From Selaginella moellendorffii (Eukaryota > Plantae > Lycopodiophyta): a stretch of 64,000 bases of DNA. Shown piece after piece: positions 1 to 64,000 of the stretch; position 1 is the stretch's first letter, and each line of letters starts with the position of its first letter. The position numbers and the translations under genes are program-made. The DNA is taken from contig NW_003314263.1 in assembly GCF_000143415.4 (NCBI RefSeq), forward strand, positions 2,916,041 to 2,980,040. The letters run 5' to 3'. Below the pieces are notes generated by a model that did not search any database, had not been told where the DNA came from, and saw nothing but the letters and a program-made list of their open reading frames with translations.

Positions 1-1261
1 GGCGACTCATGGGAAATTTTTCCCTCGGGATGCAAAAGGTGTGAGGGCTTTGATCGTCCGAGGATAACGACGAAGCCATGGAAGTGAGGGCAGAAAGGGT
101 ATGTTATGCGGCTGCTATGGCATTTTTGTTTCCACTTTTTAATTTTTTTTCTCTTTTAGGTGTCTGAGGATGGCCAAGTGCTAGAAGCTGTAAGACATTT
201 CTGGTCACCAGCAAACATTGTGTGTCTGGCAAGAACACGACAGAGCTGAAGCGATGATCGATGATTCCATCAAGAGAGGCGAGATTCTTTTGTGCTAAAA
301 TGCTATTACTCTCTAGAAAACGTCTAAAACATATTCTCCTTCTACCATATTGGTAAGAGAAGTTCTTCGAAAATTCCAGCAGCAGCAACTCAAAGTGGGA
401 TTTAACATTTGAATATGGATAATATCACCGCAGTGTGGATCATTGTCTCTGCGGGGGCATCTTCTTCCATTGCCTTCTAATCCTCTTGCCGCGCCCTAAA
501 CTTTGAATCAGTGCCTTGGCGGCACACTGACGTGGCAGCAATGAATGCATCCTCTTCAGAAATCGAGCATATCCCCTTCCCTTCCCGCCTAAATTCGCCC
601 TAGTCGTGCCCAAGTATCTTTGGTATATTCTCCGCATCTTTAACTTCACGGCCAGCAGAACACCGAGGGAGAAGAAGATCTCTGCCTAGGGTTTTACAGA
701 TCGATCGATAGATTTCTAGGCGCTTGGCAGCATTGAGAAATCATCCACAAGGTACATTCTTTCTTCCCTTGCTTGGTCGCCATCGCCATAGTTCACCGGG
801 ATTGTCTAGATCTGCGGCAGAATCCAGCGTGGGATTGATCGCTCAGGCTCTCTAGGCCGGGATTTCTTGGACTGGATGCCGGATTATCACGGATTCACCT
901 CTTTTGCAATAGCATCGATGCATGAGCGCGTGGAAGCGACTGTTCCAGCGGTGCTGTTGGCGTGATCGTCGTATTGGAGAGCGTGGTTCTCATCCACCAG
1001 CTGAGAATCCGGGCAGGCAGGGTAGATCGAGCTCCCACGGCTCCAGAAAATTGGTAAGCTATCTTCTAACTTATAGATCGACGTGCATAACTCATGAAGC
1101 TCCTCTTGCAGGAAGGACGAGCTTCCACTATCTCGCCGCCAAATCCACAGCCAACTGTGACTAGTTCTAGCAGAGGAAAGCATTGGTACGTTCTTCTTTT
1201 AAACTGGGAACTGACAAGTTTCTATCCAGTTCTTAGTTCCAGACGCTAGACTTCGAATGCA

Positions 1262-4200
1262 ATGAAAGAGAGAAGAGAGAATCTGGACATTCTCAAGCCC
1301 GAGATCATTGACATGGTTGTCAAGAAGATGAAGCATAACACATATCTCTCGCTCGAGTTCTTTACGCTGGCCATGAGAATCTCCAGCTTCCGGCACGACG
1401 TGGTGATGGTCATGATCCTTGGAGTCGATGGCAACTATTTCATGGCGATCACAGACATGCCCCGTGGAAACGATCTCTACGTGAAGACGAAGTATGACAG
1501 GAAGCTGCGGCCTTCACCTCGTCCCAGACAGCAAAAAGTCCCCGAAGCAGGCTTGGATAGGTTCAGCATGGTAGCAGTCCAACACCAGCTCGGGAGGAAG
1601 ACTTACACAGCCGACGAGCAGGAAGGCAACTACGTGGATCTGATAATGAGTCACAAGCAGTACAGGCAGGAGCTCCATCTTCACAGAGGGAAGAAGCAGT
1701 GGAACGTCCGTGCAGTCAGGGACAAGTTTCTGGTCTACGAGACACTTCCTCCCGCGAGTGACACTGGTGATGATCCTCTGGTGCTTTGCGGTCGCGACAA
1801 GATCGCCATTGTTCAGCCATTGTCAGTAACAGTGAACAACCAGGCGAAGAATGTCTCGTGGAACTCGTTGGGCTTGCAGGAATGCAAAGAAGAAAGGGAG
1901 AACTATATGGTGCCGAGCAGTAAGGAGGGTCAGCCGGGTTTAGTTCCAGGCAAAGGAGCTCTAGTCTTCCACAAGACTGTGAAGAAAGGAGGAGGGAGCT
2001 GGAGCTCCAAGACGGTTGCGAAGCTGGATAACAGGCTCAAGACTGGGATAACGCACCCCTACCAGCTCTGCGTGGTTCTCAAGAAGCTCAACGATGCCTC
2101 TCTCTCCCTCAAAATCTTTACGTGGGCCAAGACAATGCAGCACGACCTGGTGATGATCATGATCCTGCACAACTATCTCATGGTGATCACAAAACTGCCC
2201 CGTGACGACGATCTCTACGTGAAGACGAAGCATGGTAGGAAGCTCGGGCCACCACCTTGTCCGAGACTAAGTCGAGAGCAGGAATTCGCAGACCACCAAG
2301 CAGGCTTCAGTGTGGCAGCACTCCACCACCAGCTCGGGAAGAAGACCTACACAGCCGAAGAGCAGGAAAGCAACTGCGTGGATCCAATCCTGAGTCACAA
2401 GGAATACGGGCGGAAGCTCCACCTTCATAGTGGGAAGGAGCAGTGGAACATCCATGCAGTCGAGGACAAGTTTCTGGACTACGAGACAGTGAGCGACACC
2501 GATGATGATCCTCCAGGGGTTTGCAGTCGCACCAAGTTCGTCAGTGGTCAGCCTTTGTCAGTAACAGTGGACAACCGGGCGACGAAGGTCTCCTCGTCAT
2601 GGAACTCGTTTCCAGTGTGGAGCTTGCGAGAAGGAACAGAAGAAACGGGGAACTATATGGTGCTGAGCAGTAAGGTGGTGCTACCAGGTTTACTCCCAGG
2701 CAAAGGAGCTCTAGTCTCCGATGCTTTGTGCGAGATTTTGAAGGAAGGAGGAGGGAGCTGGAGGTCCGAGATAGTTGAGAAGCTGGACAGGCTCAAGCGC
2801 GGGAAAACGCACCCCCACCAGGTCTGCGTTGCTCTCAAGAAGATGAAACACGATGCATCTCTCAAGCTCTTTACGTGGGCCAAGACGATCCCTGGCTCTA
2901 AGCACGACTTGGTAAACTACTGCACGATGATCATGATCTTGGGAGATGACGGCAACTATCTCATGCCGGAGGCACTCTTCATTGATCTCCAGGAGCTCGG
3001 GCTTTGCATTGACACGTTTGCAGTGAACAACATGATCCCCTGCTACACAAGAGTGAACCGGATCCAGGAAGCTGTCGACCTCTACAGAAAGATACCATAC
3101 TTTTCAGACAATTGCATCCCCGGCCTCCTCGTCGACTGGTGCAGCACTGGTCTCCAGGGAAACAATAAGGTGGCAGTTCCAGACAGCGGCACGCTAGTCT
3201 TGAATGCTTTCTATGAGGCAATGGAAGAGGGAGGAGGGAGCTGGGACTTTGAGACGGCTGAAAATCTAGACAGACTTAAGCGTGGGATCAACATGATTCT
3301 CAAGAAGATCCAGCACGATGCATCTCTTGCGCTCGAGCTCTTTATCCTGGCCAAGACGATCCCTGGTTTCCAGCATGACCTGGCCAACTACTCAACGATG
3401 ATCATGATCCTGGGAAACGCTGGTAACTATCTCACGGCCAAGGCACTCTTCACTGAGATTCAGGAGCTCGGGCTTTGCATCGACATGGTTGCAGCCAACA
3501 ACATAATCCGCTGCTACACAAGCGTGATCCAGGATGCTCTTGACCTCCAAATTGGGAAACTCTGTGGTACCATCGGGATTGCGGTTGCTGGCAAGCATGG
3601 GAGCTTCGTGGTATTTTTCGACAGTCTCGTAACGGAGATTTCATCAGATCAAATTGGCCAACTATATCTAGAAGAGAAGGACAGGGAATACCGGAAGGTG
3701 ACTGTGATTCGTGACGAGCCACAACTACAAATCGGCATTGCTGGGTCCGTAAGTGACGCTCGCTGCATCATAATGGTACTGAAGATTGAGATGTCAAGTC
3801 AGGCTCAGCATGGAGTCACCATGACTTGTGAGGCAGCTGCAAATTTCGTCTTCCAGCGCTGCGTGGCTGATGAGCACTGTACGAGATCAAGCTTTTTCAT
3901 TTTTGACAACAAGAAACTCTTCGCTGTTAAGAGAGACAACACGCGCCAGTACCAGCTCTTGCAATTGGACGCAGTGGAACAGCCGTTTTTGACTATCGGT
4001 TCTGGTGGCCCGCATGCCGAAGGTATTCTGCGAGATCCACGGCCAGGTGTGGTTGGATTTTGTTTCCTTGAGATTGGATTAAGCTGCTTTTGAATTCTGC
4101 AGGGCAAGCTCACGGGAAGAAAGCCACTCTGGGCCAAATCACTAATCTTGGGCTCGATGCCCTCGCAGAAGCATGCGACAATGATCCACATTGCGGCGGA

Positions 4201-4335
4201 GACAAATATTATGCGTATTCAAATGTTAAATCCCACTTTGATGAGCTGCTGCTGAAATTTTCGAAGAAGAACTTCTCTTACCAATATGCGAGAAGAAAGA
4301 GACCAAGAGGTAAACTAAACATGGCTTTGTTTTAG
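1262..4335 (+). CDS. Chimeric protein (~1005 aa spliced): tandem partial copies of the PPR-SMR N-terminal region fused to a proteasome-beta/HslV-like Ntn-hydrolase domain; exons 1262-4046, 4103-4335
   Basis: The 943-aa ORF repeats DLYVKTK..RKL and LKLFTWAKTIPG..HDL.NY.TMIMILG blocks that also occur in the 45046-47418 PPR protein. The C-terminus reads LCG|TIGIAVAGKHGSFVVFFDS..EYRKV..IGIAGSVSDA..TIGSGGPHAEGIL. An in-frame GT-AG intron at 4047-4102 adds ATLGQITNLGLDALAEACDNDPHCGG. Confidence 0.7.
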
Positions 4336-4360
4336 ACATTTTCTAAGGAGTAATAGCATT

Positions 4361-4831
4361 TTAGCACAAAAGAATGTGGCCTCTCTTAATGGCATCGTCG
4401 ATCATCGCCTCAGCTCTGTCGTAGTGTTCTTGCCAGACACACAATGTTTGCCAATCAACATCCGGTGACCAGAAATTTCTTACAGCTTCTAGCACTTGGC
4501 CATCCTCAGACACCTAAAAGAGAAAAAAATTAAAAAGTGGAAAACAAAAGCCATAGCATACCCTTTCCGCCCTCACGTCCATGGCTTCGTCGTTATCCTC
4601 GTCAACAATAAAGACGATCAAAGCCCTCACACCTTTTGCATCCCGAGGGAAAAATTTCCCATGAGTCGCCACACTACCTTCATATGGCACTGGCAAATCC
4701 TTTGCTGTGTAGCTCAAGAGGTAGTACTCTCGCCCACTTAGTTCATCAATCATGGCCACCTTCCCAAGTATAAAATCGCCCTTATAATTCTTGGCCATGG
4801 CTTCCATCATCTGCCTGGCAATCGCCTCCAT
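4361..4831 (-). CDS. Orphan ~140-aa two-exon gene (exons 4831-4562, 4513-4361), convergent with the Ntn-domain gene
   Basis: ORF MEAIARQMMEAM...DVRAER, then a 48-nt GT..AG intron, then VSEDGQVLEAVRNFWSPDVDWQTLCVWQEHYDRAEAMIDDAIKRGHILLC*. An upstream exon is possible (tttag acceptor just before the ATG). Confidence 0.5.
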
Positions 4832-5439
4832 CGCGACCTCGACCTAAAACAATGCCTGGACAGCAATCCTTTATTTGGAGGGCTGCATCCAAAAGTGACT
4901 TACTCCCGGAATATTCTACAGCAGTCCTTTATTTGGAGGGTACTTTGAGCTGAGATGCTGCATCTTCATTAAAATAAAATCATCAAAACAGCTTATTATA
5001 ATCCGTTGGTCTCATGTTTTCTTGGTGGGTGTTGCAAGACCAACAGTTAATGAATGAATGAAAACAGTGCTGGCTATGTTTCAGAATTTGTCCAACATTG
5101 AATCCGGTTTTCAAGAAGCTCAAATAAGCCACCAACTCACACTTTCGGTGTCTTTGCCTACGTTCCAGCGCCTGGATACAAGGGCATAGGAGTGGACTTT
5201 AACTCCGCCCGAGTTTAAGGTACACACTCTCCGCTTGTTTGCCAAAAGAAGTGTCAATGCATAGTATTGCTTAAGTCCCATCAGAGACCAGGCCAAGAAG
5301 CAAAGCGAATCACCGTGTATTATAGCGTTGTGAGCATTGCAAGGCTCCCCGGCAGCATCTAACAAGGATTTAGCCATGCCATTTCTGTAACCTGAGAATT
5401 AAACGTCATTACAGACTTTCGGGACAATTGCGTCTCCAG

Positions 5440-5630
5440 CCTCCCATCGACTGGTGAAACGCTAGTCTTTAGGAAACAGTAAGGTGGCAGTTCCAGCAGA
5501 GGCACGCCAGTCTTAAACGCTTTTCTAAGGCGATGGAATGGGACTCCGAGACGGCTGAAGTCTGGACAGACTTAAGTGTTGGATCAACATGGTTCTCAAG
5601 AGACTCGAGCACAATGCATCTCTTGGGCTA
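5440..5630 (+). pseudogene. Degenerate PPR-SMR-derived fragment
   Basis: Similar to 3120-3330 (atcgactggtg..aaggtggcagttccag..gacagacttaag..gatcaacatg), with stops. Confidence 0.65.
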
Positions 5631-5914
5631 GTGAAGGTTTCAACTCCGTTCCCCGAGTCCAAGGTACACACTCTAAGATCTCGTTGTCTTTTCATAGCAG
5701 TTTGCAGACGAATTTCTATCCGGGACTGCAAGTTCATCGCCCTGCTTACAAGCATACAGCAAGGGAAAGCGGTGGAATCCAAGTATCTCATGTATGTCAA
5801 AGTAAGTCGCTCGAAAAGCTTATAAGAAGAGCGTAAGACTTTTTATGCATAGGTGAAAGTGTTCCCGGTGGAAGACGGTTCCAAGTAGGATACATCGATG
5901 TTGATGGTGGGGTT

Positions 5915-6460
5915 GTGACGAGGATTTGATAGCTGAGAGCAGTGGTACGATGCAAATGTCTCAATTCCAGGCTGCGATAAAGAAATCTTTTTTCGCTTTC
6001 ATTTATTTTTCGTGCTGCTGTGGGGATACATACGATCAGTGCAGCTTTCCAGGTCTTTCTGGTTCTGTTCTATTCGCGTAGCACGCTGCGATTTTTTTAT
6101 AATGTACCTCTTACGAGCAGCGGAGCATTCATTCCAGGTGCTAAGCTTGTGGCGGAATGTACACGAGTGAAGCCTTGCACGTCCCTTCCTTACAGGTCTC
6201 TGTCTAGTTTGGATAGAAACCTCTTTCCTTCTTTTGTTAAGTGTAGTTCTTCCATTCCATCTGAAGACCCTCTGAAGTTACATGACTACCGGCTGCTTGG
6301 AAAACCTTGATGAAGCTTATGAGCACGAAAGAGTCGCTTCACAATGCCATGGTCCTCGTAATGAGGATCGACAAAGACATCGCAATTTCGAGGTTGTGGA
6401 AACTTTATTTTTCTGGTTACTGAATTCGTTAGCGATGTGCTGGCCACAAAGTTTCCTCGC
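5915..6460 (+). pseudogene. Captured, decayed DHAD (ilvD) gene fragment with intron remnants
   Basis: cagtggtacgatgcaaatgtctcaattccaggctgcgataa and ttccattccatctgaagaccctctgaag..cacgaaagagtcgcttcacaatgccatggtc match the reverse complement of DHAD exons at ~62450-62540 and ~61710-61860. Confidence 0.85.
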
Positions 6461-7259
6461 CTTATAATAGATCACTTCGATTTATTGTGGATCTATTAAG
6501 TGAAGCATTGGTAGCTTGCCCTTCCGAGCAAACTATGTAAGCTGCACAGCTCCTGCTTGGTCTTTCAGCTCCTCGGGTGTGTTAAAATGATGGCCATGGG
6601 ATCAGCACCGACATTCATGGATTCACAGAGAAGGGGTGCTGTGGAGGCAATCAGCGCAAGAGGACTCGGAGCTGTGGTGAGATGCTGATCATGTAAATAG
6701 ATCTTCTTGCTGAGCAGTGTTGAGTGTGATTTCCTTTCCCTGGACTTTTCTTTGTTTTTCTTTAGGGAGGCCGGAGAAATCGTTTTCATCAAGACTAACC
6801 ACCTTGATTGTCTGGTTGATTATATGGAAGCGCGAACTACTCCCAGCGCATTTATGTCACAAAAGAAGGTTTTTTTTGTTTCTGCGTGACATAAAACTTT
6901 CTCTGTTTCACCAGCTTCATGTGAGAGAGATAATATCGCGCAGTACGATGGAGTTTTTTTGCATTTTTGTCGAGGTGCGTTTTGGCTTAGAGGGAGTTAC
7001 GCAAGGTTTACGCTTAACCGGTATCCTCGTCGACTGGAGTGATGGAGGGAGCATTCGTGATGGTTTTGCTGCAAAACGTTCCTTGGGGTAATCCCGACTC
7101 CAAGGTCACACTTAAGATTTCGCGTTCCCTTACGTCCATAGCAGTTTGCATATGGTCTTCTGGATCTCATTGTTCTCCGGGACTCAAGCTCATTGGCCGG
7201 CTTAGGAGAATAAAGCGGTGGAATGCAAGAATCTCACGTATGTCTCACTCGAAGCTTTC

Positions 7260-7790
7260 CTGGCACTGGCCAGCTATGTATATTCCGCCACAAGCTGGAC
7301 ATGAATGCTGCAAACTTTCAGTCGCTGCTCGTCATAAGTACGTTAAACAACAAATTCGCGCCAGGAAAGAAAAAAGAACCAAACATATCTGTGTACACTG
7401 ATCGTATGCATGCCTGTTGACAATTCCAGGTTGCGGGTAGCATTTGCAGCTAGCACGAACAAAAAAATGAAGACGATAAGAAAGAACTCACGTTGACAGT
7501 TCCTCCGTGATCGATTACCTCACCATCAACGTTGATGTATCTTCCTTGGAACACTCTTCCACCGGGAACGCTTGCACCTATATATGCATCAAAGATCAAA
7601 CAAAGCCTTTATACAGGTCTCCGTCTCTTCTCGATAGAACTTATCTTCTTTTATACATGCAGATTTTCCATTCCATCTGAAGACCCAAGAGCACTTGATG
7701 GAGTTGCTGAAGATGAAAGATACGAGAGTCGCTTGACATGCCATTGTCCTCGTAATGGTGCTGGGTAGTGGAAACTTTGATCCACTGCCA
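7260..7790. pseudogene. Second decayed DHAD fragment, partly inverted
   Basis: ctggacatgaatgctgcaaactttcagtcgctgctcgtca matches 62005-62044 directly; ttccattccatctgaagacc matches the DHAD sense strand. Confidence 0.75.
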
Positions 7791-7998
7791 ATGATGATTC
7801 CCCACCAATGTGTTGCTTGCCTTCGATTGGAACAAAGTTGGCAAGCTAAAGGTCTTCTTTGTCCCAGTCTTAACCTTTTGTGTTATTCCAGGTGGAGGAT
7901 TTTAGAAAATTGTAATACACTGGAAAAAAATTTGTCACCCAGAAATGTTAGGCAATCTTTGTATAGTGTAATGTTTGTATGATTTAAATATTGTTCAT

Positions 7999-8250
7999 TT
8001 CAATGAATGCTTTTTCCAAGTGATGATGTTGTCACTTTAGACGAATGCTCCAATTGCCATGTGCTGAAGGCTGGATGCATATATCTAGAGCCTGGAACGA
8101 GTCCAATTTGTCCCCTATTCGTCAAAAATTGTGAACCACCACCAAAATTCAAAGTCTGGATGAGCACTTTCCACTGCCAATAAATGTTGATGACAAGTCT
8201 TCCTTTGGAGGATGCCGTGAAGATTTGTTGAGGCACAGATCTGATCTTTC
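7999..8250 (+). pseudogene. Decayed Pin-II inhibitor gene fragment immediately upstream of the P450
   Basis: gtgatgatgttgtcactttagacgaatgctccaattgc..aaggctggatgcatatatctagagcctggaac..aaggatgccgtg matches 34687-35020. Confidence 0.85.
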
Positions 8251-8346
8251 TTATGTTCAGAAAGTCCACTTAGAACAACGTGGCGGAGAAAAAAACCACG
8301 CACTGCAAAATAAAGGTTGGACAATTTTTGCTTTCATAGGCTACCG

Positions 8347-9862
8347 ATGTATATCCTCTTTGTGGCGTTAATTCTCTTCTTGGTTCTCTCATGGAGTTAC
8401 AAATCTCACAAAAACGTCCCCCCAGGCCCATGGGGACTGCCTCTGATCGGCCATCTTCATTTATTGGCAGGAACACTCCCACATAAGGGATTACAATATA
8501 TCTCCAAAAAGTATGGCCCCGTTGTATTCTTGAGGCTGGGAATGATGCCCACCGTGGTTATCTCTAGCCAGGAGCTTGTCAAGGAAGTCTTTACAACACA
8601 CGACGTGAATTTTGGTTCCAGGCCATACATGGTTTTAGGCGAGCATTTCAGCTACAACTATTCGGGACTTGGGACTTGTCCATATGGGAAGCACTGGAGA
8701 GACTCTCGCAAGCTGTGTACTATAGAGCTTTTCACAGCCAAGTGCATAGATTCCTTCGCGTGGATGAGAAAGGAGGAGCTCTCTCATGCCTTGCGAGTGA
8801 TTCTCGGCGGCAGCAAGCCAGTGAAGATGAGGGCGTTACTATCCAATTTTGCTTTCAACAATATGTCCAGGATTTTGATGAGCAAGAGGTATTTTGGTGA
8901 CGACGAAGTAGACAGAGATGCTGTAGAGTTTAAGGAGATGCTGAGCTCTGTTGTTGACCTGGTGATGAATCCCTGTGTTAGCAACTTGGTGCCTTGGTAC
9001 TTGAGATGGCTAGACTGGCAGATCCCTCGCTACAAGCGAATCCATGCCAAGCAAGACAACTTCTTACAAAAGATAATTGACGAGCACAAGGAGACAACAC
9101 GGGAATGCAAGGACTTCCTTGATATCATGCTCGAGTTCTACGGAACAAATGTCCAGGGGGAAACACACATAAAGGCAAATCTTTTGGTAAGAGTTCTTCT
9201 ATACTTTGTGATTGCCATAAATTTCATTCCAGGAGATGCTTGTCGCTGGAACCGATACTTCTGCCACCACAAGCGAGTGGCTCATGGCCTCGGTGATGCA
9301 CAATCCTCGGGTTTTGATCAAGCTCCAGCAGGAGCTTGACAGAGTCGTAGGCGGCAACCGGATGGTCCAAGAATCCGACCTCCCAAAGCTCGACTATCTC
9401 CAGCTTGTCCTCAAGGAGACATTTAGGTGCTATCCTCCAGGAGTGCTACTTTTCCCACGCATGTCTACCCAGGACGTCACAGTTGCCGGCTATCACGTTC
9501 CAAAAGGGACCACTCTCCTGGTGAATGCTTGGGCCGTGCACATGGACCCGGAAGTGTGGGAGAATCCCACACAATTCCAGCCGGAGCGCTTCTTGGGGAG
9601 CTCCATCGATGTCAAAGGCCAAAACTTTGAGCTGCTCCCATTTGGAGCCGGGCGGAGAAAGTGTCCGGGAATGTCCCTGGGATTGCGAACAGTGGAGCTG
9701 CTCGTGGCAAATCTAATTCACGGCTTTGACTGGAACTTTGTACCGGGGACGACACCGTCCATGGAAGAGGTTTTCAATAGTGCTTGCTACCTCAAGACTC
9801 CACTGCAAGCCATGGCCACTCCAAGGTTACGTATGGACATCTACAAGAACATGATCATGTAA
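8347..9862 (+). CDS. Cytochrome P450, CYP71 clan (A-type), ~489 aa; exons 8347-9186, 9233-9862
   Basis: Membrane anchor followed by PPGPWGLPLIGHLHLL; I-helix AGTDTS, K-helix KETFR, PERF, heme loop PFGAGRRKCPG; single 46-nt GT-AG intron at the conserved pre-I-helix position. Confidence 0.95.
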
Positions 9863-10445
9863 ATGTAAAACGTGGATATATTTCTATTTTAAAATGTTTA
9901 CTTAGGAGCTTTTGAATATGACTACCGCATTAAAGATGATGCTCTAGGAATCAGCATAAAAGACACATTTGACAATTGAACTCCAAGCAGTTGGGATCTC
10001 TGAGTTGTGTGGTGGATTGGTCCATAAAGATTAAAGCCCATTCTTTGGTTGGCCACCTTAATTTGAATGATGCCCAAGGAGGTATTTACCATACACAGCA
10101 TAAAATTTGGTTTGAAGCAACCATTTCAACTATAATTGGGGCTTAAAACTTCTTCATATGTAAAGTACTGGAAAGACACTCGTAAGTTGTTTTCCATAGA
10201 GCCAACCAAGTGCATCAATTCATTTGTGTAGACGAGGTATATAGTATGGATAATAGAGACTGATTATTTGATATATTATGTAGCTCTTTCTTAGGCATGT
10301 TTTACATTCACCAAGTCCTATACCATGTTAATTGCTATATCTAAAATATACTTGAATATTTTGGGATAAATCTTGTATATATAATGTTTATAAATTATAA
10401 ACTTTTCTAAACACTTTTTAATTTAATAGTTGATATGTAAAAAGA

Positions 10446-10472
10446 CTAGTAAAGATCCCAGCTTTGCTGGGA
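10446..10472 (-). mobile_element. Putative canonical Helitron 3' terminus (hairpin followed by CTAG|T)
   Basis: Minus strand reads TCCCAGC-AAA-GCTGGGA tcttta CTAG T, next to AT-rich DNA; degenerate copy near 31880. Confidence 0.45.
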
Positions 10473-11379
10473 AAAATATATGTTGGAGTGAATAATGTAT
10501 TTGTTTACTTCAAGTTAAAATAAAAAATTAAAAAGATGTGGAAAAATATAATACCACATAACTTACTATGTATTATATGTTTCTATAAATTTAAATGATA
10601 CCTCACTAAAGTTTAAAAGTTTTATTTCTAATTTAAAATTATAAAATACTTTCTTGTTTTAATCACTTATATGCCTCTCTTGTTGGAATCGTCAATCATC
10701 GCTTCAACTCTGTCGCGGTGTTCTTACCAGACACACCATGTTTGCCAATCAACATCCGGTGACCAGAAATTTCTTAAAGCTTCTAGCACTTGGCCATCTG
10801 AAGGAGAAAGAAGGAGAAAAAAATTAAAAGTGACAAAAAAAACTTTCTCAGTCCTCGTTATCCTGTCTAAAACAAAACCATATTTAGTCTACCTCTTGGT
10901 CTCTTTGAATATTTCAGCAGCAGCACATCAAAGTGGGATTCTGATTTTGTCGCATGCTTCTGCGAGGTCCAAGATTAGTGATTTGGCCCAGAGTGGCTTC
11001 TTCCCGTGAGCTTGCCCTGCAGAATTCAAAAGCAGCTTAATCCAATCAGTGAAAGTGAAACCTTTTTCGTGACCTTAATGCGATGTCCTGGGAGTAGTGG
11101 CAAAACATTGCGCTTGTACTACCTGAACAAAAAATTCCAGGAAAAGAGCACAGCTCGTTCTAGGAGAAGATCTACTCATATGATCGAGTTCATAAGCCAC
11201 AAATTCCTCTTGCGCTGATTGTCCCTCGGAATCCAAGAAAGACGGATCTCGAGCTCCAGCGCCATCGAGCAATACGTGTCCATTCCCGCCTATTCACAAG
11301 TATCTCTGGTATATTCTTCGCATCTCTTCACGTCGCATGTAAGATCTCTCTCGAGGCGTTGTCTTTCTTCCCCCCTAGG

Positions 11380-12510
11380 TCTCCATCGCCACAGCTGGCA
11401 TGATCGTCCGTGGCAGAATCCATCGCGAAGGAGAAATATTTGGATCGCCAGGGCCGGGATTTTCTTGGATCGGCTGCTGGATTATTACGGCTTCACCTCT
11501 CTTGCGATAGTGTCGATGCGTGAGCGCGTCAAGTGGATTTTCCAGCGCTGCTGTTGGCGTGATCTTCGTACTGGTGAACTTGGTTCTCATCTATCAGCTG
11601 AGAATCCGGATCGAGCTCCGGCAGCTCCAGCAAATTGGTAAGATGCCTTCTAACTTACGTATGAAGCAGGAACAAGCCGAGCTTCCACTATCTCGCCCCC
11701 GAATTCACAGCCACTGCAAATAGTTCTAGCGGTAGGAAGCCCTCAAATCAATCCACTACTGGTAAGCTAAAAAATTTCTTCTTACAATAAAATGATGACA
11801 AGTTTCTATTCTTTTTGTCTAGTTCAAGTCTTCGATGCAATGAAAAAGAGGAGCTCGGGCTTTGCATCGACATGGTTGCAGTCAACAACATAATCCGGTG
11901 CTATAGAAGCGTGATCCAGGATGCTCTTGACCTCCAAATTGGGAAACTCTGTGGTACCATCGGGATTCTGGTTGCTGGCAAGCATGGGAGCTTCGTGGAA
12001 TTTTTCGACAGTCTCATAACGAAGATTTTACCAGATCCAATTGGCCAAATATATCTAGAAGAGAAGGACAGGGATTCGTGACGAGCCACAACTATAAATC
12101 GGCATTGCTGGGTCCGTAAGTGATGCTCGCTCCATCATAAGGGTACTGAAGATTGAGATCTCAAGTCAAGCTCCACCATGACTTGTGAGGCAACTGCAAA
12201 TTTCGTCTTCCAGCACTGCACGAGATCACGCTTTTTCATTTTTAATCACAAAAAACTCTCCGCTGTTAGGAGAGACGAGTACTAGCTCTTGCAATTGGAC
12301 GCAGTGGAACAGCCACACTTGACTATCTGTTAAGGTGGCCCGCATGCCGAAGATTTTGTGTGATTGGATTAAGCTGCTTTTGAATTCTGCAGGGCAAGCT
12401 CACGGGAAGAAGCCACTCTGAGCCAAATCACTAATCTTGGACCTCGCAGAAGCATGCGACAAAATCAGAATCCCACTTTGATGAGGTAACTTAATATGGT
12501 TTTGTTTTAG
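11380..12510 (+). pseudogene. Decayed third copy of the PPR/Ntn chimeric gene (5' flank, short PPR piece, frameshifted Ntn domain)
   Basis: ORF 11815..12081 ELGLCIDMVAVNNIIRCY..IGKLCGTIGILVAGKHGSFVEFFDS, followed by deletions and stops; 5' flank matches 780-1270. Confidence 0.85.
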
Positions 12511-12589
12511 AGCTGTGCAGCTTACATAGTTTGCTCGGAAGGGCAAGCTACCAATGCTTCACTTAATAGATCCACAATAAATTGAAGTG

Positions 12590-13150
12590 ATCTATTATAA
12601 GGCGAGCAAACTTTGTGGCCAGCACATGGCTAACGAATTCAGTAACCAGAAAATAAAGTTTCCACTACCTCGAAATTGCGGTGTCTTTGTCGATCCTCAT
12701 TACGAGGACCATGGCATTGTGAAGCGACTCTTTCGTGCTCATAAGTTTCATCAAGGTTTTCCAAGCAGCCGGTAGTCATGTCACTTCAGAGGGGTCTTCA
12801 GATGGAATGGAAGAACTACACTTAACAAAAGAAGGAAAGAAGTTTCTATCCAAAATAGACAGAGACCTATAAGGAAGGGACGTGCAAGGCTTCACTCGTG
12901 TACATTCCGCGACAAGCTTAGCACCTGGACATGAATGCTCAACTGCTCGTAAGAGGTACATTATAAAAAAATCGCAGCGTGCTACGCGAATAGAACAGAA
13001 CCAGAAAGACCTGGAAAGCTGCACTGATCGTATGTATCCCCACAGCAGCACGAAAAATAAATGAAAGCGAAAAAAGATTTCTTTATCGCAGCCTGGAATT
13101 GAGACATTTGCATCGTACCACTGCTCTCAGCTATCAAATCCTCGTCACAA
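12590..13150 (-). pseudogene. DHAD fragment (inverted-arm copy)
   Basis: ctttatcgcagcctggaattgagacatttgcatcgtaccactg matches 62454-62494. Confidence 0.85.
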
Positions 13151-14182
13151 CCCCACCATCGACATCGATGTGTCCTACTACTGGGAACGCTTTCACCTAT
13201 GCATAAAAAGTGTTACGCTCTTCTTGTAAGCTTTTCGAGCGACTTACTTTGACATACGTGAGATACTTGGATTCCACCGCTTTCCCTTGCTGTATGCTTG
13301 TAAGCAGGGTGATGAGCTTGCAGTCCCGGATAGAAATTCGTCTGCAAACTGCTATGAAAAGACAACGAGATCTTAGAGTGTGTACCTTGGACTCGGGGAA
13401 CGGAGTTGAAGCCTTCACTAGCCCAAGAGATGCATTGTGCTCGAGCTTCTTGAGAACCATGTTGATCCAACGCTTAAGTCTGTCCAGATTTCAGCCGTCT
13501 CAGAGTCTCATTCCCTCTGCTGCAACTGCCACCTCACTGTTTCCTAAAGAGTAGCGTTTCACCAGTCGATGGGAGGCTGGAGACGCAATTGCCTGGAAAG
13601 TCTGTAATGACTTTAATTCTCAAGTTACAGAAATGGCATGGCTAAATCCTTGTTAGATGCTGCCGGGGAGCCTTGCAATGCTCACAACGCTATAATACAC
13701 GGTGATTCGCTTTGCTTCTTGGCCTGGTCTCTGATGGGACTTAAGCAATACTATGCATTGACACTTCTTTTGGCAAACAAGCGGAGAGTGTGTACCTTAA
13801 ACTCGGGCGGAGTTAAAGTCCACTCCTATGTCCTTGTATCCAGGCGCTGGAACGTAGGCAAAGACACCGAAAGTGTAGCTCTGGAGTTAGTGGCTTATTT
13901 GAGCTTCTTGAAAACCGGATTCAATGTTGGACAAATTCTGAAACATAGCAGCACTGTTTTCATTCATTCATTCATTAATTGTTTATAGGGTCTTGCAGCG
14001 CCCACCAAGAAAACATGCGACCAACGGATTATAGTAAGCTGTTTTGATGATTTTATTTTAATGAAGATGCAACCCTCCAAATAAAGGACTGCTGTAGAAT
14101 ATTCCGGGAGTAAGTCACTTTTGGATGCAAGCCCTCCAAATAAAGGATTGCTGTCCAGGCATTGTTTTAGGTCGAGGTCGCG

Positions 14183-14653
14183 ATGGAGGCGATTGCCAGG
14201 CAGATGATGGAAGCCATGGTCAAGAATTATAAGGGCGATTTTATAATTGGGAAGGTGGCCATGATTGATGAACTAAGTGGGCGAGAGTACTACCTCTTGA
14301 GCTACACAGCAAAGGATTTGCCAGTGCCATATGAAGGTAGTGTGGCGACTCATGGGAAATTTTTCCCTCGGGATGCAAAAGGTGTGAGGGCTTTGATCGT
14401 CTTTATTGTTGACGAGGATAACGACGAAGCCATGGACGTGAGGGCGGAAAGGGTATGCTATGGCTTTTGTTTTCCACTTTTTAATTTTTTTCTCTTTTAG
14501 GTGTCTGAGGATGGCCAAGTGCTAGAAGCTGTAAGAAATTTCTGGTCACCGGATGTTGATTGGCAAACATTGTGTGTCTGGCAAGAACACTACGACAGAG
14601 CTGAAGCGATGATCGATGATTCCATCAAGAGAGGCGAGATTCTTTTGTGCTAA
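14183..14653 (+). CDS. Orphan ~140-aa two-exon gene, second intact copy (exons 14183-14452, 14501-14653)
   Basis: Same ORF and 48-nt intron (gtatgc..ttttag) as 4361-4831. Confidence 0.5.
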
Positions 14654-14678
14654 AATTCTATTACTCCTTAGAAAATGT

Positions 14679-15943
14679 CTAAAACAAAGCCATGTTTAGT
14701 TTACCTCTCGGTCTCTTTCTTCTCGCATATTGGTAAGAGAAGTTCTTCTTCGCAAATTTCAGCAACAGCTCATCAAAGTGGGATTTAACATTTGAATATG
14801 CATAATATTTGTCTCCGCCGCAATGTGGATCATTGTCGCATGCTTCTGCGAGGGCATCGAGCCCAAGATTAGTGATTTGGCCCAGAGTGGCTTTCTTCCC
14901 GTGAGCTTGCCCTGCAGAATTCAAAAGCAGCTTAATCCAATCTCAAGGAAACAAAATCCAACCACACCTGGCCGTGGATCTCGCAGAATACCTTCGGCAT
15001 GCGGGCCACCAGAACCGATAGTCAAAAACGGCTGTTCCACTGCGTCCAATTGCAAGAGCTGGTACTGGCGCGTGTTGTCTCTCTTAACAGCGAAGAGTTT
15101 CTTGTTGTCAAAAATGAAAAAGCTTGATCTCGTACAGTGCTCATCAGCCACGCAGCGCTGGAAGACGAAATTTGCAGCTGCCTCACAAGTCATGGTGACT
15201 CCATGCTGAGCCTGACTTGACATCTCAATCTTCAGTACCATTATGATGCAGCGAGCATCACTTACGGACCCAGCAATGCCGATTTGTAGTTGTGGCTCGT
15301 CACGAATCACAGTCACTTTCTGGTATTCCCTGTCCTTCTCTTCTAGATATAGTTGGCCAATTTGATCTGATGCAATCTTCGTTACGAGACTGTCGAAAAA
15401 TACCACGAAGCTCCCATGCTTGCCAGCAACCGCAATCCCGATGGTACCACAGAGTTTCCCAATTTGGAGGTCAAGAGCATCCTGGATCACGCTTGTGTAG
15501 CAGCGGATTATGTTGTTGGCTGCAACCATGTCGATGCAAAGCCCGAGCTCCTGAATCTCAGTGAAGAGTGCCTTGGCCATGAGATAGTTACCAGCGTTTC
15601 CCAGGATCATGATCATCGTTGAGTAGTTGGCCAGGTCATGCTGGAAACCAGGGATCGTCTTGGCCAGGATAATGTGTCTGGGACGAGGTGACGGCCGCAG
15701 CTTCCTGTCATACTTCGTCTTCACGTAGAGATCGTTTCCACGGGGCATGTCTGTGATCGCCATGAAATAGTTGCCATCGACTCCAAGGATCATGACCATC
15801 ACCACGTCGTGCCGGAAGCTGGAGATTCTCATGGCCAGCGTAAAGAACTCGAGCGAGAGATATGTGTTATGCTTCATCTTCTTGACAACCATGTCAATGA
15901 TCTCGGGCTTGAGAATGTCCAGATTCTCTCTTCTCTCTTTCAT
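14679..15943 (-). CDS. Shorter PPR-fragment/proteasome-beta-like Ntn chimera (~402 aa spliced; exons 15943-14968, 14911-14679)
   Basis: Copy of 1262-4335 with an in-frame net 1809-bp deletion; the Ntn motifs and the 56-nt intron are intact. Confidence 0.7.
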
Positions 15944-17859
15944 TGCATTCGAAGTCTAGCGTCTGGAACTAAGAACTGGATAGAAACTTGTCAGTTCCCA
16001 GTTTAAAAGAAGAACGTACCAATGCTTTCCTCTGCTAGAACTAGTCACAGTTGGCTGTGGATTTGGCGGCGAGATAGTGGAAGCTCGTCCTTCCTGCAAG
16101 AGGAGCTTCATGAGTTATGCACGTCGATCTATAAGTTAGAAGATAGCTTACCAATTTTCTGGAGCCGTGGGAGCTCGATCTACCCTGCCTGCCCGGATTC
16201 TCAGCTGGTGGATGAGAACCACGCTCTCCAATACGACGATCACGCCAACAGCACCGCTGGAACAGTCGCTTCCACGCGCTCATGCATCGATGCTATTGCA
16301 AAAGAGGTGAAGCCGTGATAATCCGGCATCCAGTCCAAGAAATCCCGGCCTAGAGAGCCTGAGCGATCAATCCCGCACTGGATTCTGCCGCAGATCTAGA
16401 CAATCCCAGTGAGCTATGGCGATTGGCGACCTAGCAAGGGAAGAAAGAATGTACCTTGTGGATGATTTCTCAATGCTGCCGAGCGCCTAGAAATCCATCG
16501 ATCGATCTGTAAAACCCTAGGCAGAGATCTTCTTCTCCTTCGGTGTTCTGCTGGCCGTGAAGTTAAAGATGCGGAGAATATACCAAAGATACTTGGGCAC
16601 GACTAGGGCGAATTTAGGCGGGAAGGGAAGGGGATATGCTCGATTTCTGAAGAGGATGCATTCATTGCTGCCACGTCAGCGTGCCGCCAAGGCACTGATT
16701 CAAAGTTTAGGGCGCTGCAAGAGGATTAGAAGGCAATGGAAGAAGATGCCCCCGCAGAAGCATGTGACAATGATCCACACTGCGGTGGAGCCAGATATTT
16801 ATCCATATTCAAATGTTAAATCCCACTTTGAGTTGCTGCTGCTGAAATTTTCGAAGAACTTCTCTTACCAATATGGTAGAAGGAGACCAAGAGGTAAACT
16901 AAACATGGTTTTGTTTTAGACGTTTTCTAAAGAGTAATAGCGTTTTAGCACAAAAGAATCTCGCCTCTCTTGATGGAATCATCTATCATCGCTTCAGCTC
17001 TATCGTGGTGTTCTTGCCAGACACACAATGTTTGCCAATCAACATCCGGTGACCAGAAATGTCTTACAGCTTCTAGCACTTGGCCATCCTCAGACACCTA
17101 AAGGAGAAAAAAATTAAAAAGTGGAAAAAAAATTTCCATAACATACCCTTTCCGCTCTCACTTCCATGGCTTCGTCGTTATCCTCGTCAACAATAAAGAC
17201 GATCACAGCCCTCACACCTTTTGCATCCCGAGGGAAAAATTTCCCATGAGTCGCCACACTACCTTCATATGGCACTAGATCCTTTGCTGTGTACTAACTT
17301 AGTTCATCAATCATGGCCACCTTCCCAATTATAAAATCACAGCAATCCTTTATTTGGAGGGCTGCATCCAAAAGTGACTTACTTCCGGAATATTCTACAG
17401 CAATCTACTGTGGTTATACTCGAGTTAAAATCCGCTCCTATATCCTCGTATCCTCTGGAACGTCACGCGTTCTACCGCCGAAAGCGTAGCTCTGAGTTGG
17501 CAGCTTATTTTAGCTTCTTGAAAACCACTTACATAAAAATTGAATACTTTCCGGATCAATGTTGTACAAATTCTGAAACACAACCAGAATATAGACATTC
17601 CATGTACCCCGTGTCAGTAGTTTTTGTCCTTGTTGTAACAGCCGTGGTGACATCAACCGCTTGTTTGCCAAAAGAAGTGTCAATGCAGAGTCTGTAGTAT
17701 TGCCTAAGTCCGCTCAGGGACCAGGCCTAGAAGCAAAACGAATCACCATGTATTATAGCGAAAGTTGCGTTGCAAGAATTGCAAGGCTCCCTGGCAGCAT
17801 TTAACAAGGATTTAGCCATGCTATTTCTGTAACGTGAGAATTAAAAGTCGTTACAGAGT

Positions 17860-18445
17860 TTCCAGACAATTGCATCTCTCATCGATTGGTGAAACGCTAG
17901 TCTCTGGTACTCTTCATCGAGATCCAGGAGCTCAGGCTTGGCATCGAGACGCTTGACCGCATCCAGGAAGCTCTCACCTCTACAGGAAGATGCTGTACTT
18001 TGGTTGTCAACCAGATGCTCGCACCTTTTGGCCTCCTCAGCGGCGATAACCAAATCAGTATGCTCTGTGGCATGATTGGGATTGCAGTTGCCGGCAAGCA
18101 TAGCCTACTTACGACACTCCTGCCAGCTTTCAAGACAAAAGAAGGTTCTATCCAAACTAGACAGAGACCTGTATGGAAGGGACGTGCAAGGCTTCACTCA
18201 TGTACACCCCCAACATAAATGAAAAACCTCGCTGCGTTTTACGAAAGAAAAGAACCAGAAGTAGCTGAACACTGATCTACGTATGCCCGTCGACAATTCT
18301 TGGCTACAGCAGCATTTTCAGCTGGCACGAAAAAAAACAACGAAAATGAAAGAGAAAACTTACGTTGAAGTTTATAAAGAGCTTTCTTTATTGCGGCCTG
18401 GAATCGAGACATTTGCATCACACCACTGCTATCAGCTATCAACCT
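17860..18445. pseudogene. Mosaic of decayed PPR, Ntn-domain start (LCGMIGIAVAGKH) and DHAD fragments
   Basis: gagatccaggagctcaggcttggcatcgagac (PPR); tgctctgtggcatgattgggattgcagttgccggcaagcat (Ntn); gcggcctggaatcgagacatttgcatc and gctatcagctatcaa (DHAD). Confidence 0.7.
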
Positions 18446-19334
18446 ATCCTTCTTGGAAGGGGATATGCTCGATGGTGTTGGGAGAGCCGGCTGGGATTTT
18501 GATAGGTAGGCCAAGGATTGAGCATATGTGCTCCATCATGTAAGTAGATCTTCTCTTTATGGTTTTTCAGGGAGATTGATCGTTGTCATACAAGCTGCCA
18601 CTACTCCCGCATTGAGGTCACGAAAAAAAGTTTCTCTTCTTCTCATCTGTAATTTTTTATTTTATTTTTTATTTCGGCGACCCAAATCCGTGTTATTTGC
18701 GTTGTCGAGGAGAAAACGATTGCAGAGAGGTTAGTGGTTGCAATAACTTTAGTTATCGTTTTTATCTAAAGCAATATCCCAGGAGACAAGATTCGTCGGA
18801 AACAAAAGGCATCTCTCAGGTGTTGCTTGTTTTGTTGGAATGCGACCATTCTTAATGCTCAGGTTCTGGGAAATGGCATGGCTAAATCTTTGTTAATAGA
18901 TGCTGCCCGGTGCCTTGCAATGCTAAATGCAACTTTCGCTATGATACTTGGTAACTCGTTTTGCTTCTCTCTCCTTTCGCATTGTCTTATGTTCAATAGC
19001 AGTTTGCAGACGGATTTCTAGATCTCATTGGTAATTCGTTCTGCTTCTAGAATTTCTCTTACCAGTATGCCAGAAGAAAGTGACCAAGAGGTAAACTAAA
19101 CATGATTTTTTATTCGCTAGATAGCTGAAGGAGCTACTAGTGAATAAACATAAAGAGAGGACAATCTAGACAATGTAGCATTTCATGATGAGATTGTCAA
19201 TCAACGCTTCAACTCTGTCTTGGTGTTCTTGCCAATCAACATCTGGTGACCAAAAATTTCTTAAAGCTTCCAACACTCCACCATCCTCAGACACTTCAGA
19301 AAAAACAAGTGGAGAAAAAATGCCAGATTTAAAT

Positions 19335-22300
19335 TGCAAAAAAATAAAAAATAAAAATTACAGACAAGAAGAAAACAAAACAAGTGAAAGAGTTTTTTTC
19401 ATTATTTTGCTTTATTGTTATGTTTTCTTTAGCTCTTGTTTTTTCACCTGTTTTTATATTTGGGAATTCTATCCACATTATTTGTTCTTCTTCAATCTGG
19501 GTTACATCTTGTAATACTCCATCTGCTCCATTTACTAATCCATCTTTTGTTGCTATATTTTGTGTTATTTCAATTGCCATTTTCTTTTTCAAATGTAATA
19601 TTTTATGTAGTCCTTGTGTTTTTCTTGTGTCATCTGGCAGCGTGAAATATGTAGGACAGGAATTTCCATGTTTGTCTTGTGCTTCTATAATTATATCTTT
19701 ACCTTGTATGTGTTGTATTACTTTTTCATTATGTTGTCTTACTTGTTCATTAGTTGCAAATATAGAATAATATTCTGTGTTTTATATATATCTGTGGTGA
19801 CTTGTTTATTTATATATTCTAGCTCTTTATCTGTTTGTTCTCCTATTTTTATTTTATTTAAAGCTTTTATAAAGATTATATCATCTTTTGCCTCATTATT
19901 TCAGTAAGTTCATATATTTTAAAATTATTTTTCCATAGGTGGTGTATGGAGACATCATTTTCAGGCCTATATGTTTTTGTTGAATAAATTGGTGCTTCAA
20001 ATGCAGGATTTAATTGATAGAAATCACCTGTAAATATACAATCCATCCCACCAAAGTCTATTCCATATGTTGTTTTGAAGCTTTCACATCTTCTATTTAT
20101 ATCTTGTAGCATTTCTATACTACCATTGATATTTCATCTATTACTAAATATTTTATTGTTGAAAACTTTCTTTTATATTTATCTAATGTGTCATTTGTTA
20201 ATATTATTTGACGTTGTTTTGATGCTTCTGGTCGAAATGCAAAAGCTGAATGTATTGTTGAACCATTTATATTACAAGCTGCTTTTCCTGTAGGTGCTGT
20301 TATTAATATTGTTTGTCCTGGTTCATTATTTATATCTTGGTTTGTTTTATAATATCGTTTGAGTGTTTCTATAAGTGTATTTAAAAGCATTGATTTTCTA
20401 GTTCCTACTCCTCCTTTAGGTTGTTTTATTTTTTTCAATATGAATTCATCATGTATTATTCTTTGCTATTTATTAAGAGTTCTTAATAATTGGTGATATT
20501 TACTAGTTTCCATAAGATATTCATCTTGTATTATAATTGTTGTATTTGTTAAAATTTTATCTTTTATATTTAAATTTAAGTTTTTATTAATTTTCATTTT
20601 GAATAAATCTTTCCCTATATCAAATTCATCTGTTTGGTTTGTGTTTATTTCTTGTATATACTGTGCTTGTTTTTTTAATATTTTATTTGCTTCTTGTTCT
20701 GGATTCTCCCAATCAAATTCACTCTCATTTGTTACTTTTTTATATATGTATTGATGTTGTTTTTCATTTATTTGTTTCATATTTGCTTCATATGCATTCA
20801 TATATGTTGTGTACATTTCTTTAAGATCTTCTTCTTTTCTAAATTTTTTATGTAAGATTAATCTTTCAAATGCCCACTTTTCTGGATCTTTTTCTTTACT
20901 AAAGTTTATATATCTAATTATATTGTTTTTTTTATGTTTTCATGTTGTTACTTCTTTTTCAATTATATATTCAGTTGTTATCTCTGCTAATGTTAAATCT
21001 TCTAATTCTTCTGGTCTTTGCATGTATTTTTCAATTAGTCCAGGTATTGCTATGTCTGTTTTGTTTTCTTGCATTTTTGCAAGGTCTTATTTCGTTTTTA
21101 AACATTTTGTTCGTTGTTCTTATGGTTTAGTATCAATGAACTTTACAGTTCTAGACATATGATGAAATGGGATTGACAATATTAAAAAAAGTGCTTGTTG
21201 AATTGGCATTTCCCTACCACGTATGAAGCTATTTCCTAATAACTGAACTCTATTAAATGCATCTATTCCTTCTTCTTGATAATGTCTTTGTTATTTCTGT
21301 TTCAATACATGCAATGTATGATAAACAATATGATGCTGCTGCATATAGATTAAGAATAATTTGTATATCTACATTTGATTGCCATAGATTTGATAATTTG
21401 GTATTAAAAGTATTTATGTTTATGTCTTTTGGTTTTCGTTTATAAATTTTTTTTGTATTTGTTATTGTTGATCTTATTGTAGCTTTATATTGCTCATATG
21501 TTATTCCTATTATTTTTAAATATTCATCAAACTCTAAATCTTTTAGATCTATAGTTTTATCTTCTAGTACTGTTTTTATTTTTTTGTAAATTATTGTATA
21601 TGAATCCTTTTCATGTTTTGTAATGTCTTTTATAGGCTTTAAGATTTCTATTTGTGGCATTGGAGGAATTGGGTAATTAAATCTACAATTTATATTTTTA
21701 TATTTTTTACATGTTTTTCTATGTTTATGAGTTTGAACATCTTTTATATTGTACATATATTTTCATTAGAATATTCTTTTATTTGTTCTAATGTTTGTGG
21801 TGGATTTTATAACCATATTAGTGCATGTTCATGTGGTGTACCACATTGTTGAAATTGTGTTACAAATACATAGTCTTTTACTTTCCTTCCAAATATGTGA
21901 TAATTGGACATTAATAATTTTCTAAATGCTGATGTTTTATGTGCATAATATTGTATTGTGGTGATTGGATCAGCTCTTAGTATTTTATATATTTTCTCTT
22001 TTTCATTTAAATTTTCTATCTCTTCTTTTTGTAATATATCTGTATTTAAATATTTTAAAGCATTTATTAATGGTTCCCAATGTCTTTCTGAACAACTAAG
22101 AGTTAAGAATAGTGTTGGTGGTCCTAATTGTCTTATCATGGCAAATGCATCTTTTTTTAGTGCTTCTAAATTATCTGGTGATGTTCTTAGATTTTTTAAA
22201 TCTCTAAAACCTATGTTTGACTTTAATATTTTATCCATATTTCCATTTATAAGCACATCGTTTGATGTGATTTTTTCTTCCTTCATAAGTAAATTTTCTT

Positions 22301-23755
22301 AATCTAAAACCTGCATTTTGATTGACAAATTTGATTTCAGTTTTTACTGCTACNNNNNNNNNNNNNNNNNNNNNNNNNNNNNNNNNNNNNNNNNNNNNNN
22401 NNNNNNNNNNNNNNNNNNNNNNNNNNNNNNNNNNNNNNNNNNNNNNNNNNNNNNNNNNNNNNNNNNNNNNNNNNNNNNNNNNNNNNNNNNNNNNNNNNNN
22501 NNNNNNNNNNNNNNNNNNNNNNNNNNNNNNNNNNNNNNNNNNNNNNNNNNNNNNNNNNNNNNNNNNNNNNNNNNNNNNNNNNNNNNNNNNNNNNNNNNNN
22601 NNNNNNNNNNNNNNNNNNNNNNNNNNNNNNNNNNNNNNNNNNNNNNNNNNNNNNNNNNNNNNNNNNNNNNNNNNNNNNNNNNNNNNNNNNNNNNNNNNNN
22701 NNNNNNNNNNNNNNNNNNNNNNNNNNNNNNNNNNNNNNNNNNNNNNNNNNNNNNNNNNNNNNNNNNNNNNNNNNNNNNNNNNNNNNNNNNNNNNNNNNNN
22801 NNNNNNNNATGTTTTTATACTATTATAAATATAATGTGGTCTGGCTATTCCATATTTATAATAATATTTATCAGTTAATCTTCATTTCAGCTGAATTGTT
22901 ATTGTTTGTGTTTCTTCAAATGTTCTTGGTAGTTTATTAATTATTGGTTTAATATTATTTGGGACATTTATTATTCCTCCTTTTATGCACTGCTGATATT
23001 GAGGTTGATTTGGTATTGTTATATTTGCAAATAAAATATGTAAAGCTATCATTTTCTCTTCAATATCATTTAATTGTTCTGTATATTGATCAATTTGATT
23101 CATTCTAATTTTTTCTGGACTTTTATATTTTTCTTTATTTGTCATGCATTGATTGCATGCATATTCTTGTTTTTTTATTATATTTAAACCAAAGTCTTTT
23201 ACATATTTTACATGGATGTATCAGTATATCCTGTATAGCTTCATTATACATTTGTAGTGCTTTCATACTTTTTGGATTGTTTATGTCATATTCATTTTCT
23301 TGTTGTTCTTTCTCTTTTATTATTATTTTTTCTTTGCTTTTAATATATTATACTCTTCTTTTAAGTTTTTCATCTGATATAGTACTCCCTGTTCTTTGTC
23401 GAAAAATATTTATTTTTTCATTTGTTTGTTTTTGTGAGTTCCAAGTTTCCATAAGTATTTTGTCTTCTTCTATTGTATATTGGTTTTGTAAAGTATGTTC
23501 TTCATACTTTTCTTTGGATATATTAATAGTTTTTATTTGCTCATTTTTATTCTTTCTTGATAAATAATAGTATCTAGAAACAATTTGTTGCTCAGTTAAA
23601 TCAATATTATGGTTGAATTTTAGTTCGTTTGCTTTTTTATTTGCAGATCCTTGAATTGATAACAATTTTACATCTAGAAGTTCTGTCCATTCAAATTTTC
23701 TCTTTGTCATAATTTTGCCCTTTACCCTTATTGCCCTTGATGTCCTTACACCCAC
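19335..23755 (-). mobile_element. Decayed Helitron-superfamily (Helentron/Helitron2-like) Rep-PIF1 helicase gene, 3'-truncated and interrupted by an assembly gap
   Basis: Rep motifs AMIRQLGPPTLFLTLS, TQFQQCGTPHEHALIWL, QTHKHRKTC..CRFNYP, WQSNVDIQ..YCLSY. PIF1 motifs GGVGTRKS, APTGKAA..GSTIHSAF, LVIDEISMV, FGGMDCIFTGDFYQL, LTEIMRQK, NIATKDGLVNGADG. Multiple stops and frameshifts. Confidence 0.92.
22354..22808. other. Assembly gap (N run)
   Basis: Run of n. Confidence 1.
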
Positions 23756-24214
23756 CAGATAGGGGGGTGTATCCAGATTAGTTTTTTCTATGATTGTTTA
23801 GCTGATCAAGATTGTTTAAAGAGATTTAACAATCAAACCGAATGGACTATTTTCAGCCTACTTTCAGCAAGTATTAATTCTCTATCTTTCAATCAACAGC
23901 TTTGTGAAGGCTGATTATTGATAATCTAGACCATTAGAAACAATCAAAGACCTTTTACTTACTTCTCAATGTTATTCCGTTGAAAGCCATTTATGCCCTA
24001 AAGCTATATTTAGTCTTTATTTAAATAGGCCTAAAATGGGCTTATGAGAGAAACGTGAGCACAAGTACCAGACTCACGCATTCTTAGGTAATTGACAGCC
24101 TACTCAATTGTATTGTTTCTAGATCTCTTTCTTTTGGGTTTAACACCACTACCTCACATGGATTCTTGGGTCTTGTCCAAGAATCCATGCGAAATGATTT
24201 TGATTGGATGTGCG

Positions 24215-24710
24215 AGGGTTGGCTGTGGAAAACCCTCACACGTCCAATGACAAGTCCCTGAAAAGTTGATGGACTCAAAGATGGTTTGAAGTAGTTTGTA
24301 ACTTTCTTTCTCGTTAGGACATTTTTTTTATATACCTTGATGCAGGTTCTACTTGAAATGATTTCTTTTTCTCACTGTCAGTAGAGCATCTTTAGGCTCT
24401 ACTGACAGTGATAGCCCTGGACGAGGTAGCCAAATCCAAAGAAAGTTATTCAAAATGTCAAGTGAGATATCTTCGACTAGGCAGGATGATTCCACAAACA
24501 AGTAACATTGTTCTCACTATGGAGACTGGTATCTAGCATGATGTTTTCAGTTTACAGGGTTGGCTGTGGAAAACCCTCGCACGTCCAATGACAAGTCCCT
24601 GAAAAGTCAATGGACTCAAAGATAGTTTGAAGTAGTTTGTAACTTTCTTTCTCGTTAGGACAATTTTTTTATATACCTTGATGCAAGTTCTACTTGAAAT
24701 GATTTCTTTT
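24215..24710. repeat. ~155-bp direct repeat (24215-24369, 24556-24710) with a 16-bp perfect hairpin at 24372-24411
   Basis: agggttggctgtggaaaaccctc..gaaatgatttctttt occurs twice; TCACTGTCAGTAGAGC-atctttag-GCTCTACTGACAGTGA. Confidence 0.9.
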
Positions 24711-25448
24711 GAGCTACTACAGGGTGAAGGAGAGCTCAACATTGCTAGAGATGGATATCCAGGGCCAAGAACCAAAATGAACCTTTGATGTATGTGTGCC
24801 TTCCCATTTAACTTTCTTCTAAACTGTTTTGTTTTTCTTTTGTAAGTTATCTAGTAGGATCTAGTAAGAGCACGGTCATTTAGAAGCAAGAGCCTTAGTT
24901 TACCGATCTGCAAGCTCTGTGACAAAGAGATGTCAAAGATACAAGGACTTTTAGTGACTATGTCAATGTCGTACACGGCTTCAAGCATCTAGGTCAAACA
25001 AATCAACAACAAAGTTGAAATTTGGAATTGCTTGTGGCTCAAGCTCTTTCACGTTCATTTTCTTGCACATTTACTGCAAGATGGGGTTTAGCATCTAGTA
25101 TAGAAAGCAATACACCACATTCTTCACCCAACTTCTCTAAAGCCCTTAAGGAACTCCCTAGCCAGATGCACAATGATCATTTTCCTGGATTTTAGTGTTA
25201 AGCGTACAATGTTAACGTGGTAGATTACCTGAGAGGGGCTTTCAGAGGCAGCTTGTGTTTCTCGCATATTAATTCTCTAATTGATTGTGCAATGCAATCA
25301 GCAGCAATCTTGTGAGTCGTTGCCATGGGATTTCTAGTTTGTGTGCTTTGAAATCTAGAAATTGTTAAGAGAAGCATTGCAAGATTTTATGAGTAGATAT
25401 TTGTATTATAAAGAAAGAAATTGAAAAATAGACAAGAGACAGTTGTAT

Positions 25449-26900
25449 CTATTTTTGGTTGTTGGCAATTTCCATGGCTGAATTGTTTGGTGTCTCAAAA
25501 TGGATAATAATATTTGCCTCATTCAATAGAAAGAATCCTATTGGTTTTGAAGATAGATAAACAACAATCTTTTCTGGGGACTCCATAGCAAACTTGACCG
25601 TAGACCCTTCATCCAAATTATAAATTTTATCCACCATTTTATCACGCACTGTAACTCTATATTCCATCATGTCATTTGATATAATAGAACCAGTTATTGT
25701 AGCTGATTTACAAGGGATGGAACGCCCTTTACACTTTGCGCAAATAACAAAACCATCTTCTCTCTGCTCTAACATTGTGAAAGAGCAAAATGAGCAAAGA
25801 CTTTCAGCTTGAGTGAGACTCTGTTGGTTGTCAGGGATGAAATATCCACTAATCTGTATAATTGGAAGTTAGAGTTGAAAGTAGATGTAAACAATTTACA
25901 TTACCTTGTCTTTAGAAGTGAGACCACGGTGTGTTTTATAAACTTCATTGAGCCTCTGAATTTCATTTGAATCAACTAGTGGCAAAAATAAAGTACTTCC
26001 AAGTGTTGCTAAATCACTTGATACACTCATGCTTTTCATAATATTAAAAAATAAAAAATTTGGCATATATCTAGCATATAAATCTGCTACAATATGATGA
26101 TATTGCTCTTCATGCTCCAGATGCATATAGAGCTGTGAAAATATCTTAGAAATAGAAAATTAAATAGGAAAAAACATTACCATAATTACATCCAAAGGAT
26201 TATCAGAAGAAGCAATCTTTATTTTAGGAAAAACACCAATGTTGATTACAACAGTATATATAGCTTGTGGATAAACTCTAGTAGCCATTATAGATGATAT
26301 AGAAGCTCCTCTAGTTGGCTGTAATCTTAATTTAACATCAAAATCATCTATAATTTGAATGATAGAAGAATCTGTAATATAAAGAACTTTTTCTGAAGTT
26401 CCATGGTGGTAAACTGGGTTTTTCTGTTGTTATAATAAATTTATGGTTGGTAAATGTTTCTCACTTACAAGGTTTATAATTTTTTTTAAAAAAAATTAAC
26501 AAGATTATAATTCTCTCACTGCAGATAGGTTGATAATCGTGCACACATGGATGAATCACCATATACAGTTAAAGTTTGCAAGCCATGCATATCTGTACAA
26601 TCCATTATATAAGTTAAGTATTTTGCACTTCACAGAGTGTTCTTTGCAAGATGAACTTTATTAGGCAAAAAGAAAATCAAAAGTACAGAAAAAAAACGAT
26701 TTCAAAACCATATGTAAATAAAACCTTCAGCTCAAGAATTTTGGTTGAATTTGCTTTTTCAAAGACAAGTGATGCAATAGTGGCTTTTAGGATGGTCAAC
26801 TTTGTCCTCTTTGCTTGTGAAGCTACAAAACCAAAGAGAAATAAATCAAGAAATACTAAGGAACAAACCTTCATAAGAATTTGATTCTGTAGACAAATCC
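25449..26900 (-). CDS. Probable multi-exon RPA70-like ssDNA-binding (OB-fold/Zn-ribbon) gene associated with the Helitron; exon structure uncertain
   Basis: Last exon encodes LCSFCSFTMLEQREDGFVICAKCKGR (CxxC-x13-CxxC) followed by beta-rich sequence; several short exons with GT/AG ends; same strand as RepHel. Confidence 0.4.
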
Positions 26901-27489
26901 TCAGCCGGTGACAACTGAACAATATCCATAGTACAATCCAAATCTGACATATCTATGTGATTGATTAAACAAAATTACCTCCGGATTTTAATTTTTAGCT
27001 CAAAGTTTTATTCTTTTATGTTTTTGATTCTTCATCAACTTGCCAAACTTAGGGTTACAGTAGACAATAAACCAATTCGGCAGGTGACAAACCTTCTGAA
27101 CCTTTTCAACCTTTTCGTACACTGACTCTCCTCATTTGTAAACATCCTTGCCAGATACTTCTCATCATCGACCAAGCTGAAGCTAGAAGCAGCCTGACTG
27201 TACTCCTCAGCTGCTACAATCTCCCTCCATCGCTCGCTTTAGAAAAGAGGAATGAATAGGAATAGAAAGATTGTCCTCCACTGATCTTTGTTTTCTACCC
27301 ACTGCCCACTCACATAATAGAGAGCCATACAGAGGAAGATCTAAGCTCCATCCATAGATGTGTTCCAGGTTGATTGATTGATTCTGGGCAATCAATCAGT
27401 ACCACCATAGTGGGTTTCTGATCCTAGATCGTGGCTCTCAGCTCAAACCTCCAGGGAGAGCCAATTCTCAATCAATTCACTAGTCCAAA

Positions 27490-27790
27490 TATGATTTTCT
27501 TGATGCTTCCCAGGGACAAGAGCAATCCATTGGAGCTAGTGGACAATGCAGCGGCCAGGAACGATGATAGCATCATGATTGATCTTGAGGGGGCACTCCT
27601 CAAATCCCTGAGCTAGTTTCAATGCTTCATGCTTGTCACAATTGAGGCTGGGAGGCCTCTATGAGCACTCCTCCTATTTTTCATTCTTCCCTTCATGTGG
27701 ATCACTGGCTGCTTCGTCCATCCAGTCTTGGCTCCAGATTCTCTGCTTCATGGCAGATCCTGGATTGAGGACCTTGGCAGTGGAACTTTG
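27490..27790 (+). pseudogene. Fragment of an sn-2 glycerol-3-phosphate acyltransferase (GPAT4-8 type) N-terminus
   Basis: Translates SIMIDLEGALLKSLS*FQCFMLVTIEAGRPL*ALLLFFILP, matching the plant GPAT motif D(L)DGTLL.S.S.FPYFMLVA.EAG..R.L.LL; two in-frame stops. Confidence 0.75.
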
Positions 27791-28605
27791 AGAGCTCCCT
27801 TGCAATTGCCATTATGGACATAAAGCCTACCAAATGCACTATACATTACACAGTTCCTTTGGCTCATGCTCCAAAAACCATGTATGATACAAAGTGGTTA
27901 GAAAAGTTTATAAATTATAAATATGAAATTAATCTAAATGAATAACGACCATTGGATGATAGAATATCTAAGAATATCCAAGCATATTTTAAGTATATTC
28001 ATTACCATCTACAGGTTTGCTTAAGCAAACCAAAAAATTACAAACAAGAAGAATTGGCACATTTTTTAGTGTTAATTGAAATCTCAAATACTAAATTGGC
28101 AATTCAAATTAAACACAATTTCAGCCGAGGTGCCTTTCCTACAATGAACCTTCAGAAACATATTGCTTTCGCATCTTTCAGGTGTTGCTTGTTTTTGTTT
28201 GAATGCAACGATGCTAAATCCTTGTTAGATGCTGCCTGTCTATAACGTTTGCTTAATACGCGGTGAGTCCTTGAGCAATACTACAGAGCATTGACACTTC
28301 TTTTAAGTCACAATCAAGCGGCTGATGTCGCCACGGTTGCATTGCATCCAAATTTACGTCAACATTGCATCCAAATTTACGCAAGTGGTCTTCAAGAAAG
28401 AGCTAAAATAACACCTGTTGCAGAGCTTGATACGTATCTTACGCACAACGATGTTTTTGCCTACGGTCCAGTGCATGGAGCACCTTACTACGGCGAGACA
28501 ACGAGAGAAGGAGACGCGCTGCGACCGGCTCCTCGTGACGGGTATCCTTGTCGCTGAGAAGCGATTGGAGAAAACATTCGTAATGTTTTTGCTGCAAAAC
28601 GTTCC

Positions 28606-31600
28606 TTGGGCTAGTGAAGGCTTCAACTCCGTTCCCTGAGTCTAAGGTACACACTCTAAGATCTCGTTGTCCTTTCATAGCAGTATGCAGACGAATTTCT
28701 ATCCGGGATGCAAGTTCATCGCCCTGCTTACAAGCATATAGCAAGGGAAAGCGGTGGAATCCAAGTATCTCACGTTTAAATCGCTCGAAAAGCTTACAAG
28801 AAGAGCGTTTGATTTTGACGCATAGGTGAAAGCGTTCCCGGTGGAAGACCGTTCCAAGTAGGATACATCGATGTCGATGGTGAGGTTGTGACGAGGATTT
28901 GATAGCTGAGAGTAGTGGTACGATGCAAATGTCTCAATTCCAGGCTGCGATAAAGAAATCTCTCTATAAGATTCAACGTGAGTATTCTTTTTTCGCTTTC
29001 ACTTATTTTTCGTGCTAGGTATTGCCAAGGGGATACATACGATCAGTGTTCAGCTTTCCAGGTATTTCTGGTTTTTTTTTCTTCGCATAAAACGCTGCGA
29101 TTTTTTTATAATGTACCTCTTAGGAGCAGCGGAGCATTCATGTCCAGTTGCTGAGCTTCTGGAATGTACACGAGTGAAGCCTTGCACATCCCTTCCTTCC
29201 AGGTCTTTGTCTATTTTGGATAGAAACTTATTTCCTTCTTTTGTAAGTGCAGTTCTTCCATTCCATCTGAAGACCCTCTAAAGTTACATGAGTTGGAAAA
29301 CACTTGATGGAGCTTATGAGCACGAAGGAGTTGCTTCACAATGCCATGGTCCTCGTAATGAGGATCGACAAAGACATCGCAATTTCGAGGTAGTGGAAAC
29401 TTTATTTTCTGGTTACTGAATTCGTTAGCGATGTGCAGGCCACAAAGTTTGCTCGCCTTATAATAGAGCACTTCGATTTATTGCGGATTTATTAAGTGAA
29501 GCATTCCTTCCGAGCAAACTACGTAAGCTGCGCAGCTCCTGCTCGGTCTTTCAGCTCCTCGGGGGTGTTGAAATGACGGCCATGGGATCAGCACCGACAT
29601 TCATGGATTCACAGAGAAGGGGTGCTATGGAGGCAATCAGCGTCAGAGGACTCGGAGCTGTGGTGAGATGCCGATCATGTAAGTAGATCTTCTTGCTGAG
29701 CAGTGCTGAGTGTGAATTCCTTTTCCTGGACTTTTCTTTGTTTTTCTGTAGGGAGGCCGGAGAGATCGATCGTTTTCATCAATGAAGACTACAAGCGCGA
29801 TGTTTTACCACCACTCCCAGCGCAGGTTTTCTCTTTGTTTCTGCGTGACATAAAACTTTCTCTATTTCACCAACTTCATGCGAGAGAGATGGCCAACTCA
29901 GTGAATATCGTGCAGTACGATGGACTTTTTTGCGTTTTGTCGAGGTGCGTTTTAGCTTCAAGATACACTCTTTTTTCAGAGGCAGTTGCGCATGGTTTAC
30001 GCCTAACCGGTATCCTCGTCGACTGGAGTGATGGAGGGAGCATTCGTGATGGTTTTGCTGCAAAACGTTCCTTTAAGATTTCGCGTTCTCTTACGTCCAT
30101 AGCAGTTTGCATATGGCCTTCTTGATCTCATTGTTCTCCGGGACTCAAGCTCATTGACCTGCTTACGAGCATACAGCGGTGGAATGCAAGTATCTCAGGT
30201 ATGTGTCACTCGAAGCTTTGTTTGATCTTTGATGCATATATAGGTGCAAGCGTTCCCGGTGGAAGAGTGTTCCAAGGAGGATACATCGACGTTGATGGTG
30301 ACATAATTGATCACGGAGGAACTGTCAACGCGAGTTCTTTCTTATCGTCTTCGTTCTTTTTGTTCGTGCTAGCCGCAAATGCTACCGGCAACCTGGAATT
30401 GTAAACAGGCATGCATACGATCAGTGTATACAGATATATTTGGTTCTTTTTTCTTTCCTGGCGCGAATTTGTTGTTTAACGTACTTATGACGAGCAGCGA
30501 CTGAAAGTTTGCAGCATTCATACGTTCTATCGGGAAGAGACGGAGACCTGTATAAAGAACCCAAGGCTTCACTGGCACTGGCCAGCCGTGTATATTCCGC
30601 CACAACCTGGACATCTTCTTTTGTACATGCAAATTTTCCATTCCATCTGAAGGCCCTCAAGAGCACTTGATGGAGTTGCTGAAGATGAAAAATACGAGTC
30701 GCTTGACATGCCATTGTCCTGGGTAGCGGAAACTTTGATTCACTGCCAGTGACAATGCTCGCCTTCGACTGGAACAAAGTTGGCTATCTAAAGGTCTTCT
30801 TCTCTCTTGTTGTCAACCTTTTGTGTTATTCCAGGCAGAGGATCTTAGAAAGTTGCAACACTCACTGGAAAAGGTTTTGTCGCCCAGAAATATTAGGTAA
30901 TATTTGTATAACACAACATTTGTGTGATTCTTGTTCAAATATTATTTGTTTCAATGAATGCCTTGTCATAATGATTTTGCAATCGTCTCGAAGTGATGAT
31001 GTTGTCACTCTGGACGAATGCTCCAATTGCTATGCACTGAAGGCTGAATGCATATAAAGCCTGGAACTGAGAGTCCAGTTTCTATTCGTCAAAAATTGTG
31101 AACCACCACCAAAATTCAAAGTCTGGATGAGGCGCTTTCGAATGGCCGCCCCACCGCCAATAAAGGTTGATGACAAGTCCTGCTTGGAAGATTTGTTGAG
31201 GCACACATCTGATCTTTCTTTTGTTCAGAAAGTCCACTTAGAACAACGTGGCGGAAAATCCACGCACTGCAAAATAAAGGTTGGACAATTTTTGCTTTCA
31301 TAGGCCACCGATGTATATCCTCTTTGTGGCGTTAATTCTCTTCTTGGTGCTCTCATGGAGTTACAAATCTCACAAAAACGTCCCCCCAGGCCCATGGGGC
31401 TGCCTCTGATCGGCCACCTTCATTTATTGGCAGGAACACTCCCACATAAGGGATTACAATATATCTCCAATATGGCCCCGTTGTACTCTTGAGGCTGGGA
31501 ATGATGCCCACCATTGTTATCTCTAGCCAGGAGCTTGTCAAGGAAGTCTTTACCACACGCGACGTGAATTTTGGTTCCAAGCCATACATCGTTTTAGGCG

Positions 31601-32101
31601 AGTATTTCAGCTACAACTATTTGGGACTCGGGACTTGTCCATATGGGAAGCACTGGAGAGACACTCACAAGCTGTGTACCATAGAGCTTTTCACAGCCAG
31701 GTGTGGATAATAGAAACTGATTACTTTAGACCGAGTTTTATACCATGTTAATTGCACTTTGTGGTAATTATCTAAAATATATTTGAATATTTTGGGATAA
31801 ATGATGTATGTATAATGTTTATAATTTATAAAACACTTCTTAGTTTATTTTACCATCTAATAGTTGATATATAATAAAACTAGTAAGGATCCTAACTCTG
31901 CTGACAAAAGTATTGTTAGAGTGAATAACGTATTTGTTTACTTCAAGTTAAAATTAAATTTTAAAATATGAGGAAAAATAAAAATAGCACATAACATATT
32001 GTGTATTATATGTTTCTATAAATTTAAATGATATTTCACTAAAATTTTAAGTTTTATTTTTAATTTAAAATAAAAAATACTCTCTCTTTTAAAACACTTA
32101 T
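28606..32101 (+). repeat. Copy B of dispersed direct repeat (DHAD fragments 28888-29460 and 30290-30760; Pin-II fragment 30950-31215)
   Basis: Colinear with 5623-8746 and 10247-10671. Confidence 0.9.
31311..31706 (+). pseudogene. Truncated, frameshifted P450 pseudogene (copy of the 8347 gene)
   Basis: ATGTATATCCTCTTTGTGGCG start; small deletions; ends at ELFTAR and jumps to sequence equivalent to ~10247. Confidence 0.9.
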
Positions 32102-34199
32102 AAAGTAACATTATTCTCATTTTAACTTTTTAACTTAATATACAAAGATCCTTTAATAAAAAAAATATTTATTTTTAACACTTGCAATGTGTAAACCATG
32201 AAATTTATAACATCAATTGTAAATTTTAAGTTTAATCTAGAAATATAGTTAATTCATTTAGATTTATAATCATTTACTAAATCTAATCCACTTCTTGGTA
32301 GTTTATTAATTAACTTATTTATTTAATAAAAGGTAAATTTTTGACAATTATCAAATAAATAAAGTTAGATATTGATAGGATCATCATAGTCAAATTTTAT
32401 ATATATATATATAATTGATAAAACATCATTAATTATATTTAAAAATAAAGTTATTTATCTGTTAATTATTTAGTTAAATTTAAATATTACTTAAATAATG
32501 TTTTATATTTATGAAATTAAATTTTATAGGTATTAATAAGTTGGATAATACTAGCCTAGACACAATTGAAAATTTTATATTCTTTCCTTTTATCAGCTCA
32601 CTTTTTTTCTAATACAATTATTGCATGCATTAGGTTTTTTTTACTTTTTAAACATTTAGAAAAAGTGAATAATGAGTTTTTTTAAAATAAATAATAATTT
32701 ATTATTTAAAAATATATCTAATAATTTGACATATAAATACAGTTTATTTATGGATGAAATATGTATTTATTTATGCATCAACTTCTCTCCATTTTGAACT
32801 TGTTTTGAAGTCATTGATTCTTTATTTTCCTTGCCTTTCTCACTTCTTTATAGCCAAGTAATGTGCTCCAGATCCTCTTAGTGGTGATCCAACCTGGTTA
32901 AATGCACACTCCTCTACTAACAAGCCTCGGCCATTATAATCAGTTGTCACGTGCATGGCAGCCATGGCTCACACAATTCCTTGGAACTGTTGAAAGCATA
33001 TTGCCATTTTGGAACTGTTGGTGGTATCACTAATCCTTACAAAAGCCAATTCTCCAAGATATTATAACCAGCAAATGGATCATAGTTACCATTTCCAATG
33101 ATGTATACGGAAGCAAGGATTGGAACAACATGTAAATCATTGCAATCAGATGGTTGCAGGACATGTTCAATCCCCACAGTTTAGTTAGTGGTACAAGATA
33201 ACTCACTTAGGAATGCATAGTCTGGCTCACTTAATGGCTTTCTGGTAGTGTTCTTTACTCTTGTTGTCTCAGCAAACTTCAGTGGAAGGGCAGTCAATCA
33301 CCAAGCATGCTGGCTTCATTACCGACAAACCGGGTCCCTAGACTTTGCAAGGCCCGCAAACTCGACAAATATGTGGTCGTCACTTAGGCATGCCCTTCAT
33401 ACTCACACAGCCTACATTCCACACGCTCTTCAGACACTCAACAACTAGATGCATTAAACCACAATGCAATGGATAAAAATGGATTTCTTGTCTTTGGTCT
33501 AGTAAAGTTCAACAAGCAAAAGTAATTTTGACATTGGGAAAAGAGAGGGACTCCAAGATTAAAATCAGGACAAGGAAATCAATTTGTATATTGTGAATGC
33601 CTCCAGCTGAGCCCACAAATGTGTATATATACATATATGCTTTATTAGAAAATAATTTCATGATCATAATCAAAAGAGTTCCCTTGTTGTGCATAAGCTG
33701 TTCCAAAATCATTCAATATGTGATATTTCAATCCATATGGTATTACCCATGTTGAGGCACCGGGAATCCAAGCGCCAGAAATTTGAATCGCGGCATCACC
33801 TTGTCAAATGCAGACGTGGCACTCACATTGGTCGGAGCCCAAAAAGGATTGAATTTATAGACGGAGCTCAATTTCATGAGCACTCTCCGTTTGAACGCTC
33901 GACTTGCAAATCTAGAGCAGCTAGGCAGAATTGCGGTCGAGCTCCCAACGCAAGATCTTCCCCAATAATCCGCGATAGTTCGTGCAATCTCTTGCTCCTC
34001 CTCAATCTCGATCTGTTCTTCAAGGGCTGAGTCGGTTTCTAGCGGTGCCATAGGCCGGAGGAAGAAACCACTGGCTGTGCAGAGGCCGGAAACCTCTAAG
34101 ATCAATCGATCTAATAGCACATTGCTGTGGCAGCGCTGTGAGCTGCTAGATCTGCATTGCTCGCAGCCACGTTGAAAGAAGCGCCATGGCCGAGGCTAT

Positions 34200-34495
34200 T
34201 GTGACGTGCACGTAAAAATCCTTTGTACCCGGTCACGTGGCCCTAATTCACATCACCACAGGTGGCCCTGATTAGGACAATCATGACGTCCTCAAAATAC
34301 TGATGGAACACGGAAGTATATGATTTGATTTTGAAAAGTCACCACAGAGAGTCAGGCTAGGTGGTCCCCCGATCACTACAATCCTGACATGTAACACGCA
34401 ACTTTGAAGTCCGGAAAACGTGAGATTCTGTAGAGAGCGATCAGGATTCGGGATGCCAAGTCATCACATAGATAGGACTCTGTCTGACTATAAAT
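34200..34495 (+). promoter_or_regulatory. Pin-II promoter: G-box CACGTG (34234-34239), TGACGT motifs, TATAAAT (34489-34495)
   Basis: Motifs seen directly; the TATA box lies ~39 nt upstream of the ATG and is conserved in the second copy. Confidence 0.45.
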
Positions 34496-34527
34496 CCAAA
34501 CAGCCTGAGGTTCAGCACCACAACAAC

Positions 34528-35291
34528 ATGGCAGCTTCATTTTTGTTCCTCACTATCCTAAGCTTTCAGCTACTTCTGATATCTGCAGGTTGATCTCCAA
34601 GTTTTGATTCTTTCTTTCAGGGCTGACTTCTTGAATGCCTTGTCATGATGATTTTGCAGCCGGCAGCCATCGTCTCCAGGTTTGTAGTGATGCTGTTGTC
34701 ACTCTGGACGAATGCTCCAATTGCTGTGCGCTTAAGGCTGGATGCATATATCTAGAGCCTGGAACTGGCAGTCCAGTTTGTCTTGGTGGCACCTCTGCTT
34801 CTCGTCTTTGCCCCTTAATTTGTGAACCACCAAAAATCAAAGTCTGCCCATCCCGAGGGACTAACCAAATTCCAATTTCTGTGCTCCCACCGGATAAGGA
34901 GCCTTCGAATGGCTGTCATCTCTACAATTTAAAGACTGGTGCACCACTGCCAGTAAATGGTGATGACAAGTCCTGCTTGAAGGATGCCGTGGAGATTTGT
35001 GGAGGCACTGTCCATCCTTGGACGCCAGGCAGCTGCGCTACTTGTTGCACCATTCCTCAAGGTTGCTTGGACTTGGGGCATGGCAAATCAATATGCGTCT
35101 CAGGACCTGGTAAAGTCTGCACGCGCGAATGTGGTTTTGTTTCCTATGTCTGCCCAGGTCCAAAAAGTGTTGCGCTCGACTTCAACTCTTGCCACACTTG
35201 CAAGAAGCCACTCAGGGAAGGTTGCAAGCTCTACAACCGTCAGGGGCACCAGCTGTGCGTCAAGGAGGATGATCTACTCCAGCTTGCCTAG
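34528..35291 (+). CDS. Secreted potato type II (Pin-II, MEROPS I20-like) multidomain serine protease inhibitor; exons 34528-34588, 34660-35291
   Basis: Signal peptide MAASFLFLTILSFQLLLISA, phase-1 71-nt intron, repeats CSNCC..KAGC.Y, CPLIC..VCP, CATCC..GC, CTREC..YVCP, GCKLYNRQG..LC. Confidence 0.85.
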
Positions 35292-35721
35292 AAGATGATG
35301 CTGTATTTATATAAAATAAACAGCTCTGGGCATCGTTGTTTAAATAATGGGTACTTGAAATGTATATATATATTATATATATAAAGTTTGACAACGCAAC
35401 TTGTTGTCTTTGTAATCTTGCACTTACAAAGAAGTTCCAAACAAACTTTACCTAGGCATAATGTTTACTTTCCCAATAGTCTATGTTATAGATCTCCGCA
35501 GAACCAAATCATACATCACAATGCATTGGTGTTCAGCTCATCAGCTTCCTCTGAGTTGAAACAACATATGGCTCGCTCTTGCCTTATCACATCCATGTGC
35601 TAATTTAAGAAAATTCCTAAATACCTGAACTTAAAGAAAAAATAAACAAAAGCAAAACGTTAGATCCAACGAATCTTTGTCCTTTTTACCCTTCCATTAC
35701 TGTGCTAATTACATATTAATT

Positions 35722-38000
35722 CTAAGCATCCATAGCAACTTGCTTCTCAGTCTCTAAACAAGTTCATAGAGATAAAAGGCTCAAACGGCGAGTCTAGAGC
35801 CACCAGCGTCCTGTTCACCGCATGGGTCACCTCCTTGCTCTTGTCCGACGCGTAGCCACACACGATGATCACTCGCTCCGGCCTCTCGAATCCCCGCGCG
35901 AGCTTCCGCCTGGACACGATCAATCCACTGGTGAGCGCCACCATCGCAGTCCCGGAGCTCATATCCTGGAGCCAGATAAACCACGCTCCCTGCCAGTCCT
36001 CCCAGATCCCTCTCGGGTAGAGCTCTGTGGAGGAGACACCCTCCCACACGTAGAAGGCCTCGCGAGCGTAGCCAAAGCAGTGGAGATGGTTGACGAGAGC
36101 ATCCGCCAGCCATCGCCCCCAGCGAGGAGGCTTGTCCATCCTCAGCTTGCGAAAAAACTCCCTCGAGTAGCTCTTGAGCTCCTTGATCGCGCGGAGGCCT
36201 TGCAGGATCTCGTTCAGGAACTCGTCCACGCTGGGATGATCATCTCCTCCTCCTCCTCCTGCTGCTGCTGTTGCTGCTGGTTTCGAGGACGACTTCATCA
36301 TCTCTCTCACCGCTCTCGAGTCCGCCACCTTGACGCTGCTCGTGTAGTGACCCAGGAGGATCGTGTACGTTTGCAGCGTCGGCTCCACGCCTCTCTCCGG
36401 CATGACTTTGGTGAGGATGAACTTGGCCGGCTCCACTTCTCGGGCCTTGAGGTAGCCATCGATGAGCGCGTTGCACATCTCGATGCTTGGACCGGCCTTC
36501 GTCTTGCAGGCTTTGTTGAACCATCGCCGGGCTTGCAGCATAGCTCCGGCTCTCGCCCACGAACTTATGAGCGTGCAGTACGTGAATCGATCTGGAGCGA
36601 GGCCGGCCTTTCGTATATCACCCAGGATGTTCTGCGCATGGCCAGGGAAGCCGCTGGAACCGTAACTCAGTATCACGTTGTTGTAGACGATCAAGTTTGG
36701 CTCTAGGCCGGAGCGGAGGTAGTCCGCGTAGAGCTCTGCCGCTGCTTTCGAGTCTCGAGCCTTGGCGTACATGTGGATGAGGATGGCGTACCCAGGCTTT
36801 CATCTGGTTGGCGGCTTCCCTGGCGTTTGTGAAGTCCCGCTGCTTGCAGAAGTTGTGGATCATTGTGTTGAACGTCTGCGCGTCGGCATTGCGGGGGGAG
36901 GCTCTCAAGTCGAGGAAGATCCGTTGGAGCTCCTTCCGGGAGCCGAACTTGCCGCACCAGTCGATGAGGAGGCCGAAGGTGCAATTGTCCGGGTGACAGC
37001 CAAAGTATGGCATCTTCCTGTAGAGGTCGAGAGCTTCCTGGATCCGGTTCACTCTTGTGTAGCAGCGGATCATGTTGTTCACTGCAAACGTGTCAAGGCG
37101 AAGCCCGAGCTCCTGTATCTCAACAAAAAGTGCCTCGGCCATGAGATAGTTCCCGTCATCTCCCAAGATCATGATCATCGTCGAGTAGTTTACCAAGTCG
37201 TGCTTGAAGCCTGGGATCGTCTTGGCCCACGTAAAGAGCTTGAGCGAGAGAGATGCGTCGTGCTTGATCTTCTTGAGAACCACGCAGACCTGGTGGGGGT
37301 GCATTATCCCATGCTTGAGCCTGTCCAGCTTCTCAACCATCTCGGAGCTCCAGCTCACTCCTCCTTCCTTCACAGTCTCGTACAAGGCATCGAAGACTAG
37401 CGCTCCTCTGCCTGGAACTAAACCCGGCAGCGCCACCTTACTGCTCGGCACCATATAGTTCCCCGGCAGAGCGATCGTTCCCTCCTTGCCTTCTTTTGGC
37501 AAGCTCCACACTGGAAACGAGTTCCACGACGAGGAAACATTCGTCGCCCGGTTGTCTAGTGACAGAGGCCGACCAATGACGAACTTGTCGCGACCACAAA
37601 GCACCGGAGGATCATCACCGGTGTCGGTCGCAGGAGGAAGTGTCTCGTAGACCAGAAACTTGTCCCCGACTGCATGGACATTCCATTGCTTCTGTCCCCT
37701 GTGAAGATGGAGCTCGCACCTGTATTGCTTGTGACCCAGAATCGGACCCATGTAGGTGCCTTCCTGCTTCTTCCCGAGCTGGTGTTGGAGTGCTACCCAC
37801 TGCCCACTGATTCTATCCAAGCCTGCTTGAGGGTCTGTGTGAACAAAGCGTTCCTGCTCTCGACTTAGTCGCGGACGAGGCGGCGGCCTCAACTTCCTAC
37901 CATACTACGTCTTCACGTAGAGATCGTCGTCCCGGCACAGGTCTCTGATCGCAGCCTTCGTCCAGTAGAAGCGAGGAAGGGGCTGAAACTTGGCACCCAT
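35722..38000 (-). pseudogene. PPR-SMR pseudogene (duplicate)
   Basis: AAG>TAG nonsense change near 37905, 23-nt frameshifting deletion near 36791, and deletions in the SMR C-terminus relative to 45046-47418. Confidence 0.92.
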
Positions 38001-38140
38001 CTCTGTTGCTAGCTAGCTAAACCCCTCGCCAACAGAAAAACTTACCGAAAGCTCATCTTTTGACTAAAGAATGTTCCTTCTCTGCCAGAAAATACGAAGG
38101 TTCAGAATCCGGACATGCAACAGAAAGTACTTACAAAGAA

Positions 38141-40841
38141 TCTATAGACAAGCGTTGGCCTGTAGTCGCAAGAGCCGCGATTCAGCAGCAGCAGCAGCAG
38201 CTTGAGCCGGAGTTAAATCTCGGAAAGTATCAGGAGTAGAACCACTGTGTTTGAAGTAGCTGTGTTCTCTTTCGGTTCGTCCCAAGCTAGTAAACTGTTC
38301 ATGTCATTCGCTGATAGAGGCTGCTCTTTTTGCTTCATTGGAAGGAGGTTCGTCTTCTGCTGGTTCATTTTGTAGATGTTCTCCTCCACAGTGTTACATA
38401 TCTGGAAATGTCGTCAGTAATTGGAAAACAGAAGAAACGTACGTAACTTACAATGAATCTATGTACAAGTGTCTTAAGACGTTGGCCAATCCGGTGGACT
38501 AGATTGATAGCCTGAGCTTCTACTGCCGGAGTGAGCAAAGGCTCCACCAAAATAACGTGTTCTCTATTAAGTTCAGGCCATTGGCACCATGTTGTATGGG
38601 TAGTAACATGACTTGGATGTTCTCCTTAAATTCCAAGATGGAAGAACCCATTTGTCTGTGAAAAACACAAAACGAGCACATGAGTAAGAGTAAAACAGAT
38701 TATCGATATTACCTGAGAGGCTTTAGTCGAACCCAGCTGAGCTTGTTGCTCTTCAGTGCGTGTTTTAACAAGTCCAGCACTTCTTTCCACGTCGAGAACA
38801 CAAGAATTTTCACAAACGGATCGGGACTAAGAATTCTCCTGACGACAGCTTCAATCTTCAAAGTTGCAAAAGAATTAAAATAAAAAGACGACAAAGCCAG
38901 ATTACCTTTGTTCCGTACGACCCTGCCACGGTTATAGATTTTTCTTCGTCCTCTTCTTCTTCCTGGAGGATTTCCGCAATTTTCGAAGAAGCCGCTTCAG
39001 CATTGGCACAAGCAATATTAGATACATAAGTCTGCTGCACGTTGGACATGCAATGCGCTTGAAATCAGCACCGTTAGCTGGTGCTTTCTGGCGGTCCACA
39101 ATAAGATTCAAACCTGCGAAATAAAATGAAGATTTGCTCAGGAAACCAACAAAGTAAGACACCAAAAACTTACACTTGCCACAAAGCAAATGGCCGCATG
39201 GAAGGACCATTGCTCCAGATTCTATGCCATCGTGGCAAACTGGGCAAATTTCTCCTTCCAAACTGTTATGCCCCTCGTCCTTCTTATTCCTTAGACCCTG
39301 CAATCCGGAAATGAGAGGAGCTGCGAATAGAAGAAAACTTAAGCCTAATACCTTCAAGTATCTGAGCTGCCTCTTCACACGAGATAGATTCTCAACAGCA
39401 ACAAATTTTTCGTTGGTAAGCTCCGCGTTTCTAATTGCTATCTCGTAGCCTTCATCACCAAAAGGATTGCCGTCTGCAGCCTTGGCACCTTGCAAACATA
39501 GCCTTGTTGTCGACATGCTCAGCTCGTCCAATGCAGTTAGAACTAATTGTTGTGCTGTTGTAAAGCGTCTCGCCGCTGCATATTCGCTACGCAATGCCTG
39601 AATTGACATGGTTTGTCAAACAGACTTACAAATAAGCACAGGAGTGTTTACTTCAAGGTGGTTCGTTTCCGCTTTCATGTATGCAAGTAAAATTTTTAAA
39701 ACCATTTCCGTTTCAGAACATCTGTGCGTAACTTGTGAAAAGAAATATTTAAGCTCGAAGCAAAGAAAAACAAAAGAAAAAAGTTTAAAAAACAAAAAGA
39801 AGTTGCCTTACCGCAGCTACTGCTGCTCCTTTTCTCCTGCCTGTGTTCGTCTCAGTTTCCTTGTTTCCCTTATCCAGTGAACGTACTTGAGAAACAAAGG
39901 CGTCTTCTGCAGTAACAATGCCATCTAATTCAGCTGCTCGGGAGCATATTTCTGTTTATCCAAGATTTGCATACTGGCCACTGACGTACTTCCTTCGTAA
40001 TTCGTCGCATTGACTGATCAGCATATCATCCCTCAGAGTTCTTGGAATTTTGCTCAATGCGTCATCCTTGCAGTTTCTGAGTGACTCTTCCAAATTGTGT
40101 AAAATATGGACTTTCTGAAGCGGATCAACTTCAAAATTAGTCGCATTTTCCTCCGCGGCTGCTAGTGCTTCTCGGTCAATGGAGACAGCCATGGGGATGT
40201 TTTCCTCGATAATCGCCAGACCTGCCAGTCCGTTCAACGAATCAACAAGATCTCGTTGAGCTTCTTCTCCTTCAGTTTTAGCTTTTTCAATTAAGACCTG
40301 AAGACTCTAATACCAAGGTTCCTTACCTCCAAGACTTCATCCATCGGCCTGCAATGAGCGTGGTGATGCCTGCAACGAGCGTACTCCCGAACTCCCCACT
40401 TGAGGATGGCAACAAGCTTGTCGCAGCTTCAACAAGGGGTTCATTAACTTTGAGGTATTCATATGATTTAGAGGTCGACCAGCACCTAATGAGTACTTCT
40501 CAATAGCTTCTCTGGCTCTCTTCACGCATTGCTCGTGTTGTTGCCTATAAAAGTGGTTCTCAACACCCGAAAACTTGAGCCATGTAATTCGCTCTTCTTG
40601 AGGAGGAATATCTAGCTGGTCTATGACATCGATCTTCATAGACCGCCACATAATCTCACGGAAAAAGGAATGAGCAAAGTCAACTGCTCCCATTTTTCCT
40701 TCCTGGAGAGCAACGAGTGTTACTTACAATAAAAAGGAAAAAACACATAGTACCTCGCAAGGATGTTTTATAGCTTTGCTGCCACCAAGTATGATTGTCA
40801 AACGGCTCTGCTTGTAAGAATCTAAGCAAGCCATGCAAATC
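38141..40841 (-). pseudogene. SHPRH 3'-half pseudogene (duplicate)
   Basis: RING CPVCHD..CGHLLCGKC, QACCHPQVG and VHRIGQ are present, but there are many deletions (including ~0.6 kb) and no 5' half. Confidence 0.92.
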
Positions 40842-42030
40842 CCTCCTCCTTCCTTCACAGTCTTGTGGAAGACTAGAGCTCCTTTGCCTGGAACTAAACC
40901 CGACTGACTCTCCTTACTGCTCGGCACCGTATAGTTCTCCGTTTCTTCTTTGCATTCCCGCAAGCCCAATGAGTTCCACGAGACATTCTTTGCCCGGTTG
41001 TCCACTGTTACTGACAAGGGCCGAACAATGACGATCTTGTCATGACTGCAAAGCACCAAAGGATCATCACTGGTGTCGCTCACGTGAGGAAGTGTCTCGT
41101 AGACCAGAAACTTGTCCCTGACTGCATGGACGTTCCACTCCTTCCTGCTGTGAAGGTGGAGCTCCTGCCTGTACTGCTTGTGACTCATGATCAGATCCAC
41201 GGAGTTGCTTTCCTTCTTGTAGGCTGTTTAAGTCTTCCTCCCGAGCTGGTGTTGGACTGCTACCATGCTGAATCTATCCAAGCCTACTTGGGGGTCTTTC
41301 TGCTGTCTCGGACGATGTGGCGGCCACAGCTTCCTCGTCTTCACATAGAGATCGTTTCCACGGGGCATGTCTGTGATCACCATGAGATAGTTGCCATCGA
41401 CTCCAAGGATCATGACCATCACCACGTCGTGCCGGAAGCTGGAGATTCTCATGGCCAGCGTAAAGAAATCGAGCGAGAGATATGTGTCATGCTTCATCTT
41501 CTTGACAACCATGTCAACGATCTTGGGCTTAAGACTGTCCAGATTCTCTCTTCTCTCTTTCATTGCATCGAAGTCTAGCGTCTGGAACTAAGAACTGGAT
41601 AGAAACTTGTCAGTTCCCAGTTTAAAAGAAGAACGTATTGGAGGGCTGTGGATTCGGCGGCGAGATAGTGGAAGCTCGGCTTGTTCCTTCCTGCAAGAGG
41701 AGCTTCATGAGTTTTGCAAGTCGATTGATAAGTTAGAAGATATCTTACCAATTTGCTGGAGCTGTGGGAGCTCGATCTGCCCTGCCTCCCCAGATTCTCA
41801 GCTGTGGATGAGAACGAAGCCCTCCAATACGACGATCATGCAGACGGCACCGCTGGAACATTTGCTTCCACGCACTCATGCATCAATGGTATTGCAAGAG
41901 AGGTGAAGCCATCCAGTCCAAGAAATCCCGGGCTAAAGAGCCTGAGCAATCAATCCCGCACTGGATTCTACCGCAGATATGGACAATCACGGCGAGCTGT
42001 CGCAATGGGGACCTAGAAAGGGAAGAAAGA
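40841..42030 (-). pseudogene. Fourth copy of the chimera 5' flank and PPR-derived N-terminus (ATG 41563), fused to the SHPRH remnant
   Basis: MKERRENLDSLKPKIVDMVVKKMKH... matches the 1262 ORF; TAC>TAA stop at 41228; ORF 40724..41200 runs into SHPRH-derived sequence. Confidence 0.85.
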
Positions 42031-43855
42031 ATGTACTTTTTTCCTAAGATCTATAAATTAAATGCATGGAAATAAAAAAGATTGAATGTATAGTATAAGA
42101 ACTAGATGATGAGTGTTGTTGCCCTTCCATTTTCTTCTGTAAAACTATGCTCTAAACAAGACAATTATGACATGCAAACCAAATTCTAATTAATTGAGAG
42201 AAAATGTCATTGAGAGAAACACTGTCAACTCCTTGTTCATTTAATTCAAAATATTCATTGTCCATTAAAAAGGAGAAAAAATTATTTTGAAAGAATATTT
42301 TATTTTATTGCCCTTGAACAAAAAAAGCTATATGCACTTTTGCCCAACATTTAAAGGGCATTTTTAAAAAACACCCATGTAAAATGGCTCAAAAAGGGCC
42401 GAAAGGGCATCAATTTTTTGCCTTTCAGTAATTGCCTTTGGAAATAAATACTAAAAGACAATACCTCATAAGTTTCATGTTTTGGCTTATTATAGAATTT
42501 GAAGATTTTGATCTCATCCACTTGATTGATCCAGTTGTTACTGCATGCAATTCTCATCATTAAAATCAAAATTGAAGCCACCCTTTTTTCACATGGTTCT
42601 GTCTATTTAGGGTTTAGGGTTTATTCTAGAAAAAAGATAAAGGATTAATCACATGCAGCAAATGAATTTTTTTTTTCTAGGCTTTGAAAGAATAAGTATA
42701 CATGTAGCACCCAACAACTAGATGCATTAAACCACAATGCAATGGATGCAAATGGATTTCTTGTCTTTGGTCTAGTAAAGTTCAACAGGCAAAAGTAATT
42801 TTCACATTGGCAAAAGAGAGGGACTCCAAGATTAAAATCAGGACAAGGAAATCAATTTGTATATTGTAAATGCCTCCAGCTGAGCCCACAAATGTGTATA
42901 TATAATCAAAAGAGTTCCCTTGTTGTGCATAAGCTGTTCCAAAATCATTCAATATGTGATATTTCAATACGTATGGTATTACCCATGTTGAGGCCCCGGG
43001 AATCCAAGCCAGAAATTTGAATCGCGGCATCACCTTGTCAAATGCAGACGTGGCACTCACATTGGTCGGAGCCCATTAAAGGATTGAATTTATAGACGGG
43101 CTAGAAACTCTGCCACGCTCGGTTGTTCTCTCGCTGCCTTTGCGAGTTCTTGGTTCTCTGCCGGGGATCCTCCCTCGAGGAAAACACCCATGATTCGATC
43201 GTCTCTTGCCCGGCTCGATTTCATGAGCACTCTCCGTTTGAACGCTCGACTTGCAAATCTTCGATAGAGCAGCTAGGCAGAATTGCGGTCGAGCTCCCAA
43301 CGCAAGATCTTTCGTGCAATCTCTCGCTGCTCCTAAATCTCGATCTGTTCTTCAAGGTTTGGAGGATTTTCTAGCGGTGCCATAGGCCGGAGGACGAAAC
43401 CACTAGCTGTGGAGAAGCCGGAAAGCTCTAGAAACTAAACCCGAGACCAAGATCGATCGATCGGATAGCACATTGCTGTGACAGCGCTGTGAGCTGCTAC
43501 CCTAGTGCTCCCAGCCTGGCCACGTTGAAAGAAGCGCCATGGCCGAGCAGCCCCGCCATGGTCTATTATGACGTGGCATGCCGCTAACCAACGTGGAAAT
43601 TCCGGCCACGTCGCCCTAATTAGGGCGCCACATCCGATCAAAATACTGATGGGACACCTCTCTGGAAGTATATGATTTGTTTCACCACAGAGAGTCAGGC
43701 TAGGTGGCCCCCGATCAGTACAATCCATACGCAACTTTCAAGTCCGGAAAAAACGTGAGATTTTTGTAGAGATCGATCGCATGCCAAGTCATCACATAGA
43801 TAAGACTCTGTCTGACTATAAATCCAAACAGCCCGAGGTTCAGCACCACAACAAC

Positions 43856-44616
43856 ATGGCAGCTTCATTCTTGTTCCTCACTATCCTAAGCTTTCAGCTA
43901 CTTCTGATATCTGCAGGTTGATCTCCAAGTTTTGATTCTTTCTTTCAGGACTGACTTCTTGAATGCCTTGTCAAGATGATTTTGCAGCCAGCGGCCATCG
44001 TCTCCAGGTTTGTAGTGATGCTGTTGTCACTCTGGACGAATGCTCCAATTGCTGTACGCTTGAGCCTGGATGCATATATCTCGAGCCTGGAACTGGCAGT
44101 CCAGTTTGTCTTGGTGGCACCTCCCCTGCTCGTGCTTGCCTCCCAATTTGTCTTCCACCAAAAATCAAAGTCTGCCCATCCCGATGGACTAACCAAATTC
44201 CAATTTCTGTGCTCCCACCGGGTAAGGAGCCTTCGAATGGCTGTCATCTCTACAATTTAAAGACTGGTGCACCACTGCCAAATGGTGATGACAACTCCTG
44301 CTTGAAGGATGCCGTGGAGATTTGTGGAGGCACTGTCCATCCTTGGAAGCCAGGCAGCTGCGCTACTTGTTGCAGCATTCCTCAAGGTTGCTTGGACTTG
44401 GGGCATGGCAAATCGATATGCGTCTCAGGACCTGATAAAACTTGCACGTTCAAATGTGGCTCTGCTTCCTATGTCTGCCCAGGTCCAAAAAGTGTTGCGC
44501 TCGACTTCAACTCTTGCCACACTTGCAGGAAGCCACTCAAGGAAGGTTGCAAGCTCTACAACCGTCAGGGGCACCAGCTGTGCGTCAAGGAGGATGATCT
44601 ACTCCAGCTTGTCTAG
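43856..44616 (+). CDS. Pin-II-type protease inhibitor paralogue; exons 43856-43916, 43988-44616
   Basis: Same signal exon and 71-nt intron; reactive loops CLPIC and CTFKC. Confidence 0.85.
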
Positions 44617-45045
44617 AAGATGATGCTGTATTTATATAAAATAAACAGCTCTGGGCATGGTTGTTTAAATAATGGGTACTTGAAATGTATATATTTATTA
44701 TATATATATAAAGTTTGACAACGCAACTTGTTGTCTGCAATCTCTTTGTAGTCTTGCACTTTCAAAGAAGTTCCAAACAAACCATAATGTTTACTTTCCC
44801 AATATTCTATGTTATAGATCTCAATCATACATCACAATGCATTGGTGTTCAGCTCATCAGCTTCCTCTGAGTTGAAACAACATAAGGCTCGCTCTTGCCA
44901 TATCACATCCATAAGTGCTAATTTGCAGCCTAAGAAAATTCCTAAATACCTGAACTTAAGAAAAAATAAAGCAAAGCAAAAGGCTAGATCCAACGAATCT
45001 TGGTCCTTTTTACCATCCCACTAATGCTCTAATTACATAGTAATT

Positions 45046-47418
45046 CTAAGCATCCATGGTGAGCTCTATAGCAACTTGCTTCTCCCACAGCCAGTCTCTA
45101 AACAAGTTCCCCTCGCACATAAATCTCCCCATGGAGATGAAAGGCTCAAACGGCGAGTCTAGAGCCACCAGCGTCCTGTTCACCGCATGGGTCACCTCCT
45201 TGCTCTTGTCCGACGCGTAGCCACACACGATGATCACTCGCTCCGGCCTCTCGAATCCCCGCGCGAGCTTCCGCCTGGACACGATCAATCCACTGGTGAG
45301 CGCCACCATCGCAGTCCCGGAGCTCATATCCTGGAGCCAGATAAACCACGCTCCCTGCCAGTCCTCCCAGATCCCTCTCGGGTAGAGCTCTGTGGAGGAG
45401 ACACCCTCCCACACGTAGAAGGCCTCGCGAGCGTAGCCAAAGCAGTGGAGATGGTTGACGAGAGCGTCCGCCAGCCATCGGCCCCAGCGAGGAGGCTTGT
45501 CCGTCCTCAGCTTGCGGAAAAACTCCCTCGAGTAGCTCTTGAGCTCTTTGATCGCGCGGAGGCCTTGCAGGATCTCGTTCAGGAACTCGTCCACACCGGG
45601 ATGATCATCTCCTCCTCCTCCTCCTCCTGCTGCTGCTGCTGGTTTCGAGGACGACTTCATCATCTCTCTCACTGCTCTCGAGTCCGCCACCTTGACGCTG
45701 CTCGTGTAGTGGCCCAGGAGGATCGTGTACGTTTGCAGCGTCGGCTCCACGCCTCTCTCCGGCATGACTTTGGTGAGGATGAACTTAGCCGGTTCCACTT
45801 CTCGGGCTTTGAGGTAGCCATCGATGAGCGCGTTGCACATCTCGATGCTTGGACCGGCCTTCGTCTTGCAGGCTTTGTTGAACCATCGCCGGGCTTGCAG
45901 CATAGCTCCGGCTCTCGCCCACGAACTTATGAGCGTGCAGTACGTGAATCGATCTGGAGCGAGGCCGGCCTTTCGTATATCACCCAGGATGTTCTGCGCA
46001 TGGCCGGGGAAGCCGCTGGAACCGTAACTCAGTATCACGTTGTTGTAGACGATCAAGTTTGGCTCTAGGCCGGAGCGGAGGTAGTCTGCGTAGAGCTCTG
46101 CCGCTGCTTTCGAGTCTCGAGCCTTGGCGTACATGTGGATGAGGATGGCGTACGTTGCAGAGGAGAATGGAATCCCCCAGGCTTTCATCTGGTTGGCAGC
46201 TTCCCTGGCGTTTGCGAAGTCCCGCTGCTTGCAGAAGTTGTGGATCATTGTGTTGAACGTCTGCGCGTCGGCATTGCGGGGGGAGGCTCTCAAGTCGAGG
46301 AAGATCCGTTGGAGCTCCTTCCGGGAGCCGAACTTGCCGCACCAGTCGATGAGGAGGCCGAAGGTGCAATTGTCCGGGTGACAGCCAAAGTATGGCATCT
46401 TCCTGTAGAGGTCGAGAGCTTCCTGGATCCGGTTCACTCTTGTGTAGCAGCGGATCATGTTGTTCACTGCAAACGTGTCAAGGCGAAGCCCGAGCTCCTG
46501 GATCTCAACAAAAAGTGCCTCGGCCATGAGATAGTTCCCGTCATCTCCCAAGATCATGATCATCGTCGAGTAGTTTACCAAGTCGTGCTTGAAGCCTGGG
46601 ATCGTCTTGGCCCACGTAAAGAGCTTGAGCGAGAGAGATGCGTCGTGCTTGATCTTCTTGAGAACCACGCAGACCTGGTGGGGGTGCGTTATCCCACGCT
46701 TGAGCCTGTCCAGCTTCTCAACCATCTCGGAGCTCCAGCTCGCTCCTCCTTCCTTCACAGTCTCGTACAAGGCATCGAAGACTAGCGCTCCTTTGCCTGG
46801 AACTAAACCCGGCAGCGCCACCTTACTGCTCGGCACCATATAGTTCCCCGGCAGAGCGATCGTTCCCTCTTTGCCTTCTTCTGGCAAGCTCCACACTGGA
46901 AACGAGTTCCACGACGAGGAAACATTCGTCGCCCGGTTGTCCATTGTTACTGACAGAGGGCGACCAATGACGAACTTGTCGCGACCACAAAGCACCGGAG
47001 GATCATCACCAGTGTCGGTCGCGGGAGGAAGTGTCTCGTAGACCAGAAACTTGTCCCCGACTGCATGGACATTCCACTGCTTCTGTCCCCTGTGAAGATG
47101 GAGCTCGCGCCTGTATTGCTTGTGACCCAGAATCGGACCCACGTAGTTGCCTTCCTGCTCCTCGGCTATGTAAGGCTTCTTCCCGAGCTGGTGTTGGAGT
47201 GCTACCCACTGCCCACTGATTCTATCCAAGCCTGCTTGAGGGTCTGCGCGAACAAAGCGTTCCTGCTCTCGACTTAGTCGCGGACGAGGCGGCGGCCTCA
47301 GCTTCCTACCATACTTCGTCTTCACGTAGAGATCGTCGTCACGGCACAGGTCTCTGATCGCAGCAATCTGTTCCTTCGTCCAGTAGAAGCGAGGAAGGGG
47401 CTGAAACTTGGCACCCAT
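45046..47418 (-). CDS. Intronless PPR-SMR protein (P-class PPR repeats plus C-terminal Smr domain), 790 aa
   Basis: PPR motifs (YSTMIMILG, FNTMIHNFCK, YNNVILSYG, TYCTLISSWARAG, CNALIDGYLK) and Smr-like WFIWLQDMSSGTAMVAL..PERVIIVCG..LDSPF. Confidence 0.93.
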   Translation of the reverse strand: MGAKFQPLPRFYWTKEQIAAIRDLCRDDDLYVKTKYGRKLRPPPRPRLSREQERFVRADPQAGLDRISGQWVALQHQLGKKPYIAEEQEGNYVGPILGHKQYRRELHLHRGQKQWNVHAVGDKFLVYETLPPATDTGDDPPVLCGRDKFVIGRPLSVTMDNRATNVSSSWNSFPVWSLPEEGKEGTIALPGNYMVPSSKVALPGLVPGKGALVFDALYETVKEGGASWSSEMVEKLDRLKRGITHPHQVCVVLKKIKHDASLSLKLFTWAKTIPGFKHDLVNYSTMIMILGDDGNYLMAEALFVEIQELGLRLDTFAVNNMIRCYTRVNRIQEALDLYRKMPYFGCHPDNCTFGLLIDWCGKFGSRKELQRIFLDLRASPRNADAQTFNTMIHNFCKQRDFANAREAANQMKAWGIPFSSATYAILIHMYAKARDSKAAAELYADYLRSGLEPNLIVYNNVILSYGSSGFPGHAQNILGDIRKAGLAPDRFTYCTLISSWARAGAMLQARRWFNKACKTKAGPSIEMCNALIDGYLKAREVEPAKFILTKVMPERGVEPTLQTYTILLGHYTSSVKVADSRAVREMMKSSSKPAAAAGGGGGGDDHPGVDEFLNEILQGLRAIKELKSYSREFFRKLRTDKPPRWGRWLADALVNHLHCFGYAREAFYVWEGVSSTELYPRGIWEDWQGAWFIWLQDMSSGTAMVALTSGLIVSRRKLARGFERPERVIIVCGYASDKSKEVTHAVNRTLVALDSPFEPFISMGRFMCEGNLFRDWLWEKQVAIELTMDA

Positions 47419-47557
47419 CTCTGTTGCTAGCTAGCTAAACCCCGAAAAACTTACCTTTATGAGAAAGCTCATCTTTCGATTAAAGAATGTTCCTTCTCTG
47501 CTAGAAAATACAAAGGTTCAGAATCCGGACATGCAAGAGAAAGTACTTACAAAGAAT

Positions 47558-50500
47558 CTATAGGCAAGCGTTGGCCTGTAGTCGCAAGAGCCGCGATTCA
47601 GCAGCAGCAGCAGCAGCTTGAGCCGGAGTTAAATCTCGGAAAGTATCACGAGTAGAACCACTGGGGGTGTTTGAAGTAGCTGTGTTCTCTTTCGGTTCGT
47701 CCCAAGCTAGTAAGCTGTTCATGTCATTCGCTGAAAGAGGCTGCTCTTTTTGTTTCATTGGAAGGAGGTTCGTCTTCTGCTGGCTCATTTTGTAGATGTT
47801 CTCCTCCACAGTGTTACGTATCTGGAAATGTCGTCAGTAATTGGAAAACAGAAGAAACGTACGTAACTTACAATGAATCTATGTACAAGTGTCTTTAGAC
47901 GTTGGCCAATCCGGTGGACTCGATTGATAGCCTGAGCTTCTACTGCCGGATTGAGCAAAGGCTCCACCAAAATAACGTGTTGGGCCTCTATTAAGTTCAG
48001 GCCATTGGCACCATGTTGTATGGGCAGTAACATGACTTGAATGTTCTCCTTCTTAAATTCCAAGATGGAAGAACCCATTTGTCTGTGAAAAACACAAAAC
48101 GAGCAAATGAGTAAAAGTAAAACAGATTATCGATGTTACCTGCGCTGCTTTAATCGAACCCAGCTGAGCTTGTTGCTCTTCAGTGCGTGTTCTAACAAGT
48201 CCAGCACTTCTTGCCACGTCGAGAACACAAGAATTTTCACAAACGGATCGTCTTCTTTCAGACTAAGAATTCTCCTGACGACAGCTTCAATCTTCAAAGT
48301 TGCAAAAGAATTAAAATAAACAGCAGACGACAAAGCCAGATTACCTTTGTTCCGTACGACCCTGCCACGGTTATAGATTTTTCTTCGTCCTCTTCTTCTT
48401 CCTGGAGGTTTTCCGCAATTTTTGAAGAAGCCCCTTCAGCATTGGCATAAGCAATATTAGAGACATAAGTCTGTTGTCTGCACGTTGGGCATGCAATGCG
48501 CTTGAAATCAGCACCGTTCGCTGGTGCTTTCTGGCGGTTCACAATAAGATTCAAACCTGCGAAATAAAATGAAGATTTGCTCAGGAAACCAACAAAGTAA
48601 GACACCGAAAACTTACACTTGCCACAAAGCAAATGGCCGCACGGAAGGACCATTGCTCCAGATTCTAAGGCATCGTGGCAAACTGGGCAAATTTCTCCTT
48701 CCAAACTGTTATGCCCCTCGTCCTTCTTATTCCTTAGACCCTGCAATCCGGAAATGAGAGGAAGCTGCGAATAAAAGAAAACTTAAGCCTAATACCTTCA
48801 AGTATCTGAGCTGCCTCTTCACACGAGATAGATTCTCAACAGCAACAAATTTTTCGTTGGTAAGCTCCGCGTTTCTAATTGCTATCTCGTAGCCTTCATC
48901 ACCAAAAGGATTGCCGTCTGCAGCCTTGGCACCTTGCAAACATAGCCTTGTTGTCGACATGCTCAGCTCGTCCAATGCAGTTAGAACTAATTGTTGTGCT
49001 GTTGTCAAGCGTCTCGCCGCTGCATATTCGCTACGCAATGCCTGAATTGACATGGTTTGTCAAACAGACTTACAAATAAGCACAGGAGTGTTTACTTCAA
49101 GATACTCGAGATGCTTCTTTGCGGCTTCTATCTCATCCTCAAAGTTCGTTTCCGCCTTCATGTATGCAAGTAAAATCTTTAAAACCATTTCCGTTTCAGA
49201 ACATCTATGCGTAACCTGTGAAAAGAAATATTTAAGCTCGAAGCAAAGAAAAACAAAAGAAAAAAGTTAGAAAAACAAAAACAAGTTGCCTTACCGCAGC
49301 TACTGCTGCTCCTTTTCTCCTGCCTGTGTTCGTCTCAGTTTCCGTGTTTCCCTTAACCAGTGAACGTACTTGAGAAACAAAGGCGTCTTCTGCAGTGACA
49401 ATGCCATCTAATTCAGCTGCTCGGGACGTCAAGTAAAATAGCCTATTTGCATATTTCTGTATCCACACTGACAATGTCAGAAACCACACAAGAAAGAACT
49501 AGATTGTACCTGAAACATGAGATCAATCGCACAATGAACACAAGTTATCCCAGTGTGTCTAGGCTGGCACTGGGAACATTGTCCAGCGCGCTGCACATAA
49601 TCGGGATTCGGATTCTGCATCCCGCCATCCACTTCAAGTAAGCGACTCAGTACGTGGTCACGAGTCTCATGGAGAGCATCCAGCTCCTGGCTTAGTAAGA
49701 ACTTGAGGCCGTTAAGGTCGTGGTATCTACATGCTCACTAGATTACCTTCCGAGAAAGATAAGGAAACATACCTTAGAATAAGACTAGAAGCATTCCGAC
49801 CACCAGCACGATTTACATCTTCCAGCCCGTGCTTTATTCGCTCCAATAGGTGGTCACTTCGTTTGCTCGATGATTGAACCCATGCAAAAGCATCTAGCCA
49901 CCAGCGGCTCCATCTTGAAGATTTATCATCAGACTGAGCAGAAGCAATCTGCAGGATAAAGAAGGGCAACATGAAAAAAAACATTGAAAAGAAATCAATA
50001 ATACCTCTTTGTGTGCAGCGTGAAAGTCTTGCTGAGCCGCAGCAAGATTTGCATACTGGCCACTGACGTACTTCTTTCGTAATTCGTCGCATTGACTGAT
50101 CAGCATATCATCCCTCAGAGTTCTTGGAATTTTGCTCAATGCGTCATCCTTGCAGTTTCTGAGTGACTCTTCCAAATTGTGTAAAATATGCACTTTCTGA
50201 AGCGGATCAACTTCAAAATTAGTCGCATTTTCCTCCGTGGATGCTAGTGCTTCTCGGTAAATGGAGACAGCCATGGGGATGTTTTCCTCGATAATCGCCA
50301 GAGCTGCCAGTCCGTTCAACGAAGCAACAAGACCTCGTTGAGCTTCTTCTCCTTCAGTTTTAGCTTTCTCAATTAGGACCTGAAGAAGAAAACAAGTAAA
50401 TAGCTATAAGAACTCTAACACCAAGGTTCCTTACCTCCAAGACTTCATCCATCGGCAGTGGTGATGCCTGCAACGAGCGTACTCCCGAACTCCCCACTTG

Positions 50501-52868
50501 AGGATGGCAACAAGCTTGTCGCAGCCTCAACAAGGGGTTCATTAACTTTGAGGCATCCATATGATTTAGAGGTCGACCATCACCTAATGAGTACTTCTCA
50601 ATAACTTCTCTGGCTCTCTTCACGCATTGCTCGTGTTGTTGCCTATAAAAGTGGTTCTCGACACCCGAAAACTTGAGCCAGGTAATTCGCTCTTCTTGAG
50701 GAGGAATATCTAGCTGGTCTATGACATCGATCTTCATAGACCGCCACATAATCTCACGGAAAAAGGAATGAGCAAAGTTAACTGCTCCCATTTTTCCTTT
50801 CTGGAGAGCAACGAGTGTTACTTACAATAAAAAGAAAAAAACACACAGTACCTCGTAAGGATGTTTTATGGCTTGCTGCCACCAAGTATGATTGTCAAAC
50901 GGCTCCGCTTGTAGAAATCTAAGCAAGCCATACAAATCATCCAGCCCCCGTTGAATGGGCGTTCCGCTAACACACCACTTGTTCTCCGCATGCAGCCTCA
51001 TAGCCATTTCAGTTGCTTTAGCAGTACTAGACTCCACCATCTGTGCTTCGTCCAAGCAAATTCTCCACCACTTCAATCTTGTGAGAGGGGTGGCAATCAC
51101 GTGGTACCTGAGAATACAAAAAGTTGACCAATCAACATAAAGAAAACAAGAGAAAGCTCATACTTCTTCTCAAACCGTAAAGTTTGTTGGTTCTCTTCTT
51201 CAATATCGTGACTTAAATCCGCTCGAAGAACATCATAGGTAGTAATTACCACATCTGCTGCTGCCAAATCGTGTGCTCCCACCTTTCTCAGACCAGAATT
51301 TTTTTCTCCCAATGTGATGCAACCCCGTTTCACGCCTTCGTAAACTAGAACTTTCACTGCATCCAGTTTTGTGTGCCTAGAAAAAGACGCAATCAGTATT
51401 TTCAAGGAAGAGAAAATATTGCAAAGTACCTGACGATTTCTTCCTGCCACTGCTTCAGTATCGCCGTGGGACAAACTATGAGAGTAGCCCCACACACGCC
51501 TTCAACCTCCGTGCTTGCAATCACCTCAAAGCATCCATCGCAAGCAAAAGCGTCGTCATCTTCGTCTGCTCCCTTGCTCTTCCTGGCTTTCTTCTTTTTT
51601 GGAGGCGAATAGCCAACGCAAGATGTATGCTGCCAGACATGGCAATGATCGCACTGAACCATCATGCCGCCAGCGTCATCATCGCCGCAGATGCATTCAA
51701 CTCTCTCGTTCTTACGTTCATCCAGCCTTTGCTGCAGTTTCTCAACCGCAGACTCCCACATTGCAGGTCCTTCGTGTCTGTTTGCTAGAATGCAAGCCAG
51801 CACCTCAACAGTTTTTCCAAGCCCCATTTCATCTACAGGTACAAATTAAAATTGTAAGAATATTTCGACAAAAGAATCCAATGTACCAGCTAGTATGCCC
51901 CCACGAACGTAGCTACAACAATCTCGAGGCTCGCGAGAAACCATCCCACTGCAAGACAATGAGAAAACAAATTCACTGACCAACAATGCAAAAGAGAGAT
52001 GGCGTACTTGAAAACGTTGTAGTAGAAAGACTTCTCTTTATCCAAAGACTCCACTAATACCCAAAGCGGGTGCCTCTTTCGCATGACTTCTTCCACAGCC
52101 GGGTCGGCTGTTTCTCGCTGAACCATCCAAAACACTGCTTGTTGTTGGTAAGTTCTAAGTTCCGGCAATAGCCCCTCAAGAGCGACGCTCCAGCATGGCT
52201 CATCTCTGCAATGATAAGTATCAGCAACAAAAGAATTTCGACGAAGAATCACACCTTTGTCTCTGAACTCCTCGGTATAAGCTCGAAGGATCAAACACCT
52301 CATTCTGGCTCTTACTTCTTGTCTCGGGGCCGTAGAAGAAACCGATAGAGAGCTCCGGCCTCAACCAAACGATCAAACTCTGAAGAGATCTTCGCAGCAT
52401 ATGGCTTGATTCCTCTTCACATGCCAGAAATAATCCACTGGTGATAAAAACTCGGACTCTCTCAGCTTCGTACCTTAAGCCTGCGAACCTCTTCTTCACA
52501 AGCAACACCAAGCTCGAGTAGATCTCTTGCGCACAATCCAGCTTCCCAGAGATCACACTTTCCTCCTGGAAAACCTCCAGCGACAAATCGTCCACTACTC
52601 CCAGCTGACCGAATCTTGAGGCGCTGCTTGAGAACCGGAGCCTCACCCCTGGATTGCCGTCGCTCGAGGATTCCAGCGGGGAGACGGAAATATCCTCCAG
52701 GGCAATTTCCCCAATCTCTGCGTCCTTCTCTCTGTCGATCGACACTGACACTACATCCTGCCATTTCTTGCTCACCGATTCCACGGATTTCTTCCGGCGC
52801 TTCGTCGGGGGCTCATCGATGGGAGATTTGGATGCCTTGAGAGGCGCGCTCTGCTTGCGCCTCGCCAT
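47558..52868 (-). CDS. SHPRH: SHPRH-like SNF2 helicase / PHD / RING E3 ubiquitin ligase (multi-exon)
   Basis: EMGLGKTVEVLACIL, PHD CICG..QCDHCHVWQHTSC, WWRICLDEAQMV, SGTPIQ, LRQACCHPQVG, RING, GANGLNLIEAQHV..QAINRVHRIGQ. Confidence 0.93.
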
Positions 52869-52946
52869 GTTTCCACGCTACCTATATAGATTATCAAAAT
52901 TTTAGGGTTCTTCCGGAGATTAGGGTTTAGCTAGGCGCGAACGACC
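52869..52946. promoter_or_regulatory. 78-bp bidirectional intergenic region with telo-box (TAGGGTTT 52921-52928)
   Basis: Divergent ATGs at 52868 and 52947; motif seen directly. Confidence 0.55.
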
Positions 52947-53985
52947 ATGGAGGCGCGGAGGGAGCGGCGTGTGGAATCGCTGGGATGGCTCACCGAGTCG
53001 TCGGTGATGCCCAAGAAGCAGAAGGTGATCGAGGGCGTGGGGGCGGGCTCCATTGTGGAGCTCCGGGCGCAGCTCTATCAAACCCAGGAAGCAGTCAAGC
53101 AGGGCGATTCTACCGTGCTTGTTCGCTCCCGGAAGAAGAGTGATCTCTTCAGCAAGAAGAATCCTGGCGTGGATGATCGCGAGACGAGGTACATTTTTTT
53201 TTCTTCCCTGTTTGTAGTTCCTAGTTCACGATTAAAGTTTCCAAAAACTTCTTTAATGCGTAGCTCTTAGCTCCTAGCGTTTAAATTCTTCCTTTTCAAT
53301 CTTGTCTCCTCGATTTCTCCATGGATGTCCTTTCATGTCTGAGTTTGTTCTCCAGTTCTTGTGACTTCTTCTTTCTCATTTCATACTCGATACTTTCATA
53401 ACACTCGTATAGTTTTTTATTTCCAGGGACAAGCTCATCTTCAAACAGGAGAGAGATGGCACCGCGAGCTATGAAGCGCTCGAGAAGAAAGCTCAATTGT
53501 ATGACAAGCTGGTAAGGGGAGAGCTCCCCGACGAGGAAGAAAAGGAGAAGTACAGTGTGGACTTCCTCCGCAAGGGATTCCTGGAAGACGAGAAGGAAGA
53601 GATGGAACGTAACAGGAGGGGCGAGACTTCAGCCGACGACGACGAGCCCGAGAGCCTGTCCGACATGAACTTCTTGCCGGGGAAGCCAACTTACGGTCCC
53701 AACCACAAGGAACTAGTGAGGTAAGAGCACAAGTTCTTCGTGATCCAGAACTAAAAAAAAATCTCTTTTTTGTTTGCCTTTCGCTACAGGGAAGTGAATC
53801 GAGAAACGGTGGAAGCGCGGGAGAAAGCTGCGGAGCTCAAGCAACGAAGGCAGAGCATTGCAGAGAAACAAAGGGCGAGGCTCAGAAAGGCGTTTGTCAA
53901 GAAGGAACTCGAGAAGCACAAGTCCAGTGCTGCGAATTCTCACGCCCCACCAGCAGAGCCTCTTCAACAAGAGCAACAAGCGTGA
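52947..53985 (+). CDS. CCDC174-like conserved coiled-coil protein; exons 52947-53188, 53427-53720, 53790-53985
   Basis: VESLGWLTESSVMPKK..SIVELRAQLY, ALEKKAQLYDKLVRGE..KYSVDF; canonical GT-AG introns. Confidence 0.75.
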
Positions 53986-55399
53986 ATTCTCGGGAGGCTG
54001 AATTCTCCCAGTTGCCATCAGATGATTAGTAAAAGCCTTAAATTCCTAAACTTAATAACAACGATTACAAAGGTGCTGAATCCAGGAAGCTTGCAATCCC
54101 AGAAGTGGGCTCCTATACCTCCACCGAGCACAAGATGTTTCACTACATGGGCCGCAAGGTAACGCTGGATGTCATCGAATTCATCTTGGACTCCGATGAT
54201 CATACGTGGGAGCTGAAAAGCGTTTTCAAGGTTTTGGGAGCGCTTGAGCGGAAGGTTTACGTTGTGTTTGATTTTGGGCACAAGCTCAGCTCTGAAAACA
54301 CAGGCTGCGAAGCTGAGAGAAAAGCCAGGCTATCTGAAGGCGTTTGCTCTTGGCCTTATTGCCGAACGGACAGAGCTGGCGACTATGAAGCTCAGATCGG
54401 AGGAAGTGGCCCGCTGGGTGAATGCTAATCGCTATCGACACCAACTTCTCTCGCAGAGGTTGGAATGCTGAAGAGGCGACGATTCTCGCAATGAAGTTCC
54501 TGGAGCCCAGAGTAGAGTTCCTAGACCATGCGATAGATGTCAAGCCGGAGAAGGTTGTGCGGTTCCGGGAAGATTTTCGAAGAAGTTACCCGCCGGTTGC
54601 AAGGAGTGGCACCGATCAAGCTTACGCATATGGGAGCGGATGTATATTATGTGTCGCGGGACTGGATTATCCATCTTCCTGCGGGAATTCTTGGGATCTT
54701 CCTCTTCGCAGTGCTCCTCTCCGACGGAACACGAGTCGCAGATCCAAACATCGACCTTCCCCGCGTCCCCAAGCGTGATGCACTTTTCGTGGTCCGAGGA
54801 GTGGCAAAAGTCGCGCTTTGCTCGTGCCTGTGCCACAAGCCGAGCAGCAGTCTGATCTGGGTAACCCCTTCAGGTCGATCACCTCGAGACTCTCGTGAAC
54901 GTCTGCAAAGCTCATGACGAGCTGAAGAGGCGATTCTGATGTTTCCGCATGTCCTCATCTTGTCCGTGTGTGTTATCCAGCACCGTAGCGTCTTCCTCGT
55001 TTCCTCCCCCTTGAAGAGCTCATTCGCAACTTCTAAAGTGCGACGATGGTGCTTCATGGCCTTGGTAGCGTCCATGATAGAACTTATAGTATACAACTAA
55101 CAAACTTCTTTGTACGCGTGGCTGTTCAACACTGACAAGTTCTCTACATATATGTTGGTGCCACCATGAAGAACGAATAAACATCTTGAACACTTTCAAT
55201 GTAACTGTGCTTTTTCGATTCGCTTCTGCCTCTCTCTGCTTCGCTTCCGTAATATGTCTGAGAACATATCGCGAGGCACGTCCATGGACACCATTACCAT
55301 AGGAATTCGGACTTTCAATGTTGCTGTGCGAGATGAGGCTTGTCACGCACTGTCGAAATGTATATGTTGATCTGATTGGGATGAAAACGAAAAGATGGC

Positions 55400-55580
55400 A
55401 CTTCGACATGAACTTCTTGCCAGCAACCACAAGGAGCGAGTGAGGTAAGACCACAAGTTCTTCATGATTCAGAACTTAAAAGAAGTAAACCGAACGGCCG
55501 AGGCGTTTGTCAAGAAGGAACCCGAGCAAAAATGCAGTGCTGGAAATCCTCACGGCCCTCCTGCGGAGCCTCTTCAATCC
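55400..55580 (+). pseudogene. Degenerate duplicate of the 3' end of the CCDC174-like gene
   Basis: cgacatgaacttcttgcc..aaccacaagga..gtgaggtaaga..ggcgtttgtcaagaaggaa matches 53660-53970. Confidence 0.75.
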
Positions 55581-55672
55581 ACCTAAAAAAGGCCCGTCTT
55601 CTTGACTATCAAAAAGAGGGATTGAGTCACGAGGCAATCATATTTCAAGAGATTCTGTAATAGGTGCAGAAA

Positions 55673-56098
55673 CTATAACAACGGCATTCCTCCAGTCTGG
55701 TGAAGCATGGCATCTATTTCATCGCCATCTTCCATTTCCAACTACAAAGAACAATCAAGAAAAAAAAAAGAAAAGGAAAAGAAGAAACGCTACCTCCTCT
55801 GGTGTTTGATCCTCACGGAGCCTTTTGCCATCTAGAAGAAACGCTATCGAGTCCGGTGCCACCGACATTCGCTCGCAATAGGCCTTCATAAGCTTCGCCA
55901 ACCGCGTGTTACGCCTGATCGAGAAGCAAATCTCGTTTCCATCCTACAAGATCATCAAACAAGCAAGAGAAACCAAGAGATCCAACCCCTGCCAGTGAAA
56001 TCAATGGCTTCTTTTACCTGGCTCTTCACTTTGAGATTCATGTGATCGCCAGGCTTTTTCTCTGGCTTCACGTCCGGCGTCTCGCTCGAGCCCTCCAT
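55673..56098 (-). CDS. SUMO: Small ubiquitin-like modifier (SUMO), 99 aa; exons 56098-56018, 55943-55794, 55741-55673
   Basis: Spliced [27 protein letters not shown]|[36 protein letters not shown]|[22 protein letters not shown]; absent from the supplied ORF track. Confidence 0.95.
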
Positions 56099-56160
56099 TA
56101 GAGAGAAAAAAAACCCTGATTTTCTTTCTTTTTATTTACATACAAGAAGGAAAAGTATAA

Positions 56161-57281
56161 CTACGATGCCGTTGATTCTTTGTTAGATTTCTCTGCTTTG
56201 AATGCCTGATCGCTCTTCTCAAAGATAGTTGCGCGGCGATTGTAATCCTCGGGGGATTTGCTGTTATCCTTTTTCATCACGATCTCTTCCAAGTATCCCA
56301 ATCGATCAGCAATCTTGGCTGGAACAACCGAAGGCACAAATTCGATCTTTGGTCAAGAAAAACGCTTACCTGGATCTTTTGTTTTCGATCCCTCGTCGCA
56401 TTTTGATTCGCTATTCCCCAAAGTTTTCTTGGGTTTCTCCTGCTCGTCTGGAATCGCCGTGGCCCAGACTCTCCAGTCTCGTCCGGAGGAACCGGGAAGA
56501 AAAGCACTGGCATTCTCTCCGCCGGGGGAAGAATCCGGGGTCTCTGGAGTGCTAAAAACTGGATTTTTACCTCCGTCTGGAAGAGTTTCCTGGAGCAAGT
56601 TCTTCAGATTCTCCCCGACTGCCTCCGAGTTCCCTGTAATCGACTCTGCTGCGGCCTGGACTCCACTCCCGCTCGCCGCGAGCTTGTCATTCAAGAGATA
56701 CTGCTGCTCGATATCGTCCAGATCTTTCTCCTGCCTGGAATCGAATGCCTCGGACCCAACCTTTCCAGACTCTTCCTCGTTGTTTTTATGGTCGGTGCCA
56801 GTGAAAGTTTCGAGCACTTCGCTCGCATCACTTCCCCCAGTGAATTCCAAACTCCCGCGAGAAATCCACACTGGACTCTTCTCTTCCCCCTCCGTCTCCA
56901 CCGATTCATGATTCTTTCCCTCCGCTACACTGCCTCGGACGTCGATTCCACCTCCATCTTCCATACTGTCTCGAGAAGCCAGCGCGTCCGCGTCGTCCAA
57001 AGCAGTGCTCTCGCTTTGATTCTACCCAAAGAACAAAGAAATAGAAGAAATGAGAATTCTCCAAGCTCGATCAATCGATCGATCGATCGACGTACCTTGC
57101 TATTCGCCCTGACGCAACTCGTTCCGGCACGCGTCCAAAGCGATGGCGCCACAAGTCGCGAGCAGCAGCGCCCACAGAAAACCCTCTTGGATCCTAGCCG
57201 CGATCCACTCGATCCAATCCCCGATCCACTCGATCCAATCCCGAATGCGCTCGCAGCAGCACTAGCATTGATCATCGCCAT
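56161..57281 (-). CDS. Uncharacterised acidic protein with probable plastid transit peptide (about 3 exons; last junction uncertain)
   Basis: Ser/Ala/Arg-rich N-terminus; intron 57095-57022 joins in frame to the 56353..57000 ORF; terminal exon EDYNRRATIFEKSDQAFKA. Confidence 0.55.
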
Positions 57282-57405
57282 TGTCAGTTGCCCTAAGAAG
57301 CTCGATTGGAGCCCTAAAAAACCAGAGGCGCGAAAGTGAGCCTACACGTGGCGATACGTGGCAGCACCACATTAGGTTGAGTGGATAGATTGGATTTGTG
57401 TTTAA

Positions 57406-58346
57406 TTAATTGGCTCTATCTCTAATGACTTCTATGTCCATTTCGGTTGGATCGGTTGCTTGAACTTCATAGTGGATTCCATCGAGTTCTCGCCGGATCC
57501 TGTCCTTGGAGCTCGCGTAGATCATCTTGTTCTTCACCCTGGAAAGATCTGGGGACCTGAGAAAAAGAAAGATCGCATATAAAGATTCTAAGAGAGAGCT
57601 TGAGAAAAGTTTGAGAAAATGCTAGCGAGCGAGGAAGAGATTGAAAGAACTGCGAGGAACTGTCTGACCCAGATCGAAACGAGCAATGGAGCTAAGATCC
57701 ATCTAGAAGCTCTAGAATCGATCCTTCAAGTTTTAGCTATAGCTAGAGAGAACTTCTAGCGTGAGAGAATTGCGAGAAAGACTGCCTGACCCAAACGAAC
57801 AATGAAGCTAAGATCCATCTATAAAGCTCTAGAATCTATCCTCCAAGTTCTAGCTGAGAGCTTGAGAAAAGTTTGAGAAAATGCTAGCGAGGAAGAGATT
57901 GAAAAGAACTGCGAGCAAAGACTATCTGAGAGAGATATCACTCTATCGAGCACGCTATCAAAGAGGAAAGGAATGGAGACATACCATGCAATGAAAAAAA
58001 TCTTGCTCTTTTGGCACAAATCCTCCGTCACGAAATCGAAATCGAAGACCGCGTACCGGCAATCGCTCTCTGGCAAGCACGCTGCGAAATCATCGTAGCT
58101 CTCGGCAGGAGCGCCCGTCTTCTCCACCACGACCTCGTTGGTGGCGTCGTCGATCTTGAAGATGAGGTAGCGGTACGCCTTCTTCCTCTGGAGCTCCAGG
58201 AATTTGTTCTTGCACTCGCCACTCACGGCCATTCCAGAGCCTGCATTTCCCTTCAAGAACACGAAATCCAGCTAAGCAAACCCCGATATTTCGCGAGATC
58301 CACACCATACCAGGCCAGCGCTGAGCGATCGCCTCCAAGAAGCCAT
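57406..58346 (-). CDS. ADF: Actin-depolymerizing factor/cofilin; exons 58250-57985 and 57556-57406 plus a short first exon (ATG at 58346 or 58308)
   Basis: [49 protein letters not shown]|[40 protein letters not shown]. Confidence 0.95.
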
Positions 58347-58757
58347 AGGATTCACCTCAAAATCTCTGCAACAAAAGAGAAGAAATGCTGGAGATCCCTC
58401 CAGACCTAGCTGCGATGATCTTATTCCGGGACGCCGGCCCCGAAATTCGACGCGCTTCGCGAAAGTGTTGGCATCGACTAGCTAAAGCGATCGAATATTC
58501 GTACTGATTAAAGTGATCAAAACTTTTCCCTTTTACTTTACTCGCTAATCGAATATTCTTATTATAAAGATTTGAACCCAGCACCTTTCTCTTACTTAAC
58601 CAGATGAGCTATGAGATAAAAATTACTTTTACAGGAATCAATTAATTGCACTTTAAATTTCTTTTAATATGTTATTATAACGTATTCATACTGGTTAATC
58701 TACCTAAAACCATTCCACATTACTTTAGTAATATACTACACTAAGACACTTTTTTAA

Positions 58758-58817
58758 ATTTCCTTTAATCCATCATTGTAATACTGAGATTGGATTTAAT
58801 GATGGATTAAAGGAAAT
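58758..58817. repeat. Perfect 20-bp inverted repeat with 20-nt loop in the RBR 3' region
   Basis: ATTTCCTTTAATCCATCATT...AATGATGGATTAAAGGAAAT. Confidence 0.85.
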
Positions 58818-58828
58818 CTGAACTGCAC

Positions 58829-59984
58829 TTAATTGAAAGCTCTTACGCAAGAATGGTTTGCACGAATCCATTTCTTTCCGCACATGTAGCAAAACTCATA
58901 GTCGCATCTGCAAGAAAGTTTTTTTAAAAAGGCTCCAAATTTAAAGAGAAAAAGAAAAATTCACATACTTGCATTTAATGTGTTCGCATCCACCGTCACG
59001 CTCGATAATCCGCCCACACCTCTCACACTGTGCCCACTGCTTTCTCTTTGCCAGCGTGTGCAGCAGCGCGCCCTCCACGTCACGCAGATGGGCAGGAAGC
59101 GCCTGAAACGTGTCGCACGACATGTCCACGTGCCATGCCACGTTGCACCGCAAGCACATCTTATTCTCGCATCTGGAACACGTCACACAGGCCCGAGCAG
59201 GCGCGGATGCCGAGCTGAAAGATGACGTGGACTCGGACACCTCCAGCTCCCGCCTGTCCATCATCTCGGAGCAGTCCTTGTACGGACAGTACACTTTATA
59301 CTCCGCCGGGATGCTCAAGTCCTTGACGCGCTTGGCTAGCATTTCCAAGGTCTTCTCGGACAGCAAACGCCCACACTCTTCGTCGCTGAAACTCACCGCG
59401 CAGTTCACCGCGGGGCACCGGATATTCACCTCACCCTGCGTCACTTTCACCGCGGCGTGCCGCTCCACGCAGTGGACGCAGAACCGGTGGTCACACCCCG
59501 ACACCGTGACCATCTCGCTGGAAAACCGGTTCTCGGCGCAGATGGTACACACCTCGGTGACGTCCGCGGCCGGCACGGGCAGCATATGCTCTCCCACGGG
59601 TGGCGCATATTCCCCGCCGTACCGTGCGTCCAGGTCGTCAAACTCCACCAGCGGCTCGTCCGCGCGCCGGTAGTCCGTGTCCCCCAACACGTTCCAGTGC
59701 CGGTGGAGATCCTCCGCGAGCCGTCGGTCGTGGTCCAGCTGGCGCAATCGACGGCTCTCCCTGCGCTGCTCCAGCTCCGCCAGCCGCCGGTCGGCCTCCT
59801 CCTGCTGCCACTTGATGACGTCGGCCAAGTATACGCGAAGAACAGCGGCGACGTCGGAATCTAACGATTCCATCCTTGATTCCATGCTGGATGCTGCGTG
59901 ATCGTCTCCCCCAAATCCCTGCTGCTGCGAGACTTGGATCGCTTCCATCATCTGCAAGCCAAAAGCGAGAATGTCATCCGCCAT
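58829..59984 (-). CDS. RBR (RING1-IBR-RING2) E3 ubiquitin ligase; exons 59984-58969, 58907-58829
   Basis: CTIC..CDHRFCVHC..CPAVNC; IBR CPYKDC..CSRC..CLRC..WH; RING2 CERC..GCEHIKC|KCDYEFCYMC. Confidence 0.92.
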
Positions 59985-60098
59985 TGCAATGGGGAGAGAA
60001 GAATGAGGAGAACTTTAAAAGATAGCCCTGGACCCAAAGAAGAACGAGAATCTCCAAAAAATAAATCCAAAAAAACGAGATTAAAACAAAAAGGAGTT

Positions 60099-60181
60099 TC
60101 CGACCTGCCGGAATCGAACCAGCGACCTAAGGATGTCTGGATCACTACAGTCCTCCGCTCTACCAACTGAGCTAAGGTCGG
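60099..60181 (-). tRNA. trnY: tRNA-Tyr (GTA) with 10-nt intron
   Basis: CCGACCTTAGCTCAGTTGGTAGAGCGGAGGACTGTAG-tgatccagac-ATCCTTAGGTCGCTGGTTCGATTCCGGCAGGTCGGA followed by a T-run. Confidence 0.96.
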
Positions 60182-60295
60182 ATTGCTGAACAAAACCAGT
60201 TTTTTTTCCATCTCCAGGTTTAGTCTTACCAATTTTAGCAAAACTTTACCACTGCGTTAAAACTTCTCTACAAAACTTGGTCTCACAGAAAATTT

Positions 60296-62978
60296 CTATT
60301 CATCGGTCACGCAGCCTTCGGAGGCGGACTTCACATTCTTGATGTACTGCAAAGAAATCAAATCCACATTCGTGAAAACTTTGACAGCTTTTTATTTGCT
60401 TTGTTCTTACCTTGTATAGCGTTCCACGAGTTGCCTTGAGAGGTGGCGCTGTCCACGCTTTCTTTCGTGCCGCTAGCTCGTCCTCGGCCACGCCGAGATC
60501 AATCAGTCGCTTCTCAATGTCAAGAGTGATTCTATCTCCATCTCGGACTAAGGCGATTGGACCCCCAACCTGGAAATCACACAACATGAATTTAACAAAT
60601 AGAGACGAAATGAGCTCGTTTGTGTGAGTACCTGGGCTTCTGGACAAATGTGTCCAACGACAAAACCATGAGAACCTCCTGAAAATCTCCCATCCGTGAG
60701 GAGAGCTACTTCCTGGAAAGAAAGGGAGTGAGGTTATCATGGCAAAACATAGAAAACGAACTTTACACACCTTCCCCAAGCCAGCACCCATGATCGCACT
60801 TGTAGGAGTTAGCATCTCAGGCATTCCCGGACCACCTTTGGGACCTTCTCCCCTGATAACAATCACGGCGCCCTGAGTATTTCACCGATCACCAGTGATT
60901 ATCATATCTTGCTTTGGACAGAGAGAAAAAAGTATACCTTGAAGCTTTGAGGATTCTCAGATAGCGCTGAAAGCATAGCTTCTTCGCCTTCGAAAACCCG
61001 AGCAGGACCTGGCAAGCAAAAATCTCGTAATTAGTAAAAAGAACAAACAACAAAATGCATTTCCACCTGAAAAGTAAAGACCCTCTTTCCCAGTGATTTT
61101 TGCAACGGAGCCCTCGGGAGCAAGGTTTCCATACAAGATCTGTATGTGGCCAGTCGACTTGATAGGCCGATCCAGTGGATGTATGACATCCTGTGAAATA
61201 TTGTGTCAAGGAAACACAAGGCTGAATTTAAGTTACCTGTCCCTCGCTCAAGGGCGGGCAGATGGATATATTTTCCGACAAGGTTTTGCCAGTCACTGGA
61301 CATACCAGAAAAGAGAGAGAGAGAAACAAAAAAAAAACGTTACTTCGCGCAAGATGACTCCATTTCTTGAAGTTACCAGTGATGCAGTCGCCATTGAGGT
61401 AGCCCTCCTCAAGCAGATACTTTAAAACGCCAGGCGTTCCACCGATCTGTGACATCGCAATATATTGTGAGTCACCACAAAACTGGGAATTACAGACCTT
61501 ATGCAAGTCCTCCATTACATACTTCCCGCTGGGTTTAAGATCAGCGATAAACGGAACTTTGTCACTAACTTTCTGAAAGTCGTCCAAGGTCAGTGGTACG
61601 TTTACTGACCTGCGTAACTAGCGAAACTCAATAACAACCAGAAAGATCAGATTTTCACTACCTCGCAATTGCGATCAGGTGTAGCACGGCATTTGTCGAT
61701 CCTCCCAGCGCCATTACGACGACCATGGCATTGTGAAGCGACTCTTTCGTGATTATGTCTTTCGGTTTCAAGTCCATCTTCAGCAGCTCCAGCAAGTGTT
61801 TTCCCACCAGTCGGCATTCTTGTAGCTTCAGAGGGTCTTCAGCTGGAATGGAAGAACTGCATTTACAAAAGAAAAGACAAATAAATAATATCGGAAAACA
61901 CGTAAAAGACTAAGAGAGAGACCTGTAAGGAAGGGACATGCCTAAGGCTTCAATGGCGCTGGCCATGGTATTTGCCGTGTACATTCCACCACAAGCTCCA
62001 GCACCTGGACATGAATGTTGCAAAACTTTCAGTCGCTGCTCGTCAGAAATGTGACCACCAACATATTCTCCGTAGCTCTGTACGTTAAGAAAAATAAACC
62101 GAGAAGACAATGAAAACACAGCATAGGCTTCGTTTACGCGACCACCATGAGAAAAACAAAGAACCAGAAATACCTGGAAAGCTGACACTATATCGTACGT
62201 ATGCCCGTTCACGATTCCTGGCTGAACCAACACTTTCAGCAAGCACGAACAAAAGAAACCAAAAACAAAGAGAAAACTTACTTTGATAGTTCCTCCGTAA
62301 ACCATAATACTTGGTCGATTCAGCCTTCCCATTGCAATGAGAGTTCCTGGCATCTAAAAGCACAAAGAAAGAATGAGAAAACAAAAAAGAAACAAGAAAG
62401 ACAAAGGAGAGCATAGAGAAGTTTTCGAAAGAGCTTGCTCGATCACCTACATTCTTATCGCAGCCTGGAATGGAGACATTTGCATCGTACCACTGTCCAC
62501 CCATGACGGTCTCGATGCTATCAGCTATCAAATCCCGCGACTGCAAGCTATAGCACATCCCCTCGGTGCCCATCGAGATGGCATCGCTCACTCCCACGGT
62601 GTTGAAACGAAATCCCACCATGCCAGCCTCACGCACGCCCTCCTTGACAGCCTCGGAGAGCTTGAGCAAATGCATATTGCAAGTATTGCCCTCGTACCAC
62701 ACCGAGGAGATCCCGACCTGCGCCTTGGACATGTCCTCGTCGCGCAGCCCCACGCCATAGAGCACGGCCTGCGACGCGCCCTGGGATTTGGGCTGCGTCA
62801 CGCGGCTGCTGTAGCGATTCAACACGATCGCGTGCTCGCCGGCGCCCTGCTGCCGCGATGGAGCGGCGATTTCTGTGGGGGAGGAGCTCACCGATGCCCT
62901 GGCGATGGAGGACGGCGCCGCATTCTTGCGAGGGATTGGCCGCGCCGGGCCGAGAGCGCTCCCCAGTAGCTGTGCCAT
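60296..62978 (-). CDS. DHAD: Dihydroxy-acid dehydratase, plastid (multi-exon)
   Basis: [34 protein letters not shown]|[44 protein letters not shown], ends VTDE*. Confidence 0.97.
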
Positions 62979-63539
62979 TTTCTCCCCAGGATTTAGGGTT
63001 TTGGACCCTTTAGGGTTTATCTCTCGTAACCCTTTAAGAAATAATATATAGTTATAGTCATTAGTAATTAATTATACGTATAATAATTACAGTTATTATT
63101 AGTTAATTAAAATTATATTTAAATTTATATCATGACAACTGTGTATGAATGACATGATCGATCAAAACGTCCAGCTCCAGGTAATTCTTTCCTCCTACTT
63201 TCTTTTCAAAAGAAAAAGGTGGCGAACATTCCAAACTTTCTCCATGTCCTTCGTACTTGGGTACTGTATGGTCGGCAACTGCATTGACTAAGTTTTTCCA
63301 TATTGATATACGGCAGCGATGACGTGGTCTTCTGGAACGCGTCTAACAGACAAGACAAGCTTTTGAAAGCCGCGACGATCTATAACTCTAAAGCGATGAA
63401 TCCAAAAGAAACCTTTTGACCAAAGGGAGAAGTCTAGCAATCTAGCTCACACTGCAGGCTTCTTACACTGGAAAGTATACAGATAAATAGACAATCACGA
63501 CGTGTATAGGACGCTCTCTTTACTTCTCCTTGCTTTGCA

Positions 63540-64000
63540 ATGAGGAGGCCTCCTCGCCGGAACAAAGAGGGACTCACGAAAGGCCCCTGGCAGCCCGAGG
63601 AAGACGAGAAGCTCGTCGCTTACATTCGGAAACACGGTCACGAGAATTGGAGAGCGCTACCGGAGAAAGCAGGTGAATCGATTTCTCACATCTTCGTCTC
63701 ATAGTTTCTCTTGGATCCTGCGAGCAGGACTTAATCGCTGCGGCAAGAGTTGCAGGCTGCGATGGACGAATTATCTCCGGCCGGATATAAAACGAGGCGG
63801 GATCACAGCCCAAGAAGAGGTTCTCATCATCTGGCTGCATTCAATCCTGGGAAACCGGTAAGAGTTTGTAGAGTTTTACCTCTAAGCTCTTGCGTTTCTC
63901 ACTTTTCAGGTGGTCCGTGATCGCATCGCACATTCCTGGACGAACTGACAACGAGATTAAAAACCACTGGAACACACACCTCAAGAAGCAATTGTTACAG
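63540..64000 (+). CDS. R2R3-MYB transcription factor, 5' part (exons 63540-63672, 63728-63857, 63911->end)
   Basis: [24 protein letters not shown]|[28 protein letters not shown]|[26 protein letters not shown]; classic 133/130-nt exons. Confidence 0.95.

What the first reader, a model, noticed from the sequence alone, without database searches (positions are those of the whole stretch)
1..42030. Local gene-fragment recycling zone: donors of most captured pieces lie in the same window
The left 42 kb holds at least six DHAD fragments, several PPR-SMR fragments, two Pin-II fragments, a SHPRH half and a P450 fragment. Intact donors for all of these are within the window (60296-62978, 45046-47418, 43856-44616, 47558-52868, 8347-9862). 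DHAD pieces keep intron remnants, so copying was DNA-based, not retroposition. A rolling-circle element sits in the middle. Established: Helitrons capture gene fragments. Inference: proximity-biased capture or template switching has repeatedly shuffled neighbouring exons into new chimeras.
Basis: partly seen in the sequence, partly recalled or inferred. Interest (0 to 1): 0.75.

Follow-up and report, generated by a model that had tools for sequence, protein, structure and literature searches.

The report
Nested local duplications, not Helitron capture
In this 64-kb stretch of the spikemoss Selaginella moellendorffii, about 25 gene pieces come from only a few old copies of neighbouring genes, later multiplied by ordinary large local duplications; a decayed Helitron among them shows no sign of having moved any of them.

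Summary
The left 42 kb carries six DHAD pieces, about 13 PPR pieces, two Pin-II pieces plus a whole Pin-II copy, an SHPRH 3' half and a P450 remnant. Apparently intact source genes lie in the same window. The DHAD pieces keep intron remnants. A degraded Helitron gene sits at 19.2-23.8 kb, and the assembly gap lies inside it.

Copies share the same deletions and junctions, so they trace to about 3-5 founding copies (DHAD, PPR, Pin-II; K 0.10-0.37). At least six block duplications then multiplied them:
- a 5-kb direct duplication (K 0.085);
- an 8.2-kb tandem duplication of Pin-II, PPR and half of SHPRH (K 0.03-0.04);
- an inverted duplication of at least 6.5 kb around the P450 gene (K 0.02), present in both haplotypes;
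- three smaller partial copies (K 0.07-0.09).

The SHPRH half and the P450 piece are a truncated end and a deletion remnant of such blocks. No block edge has a Helitron terminus. All annotated relatives lie on this scaffold or its allelic partner. One piece, a proteasome-like domain, has no source in the window.

The locus is a new example of a known kind of duplication cluster. No genome-wide DNA search was possible. Other notes of this scan already cover the chimeric gene, the proteasome-like domain and the Pin-II pair.

The parts
1..6552 (+). Left arm of the large inverted duplication. It runs off the window's left end and carries the extra 1531-3341.
   Evidence: 1-1530 matches rc 15675-17255 (98.0% of aligned bases, K2P 0.020). 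3342-6552 matches rc 12510-15672 (97.9%, K 0.021)..
12510..17338 (-). Right arm of the inverted duplication. It is the derived copy and has a private 1.8-kb deletion at 15672|15675.
   Evidence: At the inner edge the left arm continues like copy C, while the right arm breaks there. The deletion junction has a 2-3 nt filler. The other haplotype's allele, P0007, is full length.
749..4335 (+). Chimeric gene C1 (ORF 1262-4093, 943 aa): about 3.5 tandem units of the PPR 5' part fused to a proteasome-like domain (exons 3566-4048 and 4102-4332).
   Evidence: Pfam. tblastn to the PPR gene. 100% identical over 921 aa to SELMODRAFT_404512. Distant proteasome-family relatives.
14688..16457 (-). Chimera copy C2 (ORF 14921-15943, 340 aa), which has the internal deletion.
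   Evidence: P0008 matches it at 100%.
11362..12483 (+). Older, deleted chimera copy C3, flanked by a 123-nt inverted repeat (10926-11048 / 12361-12483, 99.2%).
   Evidence: K 0.074 for the 3' part, 0.29 for the 5' part.
40840..42039 (-). Chimera 5' copy C4, joined directly to the truncated SHPRH copy.
   Evidence: Matches rc 749-1997 (91.5%, K 0.090). Junction alignment. In-frame stop seen.
4156..4777 (+). Repeat X: the last exon of the proteasome-like gene plus downstream DNA. Other copies: 1-461(-), 14237-14858(-), 16745-17338(+), and partial copies at 10673-10842 and 19049-19325.
   Evidence: Homology continues beyond X, so X is not a terminal inverted repeat of a transposon.
5940..6418 (+). 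DHAD piece p1, covering gene 62495->61636 (end of exon 1 to the start of intron 4). Sister copies: 12644-13123(-), 28914-29414(+) and the older 18159-18428(-).
   Evidence: All copies share the same deletions, including the loss of intron 1 plus most of exon 2a and a 21-nt exon-3 deletion.
7254..7765 (.). DHAD piece p2 (gene about 62308->61704), rearranged. Sister copy at 30303-30658.
5622..10671 (+). Source of direct duplication SD-C: DHAD p1, DHAD p2, the Pin-II piece, the P450 gene and an AT-rich tail.
   Evidence: K 0.085.
28605..32102 (+). Copy of SD-C. The P450 body (8745-about 10248) is deleted, which leaves the 'P450 fragment' at 31264-31704.
8014..8240 (+). Pin-II 5' piece (codons about 18-78) lying 170 nt upstream of the P450 start. 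Sister copy at 30981-31285.
   Evidence: tblastn E 1e-9 to 1e-10. K 0.10-0.155 to the two Pin-II genes.
8317..9862 (+). Cytochrome P450 gene, in the spacer of the inverted duplication.
   Evidence: Pfam p450 profile positions 1-255 and 270-449.
19170..23800 (-). Degraded Helitron RepHel gene. The assembly gap at 22354-22808 lies inside it.
   Evidence: DUF6570, Helitron_like_N, PIF1 and Pif1_2B found in order across at least 10 frame breaks. GC 0.255 and CpG o/e 0.17. Unique in the window.
33435..40841 (+). Copy of tandem duplication SD-A. It holds an intact Pin-II (34635-35291), a PPR pseudogene (35747-38012, minus strand) and the SHPRH 3' half (38084-40841, minus strand).
   Evidence: Collinear with 42708-50938 at 96-97% of aligned bases, K 0.03-0.04. 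PPR defects listed.
42708..50938 (+). Source segment of SD-A: Pin-II 43963-44616(+), PPR 45046-47418(-) and the 3' part of SHPRH. The SHPRH gene runs on to 52868.
   Evidence: The break at 50938 lies inside the SNF2 domain.
60300..62978 (-). DHAD gene, apparently intact. Source of the DHAD pieces.
   Evidence: Exon-by-exon matches to Arabidopsis DHAD residues 19-359, 378-422 and 444-about 560, all in order.

Best explanation
The left 42 kb is a cluster of nested local segmental duplications in Selaginella moellendorffii. It is not transposon cargo.

Founding events (inferred, 3-5 of them):
- The 5' part of the PPR gene was copied next to a proteasome-like gene, tripled in tandem, and became a chimeric gene.
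- An 860-bp internal DHAD segment was copied at the DNA level.
- A 160-bp Pin-II 5' piece landed upstream of the P450 gene.

Block duplications (shown): DNA blocks carrying these pieces were then copied locally at least six times, in both orientations.
- SD-C: a 5-kb direct copy placed 23 kb away, followed by a deletion that removed the P450 body from the copy.
- Partial chimera copies C3 and C4, and the repeat copy U3.
- SD-A: an 8.2-kb tandem copy of Pin-II, PPR and half of SHPRH.
- An inverted duplication of at least 6.5 kb around the P450 gene.
- A 1.8-kb deletion private to this haplotype.

Mechanism (inferred): repair- or replication-based duplication, either end joining or template switching. 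Junctions show a 2-nt microhomology or a short filler, and there are small inverted patches.

The Helitron is an old, methylation-decayed insertion. I found nothing that connects it with the duplications.
For: - Large collinear blocks include intergenic DNA and several genes in their original order.
- Divergence is layered: K 0.02, 0.03-0.04, 0.07-0.09, then 0.10-0.37 for pieces against their source genes; dS is 0.28-0.56 for PPR units against the gene.
- Copies share derived deletions and junctions.
- The P450 piece is a deletion remnant. The SHPRH half is the truncated end of SD-A.
- No hairpin-CTRR terminus lies within 130 nt of any of 43 block edges. The one good candidate, at 10446(-), sits inside continuous homology.
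- X has no unrelated flanks, so it is not a transposon's terminal repeat.
- The RepHel is unique in the window, frame-broken and CpG-depleted.
- Both haplotypes encode two chimeras: P0006 and P0008 on this scaffold, P0001 and P0007 on the allelic one. The inverted duplication is therefore real.
- All annotated relatives found lie on these two scaffolds.
Against: - Copies without a gene model elsewhere would have gone unseen.
- Three unrelated neighbouring genes each gave a short internal piece to one mosaic. Plain tandem duplication does not explain this without many later deletions, and no other remnant of 50.9-60.2 kb is present.
- C1, C3 and C4 begin within about 10 nt of the same point, 749-758. 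This could mark a discrete mobile unit.
- The founding junctions are too old to read.
- The left-hand copies are local to the right-hand source genes only if the scaffold join across the gap is correct.
Confidence: 0.7

Rival explanations
1. One reading: a standing process of proximity-biased capture or template switching took pieces from neighbouring genes many separate times, so that most of the roughly 25 pieces are independent events.
For: - The pieces come from at least three different neighbours, in both orientations.
- There are small recent inverted patches: 7301-7606 against rc 30215-30521 has K 0.040 inside flanks at 0.085, and the 123-nt repeat 10926-11048 / 12361-12483 is 99.2% identical.
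- The 40840 junction shows a short microhomology.
Against: - DHAD copies share the same deletions.
- PPR pieces share the same start points, 47359/47361, and the same joins across C1-C4.
- The pieces travel inside long collinear blocks.
Confidence: 0.15
2. Transposon cargo: the mosaic (chimera, X and DHAD pieces) or SD-A is the cargo of a non-autonomous Helitron or another gene-capturing element that transposed locally. Other follow-ups of this scan reported such cargo elsewhere in this genome.
For: - A RepHel lies in the middle of the region.
- Earlier notes report Helitron cargo in this genome.
- The chimera copies share a 5' edge, beginning 'TCTTTC'.
- Inverted X copies flank each chimera.
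- A hairpin-CTAG end exists at 10446(-).
Against: - No Helitron terminus lies at any block edge.
- Homology runs through the 10446 candidate.
- The flanks of X are themselves homologous, so there is no TIR/TSD structure.
- X contains the chimera's own last coding exon.
- The source genes are adjacent rather than unlinked.
- Annotated copies lie on one scaffold pair only.
Confidence: 0.1
3. Assembly artefact: some duplications are the two haplotypes of this heterozygous assembly placed side by side, or the scaffold is wrongly joined at the gap.
For: - The arms of the inverted duplication differ by only 2%.
- A gap lies between the left-hand copies and the source genes.
- The assembly holds both haplotypes, as the 99%-identical allelic models on another scaffold show.
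Against: - The allelic scaffold also encodes two distinct chimeras, each closest to one arm.
- The arms differ by a 1.8-kb indel and enclose a unique P450 gene.
- SD-A copies differ by 3-4% and 40 indels, and the PPR copy carries pseudogene lesions. That is more than the roughly 1% allelic difference.
- The gap flanks are collinear parts of one RepHel.
Confidence: 0.05

Closest known systems
Mosaic segmental-duplication clusters ('duplication shadowing', complex tandem and inverted duplicons), best described in primates and Drosophila (named from my own knowledge)
   Same: Blocks longer than 1 kb and at least 90% identical are nested inside one another. New copies land next to older ones. Truncated genes sit at block ends, pseudogenes accumulate, and chimeric genes form at the junctions.
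   Different: The scale is small (3-8 kb blocks within about 50 kb) in a compact lycophyte genome. The oldest layer is made of short internal gene pieces rather than whole-gene copies.
Helitron gene capture (maize type)
   Same: Multi-gene mosaics of intron-bearing fragments are copied as DNA, and a RepHel gene is present in the region.
   Different: No block has Helitron termini. The source genes are immediate neighbours, not unlinked genes. No dispersed copies were seen. The RepHel is decayed and shares no sequence with the blocks.
FoSTeS/MMBIR complex rearrangements (replication template switching)
   Same: Short templated copies from nearby DNA occur in both orientations, with 2-nt microhomology or a short filler at the readable junctions and small inverted patches inside duplicates.
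   Different: Only two young junctions could be read. The old ones are eroded. The events are layered over a long time rather than arising in one event.
Pack-MULE / TIR-bounded gene-fragment carriers (rice type)
   Same: Each chimera copy is flanked by inverted repeats (X) of up to 600 bp.
   Different: X is the chimera's own 3' exon plus downstream DNA. Homology continues outside X. No target-site duplication or transposase was found.

Membership tests
Helitron-borne captured fragments | A rolling-circle Rep/helicase gene of the family is present | tested here: met
   DUF6570, Helitron_like_N, PIF1 and Pif1_2B lie in order on the minus strand, 23800-19170, but with at least 10 frame breaks.
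Helitron-borne captured fragments | Fragment-bearing unit bounded by 5'-TC and a 3' hairpin plus CTRR, inserted at A|T | tested here: not met
   The scan for hairpin-CTRR found 17 sites, none within 130 nt of 43 block edges. The best site, 10446(-), lies inside continuous homology between the SD-C copies.
Helitron-borne captured fragments | The same cargo is found at unlinked genomic sites | tested here: inconclusive
   Only protein databases could be used. All relatives (P0001-3, P0006-10) lie on the 4.46-Mb scaffold or the allelic 1.63-Mb scaffold. No genome DNA search was available.
Segmental duplication | Non-transposon blocks of at least 1 kb and at least 90% identity | tested here: met
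   SD-A is 7.4 kb at 96%. The inverted arms are 1.5 + 3.2 kb at 98%. SD-C is 1.6 + 1.1 kb at 92%.
Segmental duplication | Collinear copy of several genes plus intergenic DNA | tested here: met
   33435-40841 follows 42708-50938 through Pin-II, PPR and SHPRH and the spacers between them.
Segmental duplication | Real in the organism, not an assembly artefact | tested here: inconclusive
   The inverted duplication is supported by two distinct chimera alleles on the other haplotype's scaffold. SD-A and SD-C could not be checked without reads.
Retroposed gene copies | Introns are absent from the copies | tested here: not met
   Remnants of DHAD introns 2, 3 and 4 align in the pieces.
Pack-MULE-like TIR element | Terminal inverted repeats with unrelated flanks and a target-site duplication | tested here: not met
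   The sequence beyond the outer ends of X2 and X4 is homologous (4860-4926 matches 17339-17405 at 97%) and shows no target-site duplication.
Replication template switching (FoSTeS/MMBIR) | Microhomology or templated insertions at breakpoints | tested here: inconclusive
   The 40840 junction has about 2 nt of shared bases. The 15672|15675 deletion has a 2-3 nt filler. The older junctions are unreadable.

The most novel reading that the evidence does not exclude
This neighbourhood may be a long-lived hotspot of replication template switching that copies short pieces of adjacent genes. It may have built a new, selected protein-coding gene: tandem PPR N-terminal units fused to a rare proteasome-like Ntn-hydrolase domain. 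That gene has stayed open over 943 codons despite dS of 0.3-0.5 among its parts, and it is kept in two copies on both haplotypes.
Probability: 0.25. Interest if true: 0.55.

Novelty: new member of a known kind. Interest (0 to 1): 0.3.

Why it matters
- It shows how one count of "many captured gene fragments" can shrink to a few founding events once shared deletions and block structure are checked.
- It warns against crediting a nearby Helitron with fragment shuffling, in a genome where Helitron cargo has been reported at other loci.
- Such clusters inflate gene families and create fusion gene models in the S. moellendorffii annotation. Examples are SELMODRAFT_404554 (chimera 5' + SHPRH half + PPR) and 404507.
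- The cluster is also the birthplace of a chimeric gene that looks constrained. That gene is the most interesting by-product of the locus.

Tried and rejected
No DNA outside the window could be compared.
- The search of earlier findings by sequence (X element) and by words (DHAD, PPR) returned nothing.
- Literature searches gave nothing specific to this locus or to Helitron capture in Selaginella. The Selaginella genome paper could not be retrieved under the PMC id I tried.
- The ESM Atlas gave no usable hit for the proteasome-like part.
- Pfam scans of 30 further ORFs in the unexplained stretches (1-1.3, 4.5-7.4, 10.6-11.6, 17.3-18.2, 24-28.6, 33.6-34.2 kb; 53-58 kb) found nothing except an ADF/cofilin gene. 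No transposase, reverse transcriptase or integrase turned up.
- I tested whether the AT-rich tail after 32102 continues into the RepHel element. Only low-complexity matches appeared.
- I tested whether the left side holds remnants of 50.9-60.2 kb or 63-64 kb, as an old whole-region copy would leave. There are none.
- X as a transposon terminal repeat was rejected.
- Spliced genes (DHAD, SHPRH, P450) were searched exon by exon, by reference only.
Full report
**Organism and place**

The 943-aa ORF at 1262-4093 is 100% identical over 921 residues to SELMODRAFT_404512 (P0006). That protein is encoded on a 4.46-Mb scaffold of Selaginella moellendorffii. Two models on a 1.63-Mb scaffold, P0001 and P0007, are 99-100% identical to the window's two chimera copies. 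I read them as the other haplotype.

**The gap, tested first**

The gap at 22354-22808 lies inside an AT-rich minus-strand Helitron gene. DUF6570 lies at 22885-23220. On the other side, Helitron_like_N starts at profile position 87 (21807-22286). PIF1 follows at 20118-20465 and 19879-20133, and Pif1_2B at 19332-19781.

The order and strand are those of a single RepHel. The missing domain parts, about 405 nt, fit the 586 nt between the flanking ORFs. Continuity is therefore plausible. The reading frame cannot be known.

No duplicated block touches the gap. However, the PPR, Pin-II, SHPRH and DHAD source genes all lie to its right, and the chimeras C1-C3 lie to its left. Their closeness to each other therefore depends on the scaffold join being correct.

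**The observation**

Self-blastn shows that 70% of 1-42030 has a match elsewhere in the window. The DHAD, P450, Pin-II, PPR and SHPRH genes look intact when searched exon by exon. I built no joined spliced model.

The DHAD pieces align through introns 2, 3 and 4, so they were copied as DNA.

There are two corrections. No SMR domain was detected in the PPR gene. The chimera's proteasome-like domain (3566-4048 and 4102-4332) has no source in the window. It has only eight relatives among 1.84 billion proteins.

**Anatomy**

Four large relations explain most of the similarity.

- **SD-A.** 33435-40841 is a collinear direct copy of 42708-50938 (96-97% of aligned bases, K2P 0.03-0.04).
  - It carries a whole Pin-II gene.
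  - It carries a PPR copy that is now a pseudogene, with a stop at codon 35, 23-nt and 8-nt deletions and a 1-nt insertion.
  - It carries the SHPRH 3' half, cut inside the SNF2 domain.
- **Inverted duplication.** 1-1530 and 3342-6552 match rc 15675-17255 and rc 12510-15672 (98%, K 0.02). The arms surround the P450 gene.
  - At the inner edge the left arm continues like the older copy C, so the right arm is the derived one.
  - The right arm lacks 1531-3341, with a 2-3 nt filler at the join.
  - The other haplotype's allele (P0007, 920 aa) is full length, so this deletion is recent and private to this haplotype.
- **SD-C.** 5622-8744 plus 10310-10671 matches 28605-31703 plus 31730-32102 (92%, K 0.085).
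  - The copy lost the P450 body. The 'P450 fragment' is what remains.
- **Partial chimera copies.** C3 lies at 11362-12483. C4 is rc 40840-42039 (K 0.09) and is joined to the SHPRH stump with about 2 nt of shared bases.

A repeat, X, is present six times. It consists of the last exon of the proteasome-like gene plus downstream DNA.

**Few founding events**

- The p1-type DHAD pieces (5940-6418, 12644-13123, 28914-29414) and the older 18159-18428 share the same loss of intron 1 plus most of exon 2a. The three p1 copies also share further deletions in exons 3 and 4.
- The p2 pieces keep more of exon 2a. DHAD therefore contributed one or two founding copies.
- The PPR units in the chimera all start at gene position 47359/47361. 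C1 to C4 share the same internal joins and a common 5' edge within about 10 nt.
- The Pin-II piece and the P450 remnant travel together inside SD-C.
- About 25 pieces thus reduce to 3-5 founding copies plus at least six block duplications.
- The founding copies are old: K 0.10-0.37, and dS 0.28-0.56 for the PPR units. The blocks are younger.

**The Helitron**

The RepHel is unique in the window and broken in at least 10 places. It has GC 0.255 and CpG o/e 0.17, against 0.73-0.99 for the rest of the window apart from two other AT-rich stretches. This points to an old, silenced insertion.

A scan for hairpin-CTRR ends found none within 130 nt of 43 block edges. The single good candidate, at 10446(-), lies inside continuous homology between the SD-C copies. 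The AT-rich tail after 32102 does not match the RepHel element. X is not a transposon terminal repeat, because homology continues beyond it.

**Local or dispersed**

Every annotated relative lies on the window's scaffold or on the allelic scaffold. P0002 (chimera 5' + SHPRH half + PPR) and P0003 are 87-100% identical to the window's copies in ungapped segments. They are not encoded in the window, so more copies lie nearby on the same scaffold.

This fits local amplification.

**Mechanism**

- Shown: layered local block duplications, deletions and small inversions.
- Inferred: end joining or replication template switching, both for the block duplications and for the founding joins.
- Small inverted patches hint at template switching or gene conversion between copies. 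Examples are 7301-7606 against rc 30215-30521 (K 0.040 inside flanks at 0.085) and the 99.2% inverted repeat of 123 nt around C3.
- Nothing remains in the left 42 kb of 50.9-60.2 kb. The short DHAD, PPR and Pin-II pieces are therefore not simply the debris of one old whole-region copy.

**Verdict**

Local origin is supported. Helitron capture and many independent captures are not. The locus is a new example of a known kind of duplication cluster, of modest interest. Its most interesting product is the chimeric gene, which is still open and has dN/dS of 0.5-0.6 between its own repeats. Other notes of this scan already cover that gene.

Noticed in passing
window 1262-4093 (+); copy at 14921-15943 (-): The chimeric ORF stays open over 943 codons, although its internal PPR-derived units differ by dS 0.38. 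dN/dS is 0.59 between units and 0.3-0.6 against the PPR gene. This suggests constraint on a young chimeric gene (SELMODRAFT_404512).
   Followed up: partly
window 3566-4048 and 4102-4332 (+): The proteasome-like domain has only 8 relatives (E <= 0.001) among 1.84 billion representative proteins. Three of these are local Selaginella copies (P0008-P0010). Of the four distant hits scanned with Pfam, three pass the Proteasome gathering score and one falls just below it.
   Followed up: partly
window 43963-44616 vs 34635-35291 (+): The two Pin-II genes differ by 31 nonsynonymous and 6 synonymous changes (dN/dS 1.58, dS 0.041). This points to relaxed or positive selection, but the excess was not tested for significance.
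   Followed up: partly
window 7301-7606 vs 30215-30521: A 306-nt DHAD-derived segment is inverted between the two SD-C copies. It is about half as divergent (K 0.040) as its flanks (0.085). The neighbouring 49-nt and 39-nt segments are rearranged in a way that a single inversion cannot produce.
   Followed up: partly
window 10926-11048 and 12361-12483: A 123-nt inverted repeat at 99.2% identity brackets the old chimera copy C3. It is far younger than what it encloses.
   Followed up: no
window 19326-23800: The Helitron gene has GC 0.255 and CpG o/e 0.17 in a region that is otherwise about 0.45-0.48 GC. The stretch 24.2-28.6 kb is also CpG-depleted (0.41) and has no recognisable domain.
   Followed up: partly
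window 24215-24710: Two 155-nt direct repeats (96% identical) flank a perfect 14-bp-stem hairpin at about 24375-24413, just upstream of the RepHel start.
   Followed up: no
window 10419-10446 (-): A Helitron-like 3' end (7-bp GC-rich hairpin, 6 nt, then CTAG|T) lies in an AT-rich tail downstream of the P450 gene. Its decayed copy lies near 31866.
   Followed up: partly
window 60098-60182 (-): A tRNA gene lies just downstream of DHAD (Rfam 59.7 bits). ARAGORN could not assign its anticodon.
   Followed up: no
window 57822-58271 (-) and 58941-59984 (-): An ADF/cofilin gene and an IBR/RING (RBR-type) E3 ligase gene lie between SHPRH and DHAD. Neither has any copy in the left 42 kb.
   Followed up: partly
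window 10076-10237 (+): A small extra P450-like piece (42% identity to P450 codons 90-152) lies just downstream of the P450 gene.
   Followed up: no

What the first reader, a model, noticed from the sequence alone, without database searches (positions are those of the whole stretch)
3551..4335. Divergent stand-alone proteasome-beta/HslV-like Ntn protease domain hidden at the end of a PPR-fragment ORF
Seen in sequence: after the PPR-derived part the ORF reads LCG|TIGIAVAGKHGSFVVFFDS (Thr codon 3569-3571), then EYRKV, IGIAGSVSDA, TCEAAANFV and TIGSGGPHAEGIL. An in-frame 56-nt GT-AG intron (4047-4102) then adds ATLGQITNLGLDALAEACDNDPHCGG. Established: proteasome beta subunits and HslV use Gly|Thr1 autocleavage, Asp17, Lys33, GSAAD, GSG(Ser129) and RDxxSGG, in this order and with similar spacing. 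Inference: this ~236-aa domain is a highly diverged, possibly active Thr protease unlike canonical 20S subunits, and the PPR-derived N-terminus could act as a giant propeptide. Copies occur at 14679-15445 (intact), 11940-12480 (decayed), ~18060 (Thr>Met) and as tails at ~340-440, ~10930-11050 and ~16760-16919. It is therefore a small family rather than a chance match.
Basis: partly seen in the sequence, partly recalled or inferred. Interest (0 to 1): 0.92.

Follow-up and report, generated by a model that had tools for sequence, protein, structure and literature searches.

The report
Spikemoss-specific proteasome-beta-like protease gene family
The end of this long reading frame does encode a very diverged relative of the proteasome's cutting subunit. 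It belongs to a small family found so far only in the spikemoss Selaginella moellendorffii; the family keeps the key catalytic residues and always lies next to the same unknown small gene, but the two copies in this window are recent fusions with PPR gene fragments and showed no transcripts of their own.

Summary
Window 3566-4046 plus 4103-4335, and an inverted twin at 15463-14679, encode a real but very diverged proteasome beta-type Ntn domain. It passes the Pfam PF00227 threshold, and profile searches hit only proteasome/HslV chains. The AlphaFold model aligns to 20S subunits at Z 13-14, with the candidate Thr on Thr1.

The genome is Selaginella moellendorffii. An exhaustive phmmer search found relatives only in this species. 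There are at least four old loci at 36-41% identity. All keep Gly-1/Thr1, Asp17, Lys33, Gly47 and Ser129, have Asp or Asn at 166, and have Cys at 169. Two paralogs give dN/dS of about 0.2.

Every locus also carries a conserved 140-aa orphan gene next to the domain.

The window copies are young chimeras with fragments of neighbouring PPR genes. No read crossed the proposed splice junction, and the two raw-read RNA runs gave no reads on the domain of the intact copies. Protease activity and the "giant propeptide" idea remain untested.

I found no paper on this family. Other first-reader notes from this scan report similar domains on other pieces of this genome; I did not check them.

The parts
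1262..3550 (+). N-terminal part of the chimeric ORF, built from repeated fragments of neighbouring PPR genes
   Evidence: It has Pfam PPR hits and internal direct repeats D3/D4. tblastn matches it at 59-76% to PPR genes at 36951-37952, 40742-41563 and 46018-47367 of the window.
3566..3571 (+). Gly769-Thr770 codons, the predicted Gly-1|Thr1 autoprocessing site
   Evidence: G and T are invariant in all family members. They align to the GT of Archaeoglobus proteasome beta 6he5_1. In the structural alignment, model residue 8 (the Thr) falls on residue 1 of mature 20S beta chains (rows 27 and 42).
3566..4046 (+). Exon 1 of the proteasome-beta-like domain (strands S1-S8, helices H1-H2, start of H3, GSG)
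   Evidence: PF00227 E 2e-5. Family HMM score 205 bits.
4047..4102 (+). Putative 56-nt GT..AG intron, specific to this lineage of the family
   Evidence: Removing it restores an ungapped alignment to the paralogs (ILRDPRPGQAHG against VILGQPVRGQNHG). It is identical in all four intact copies. It is absent from the paralog loci, where the coding sequence is continuous. It is not a dispersed repeat. No RNA junction was seen.
4103..4335 (+). Exon 2: rest of helix H3, H4, the D166/C169-G-G motif, and the conserved tail NFSYQYARR up to the stop codon
   Evidence: Family HMM score 116 bits. It aligns to RDxxSG of archaeal beta.
14679..15463 (-). Second intact copy (c2) inside the inverted duplication. 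Its ORF 15943-14921 has lost 603 codons of the PPR part in frame. The intron is at 14912-14967.
   Evidence: Inverted repeats I1-I3 are 98-99% complementary. tblastn identity is 98%. The gene model is EFJ36471.1 = P0001.
11938..12441 (+). Decayed copy (c3) with seven deletions, about 92% nucleotide identity in the aligned parts. It is transcribed in run X22.
   Evidence: DNA alignment. The RNA reads at 3446-3579 carry exactly c3's variants at 3495/3511/3517/3519 and its upstream sequence.
293..483 (-). Fragment of the domain tail, one arm of the inverted duplication
   Evidence: tblastn and family HMM.
16745..16916 (+). Fragment of the domain tail, the other arm of the inverted duplication
   Evidence: tblastn, 83% identity.
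10870..11003 (-). Fragment of the domain tail
   Evidence: tblastn.
18054..18164 (+). N-terminal fragment with Met in place of Thr1
   Evidence: tblastn and translation.
4361..4831 (-). Conserved neighbour gene of 140 aa (RefSeq LOC112342037), convergent with the domain; the two stop codons are 25 nt apart. Its 48-nt intron is at 4512-4559. A twin lies at 14183-14653(+).
   Evidence: RNA joints cross 4511/4560. Spliced translation. Homologs lie beside every paralog of the protease-like gene.

Best explanation
Window 3566-4046 plus 4103-4335, and its inverted twin, encode a genuine but very diverged proteasome beta-type Ntn-hydrolase domain (MEROPS T1 / Pfam PF00227).

It is one lineage of a family seen so far only in Selaginella moellendorffii, with at least four old loci:
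- this window;
- P0007/P0008;
- P0005/P0018;
- P0006/P0017.

The family is under purifying selection. It keeps Gly-1/Thr1, Asp17, Lys33, Gly47 and Ser129-Gly130, has Asp or Asn at 166, and has Cys instead of Ser at 169. It carries a 5-10 residue insertion before Lys33 and a conserved C-terminal tail. In every locus it lies beside a co-duplicated 140-aa orphan gene.

Inferred mechanism for the family: the precursor cuts itself between Gly-1 and Thr1, and the freed Thr1 amine/hydroxyl acts as the nucleophile, with Lys33 and Asp17 as in 20S beta subunits.

In this window's lineage three things happened (shown):
- Fragments of neighbouring PPR genes replaced the native leader.
- A 56-nt intron-like segment entered helix H3.
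- The block was recently duplicated in inverted orientation.

The two copies are structurally intact. They are most likely silent or barely expressed young chimeras rather than the working members of the family (inferred).
For: Homology:
- PF00227 above threshold, and in 5 of 5 members with best E 5.6e-8. P0016 and P0017 match from profile position 2.
- NCBIfam archaeal beta E 8.8e-8.
- Family profile against PDB: all 35 hits are proteasome or HslV chains. The best is archaeal beta at E 2e-4, and one alignment is full length and starts at GT.
- AlphaFold model pTM 0.70.
- Foldseek: every listed hit is a proteasome or HslV chain, and at least 500 hits have E<=0.001.
- VIA-align Z 13-14.3, with the Thr on residue 1 of mature 20S beta chains.
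- ESM Atlas nearest clusters are PF00227, score 0.96.

Family and selection:
- Exhaustive phmmer found only S. moellendorffii relatives.
- The catalytic columns are invariant.
- P0005 against P0017: dN/dS 0.18-0.25 at dS 0.7-0.9.

Splice: homologs align without a gap only if 4047-4102 is removed.

Chimera and youth:
- The PPR part derives from neighbouring genes.
- The inverted duplication is 98-99% identical.
- The four intact copies in the two haplotypes differ at only 15 of 729 exon sites.

Expression:
- No junction reads, and no full-identity reads on 3580-4383 in two raw-read RNA runs.
- The adjacent 140-aa gene and the decayed copy c3 are both covered.
Against: - No biochemical data exist for any member.
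- The AlphaFold model is only moderate (mean pLDDT 64). It is poor around residues 27-48 of the model, the insertion before Lys33.
- Ser169 is Cys and residue 19 is Leu rather than Arg, so the active-site surroundings differ from active 20S subunits.
- The donor GTGTGG at 4047 is weak, and the annotated model uses 4023 instead.
- Among the four near-identical copies, about 8-10 non-synonymous against 5 synonymous changes cannot be told apart from neutrality. However, c1 against c2 gives omega 0.23-0.34 (binomial P 0.035), and all four copies are open, which leaves room for function.
- Only about 12% of two RNA runs was read, so absence of transcripts is weak evidence. One read pair in run X1 matches the intact copies.
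- The family's absence from other plants rests on protein databases only. No other plant genome DNA could be searched.
Confidence: 0.6

Rival explanations
1. The window copies are working genes: the transcript is spliced at 4046/4103, the 769-aa (c1) or 166-aa (c2) PPR-derived region serves as a very large pro-region, and self-cleavage at Gly769|Thr770 releases an active threonine protease.
For: - All catalytic positions are intact in all four copies, with no indel or stop over 729 nt.
- The c2 deletion of 603 codons stayed in frame.
- c1 against c2 gives omega 0.23-0.34.
- Exon 2 stays open in the spliced frame.
- Several gene models of the paralogs also carry long N-terminal extensions (P0006 290 aa, P0008 97 aa).
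Against: - No junction read, and no reads on the domain in two RNA runs in which the neighbouring gene is covered.
- The copies are only 1-2% diverged, so intactness is expected by youth alone.
- The PPR part is a scrambled recent capture.
- Allelic comparisons give omega of 1 or more on tiny counts.
Confidence: 0.2
2. The family is a non-catalytic derivative: a pseudo-protease or scaffold that keeps the fold and an N-terminal processing site but no longer degrades substrates.
For: - Ser169 is replaced by Cys in all members, and position 166 is Asn in P0005/P0006.
- A 5-10 residue insertion sits in the substrate-binding loop before Lys33 and is modelled poorly.
- No canonical partner was looked for or identified here. 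Four of the seven eukaryotic beta subunits are inactive, which is a precedent (established knowledge).
Against: Inactive 20S beta subunits have usually lost Thr1 or Lys33 (established knowledge). Here Thr1, Asp17, Lys33, Gly47 and Ser129 are invariant across paralogs whose synonymous sites are saturated. That pattern is expected if catalysis is under selection.
Confidence: 0.2
3. The protease-like gene and its 140-aa neighbour form a dispersed module. It is expressed as a C-terminal fusion to whatever gene lies upstream and frees itself by Ntn self-cleavage.
For: - The pair is kept together at four old loci in three different relative orientations.
- In P0005 and P0017 an intron ends inside the Gly-1 codon, so the domain exon starts at the cleavage site.
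- Unchecked notes of this scan report the domain behind fumarase, an ATP/ADP transporter, a TOM2A-like protein and a sirtuin-derived region.
Against: - The other loci could not be fetched or checked.
- The duplicated block shared by L002 and L006 looks like ordinary mosaic segmental duplication; the blastn comparison did not suggest element ends, and terminal repeats were not searched for specifically.
- No relatives were found in viral or prokaryotic collections.
- The window fusion is explained by local PPR fragments.
Confidence: 0.1
4. The motifs are a chance match, or the domain belongs to another Ntn family such as class-II glutamine amidotransferases (UniProt's automatic name for P0008).
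For: UniProt's automatic name for D8SJ71. One member gives a weak GATase_7 hit, E 0.028.
Against: The nucleophile is Thr, not Cys. All sequence, profile, structure and language-model searches point to proteasome/HslV.
Confidence: 0.01

Closest known systems
Archaeal 20S proteasome beta subunit (PsmB; e.g. PDB 3h4p_a, 6he5_1; NCBIfam TIGR03634)
   Same: This is the best sequence match. The alignment is full length, starting at Gly-1/Thr1. Residue 17 is acidic, and Lys33, AGSVxDA (Gly47), GSG (Ser129) and Asp166-x-x-x-Gly170 are in register. The fold is the same.
   Different: It scores 28-32 bits against an equivalog cut-off of 224. It has Cys at 169, Leu at 19, an insertion before Lys33 and a roughly 40-aa conserved C-terminal tail. 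No alpha-type partner was looked for.
Eukaryotic active beta subunits (beta1/beta2/beta5; plant PBA, PBB, PBE)
   Same: It is a eukaryotic nuclear gene with a propeptide ending in Gly. From my own knowledge, the Asp17-Ser18 motif FDSLTT resembles DSRTT/DSRAT of the active subunits. Structural Z is 13 to yeast beta1 chains, with Thr on Thr1.
   Different: The PDB profile E-value is only 0.01-0.03 to beta5. It cannot be assigned to any of the seven orthogroups. It is multi-copy, apparently species-restricted, and linked to an orphan gene.
HslV / ClpQ (bacterial and organellar)
   Same: Thr1 Ntn protease of the same fold. Two paralogs hit the HslV models at E 4e-6 to 2e-5. This window's copy reads GSGGPHA, which resembles the motif after Ser124 of HslV as I recall it.
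   Different: HslV has no propeptide and is about 175 aa. The GSGG resemblance is not shared by the paralogs. No HslU partner was examined. Scores are below those for archaeal beta.
Newer prokaryotic proteasome homologs: Anbu, BPH, connectase and the families in Fuchs, Alva and Lupas 2021 (PMC8665760)
   Same: These are also diverged stand-alone proteasome-like proteins outside the 20S particle, some with insertions in the S2-S4 region.
   Different: They are prokaryotic. That paper's text contains no word beginning 'plant', 'Selaginella', 'Viridiplantae' or 'lycophyt'. No Anbu or BPH chain reached E<=1 with the family profile. No relative was found in 185,579 prokaryotic genomes by pattern scan plus tblastn.

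Membership tests
Proteasome subunit family (Pfam PF00227 / MEROPS T1) | Sequence match to the family HMM above the curated threshold | tested here: met
   24.8 bits against 22.4 for window 3551-4045. All 5 members match, best E 5.6e-8. P0016 scores 29.9 bits and P0017 27.3 bits.
Proteasome subunit family (Pfam PF00227 / MEROPS T1) | Ntn alpha-beta-beta-alpha sandwich fold | tested here: met
   The AlphaFold model has pTM 0.70 and mean pLDDT 64. Every Foldseek hit listed is a proteasome or HslV chain, with at least 500 hits at E<=0.001. VIA-align gives Z 13-14.3 over 143-156 residues at about 3 A. The model is only of moderate confidence.
Catalytically active beta-type subunit | N-terminal nucleophile Thr1 directly after Gly-1 of a propeptide | tested here: met
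   GT is invariant, aligns to GT of 6he5_1, and falls on residue 1 of mature 20S beta chains in the structural alignment (rows 27 and 42).
Catalytically active beta-type subunit | Asp/Glu17 and Lys33 | tested here: met
   Asp is at position 17 in the paralogs, and at 18 in the window copy because of a one-residue hairpin insertion. The invariant Lys aligns to Lys33 of the archaeal beta subunit, after a 5-10 residue insertion.
Catalytically active beta-type subunit | Ser129, Asp166 and Ser169 | tested here: not met
   Ser129 (GSG) is invariant. Position 166 is Asp in the window copy and P0007/8 but Asn in P0005/6. Position 169 is Cys in every member.
Catalytically active beta-type subunit | Self-cleavage and peptidase activity | not testable with these tools
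   Needs expression, a T1A mutant and activity probes.
20S core particle subunit (one of PBA-PBG) | Orthology to a canonical beta subunit and assembly into heptameric rings with alpha subunits | tested here: not met
   Scores are far below equivalog cut-offs (28-32 against 224 bits). PDB E-values to beta5/beta6 are only 0.01-0.03. Ring assembly itself cannot be tested here.
HslV | HslV HMM above threshold, no propeptide, about 175 aa, HslU partner | tested here: not met
   Only 2 of 5 members hit the HslV models weakly. A propeptide with Gly-1 is present. The domain plus tail is about 236 aa. The HslU partner was not examined.
Class-II glutamine amidotransferase (UniProt's automatic name for P0008) | N-terminal Cys nucleophile and a GATase HMM match | tested here: not met
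   The nucleophile position is Thr. Only one weak GATase_7 hit, E 0.028.

The most novel reading that the evidence does not exclude
The protease-like gene and its co-duplicated 140-aa neighbour form a lycophyte-specific two-gene module. The protease is made as a C-terminal fusion to unrelated upstream proteins (PPR fragments here; fumarase, transporters and others elsewhere, according to unchecked scan notes) and releases itself by Ntn self-cleavage at Gly|Thr. This would be a self-liberating way for a dispersed gene to borrow host promoters.
Probability: 0.1. Interest if true: 0.9.

Novelty: new variant of a known kind. Interest (0 to 1): 0.62.

Why it matters
As far as I know, the only proteasome-type Ntn proteases described in eukaryotes are the 20S subunits and organellar HslV. 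The many stand-alone homologs found recently are prokaryotic (PMC8665760).

This family is plant-encoded and kept by purifying selection. It retains Thr1/Asp17/Lys33 but cannot be assigned to any 20S subunit, and it is linked to a conserved orphan partner gene. That would make it a new eukaryotic branch of the family and a tractable case of how a core protease fold is redeployed.

The window also shows how gene fusion, a lineage-specific intron and segmental duplication reshape such a gene. It also corrects an annotated splice site.

Tried and rejected
- **Horizontal transfer or viral origin.** Pattern scans with the family alignment found no relative in 185,579 prokaryotic genomes or in IMG/VR.
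- **Relatives in other species.** Exhaustive phmmer and two word-based searches returned only S. moellendorffii proteins, plus two spurious repeat proteins.
- **Fold of the 140-aa neighbour.** AlphaFold gave pLDDT 46, so I did not run a fold search on it. Pfam, PDB profile and ESM Atlas gave nothing.
- **PPR ancestry of the P0008 leader.** The 105-aa leader looked PPR-like by eye. Neither Pfam nor tblastn against the window's PPR genes supports this, so I dropped the idea of an ancestral PPR fusion.
- **The 56-nt segment as a repeat or transposon footprint.** It occurs only inside copies of this locus.
- **Transposon-like ends of the two-gene block.** blastn between L002 and L006 shows a mosaic segmental duplication and did not suggest element ends; terminal repeats were not searched for specifically.
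- **Phylogeny against PBA-PBG, HslV, Anbu and BPH.** Not done. No tool gave me those sequences, and I did not type them from memory.
- **Literature.** No paper names these loci or a Selaginella proteasome-like family.
Full report
**1. What is in the sequence**

The Gly-Thr codons are at 3566-3571.
- A GT..AG segment lies at 4047-4102. Removing it joins the frame to 4103-4335, giving a 243-aa product from 3551.
- A second in-frame donor exists at 4023. The annotated gene model of the twin copy (P0001 = EFJ36471.1) uses that one.

**2. Is it a proteasome-type domain? Yes.**

- The piece 3551-4045 alone passes the Pfam PF00227 threshold: 24.8 against 22.4 bits, E 2e-5.
- It hits NCBIfam archaeal proteasome beta at E 8.8e-8.
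- A profile of five family members hit 35 PDB sequences, all of them proteasome or HslV chains. The best were archaeal beta subunits at E 2e-4.
- One alignment, to 6he5_1, is full length. It starts at GT and puts Lys33, AGSVxDA, GSG and D-x-x-(S/C)-G in register (repeated with nine rows).
- An AlphaFold model of the twin copy's domain, built on a five-sequence alignment, reached pTM 0.70 and mean pLDDT 64, with a confident core.
- Every Foldseek hit listed against PDB and AlphaFold DB clusters was a proteasome or HslV relative.
- VIA-align gave Z 13-14.3 over about 150 residues at 3 A. Model residue 8, the Thr, fell on residue 1 of mature 20S beta chains (rows 27 and 42).
- ESM Atlas features point the same way, score 0.96 to PF00227 clusters.
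- UniProt's automatic name "GATase type-2" for one paralog is not supported. The nucleophile is Thr, and only one weak GATase_7 hit appears.

**3. Organism and family**

- The window is Selaginella moellendorffii.
- Exhaustive phmmer against 1.84 billion representatives found, apart from two spurious repeat proteins, only proteins of this species:
  - P0001, the twin copy.
  - P0002 and P0003, decayed copies.
  - Four true paralogs at 36-41% identity: P0005, P0006, P0007 and P0008.
- A further search added P0016, P0017 and P0018, which are the other haplotype and JGI models.
- There are therefore at least four old loci: this window, P0007/P0008, P0005/P0018 and P0006/P0017.
- Invariant columns include G-T-I-G, F-D-S-L-T, the Lys33 equivalent, A-G, I-G-S-G and C-G-G.
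- Counting from Thr1, the paralogs have Asp at 17 and Thr at 21, without gaps relative to the archaeal subunit. The window copy has one extra hairpin residue.
- Differences from active 20S subunits: Cys at 169 in all members, Asn at 166 in P0005/P0006, Leu at 19, and 5-10 extra residues before Lys33.

**4. Selection**

- P0005 against P0017 gives dN/dS 0.18-0.25 at dS 0.7-0.9. Deeper pairs are saturated at synonymous sites, with dN about 0.65. The family has therefore been kept by purifying selection.
- The other haplotype (GL377609.1, loci L004/L005) also holds two intact copies, inside ORFs of 920 and 971 aa.
- The four intact copies have no indel and no stop. They differ at 15 of 729 exon sites and 0 of 56 intron sites, with about 8-10 non-synonymous and 5 synonymous changes.
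- c1 against c2 gives omega 0.23-0.34 (binomial P 0.035). Over all four copies the ratio cannot be told apart from neutrality, P 0.16.
- At 1-2% divergence, intactness says little.

**5. The intron**

- The paralogs are continuous across this point. They align without a gap to the window protein only if 4047-4102 is removed: AEGILRDPRPGQAHG against AQVILGQPVRGQNHG.
- The annotated donor at 4023 would delete eight residues of helix H3.
- The 56 nt occur only in copies of this locus, including the decayed ones, and are not a dispersed repeat.
- So this is a lineage-specific intron-like insertion with precise GT..AG ends, of a length like the 48- and 51-nt introns seen nearby.
- No read shows it spliced.

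**6. Expression**

- I laid four runs on 900-4900. No joint at 4046/4103 or 4022/4103 was found.
- In two raw-read RNA runs, about 12% of each read, no read lay on 3714-4249, and only partial reads from c3 and from the neighbour gene touched the flanking bins.
- The neighbouring 140-aa gene was covered, and its 48-nt intron was confirmed.
- Reads on 3446-3579 carry C>T, C>G, C>T and C>G at 3495/3511/3517/3519, and an upstream loose end that matches the decayed copy c3 exactly. So c3 is transcribed, not c1 or c2.
- Reads on the PPR part carry fixed differences and come from paralogous PPR genes.
- One read pair in run X1 (two 151-nt contigs at 3700-4009, 0-1 mismatch, no gaps) fits the intact copies.
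- The 919-nt unspliced contig of X17 carries exactly the variants of the other haplotype's copy A and is probably genomic.

**7. How the window locus arose**

- The N-terminal 763 residues of the ORF are made of repeated pieces. They are 59-76% identical to PPR genes at about 37, 41 and 46-47 kb of the same window. This agrees with another note of this scan on the same ORF.
- Similarity to the PPR pieces ends a few residues before Gly-1.
- Two gene models of the paralogs have short leaders instead: P0005 with 17 aa and P0007 with 18 aa.
- In P0005 and P0017 an intron ends inside the Gly-1 codon.
- The block 448-6132 is repeated in inverted orientation at 12931-16758 at 98-99% identity.
- Copy c2 has lost 603 codons of the PPR part in frame. 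The deletion is absent from both copies in the other haplotype.
- A decayed copy and five fragments lie around these blocks.

**8. A conserved neighbour**

- The 140-aa gene at 4831-4361(-) converges on the protease-like ORF, with the stop codons 25 nt apart.
- Homologs at 31-44% identity lie next to every paralog:
  - downstream in the same direction in L001/L003;
  - upstream and divergent in L002/L007 and in L006.
- They share one intron position, are intact, and give omega 0.2-0.5 where synonymous sites are not saturated.
- Their divergence pattern parallels that of the protease-like gene.
- The protein has no match in Pfam, PDB or the ESM Atlas, and its AlphaFold model is unreliable.
- The pair was duplicated and retained together. 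That suggests functional coupling, but this is an inference.

**9. Comparison with known families, and novelty**

- The domain is a member of the PF00227 / T1 superfamily.
- It is not one of the canonical 20S subunits, HslV, Anbu or BPH.
- No prokaryotic or viral relative was found.
- The 2021 census of new proteasome homologs (PMC8665760) contains no word beginning "plant", "Selaginella", "Viridiplantae" or "lycophyt". No paper cites these loci.
- Other first-reader notes of this scan report proteasome-beta-like domains behind fumarase, an ATP/ADP transporter, a TOM2A-like protein and a sirtuin-derived region elsewhere in this genome. I could not fetch or test those loci, and I treat them only as leads.

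**10. Verdict**

- It is unproven on activity, and unsupported on the giant propeptide and on the HslV affinity.
- The window copies are most likely young, weakly expressed or silent chimeras of a real family that is kept by selection and is lineage-restricted on present data.

Noticed in passing
window 4361-4831 (-), twin at 14183-14653 (+); L001 10995-11515; L002 8802-9331 (-); L006 4974-5434 (-): An orphan 140-aa gene (RefSeq LOC112342037) lies beside the proteasome-like gene at all four old loci, in three different relative orientations. The copies share one intron position and give omega 0.2-0.5. There is no match in Pfam, PDB or the ESM Atlas, and the AlphaFold model is poor (pLDDT 46).
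   Followed up: partly
window 11827-12441: The decayed copy c3 has seven deletions and corresponds to gene model EFJ36078. It is the copy actually transcribed in RNA run X22: the reads carry its diagnostic variants and its upstream sequence.
   Followed up: partly
window 14921-15943 (-), model EFJ36471.1: The annotated model splices at the donor equivalent to 4023, which removes eight residues of helix H3. Alignment with the paralogs favours the donor equivalent to 4047.
   Followed up: yes
window 448-6132 and 12931-16758: A large inverted segmental duplication (98-99% identical) flanks a cytochrome P450 gene (ORFs 8317-9339 and 9236-9862). One arm has an in-frame 603-codon deletion that is absent from the other haplotype.
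   Followed up: partly
L002 11127-11177; L006 just before 8583: In P0005, and apparently in P0017, a short intron ends inside the Gly-1 codon, so the domain exon begins exactly at the predicted self-cleavage site.
   Followed up: partly
L007 354-1012 (-): A further proteasome-like copy, 75-89% identical to P0006, is split over three frames. It is a pseudogene about 6 kb upstream of P0018.
   Followed up: no
window 4250-4383: Transcripts of the 140-aa gene run past its stop codon into the last exon of the proteasome-like ORF on the opposite strand. If both genes are expressed, their 3' ends overlap in antisense.
   Followed up: no
window 34528-44616; L005 17907-18670: Pin-II protease inhibitor genes (PF02428) lie in the same region in both haplotypes, interleaved with the PPR genes that donated the fragments.
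   Followed up: no

What the first reader, a model, noticed from the sequence alone, without database searches (positions are those of the whole stretch)
1262..4093. New chimeric gene assembled from circularly permuted tandem copies of the neighbouring PPR-SMR gene, still open over 2.8 kb
The ORF runs PPR residues ~236-298, jumps back to residue ~20 (NYFM|AITDMPRGNDLYVKTK), repeats the N-terminal block twice, adds a further partial block, then switches to the Ntn domain. It visibly differs from the parent at 45046-47418 by many substitutions and indels, yet has no stop codon. Most other captured fragments in the window are full of stops. Inference: the reading frame may be under selection.
Basis: partly seen in the sequence, partly recalled or inferred. 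Interest (0 to 1): 0.75.

Follow-up and report, generated by a model that had tools for sequence, protein, structure and literature searches.

The report
Spikemoss PPR-fragment / proteasome-like fusion gene
A spikemoss (Selaginella moellendorffii) gene starts with about 770 codons stitched from repeated, rearranged copies of the front of a neighbouring PPR gene and ends in a very divergent proteasome-type protease domain; the copied part has stayed readable for a long time while its amino acids drift almost freely, so it probably only has to carry translation through to the protease.

Summary
Window 1262-4093(+) is an unbroken 943-codon frame. It holds four pieces of the PPR gene at 45046-47418(-): residues 231-299, 20-298, 18-361 and 198-337. 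A proteasome-beta/HslV-like Ntn domain follows.

It is not unannotated. It is exon 1 of SELMODRAFT_404512 (100% match). Its last 15-23 codons are intron read-through, and the Ntn domain continues in a second exon.

It is not young: dS between modules is about 0.29.

The frame is maintained. At least 17 indels in modules M1 and M2, and about 25 across all comparisons, are multiples of three; in neutral DNA nearby only 6 of 32 are. There is no stop (P about 0.01 for two modules alone). Three further copies are open: one in this window and two gene models on the other haplotype. Pseudogene controls at 2-7% divergence are already broken.

The module amino acids evolve almost neutrally (omega 0.86, against 0.45 for the parent). 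The Ntn domain keeps every residue invariant in its Selaginella-only family.

Best reading: selection keeps the frame open so that translation reaches the Ntn domain, and the PPR-derived part is a dispensable leader or propeptide. Expression is untested.

The scan noted the same fusion before on other DNA of this genome (s1-395659, s1-382094).

The parts
749..1261 (+). Upstream region shared by all four copies of the chimera (A, B, C, D); presumed promoter and 5' UTR
   Evidence: A 749-1997 matches C at 87%, A 758-1178 matches D at 72%, and A 1-1530 matches B at 94%. A and B show no difference over 1001-1261. The promoter function is inferred.
1262..1447 (+). Module M0: start codon plus a copy of parent residues 231-299
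   Evidence: BLASTP ORF 3-62 = parent 231-299. Nucleotide identity is 82%, and net indels are 12 and 15 nt.
1445..2183 (+). Module M1: copy of parent residues 20-298, joined to M0 at the permuted junction 299|20
   Evidence: Substitution-only identity is 88.8%. There are 8-9 M1-specific indels, all in frame.
2185..3146 (+). Module M2: copy of parent residues 18-361, including two PPR motifs; second copy of the same 299|18-20 junction
   Evidence: Substitution-only identity is 88.9%. There are 4-5 M2-specific indels, all in frame. Pfam PPR_2 matches at aa 584-610.
3163..3547 (+). Module M3: copy of parent residues about 198-337, including one PPR motif
   Evidence: 82% identity; net indels of 12, 18 and 6 nt. 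Pfam PPR matches at aa 710-738.
3548..4046 (+). First exon part of the proteasome-beta/HslV-like Ntn domain. The putative Gly-1|Thr1 processing site is at aa 769|770, with the Thr codon at 3569-3571
   Evidence: Pfam Proteasome. Family alignment with invariant GTIG, FDSL, K, GxAG, SFF, IGSG. Fold search. Coordinates. The exon probably ends at 4046, because GILRDPRP is homologous to the family's ILxxPVxG.
4047..4102 (+). Probable 56-nt GT..AG intron; the ORF's stop codon at 4091-4093 lies inside it. The JGI models use a donor 24 nt upstream, at 4022|4023
   Evidence: Sequence read. tblastn of paralogue P0009 breaks at 4048/4102. Database models P0017, P0001 and P0006 continue in the next exon.
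4103..4335 (+). Second exon: the rest of the Ntn domain (LGLDA..AC..CGG motifs)
   Evidence: Translation. Matches family-invariant columns and paralogues at 40-48%. The 3' end of the gene was not settled.
14921..15943 (-). Copy B (SELMODRAFT_404515): the same gene with an in-frame 1809-nt deletion of most of M1, all of M2 and most of M3; open, 340 codons
   Evidence: 100% identical to P0006. Differs from A at 0.74% in the ORF against 2.5% in the flanks. Junction read.
40739..42039 (-). Copy C: 5' fragment (upstream region, M0 and most of M1), with one stop codon
11362..12462 (+). Copy D: short dead copy. A large deletion joins the start codon out of frame to the last PPR motif and the Ntn domain; it has several stops and frameshifts
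45046..47418 (-). Parent: intact intronless PPR gene, 790 aa, source lineage of the modules
   Evidence: The parent branch has omega 0.36-0.45.
35750..38000 (-). P2: pseudogene duplicate of the parent; used as an internal neutral control
   Evidence: 2.1% substitutions from the parent, yet one in-frame stop and three frameshifting indels of 23, 8 and 1 nt.

Best explanation
The ORF is exon 1 of a long-maintained, Selaginella-specific gene (SELMODRAFT_404512). The part under functional constraint is the C-terminal proteasome-beta/HslV-like Ntn domain. The first 769 codons are a leader built from the 5' third of the neighbouring PPR gene. An older piece (M0/M3, parent residues 231-337) is joined to the Ntn domain. 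Tandem in-frame copies of a permuted unit (299|18-20) lie in between. Translation starts at the ATG at 1262, so any stop or frameshift in the leader abolishes the Ntn product. Selection therefore removes stops and out-of-frame indels but barely constrains the leader's amino acids. Shown: the anatomy, frame maintenance, near-neutral module substitutions, conservation of the Ntn domain and the Ntn fold. Inferred: as in other Thr1 Ntn hydrolases, the domain needs a free N-terminal Thr, so the leader would act as an oversized propeptide removed by self-cleavage at Gly769|Thr770. That would explain why its sequence and length are free to vary.
For: Frame maintenance. All net indels between modules and parent are multiples of 3, and out-of-frame blocks never exceed 5 nt. 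The count is 8-9 M1-specific, 4-5 M2-specific and 4 shared events, plus in-frame events in M0 and M3, in A vs C and in A vs P0018. Neutral controls in the same window are A/B flanks 3 of 20 in frame, A/C upstream 1 of 5 and A/D 2 of 7. No stop: P = 0.012 for 237 shared codons of M1 plus M2 under simulation with the observed mutation spectrum. No conversion tracts from the parent: 8-29% divergence in every 30-codon window. Parallel copies B, P0001 and P0018 are open. P2 (2.1% diverged) and D (7%) are already broken. Relaxed leader: omega is 0.86, not different from neutral, while the parent is 0.45 with P = 0.011. B lacks 603 leader codons in frame and is intact; its counterpart on the other haplotype (P0018) is full length. 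Constrained Ntn domain: A/B keep all 47 columns invariant among paralogues of 31-35% identity. All 11 polarizable A/D amino-acid differences lie on the D lineage. Fold hits are all proteasome beta or HslV. D's deletion puts the Ntn domain out of frame with the ATG, and D has decayed. Paralogues P0009 and P0011 start 15-18 residues before the same GTIG motif, while P0010, P0014 and P0012 carry other long N-terminal extensions.
Against: There is no expression or protein evidence. The 90% clusters hold only the 2011 JGI (EFJ) models and no RefSeq XP entry, although XP entries exist for Ntn paralogues; this is a weak hint that evidence-based annotation did not call the gene. The A-B differences in the Ntn part are 3 non-synonymous to 2 synonymous, too few to show recent constraint. 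Low A-B divergence around the ORF (0.74% against 2.5%) also covers 260 bp upstream and the intron, so it may be gene conversion rather than selection. P1 vs P2 indels are 5 of 8 in frame, so coding-derived DNA may favour in-frame indels somewhat. The structure model is of low confidence overall (mean pLDDT 45; 71-90 only in the Ntn core). The equivalence of Lys812 to proteasome Lys33 rests on motif and spacing only. Self-cleavage is pure inference.
Confidence: 0.55

Rival explanations
1. The PPR-derived modules are themselves the functional novelty. On this view the repeated domain, with 2-3 PPR motifs, is a new protein part under a mix of purifying and diversifying selection that averages to omega near 0.9. 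The frame is kept for the sake of the modules.
For: The frame has been kept over a long time. Three PPR motifs are still recognised by Pfam. The parent's N-terminal region is itself constrained, with omega 0.36-0.45.
Against: The codon-position spectrum of module substitutions is flat: 29/26/25 and 18/19/27. Omega cannot be told from 1. Many module-specific deletions of 1-5 residues are scattered along the unit. Copy B has lost 603 module codons and stays intact. No module relatives were found outside Selaginella.
Confidence: 0.2
2. This is a non-functional, decaying chimeric pseudogene family. The long open frame is a survivor by chance, noticed only because it is open.
For: Near-neutral dN/dS in the modules. 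Copies C and D are dead. There is no expression evidence and no RefSeq model in the clusters.
Against: Neutral DNA here gives 0.06-0.2 out-of-frame indels per substitution. With 144 substitutions on M1 and M2, that predicts 9-29 frameshifts, and none is seen. P(no stop) is about 0.01 for two modules alone. Four copies are open independently. The Ntn domain keeps all family-invariant residues, and all 11 polarizable changes fall on the dead copy D.
Confidence: 0.12
3. Gene conversion, from the intact parent or among copies, keeps repairing the modules, so the frame stays open without selection.
For: A and B are much more alike around the ORF than in the flanks, including non-coding parts. A' and B' share six residues that A lacks. 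Divergence from the parent is graded: in the shared segment corresponding to parent nt 691-897 it is M2 7%, M1 12%, M3 19% and M0 22%.
Against: No window of M1 or M2 is closer than 8% to the parent. Each module carries its own private in-frame indels, which conversion from the parent would erase. Conversion among chimera copies cannot remove a defect without selection choosing the intact donor.
Confidence: 0.05

Closest known systems
Proteasome beta subunits / HslV (Ntn threonine proteases, Pfam PF00227) with N-terminal propeptides removed by autolysis at Gly-1|Thr1
   Same: Same fold by structure search and a weak Pfam match. GT at the start of the domain, Asp at Thr1+17, a GSG motif and a D-x-x-(S/C)-G-G motif are present. 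The region upstream of the Thr varies in length and sequence among family members. That is how propeptides behave (established knowledge of the family).
   Different: Sequence identity to any solved proteasome subunit is 12-19%. Relatives were found only in S. moellendorffii among 1.84 billion representative proteins. The leader has 769 residues and derives from another gene. Cys replaces the Ser169-equivalent residue. Assembly into rings, catalysis and processing are untested.
Chimeric new genes formed by duplication and fusion of gene fragments (the jingwei type in Drosophila; fragment capture by Pack-MULEs or Helitrons in plants) - from my own knowledge, not tested here
   Same: A fragment of a neighbouring gene is duplicated, rearranged and fused in frame to a domain of a different gene. 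There are several local copies in different states of decay.
   Different: No transposon hallmarks were established. The 460-bp inverted repeats at 1-461 and 4156-4670 are copies of the gene's own 3' region plus a small neighbouring ORF. Most captured fragments of that kind decay; here the frame has been held across dS of about 0.29.
PPR-SMR proteins (review PMC3858433, listed; not read in detail)
   Same: The parent has a clear PPR tract, with Pfam E down to 5e-46. Its C-terminal 170 residues have an Smr-domain cluster as nearest neighbour in the protein atlas, at score 0.84, which is a lead only.
   Different: Pfam finds no Smr domain in the parent's C-terminus even at E of 10, and a word search of residues 560-790 found nothing. 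The chimera itself carries only the non-PPR N-terminal region plus 2-3 PPR motifs, and no C-terminal part.

Membership tests
Proteasome beta / HslV-type Ntn hydrolase (PF00227) | Significant match to the family profile | tested here: inconclusive
   A scores 18.6-21.5 bits and B 21.4 bits, against a cut-off of 22.4. Paralogues P0010, P0011 and P0012 score 26-30 bits and pass. A links to them at E 5e-9 to 5e-8.
Proteasome beta / HslV-type Ntn hydrolase (PF00227) | Alpha-beta-beta-alpha Ntn fold | tested here: met
   The AlphaFold model of P0006 (copy B) has pLDDT 71-90 in the core. The listed top 50 Foldseek PDB hits are all proteasome subunits or HslV/ClpQ, with E about 1e-6 and probability 1.00. 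The overall model is of low confidence.
Proteasome beta / HslV-type Ntn hydrolase (PF00227) | Catalytic Thr1 preceded by Gly, with Asp17, Lys33, Ser129, Asp166 and Ser169 equivalents | tested here: inconclusive
   G769|T770, D787 (= Thr1+17), an invariant K812, the GSG motif at 914-916 and D-x-x-C-G-G in exon 2 are all invariant in the family. The mapping onto canonical numbering is by motif and spacing only, and Ser169 is Cys.
Proteasome beta / HslV-type Ntn hydrolase (PF00227) | Autocatalytic removal of the propeptide and proteolytic activity | not testable with these tools
   Needs expression of the wild type and a Thr770 mutant.
PPR protein | Tandem array of 35-residue PPR motifs able to bind RNA | tested here: not met
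   The chimera keeps only 2-3 isolated motifs (PF01535 at 32.5 bits, PF13041 below its cut-off). The parent has a full tract.
   No Pfam hit at E up to 10. The nearest atlas cluster is an Smr-domain protein at 0.84, below the level that counts.
Transposon-mediated gene-fragment capture (Pack-MULE / Helitron) | Terminal inverted repeats with target-site duplications, or Helitron ends, bounding the captured fragments | not tested
   Only noted that the inverted repeats flanking A are copies of the gene's own 3' region. No search for element ends was made.
Protein-coding gene under selection | Frame kept against the neutral indel and stop spectrum | tested here: met
Protein-coding gene under selection | dN/dS below 1 in the region in question | tested here: not met
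   Module omega is 0.86, P = 0.21 against neutral simulation. It is met for the parent (0.45, P = 0.011). For the Ntn domain it is met only through conservation of invariant residues and the 11:0 polarity test.
Protein-coding gene under selection | Transcription and translation | not testable with these tools
   No RNA data tool was available.

The most novel reading that the evidence does not exclude
The Selaginella-only Ntn domain may be a self-cleaving module that makes any N-terminal in-frame fusion harmless, or even useful. Whatever is fused in front would be released as a separate polypeptide. That would explain why the family collects scavenged pieces of unrelated genes: here a permuted, amplified PPR front end, and in earlier scan notes fumarase, sirtuin/lipase and TOM2A pieces. 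The PPR-derived leader would then be a released product free to evolve, and the locus a natural nursery for new proteins made from gene fragments.
Probability: 0.15. Interest if true: 0.85.

Novelty: new variant of a known kind. Interest (0 to 1): 0.55.

Why it matters
The locus carries its own controls: dead sister copies, a pseudogenised parent copy and an in-frame deletion allele. It shows selection holding a 2.3-kb stretch of scavenged coding DNA open while ignoring what it encodes. That separates 'frame under selection' from 'protein under selection', two things usually conflated when long ORFs in young chimeras are taken as evidence of function. It also points to an undescribed, lineage-restricted family of proteasome-like Ntn domains that tolerate very different N-terminal fusions. 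If self-cleavage is shown, this would give a mechanism for recurrent, low-cost gene fusion in a plant genome.

Tried and rejected
1. Chance ORF: rejected. No other frame exceeds 128 aa, and simulation gives P = 0.012 for two modules alone.

2. Compensating frameshifts: none. Out-of-frame alignment blocks are 2-5 nt and are gap-placement artefacts.

3. Recent conversion from the parent: no low-divergence tracts.

4. Tandem Repeats Finder does not see the modules, because the period exceeds 500 and divergence is too high. Structure was mapped by BLAST instead.

5. Sequence search of the Ntn exon against the PDB gave only chance Lsm hits. The family profile gave one weak archaeal proteasome hit at E 0.03. 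The fold search was needed.

6. Word search of the Ntn exon and of the parent's C-terminus found only Selaginella fragments or nothing.

7. The HMMER hits P0007 (a Bartonella adhesin) and P0008 are repetitive or low-complexity false positives.

8. The small ORFs in the flanking inverted repeats have no Pfam family. One reference in that first attempt contained stops and was corrected.

9. Expression: gene identifiers were absent from the full-text library and from the two held supplements of the Selaginella expression-atlas preprint.

The DNA of the other-haplotype copies could therefore not be fetched, and allelic dN/dS could not be computed.

The exons were searched by reference, and database models (P0006, P0017, P0001) were used where a spliced protein was needed.

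12. The order of module duplications was not resolved. M0 shares one deletion with M3 and another with M1.
Full report
**Source and annotation**

The window is from Selaginella moellendorffii. Database protein P0006 (SELMODRAFT_404515, 4.46-Mb scaffold) is 100% identical to window 15943-14990(-). P0017 (SELMODRAFT_404512, same scaffold) is 100% identical to window 1262-4024 over its first 921 residues.

The flagged ORF is therefore exon 1 of a gene model from the published genome annotation, named only 'hypothetical protein'. No paper in the searchable library, and neither of the two held supplements of the Selaginella expression-atlas preprint, mentions it or its relatives.

**Observation**

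The ORF 1262..4093(+) has 943 codons. No other frame in the stretch exceeds 128 aa. The neighbouring ORF 45046..47418(-), 790 aa, is an intact PPR gene.

BLASTP and BLASTN map the ORF onto it as four pieces:
- M0: ORF aa 1-62, parent 231-299.
- M1: ORF aa 62-307, parent 20-298.
- M2: ORF aa 306-628, parent 18-361.
- M3: ORF aa about 634-762, parent about 198-337.

After M3 comes a domain with a weak Pfam Proteasome match. Both junctions carry the same derived Thr at parent position 22. The junction therefore arose once and was then duplicated in tandem, and M1 and M2 diverged inside the chimera, not in separate PPR genes.

**Corrections to the anatomy**

The stop at 4091-4093 lies in an intron. 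The database models splice from about 4022 to 4103 and continue with the rest of the Ntn domain.

Comparison with paralogues suggests a better donor 24 nt downstream (CCAG|GTGTGG, exon end 4046). The read-through residues GILRDPRP are homologous to the family's conserved IL-x-x-P-V-x-G stretch, which the current models delete. tblastn of paralogue P0009 breaks at 4048/4102. The intron would then be 4047-4102, 56 nt.

They were searched by reference, and database proteins were used where a spliced protein was needed.

**The gene is one of a local family**

Self-comparison shows that window 1-6552 is an inverted duplicate of 12510-17255.
- Copy B (14921-15943, -) is the same gene with 1809 nt removed in frame. 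It is open and annotated as SELMODRAFT_404515.
- Copy C (40739-42039, -) is a 5' fragment with one stop.
- Copy D (11362-12462, +) has a large deletion that joins the start codon out of frame to the last PPR motif and the Ntn domain. It is riddled with stops and frameshifts.
- The parent also has a duplicate, P2 (35750-38000, -). It is only 2.1% diverged but already carries a stop and three frameshifting indels.

On the other haplotype scaffold the cluster look-up found two full-length open models. P0001 (SELMODRAFT_420045) differs from A at 8 of 864 aligned residues. P0018 (SELMODRAFT_420041, 920 aa) carries the B-type variants of the Ntn domain. B's deletion is therefore specific to one haplotype.

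**Is the frame under selection? Indels**

A nucleotide alignment made without regard to codons shows that every net indel between modules and parent is a multiple of three. The only out-of-frame blocks are 2-5 nt long and come from split gaps.

In the three-way protein alignment there are 8-9 M1-specific, 4-5 M2-specific and 4 shared gap events. M0 and M3 add about five more, A versus C two, A versus P0018 two, and B one.

The neutral indel spectrum in the same window is very different:
- 3 of 20 in frame in the A/B flanks.
- 1 of 5 upstream of A/C.
- 2 of 7 in the dead copy D.
- 5 of 8 in P1/P2, a mixed case because the parent lineage is constrained.

Even at a neutral in-frame probability of 0.3-0.5, at least 17 in-frame events out of 17 is P < 1e-5. 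Scaled another way, neutral DNA here shows 0.06-0.2 frameshifting indels per substitution. The 144 substitutions on the M1 and M2 branches predict 9-29 such indels, and none is seen.

**Is the frame under selection? Stops and conversion**

I placed the observed number of substitutions, with the observed spectrum, on the parsimony ancestor. This gives a mean of 2.4 and 1.9 stops for M1 and M2, and a joint probability of 0.012 of seeing none in the 237 shared codons. My rough extrapolation to M0, M3 and the rest of M2 gives about 7 expected stops.

There are no tracts of recent conversion from the parent: every 30-codon window is 8-29% diverged.

**Is the protein sequence of the modules under selection?**

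It is hardly so. Pairwise Nei-Gojobori omega is 0.51-0.70. Branch-specific values are 0.85 (M1), 0.79 (M2) and 0.36 (parent).

Against a neutral simulation with the observed spectrum, the synonymous fraction in M1 plus M2 is 0.294 against 0.264 expected. That implies omega 0.86, P = 0.21. The parent branch is significantly constrained (0.446 against 0.264, P = 0.011). Substitutions are spread evenly over codon positions: 29/26/25 and 18/19/27.

What is selected is openness.

**The Ntn domain**

A full HMMER scan of 1.84 billion representative proteins with the Ntn exon found real relatives only in S. moellendorffii. They are P0009 (XP_024526380), P0010 (LOC9635678), P0011 and P0012, at 35-41% identity. 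Two repetitive false positives also appeared. Three of these paralogues pass the Pfam Proteasome cut-off.

In the family alignment, 47 columns are invariant, copy B included. They include G-T-I-G at the start of the domain, F-D-S-L (Asp at Thr+17), an invariant Lys, G-x-A-G, S-F-F, I-G-S-G, L-G-L-D and C-G-G. A has the same residues.

An AlphaFold model of P0006 is poor overall (mean pLDDT 45) but reaches 71-90 in the Ntn core. All listed top 50 Foldseek matches in the PDB are proteasome subunits or HslV.

Between A and the dead copy D there are 32 amino-acid differences. Eleven can be polarised with the paralogues, and all 11 are changes on the D lineage. Six of six remain after removing stops and a shifted tail. 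The A/B lineage has therefore kept the conserved positions that D lost. The A-B differences in this domain (3 non-synonymous, 2 synonymous) are too few to test recent constraint.

**Mechanism proposed**

Paralogues P0009 and P0011 begin only 15-18 residues before the G|T-I-G motif. P0010, P0014 and P0012 have other long N-terminal extensions, and that of P0010 is itself internally repetitive.

In Thr1 Ntn hydrolases the nucleophile must be the free N-terminal residue, so the preceding propeptide is removed autocatalytically and is poorly conserved. This is established knowledge of the family and was not tested here.

If this domain works the same way, everything upstream of Thr770 is a propeptide. 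Its sequence and length would be nearly free, but it must stay in frame because translation starts at 1262.

This fits four observations. Omega is near 1 while the frame is maintained. The in-frame 603-codon deletion allele B has stayed intact. Copy D, whose deletion broke the frame, has died. The family carries varied N-terminal extensions.

Frame maintenance and Ntn conservation are shown. Translation, cleavage and activity are inferred.

**History (partly resolved)**

Module dS against the parent is 0.24-0.27, and between modules 0.29. Neutral divergence is 2.5% for A-B, and P1-P2 differ at 2.1%. The array is therefore old relative to the local segmental duplications.

In the shared segment corresponding to parent nt 691-897, divergence from the parent is graded: M2 7%, M1 12%, M3 19%, M0 22%. 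M0 and M3 share a 15-18-nt deletion and several substitutions. This suggests an older fusion of one PPR piece (231-337) to the Ntn domain, into which the tandem units were later added. M0 also shares a 12-nt deletion with M1, so the order of events is not settled.

**Evidence against, and limits**

- Expression is untested.
- The 90%-identity clusters contain only the 2011 JGI models and no RefSeq XP protein, whereas XP entries exist for Ntn paralogues.
- Low A-B divergence around the ORF extends into non-coding DNA, so it may reflect conversion.
- Model P0001 splices out a 171-nt in-frame GT..AG stretch (window 2822-2992 in A) that is open in A and P0018. Whether this hides a defect in that allele is unknown.
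- The 'SMR' label of the parent is unconfirmed.

**Earlier scan notes (unchecked leads)**

The same fusion was noted on other pieces of this genome. s1-395659 reports signs of past selection. s1-382094 describes a copy with a frameshift and no RNA reads. Other members of this Ntn family were noted as fused to pieces of fumarase, sirtuin/lipase and TOM2A, some said to be transcribed. I could confirm only that family members carry diverse N-terminal extensions.

**Verdict**

The gene is old and already annotated, though undescribed in the literature.

Noticed in passing
window 35750-38000 (-) and 38249-39949 vs 47558-49951: A roughly 10-kb segmental duplication carries the PPR gene together with fragments of an SNF2/RING helicase gene. 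The second PPR copy (P2) is a pseudogene with a stop at about codon 35 and a frameshift near codon 414. JGI model SELMODRAFT_404554 (P0002, 1398 aa) fuses helicase and PPR parts into one protein.
   Followed up: partly
window 4022-4103: The published gene models (P0017, P0001, P0006) use a splice donor at 4022|4023 that deletes eight residues conserved in the Ntn family. A donor at 4046|4047 restores them.
   Followed up: yes
window 2822-2992: A 171-nt in-frame stretch with GT..AG ends is spliced out of the other-haplotype model SELMODRAFT_420045. It is kept in SELMODRAFT_404512 and SELMODRAFT_420041. It may be a spurious intron or may mask a defect in that allele.
   Followed up: partly
window 4514-4831 (-) and 14183-14500 (+); related sequence at 1-461 and 16745-17338: A 105-codon ORF (MEAIARQMME...) convergent with the chimera's 3' end is duplicated almost unchanged with each copy of the locus. 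It forms part of the roughly 460-bp inverted repeats flanking A. It has no Pfam family.
   Followed up: partly
P0010 / P0014 (LOC9635678 and SELMODRAFT_406982, another scaffold): Another member of the Ntn family has a 210-290-residue N-terminal extension. It contains tandem repeats of about 30 residues whose copy number differs between the two proteins.
   Followed up: no
window 20000-24000, including N run 22354-22808: A very AT-rich block (GC 20-25%) with strong AT skew and an assembly gap separates the chimera cluster from the rest of the window.
   Followed up: no
window 43963-44616 (+): A 217-codon cysteine-rich ORF lies between copy C and the parent gene. Another scan note calls this a Pin-II inhibitor duplicate (s1-380735). 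I did not examine it.
   Followed up: no
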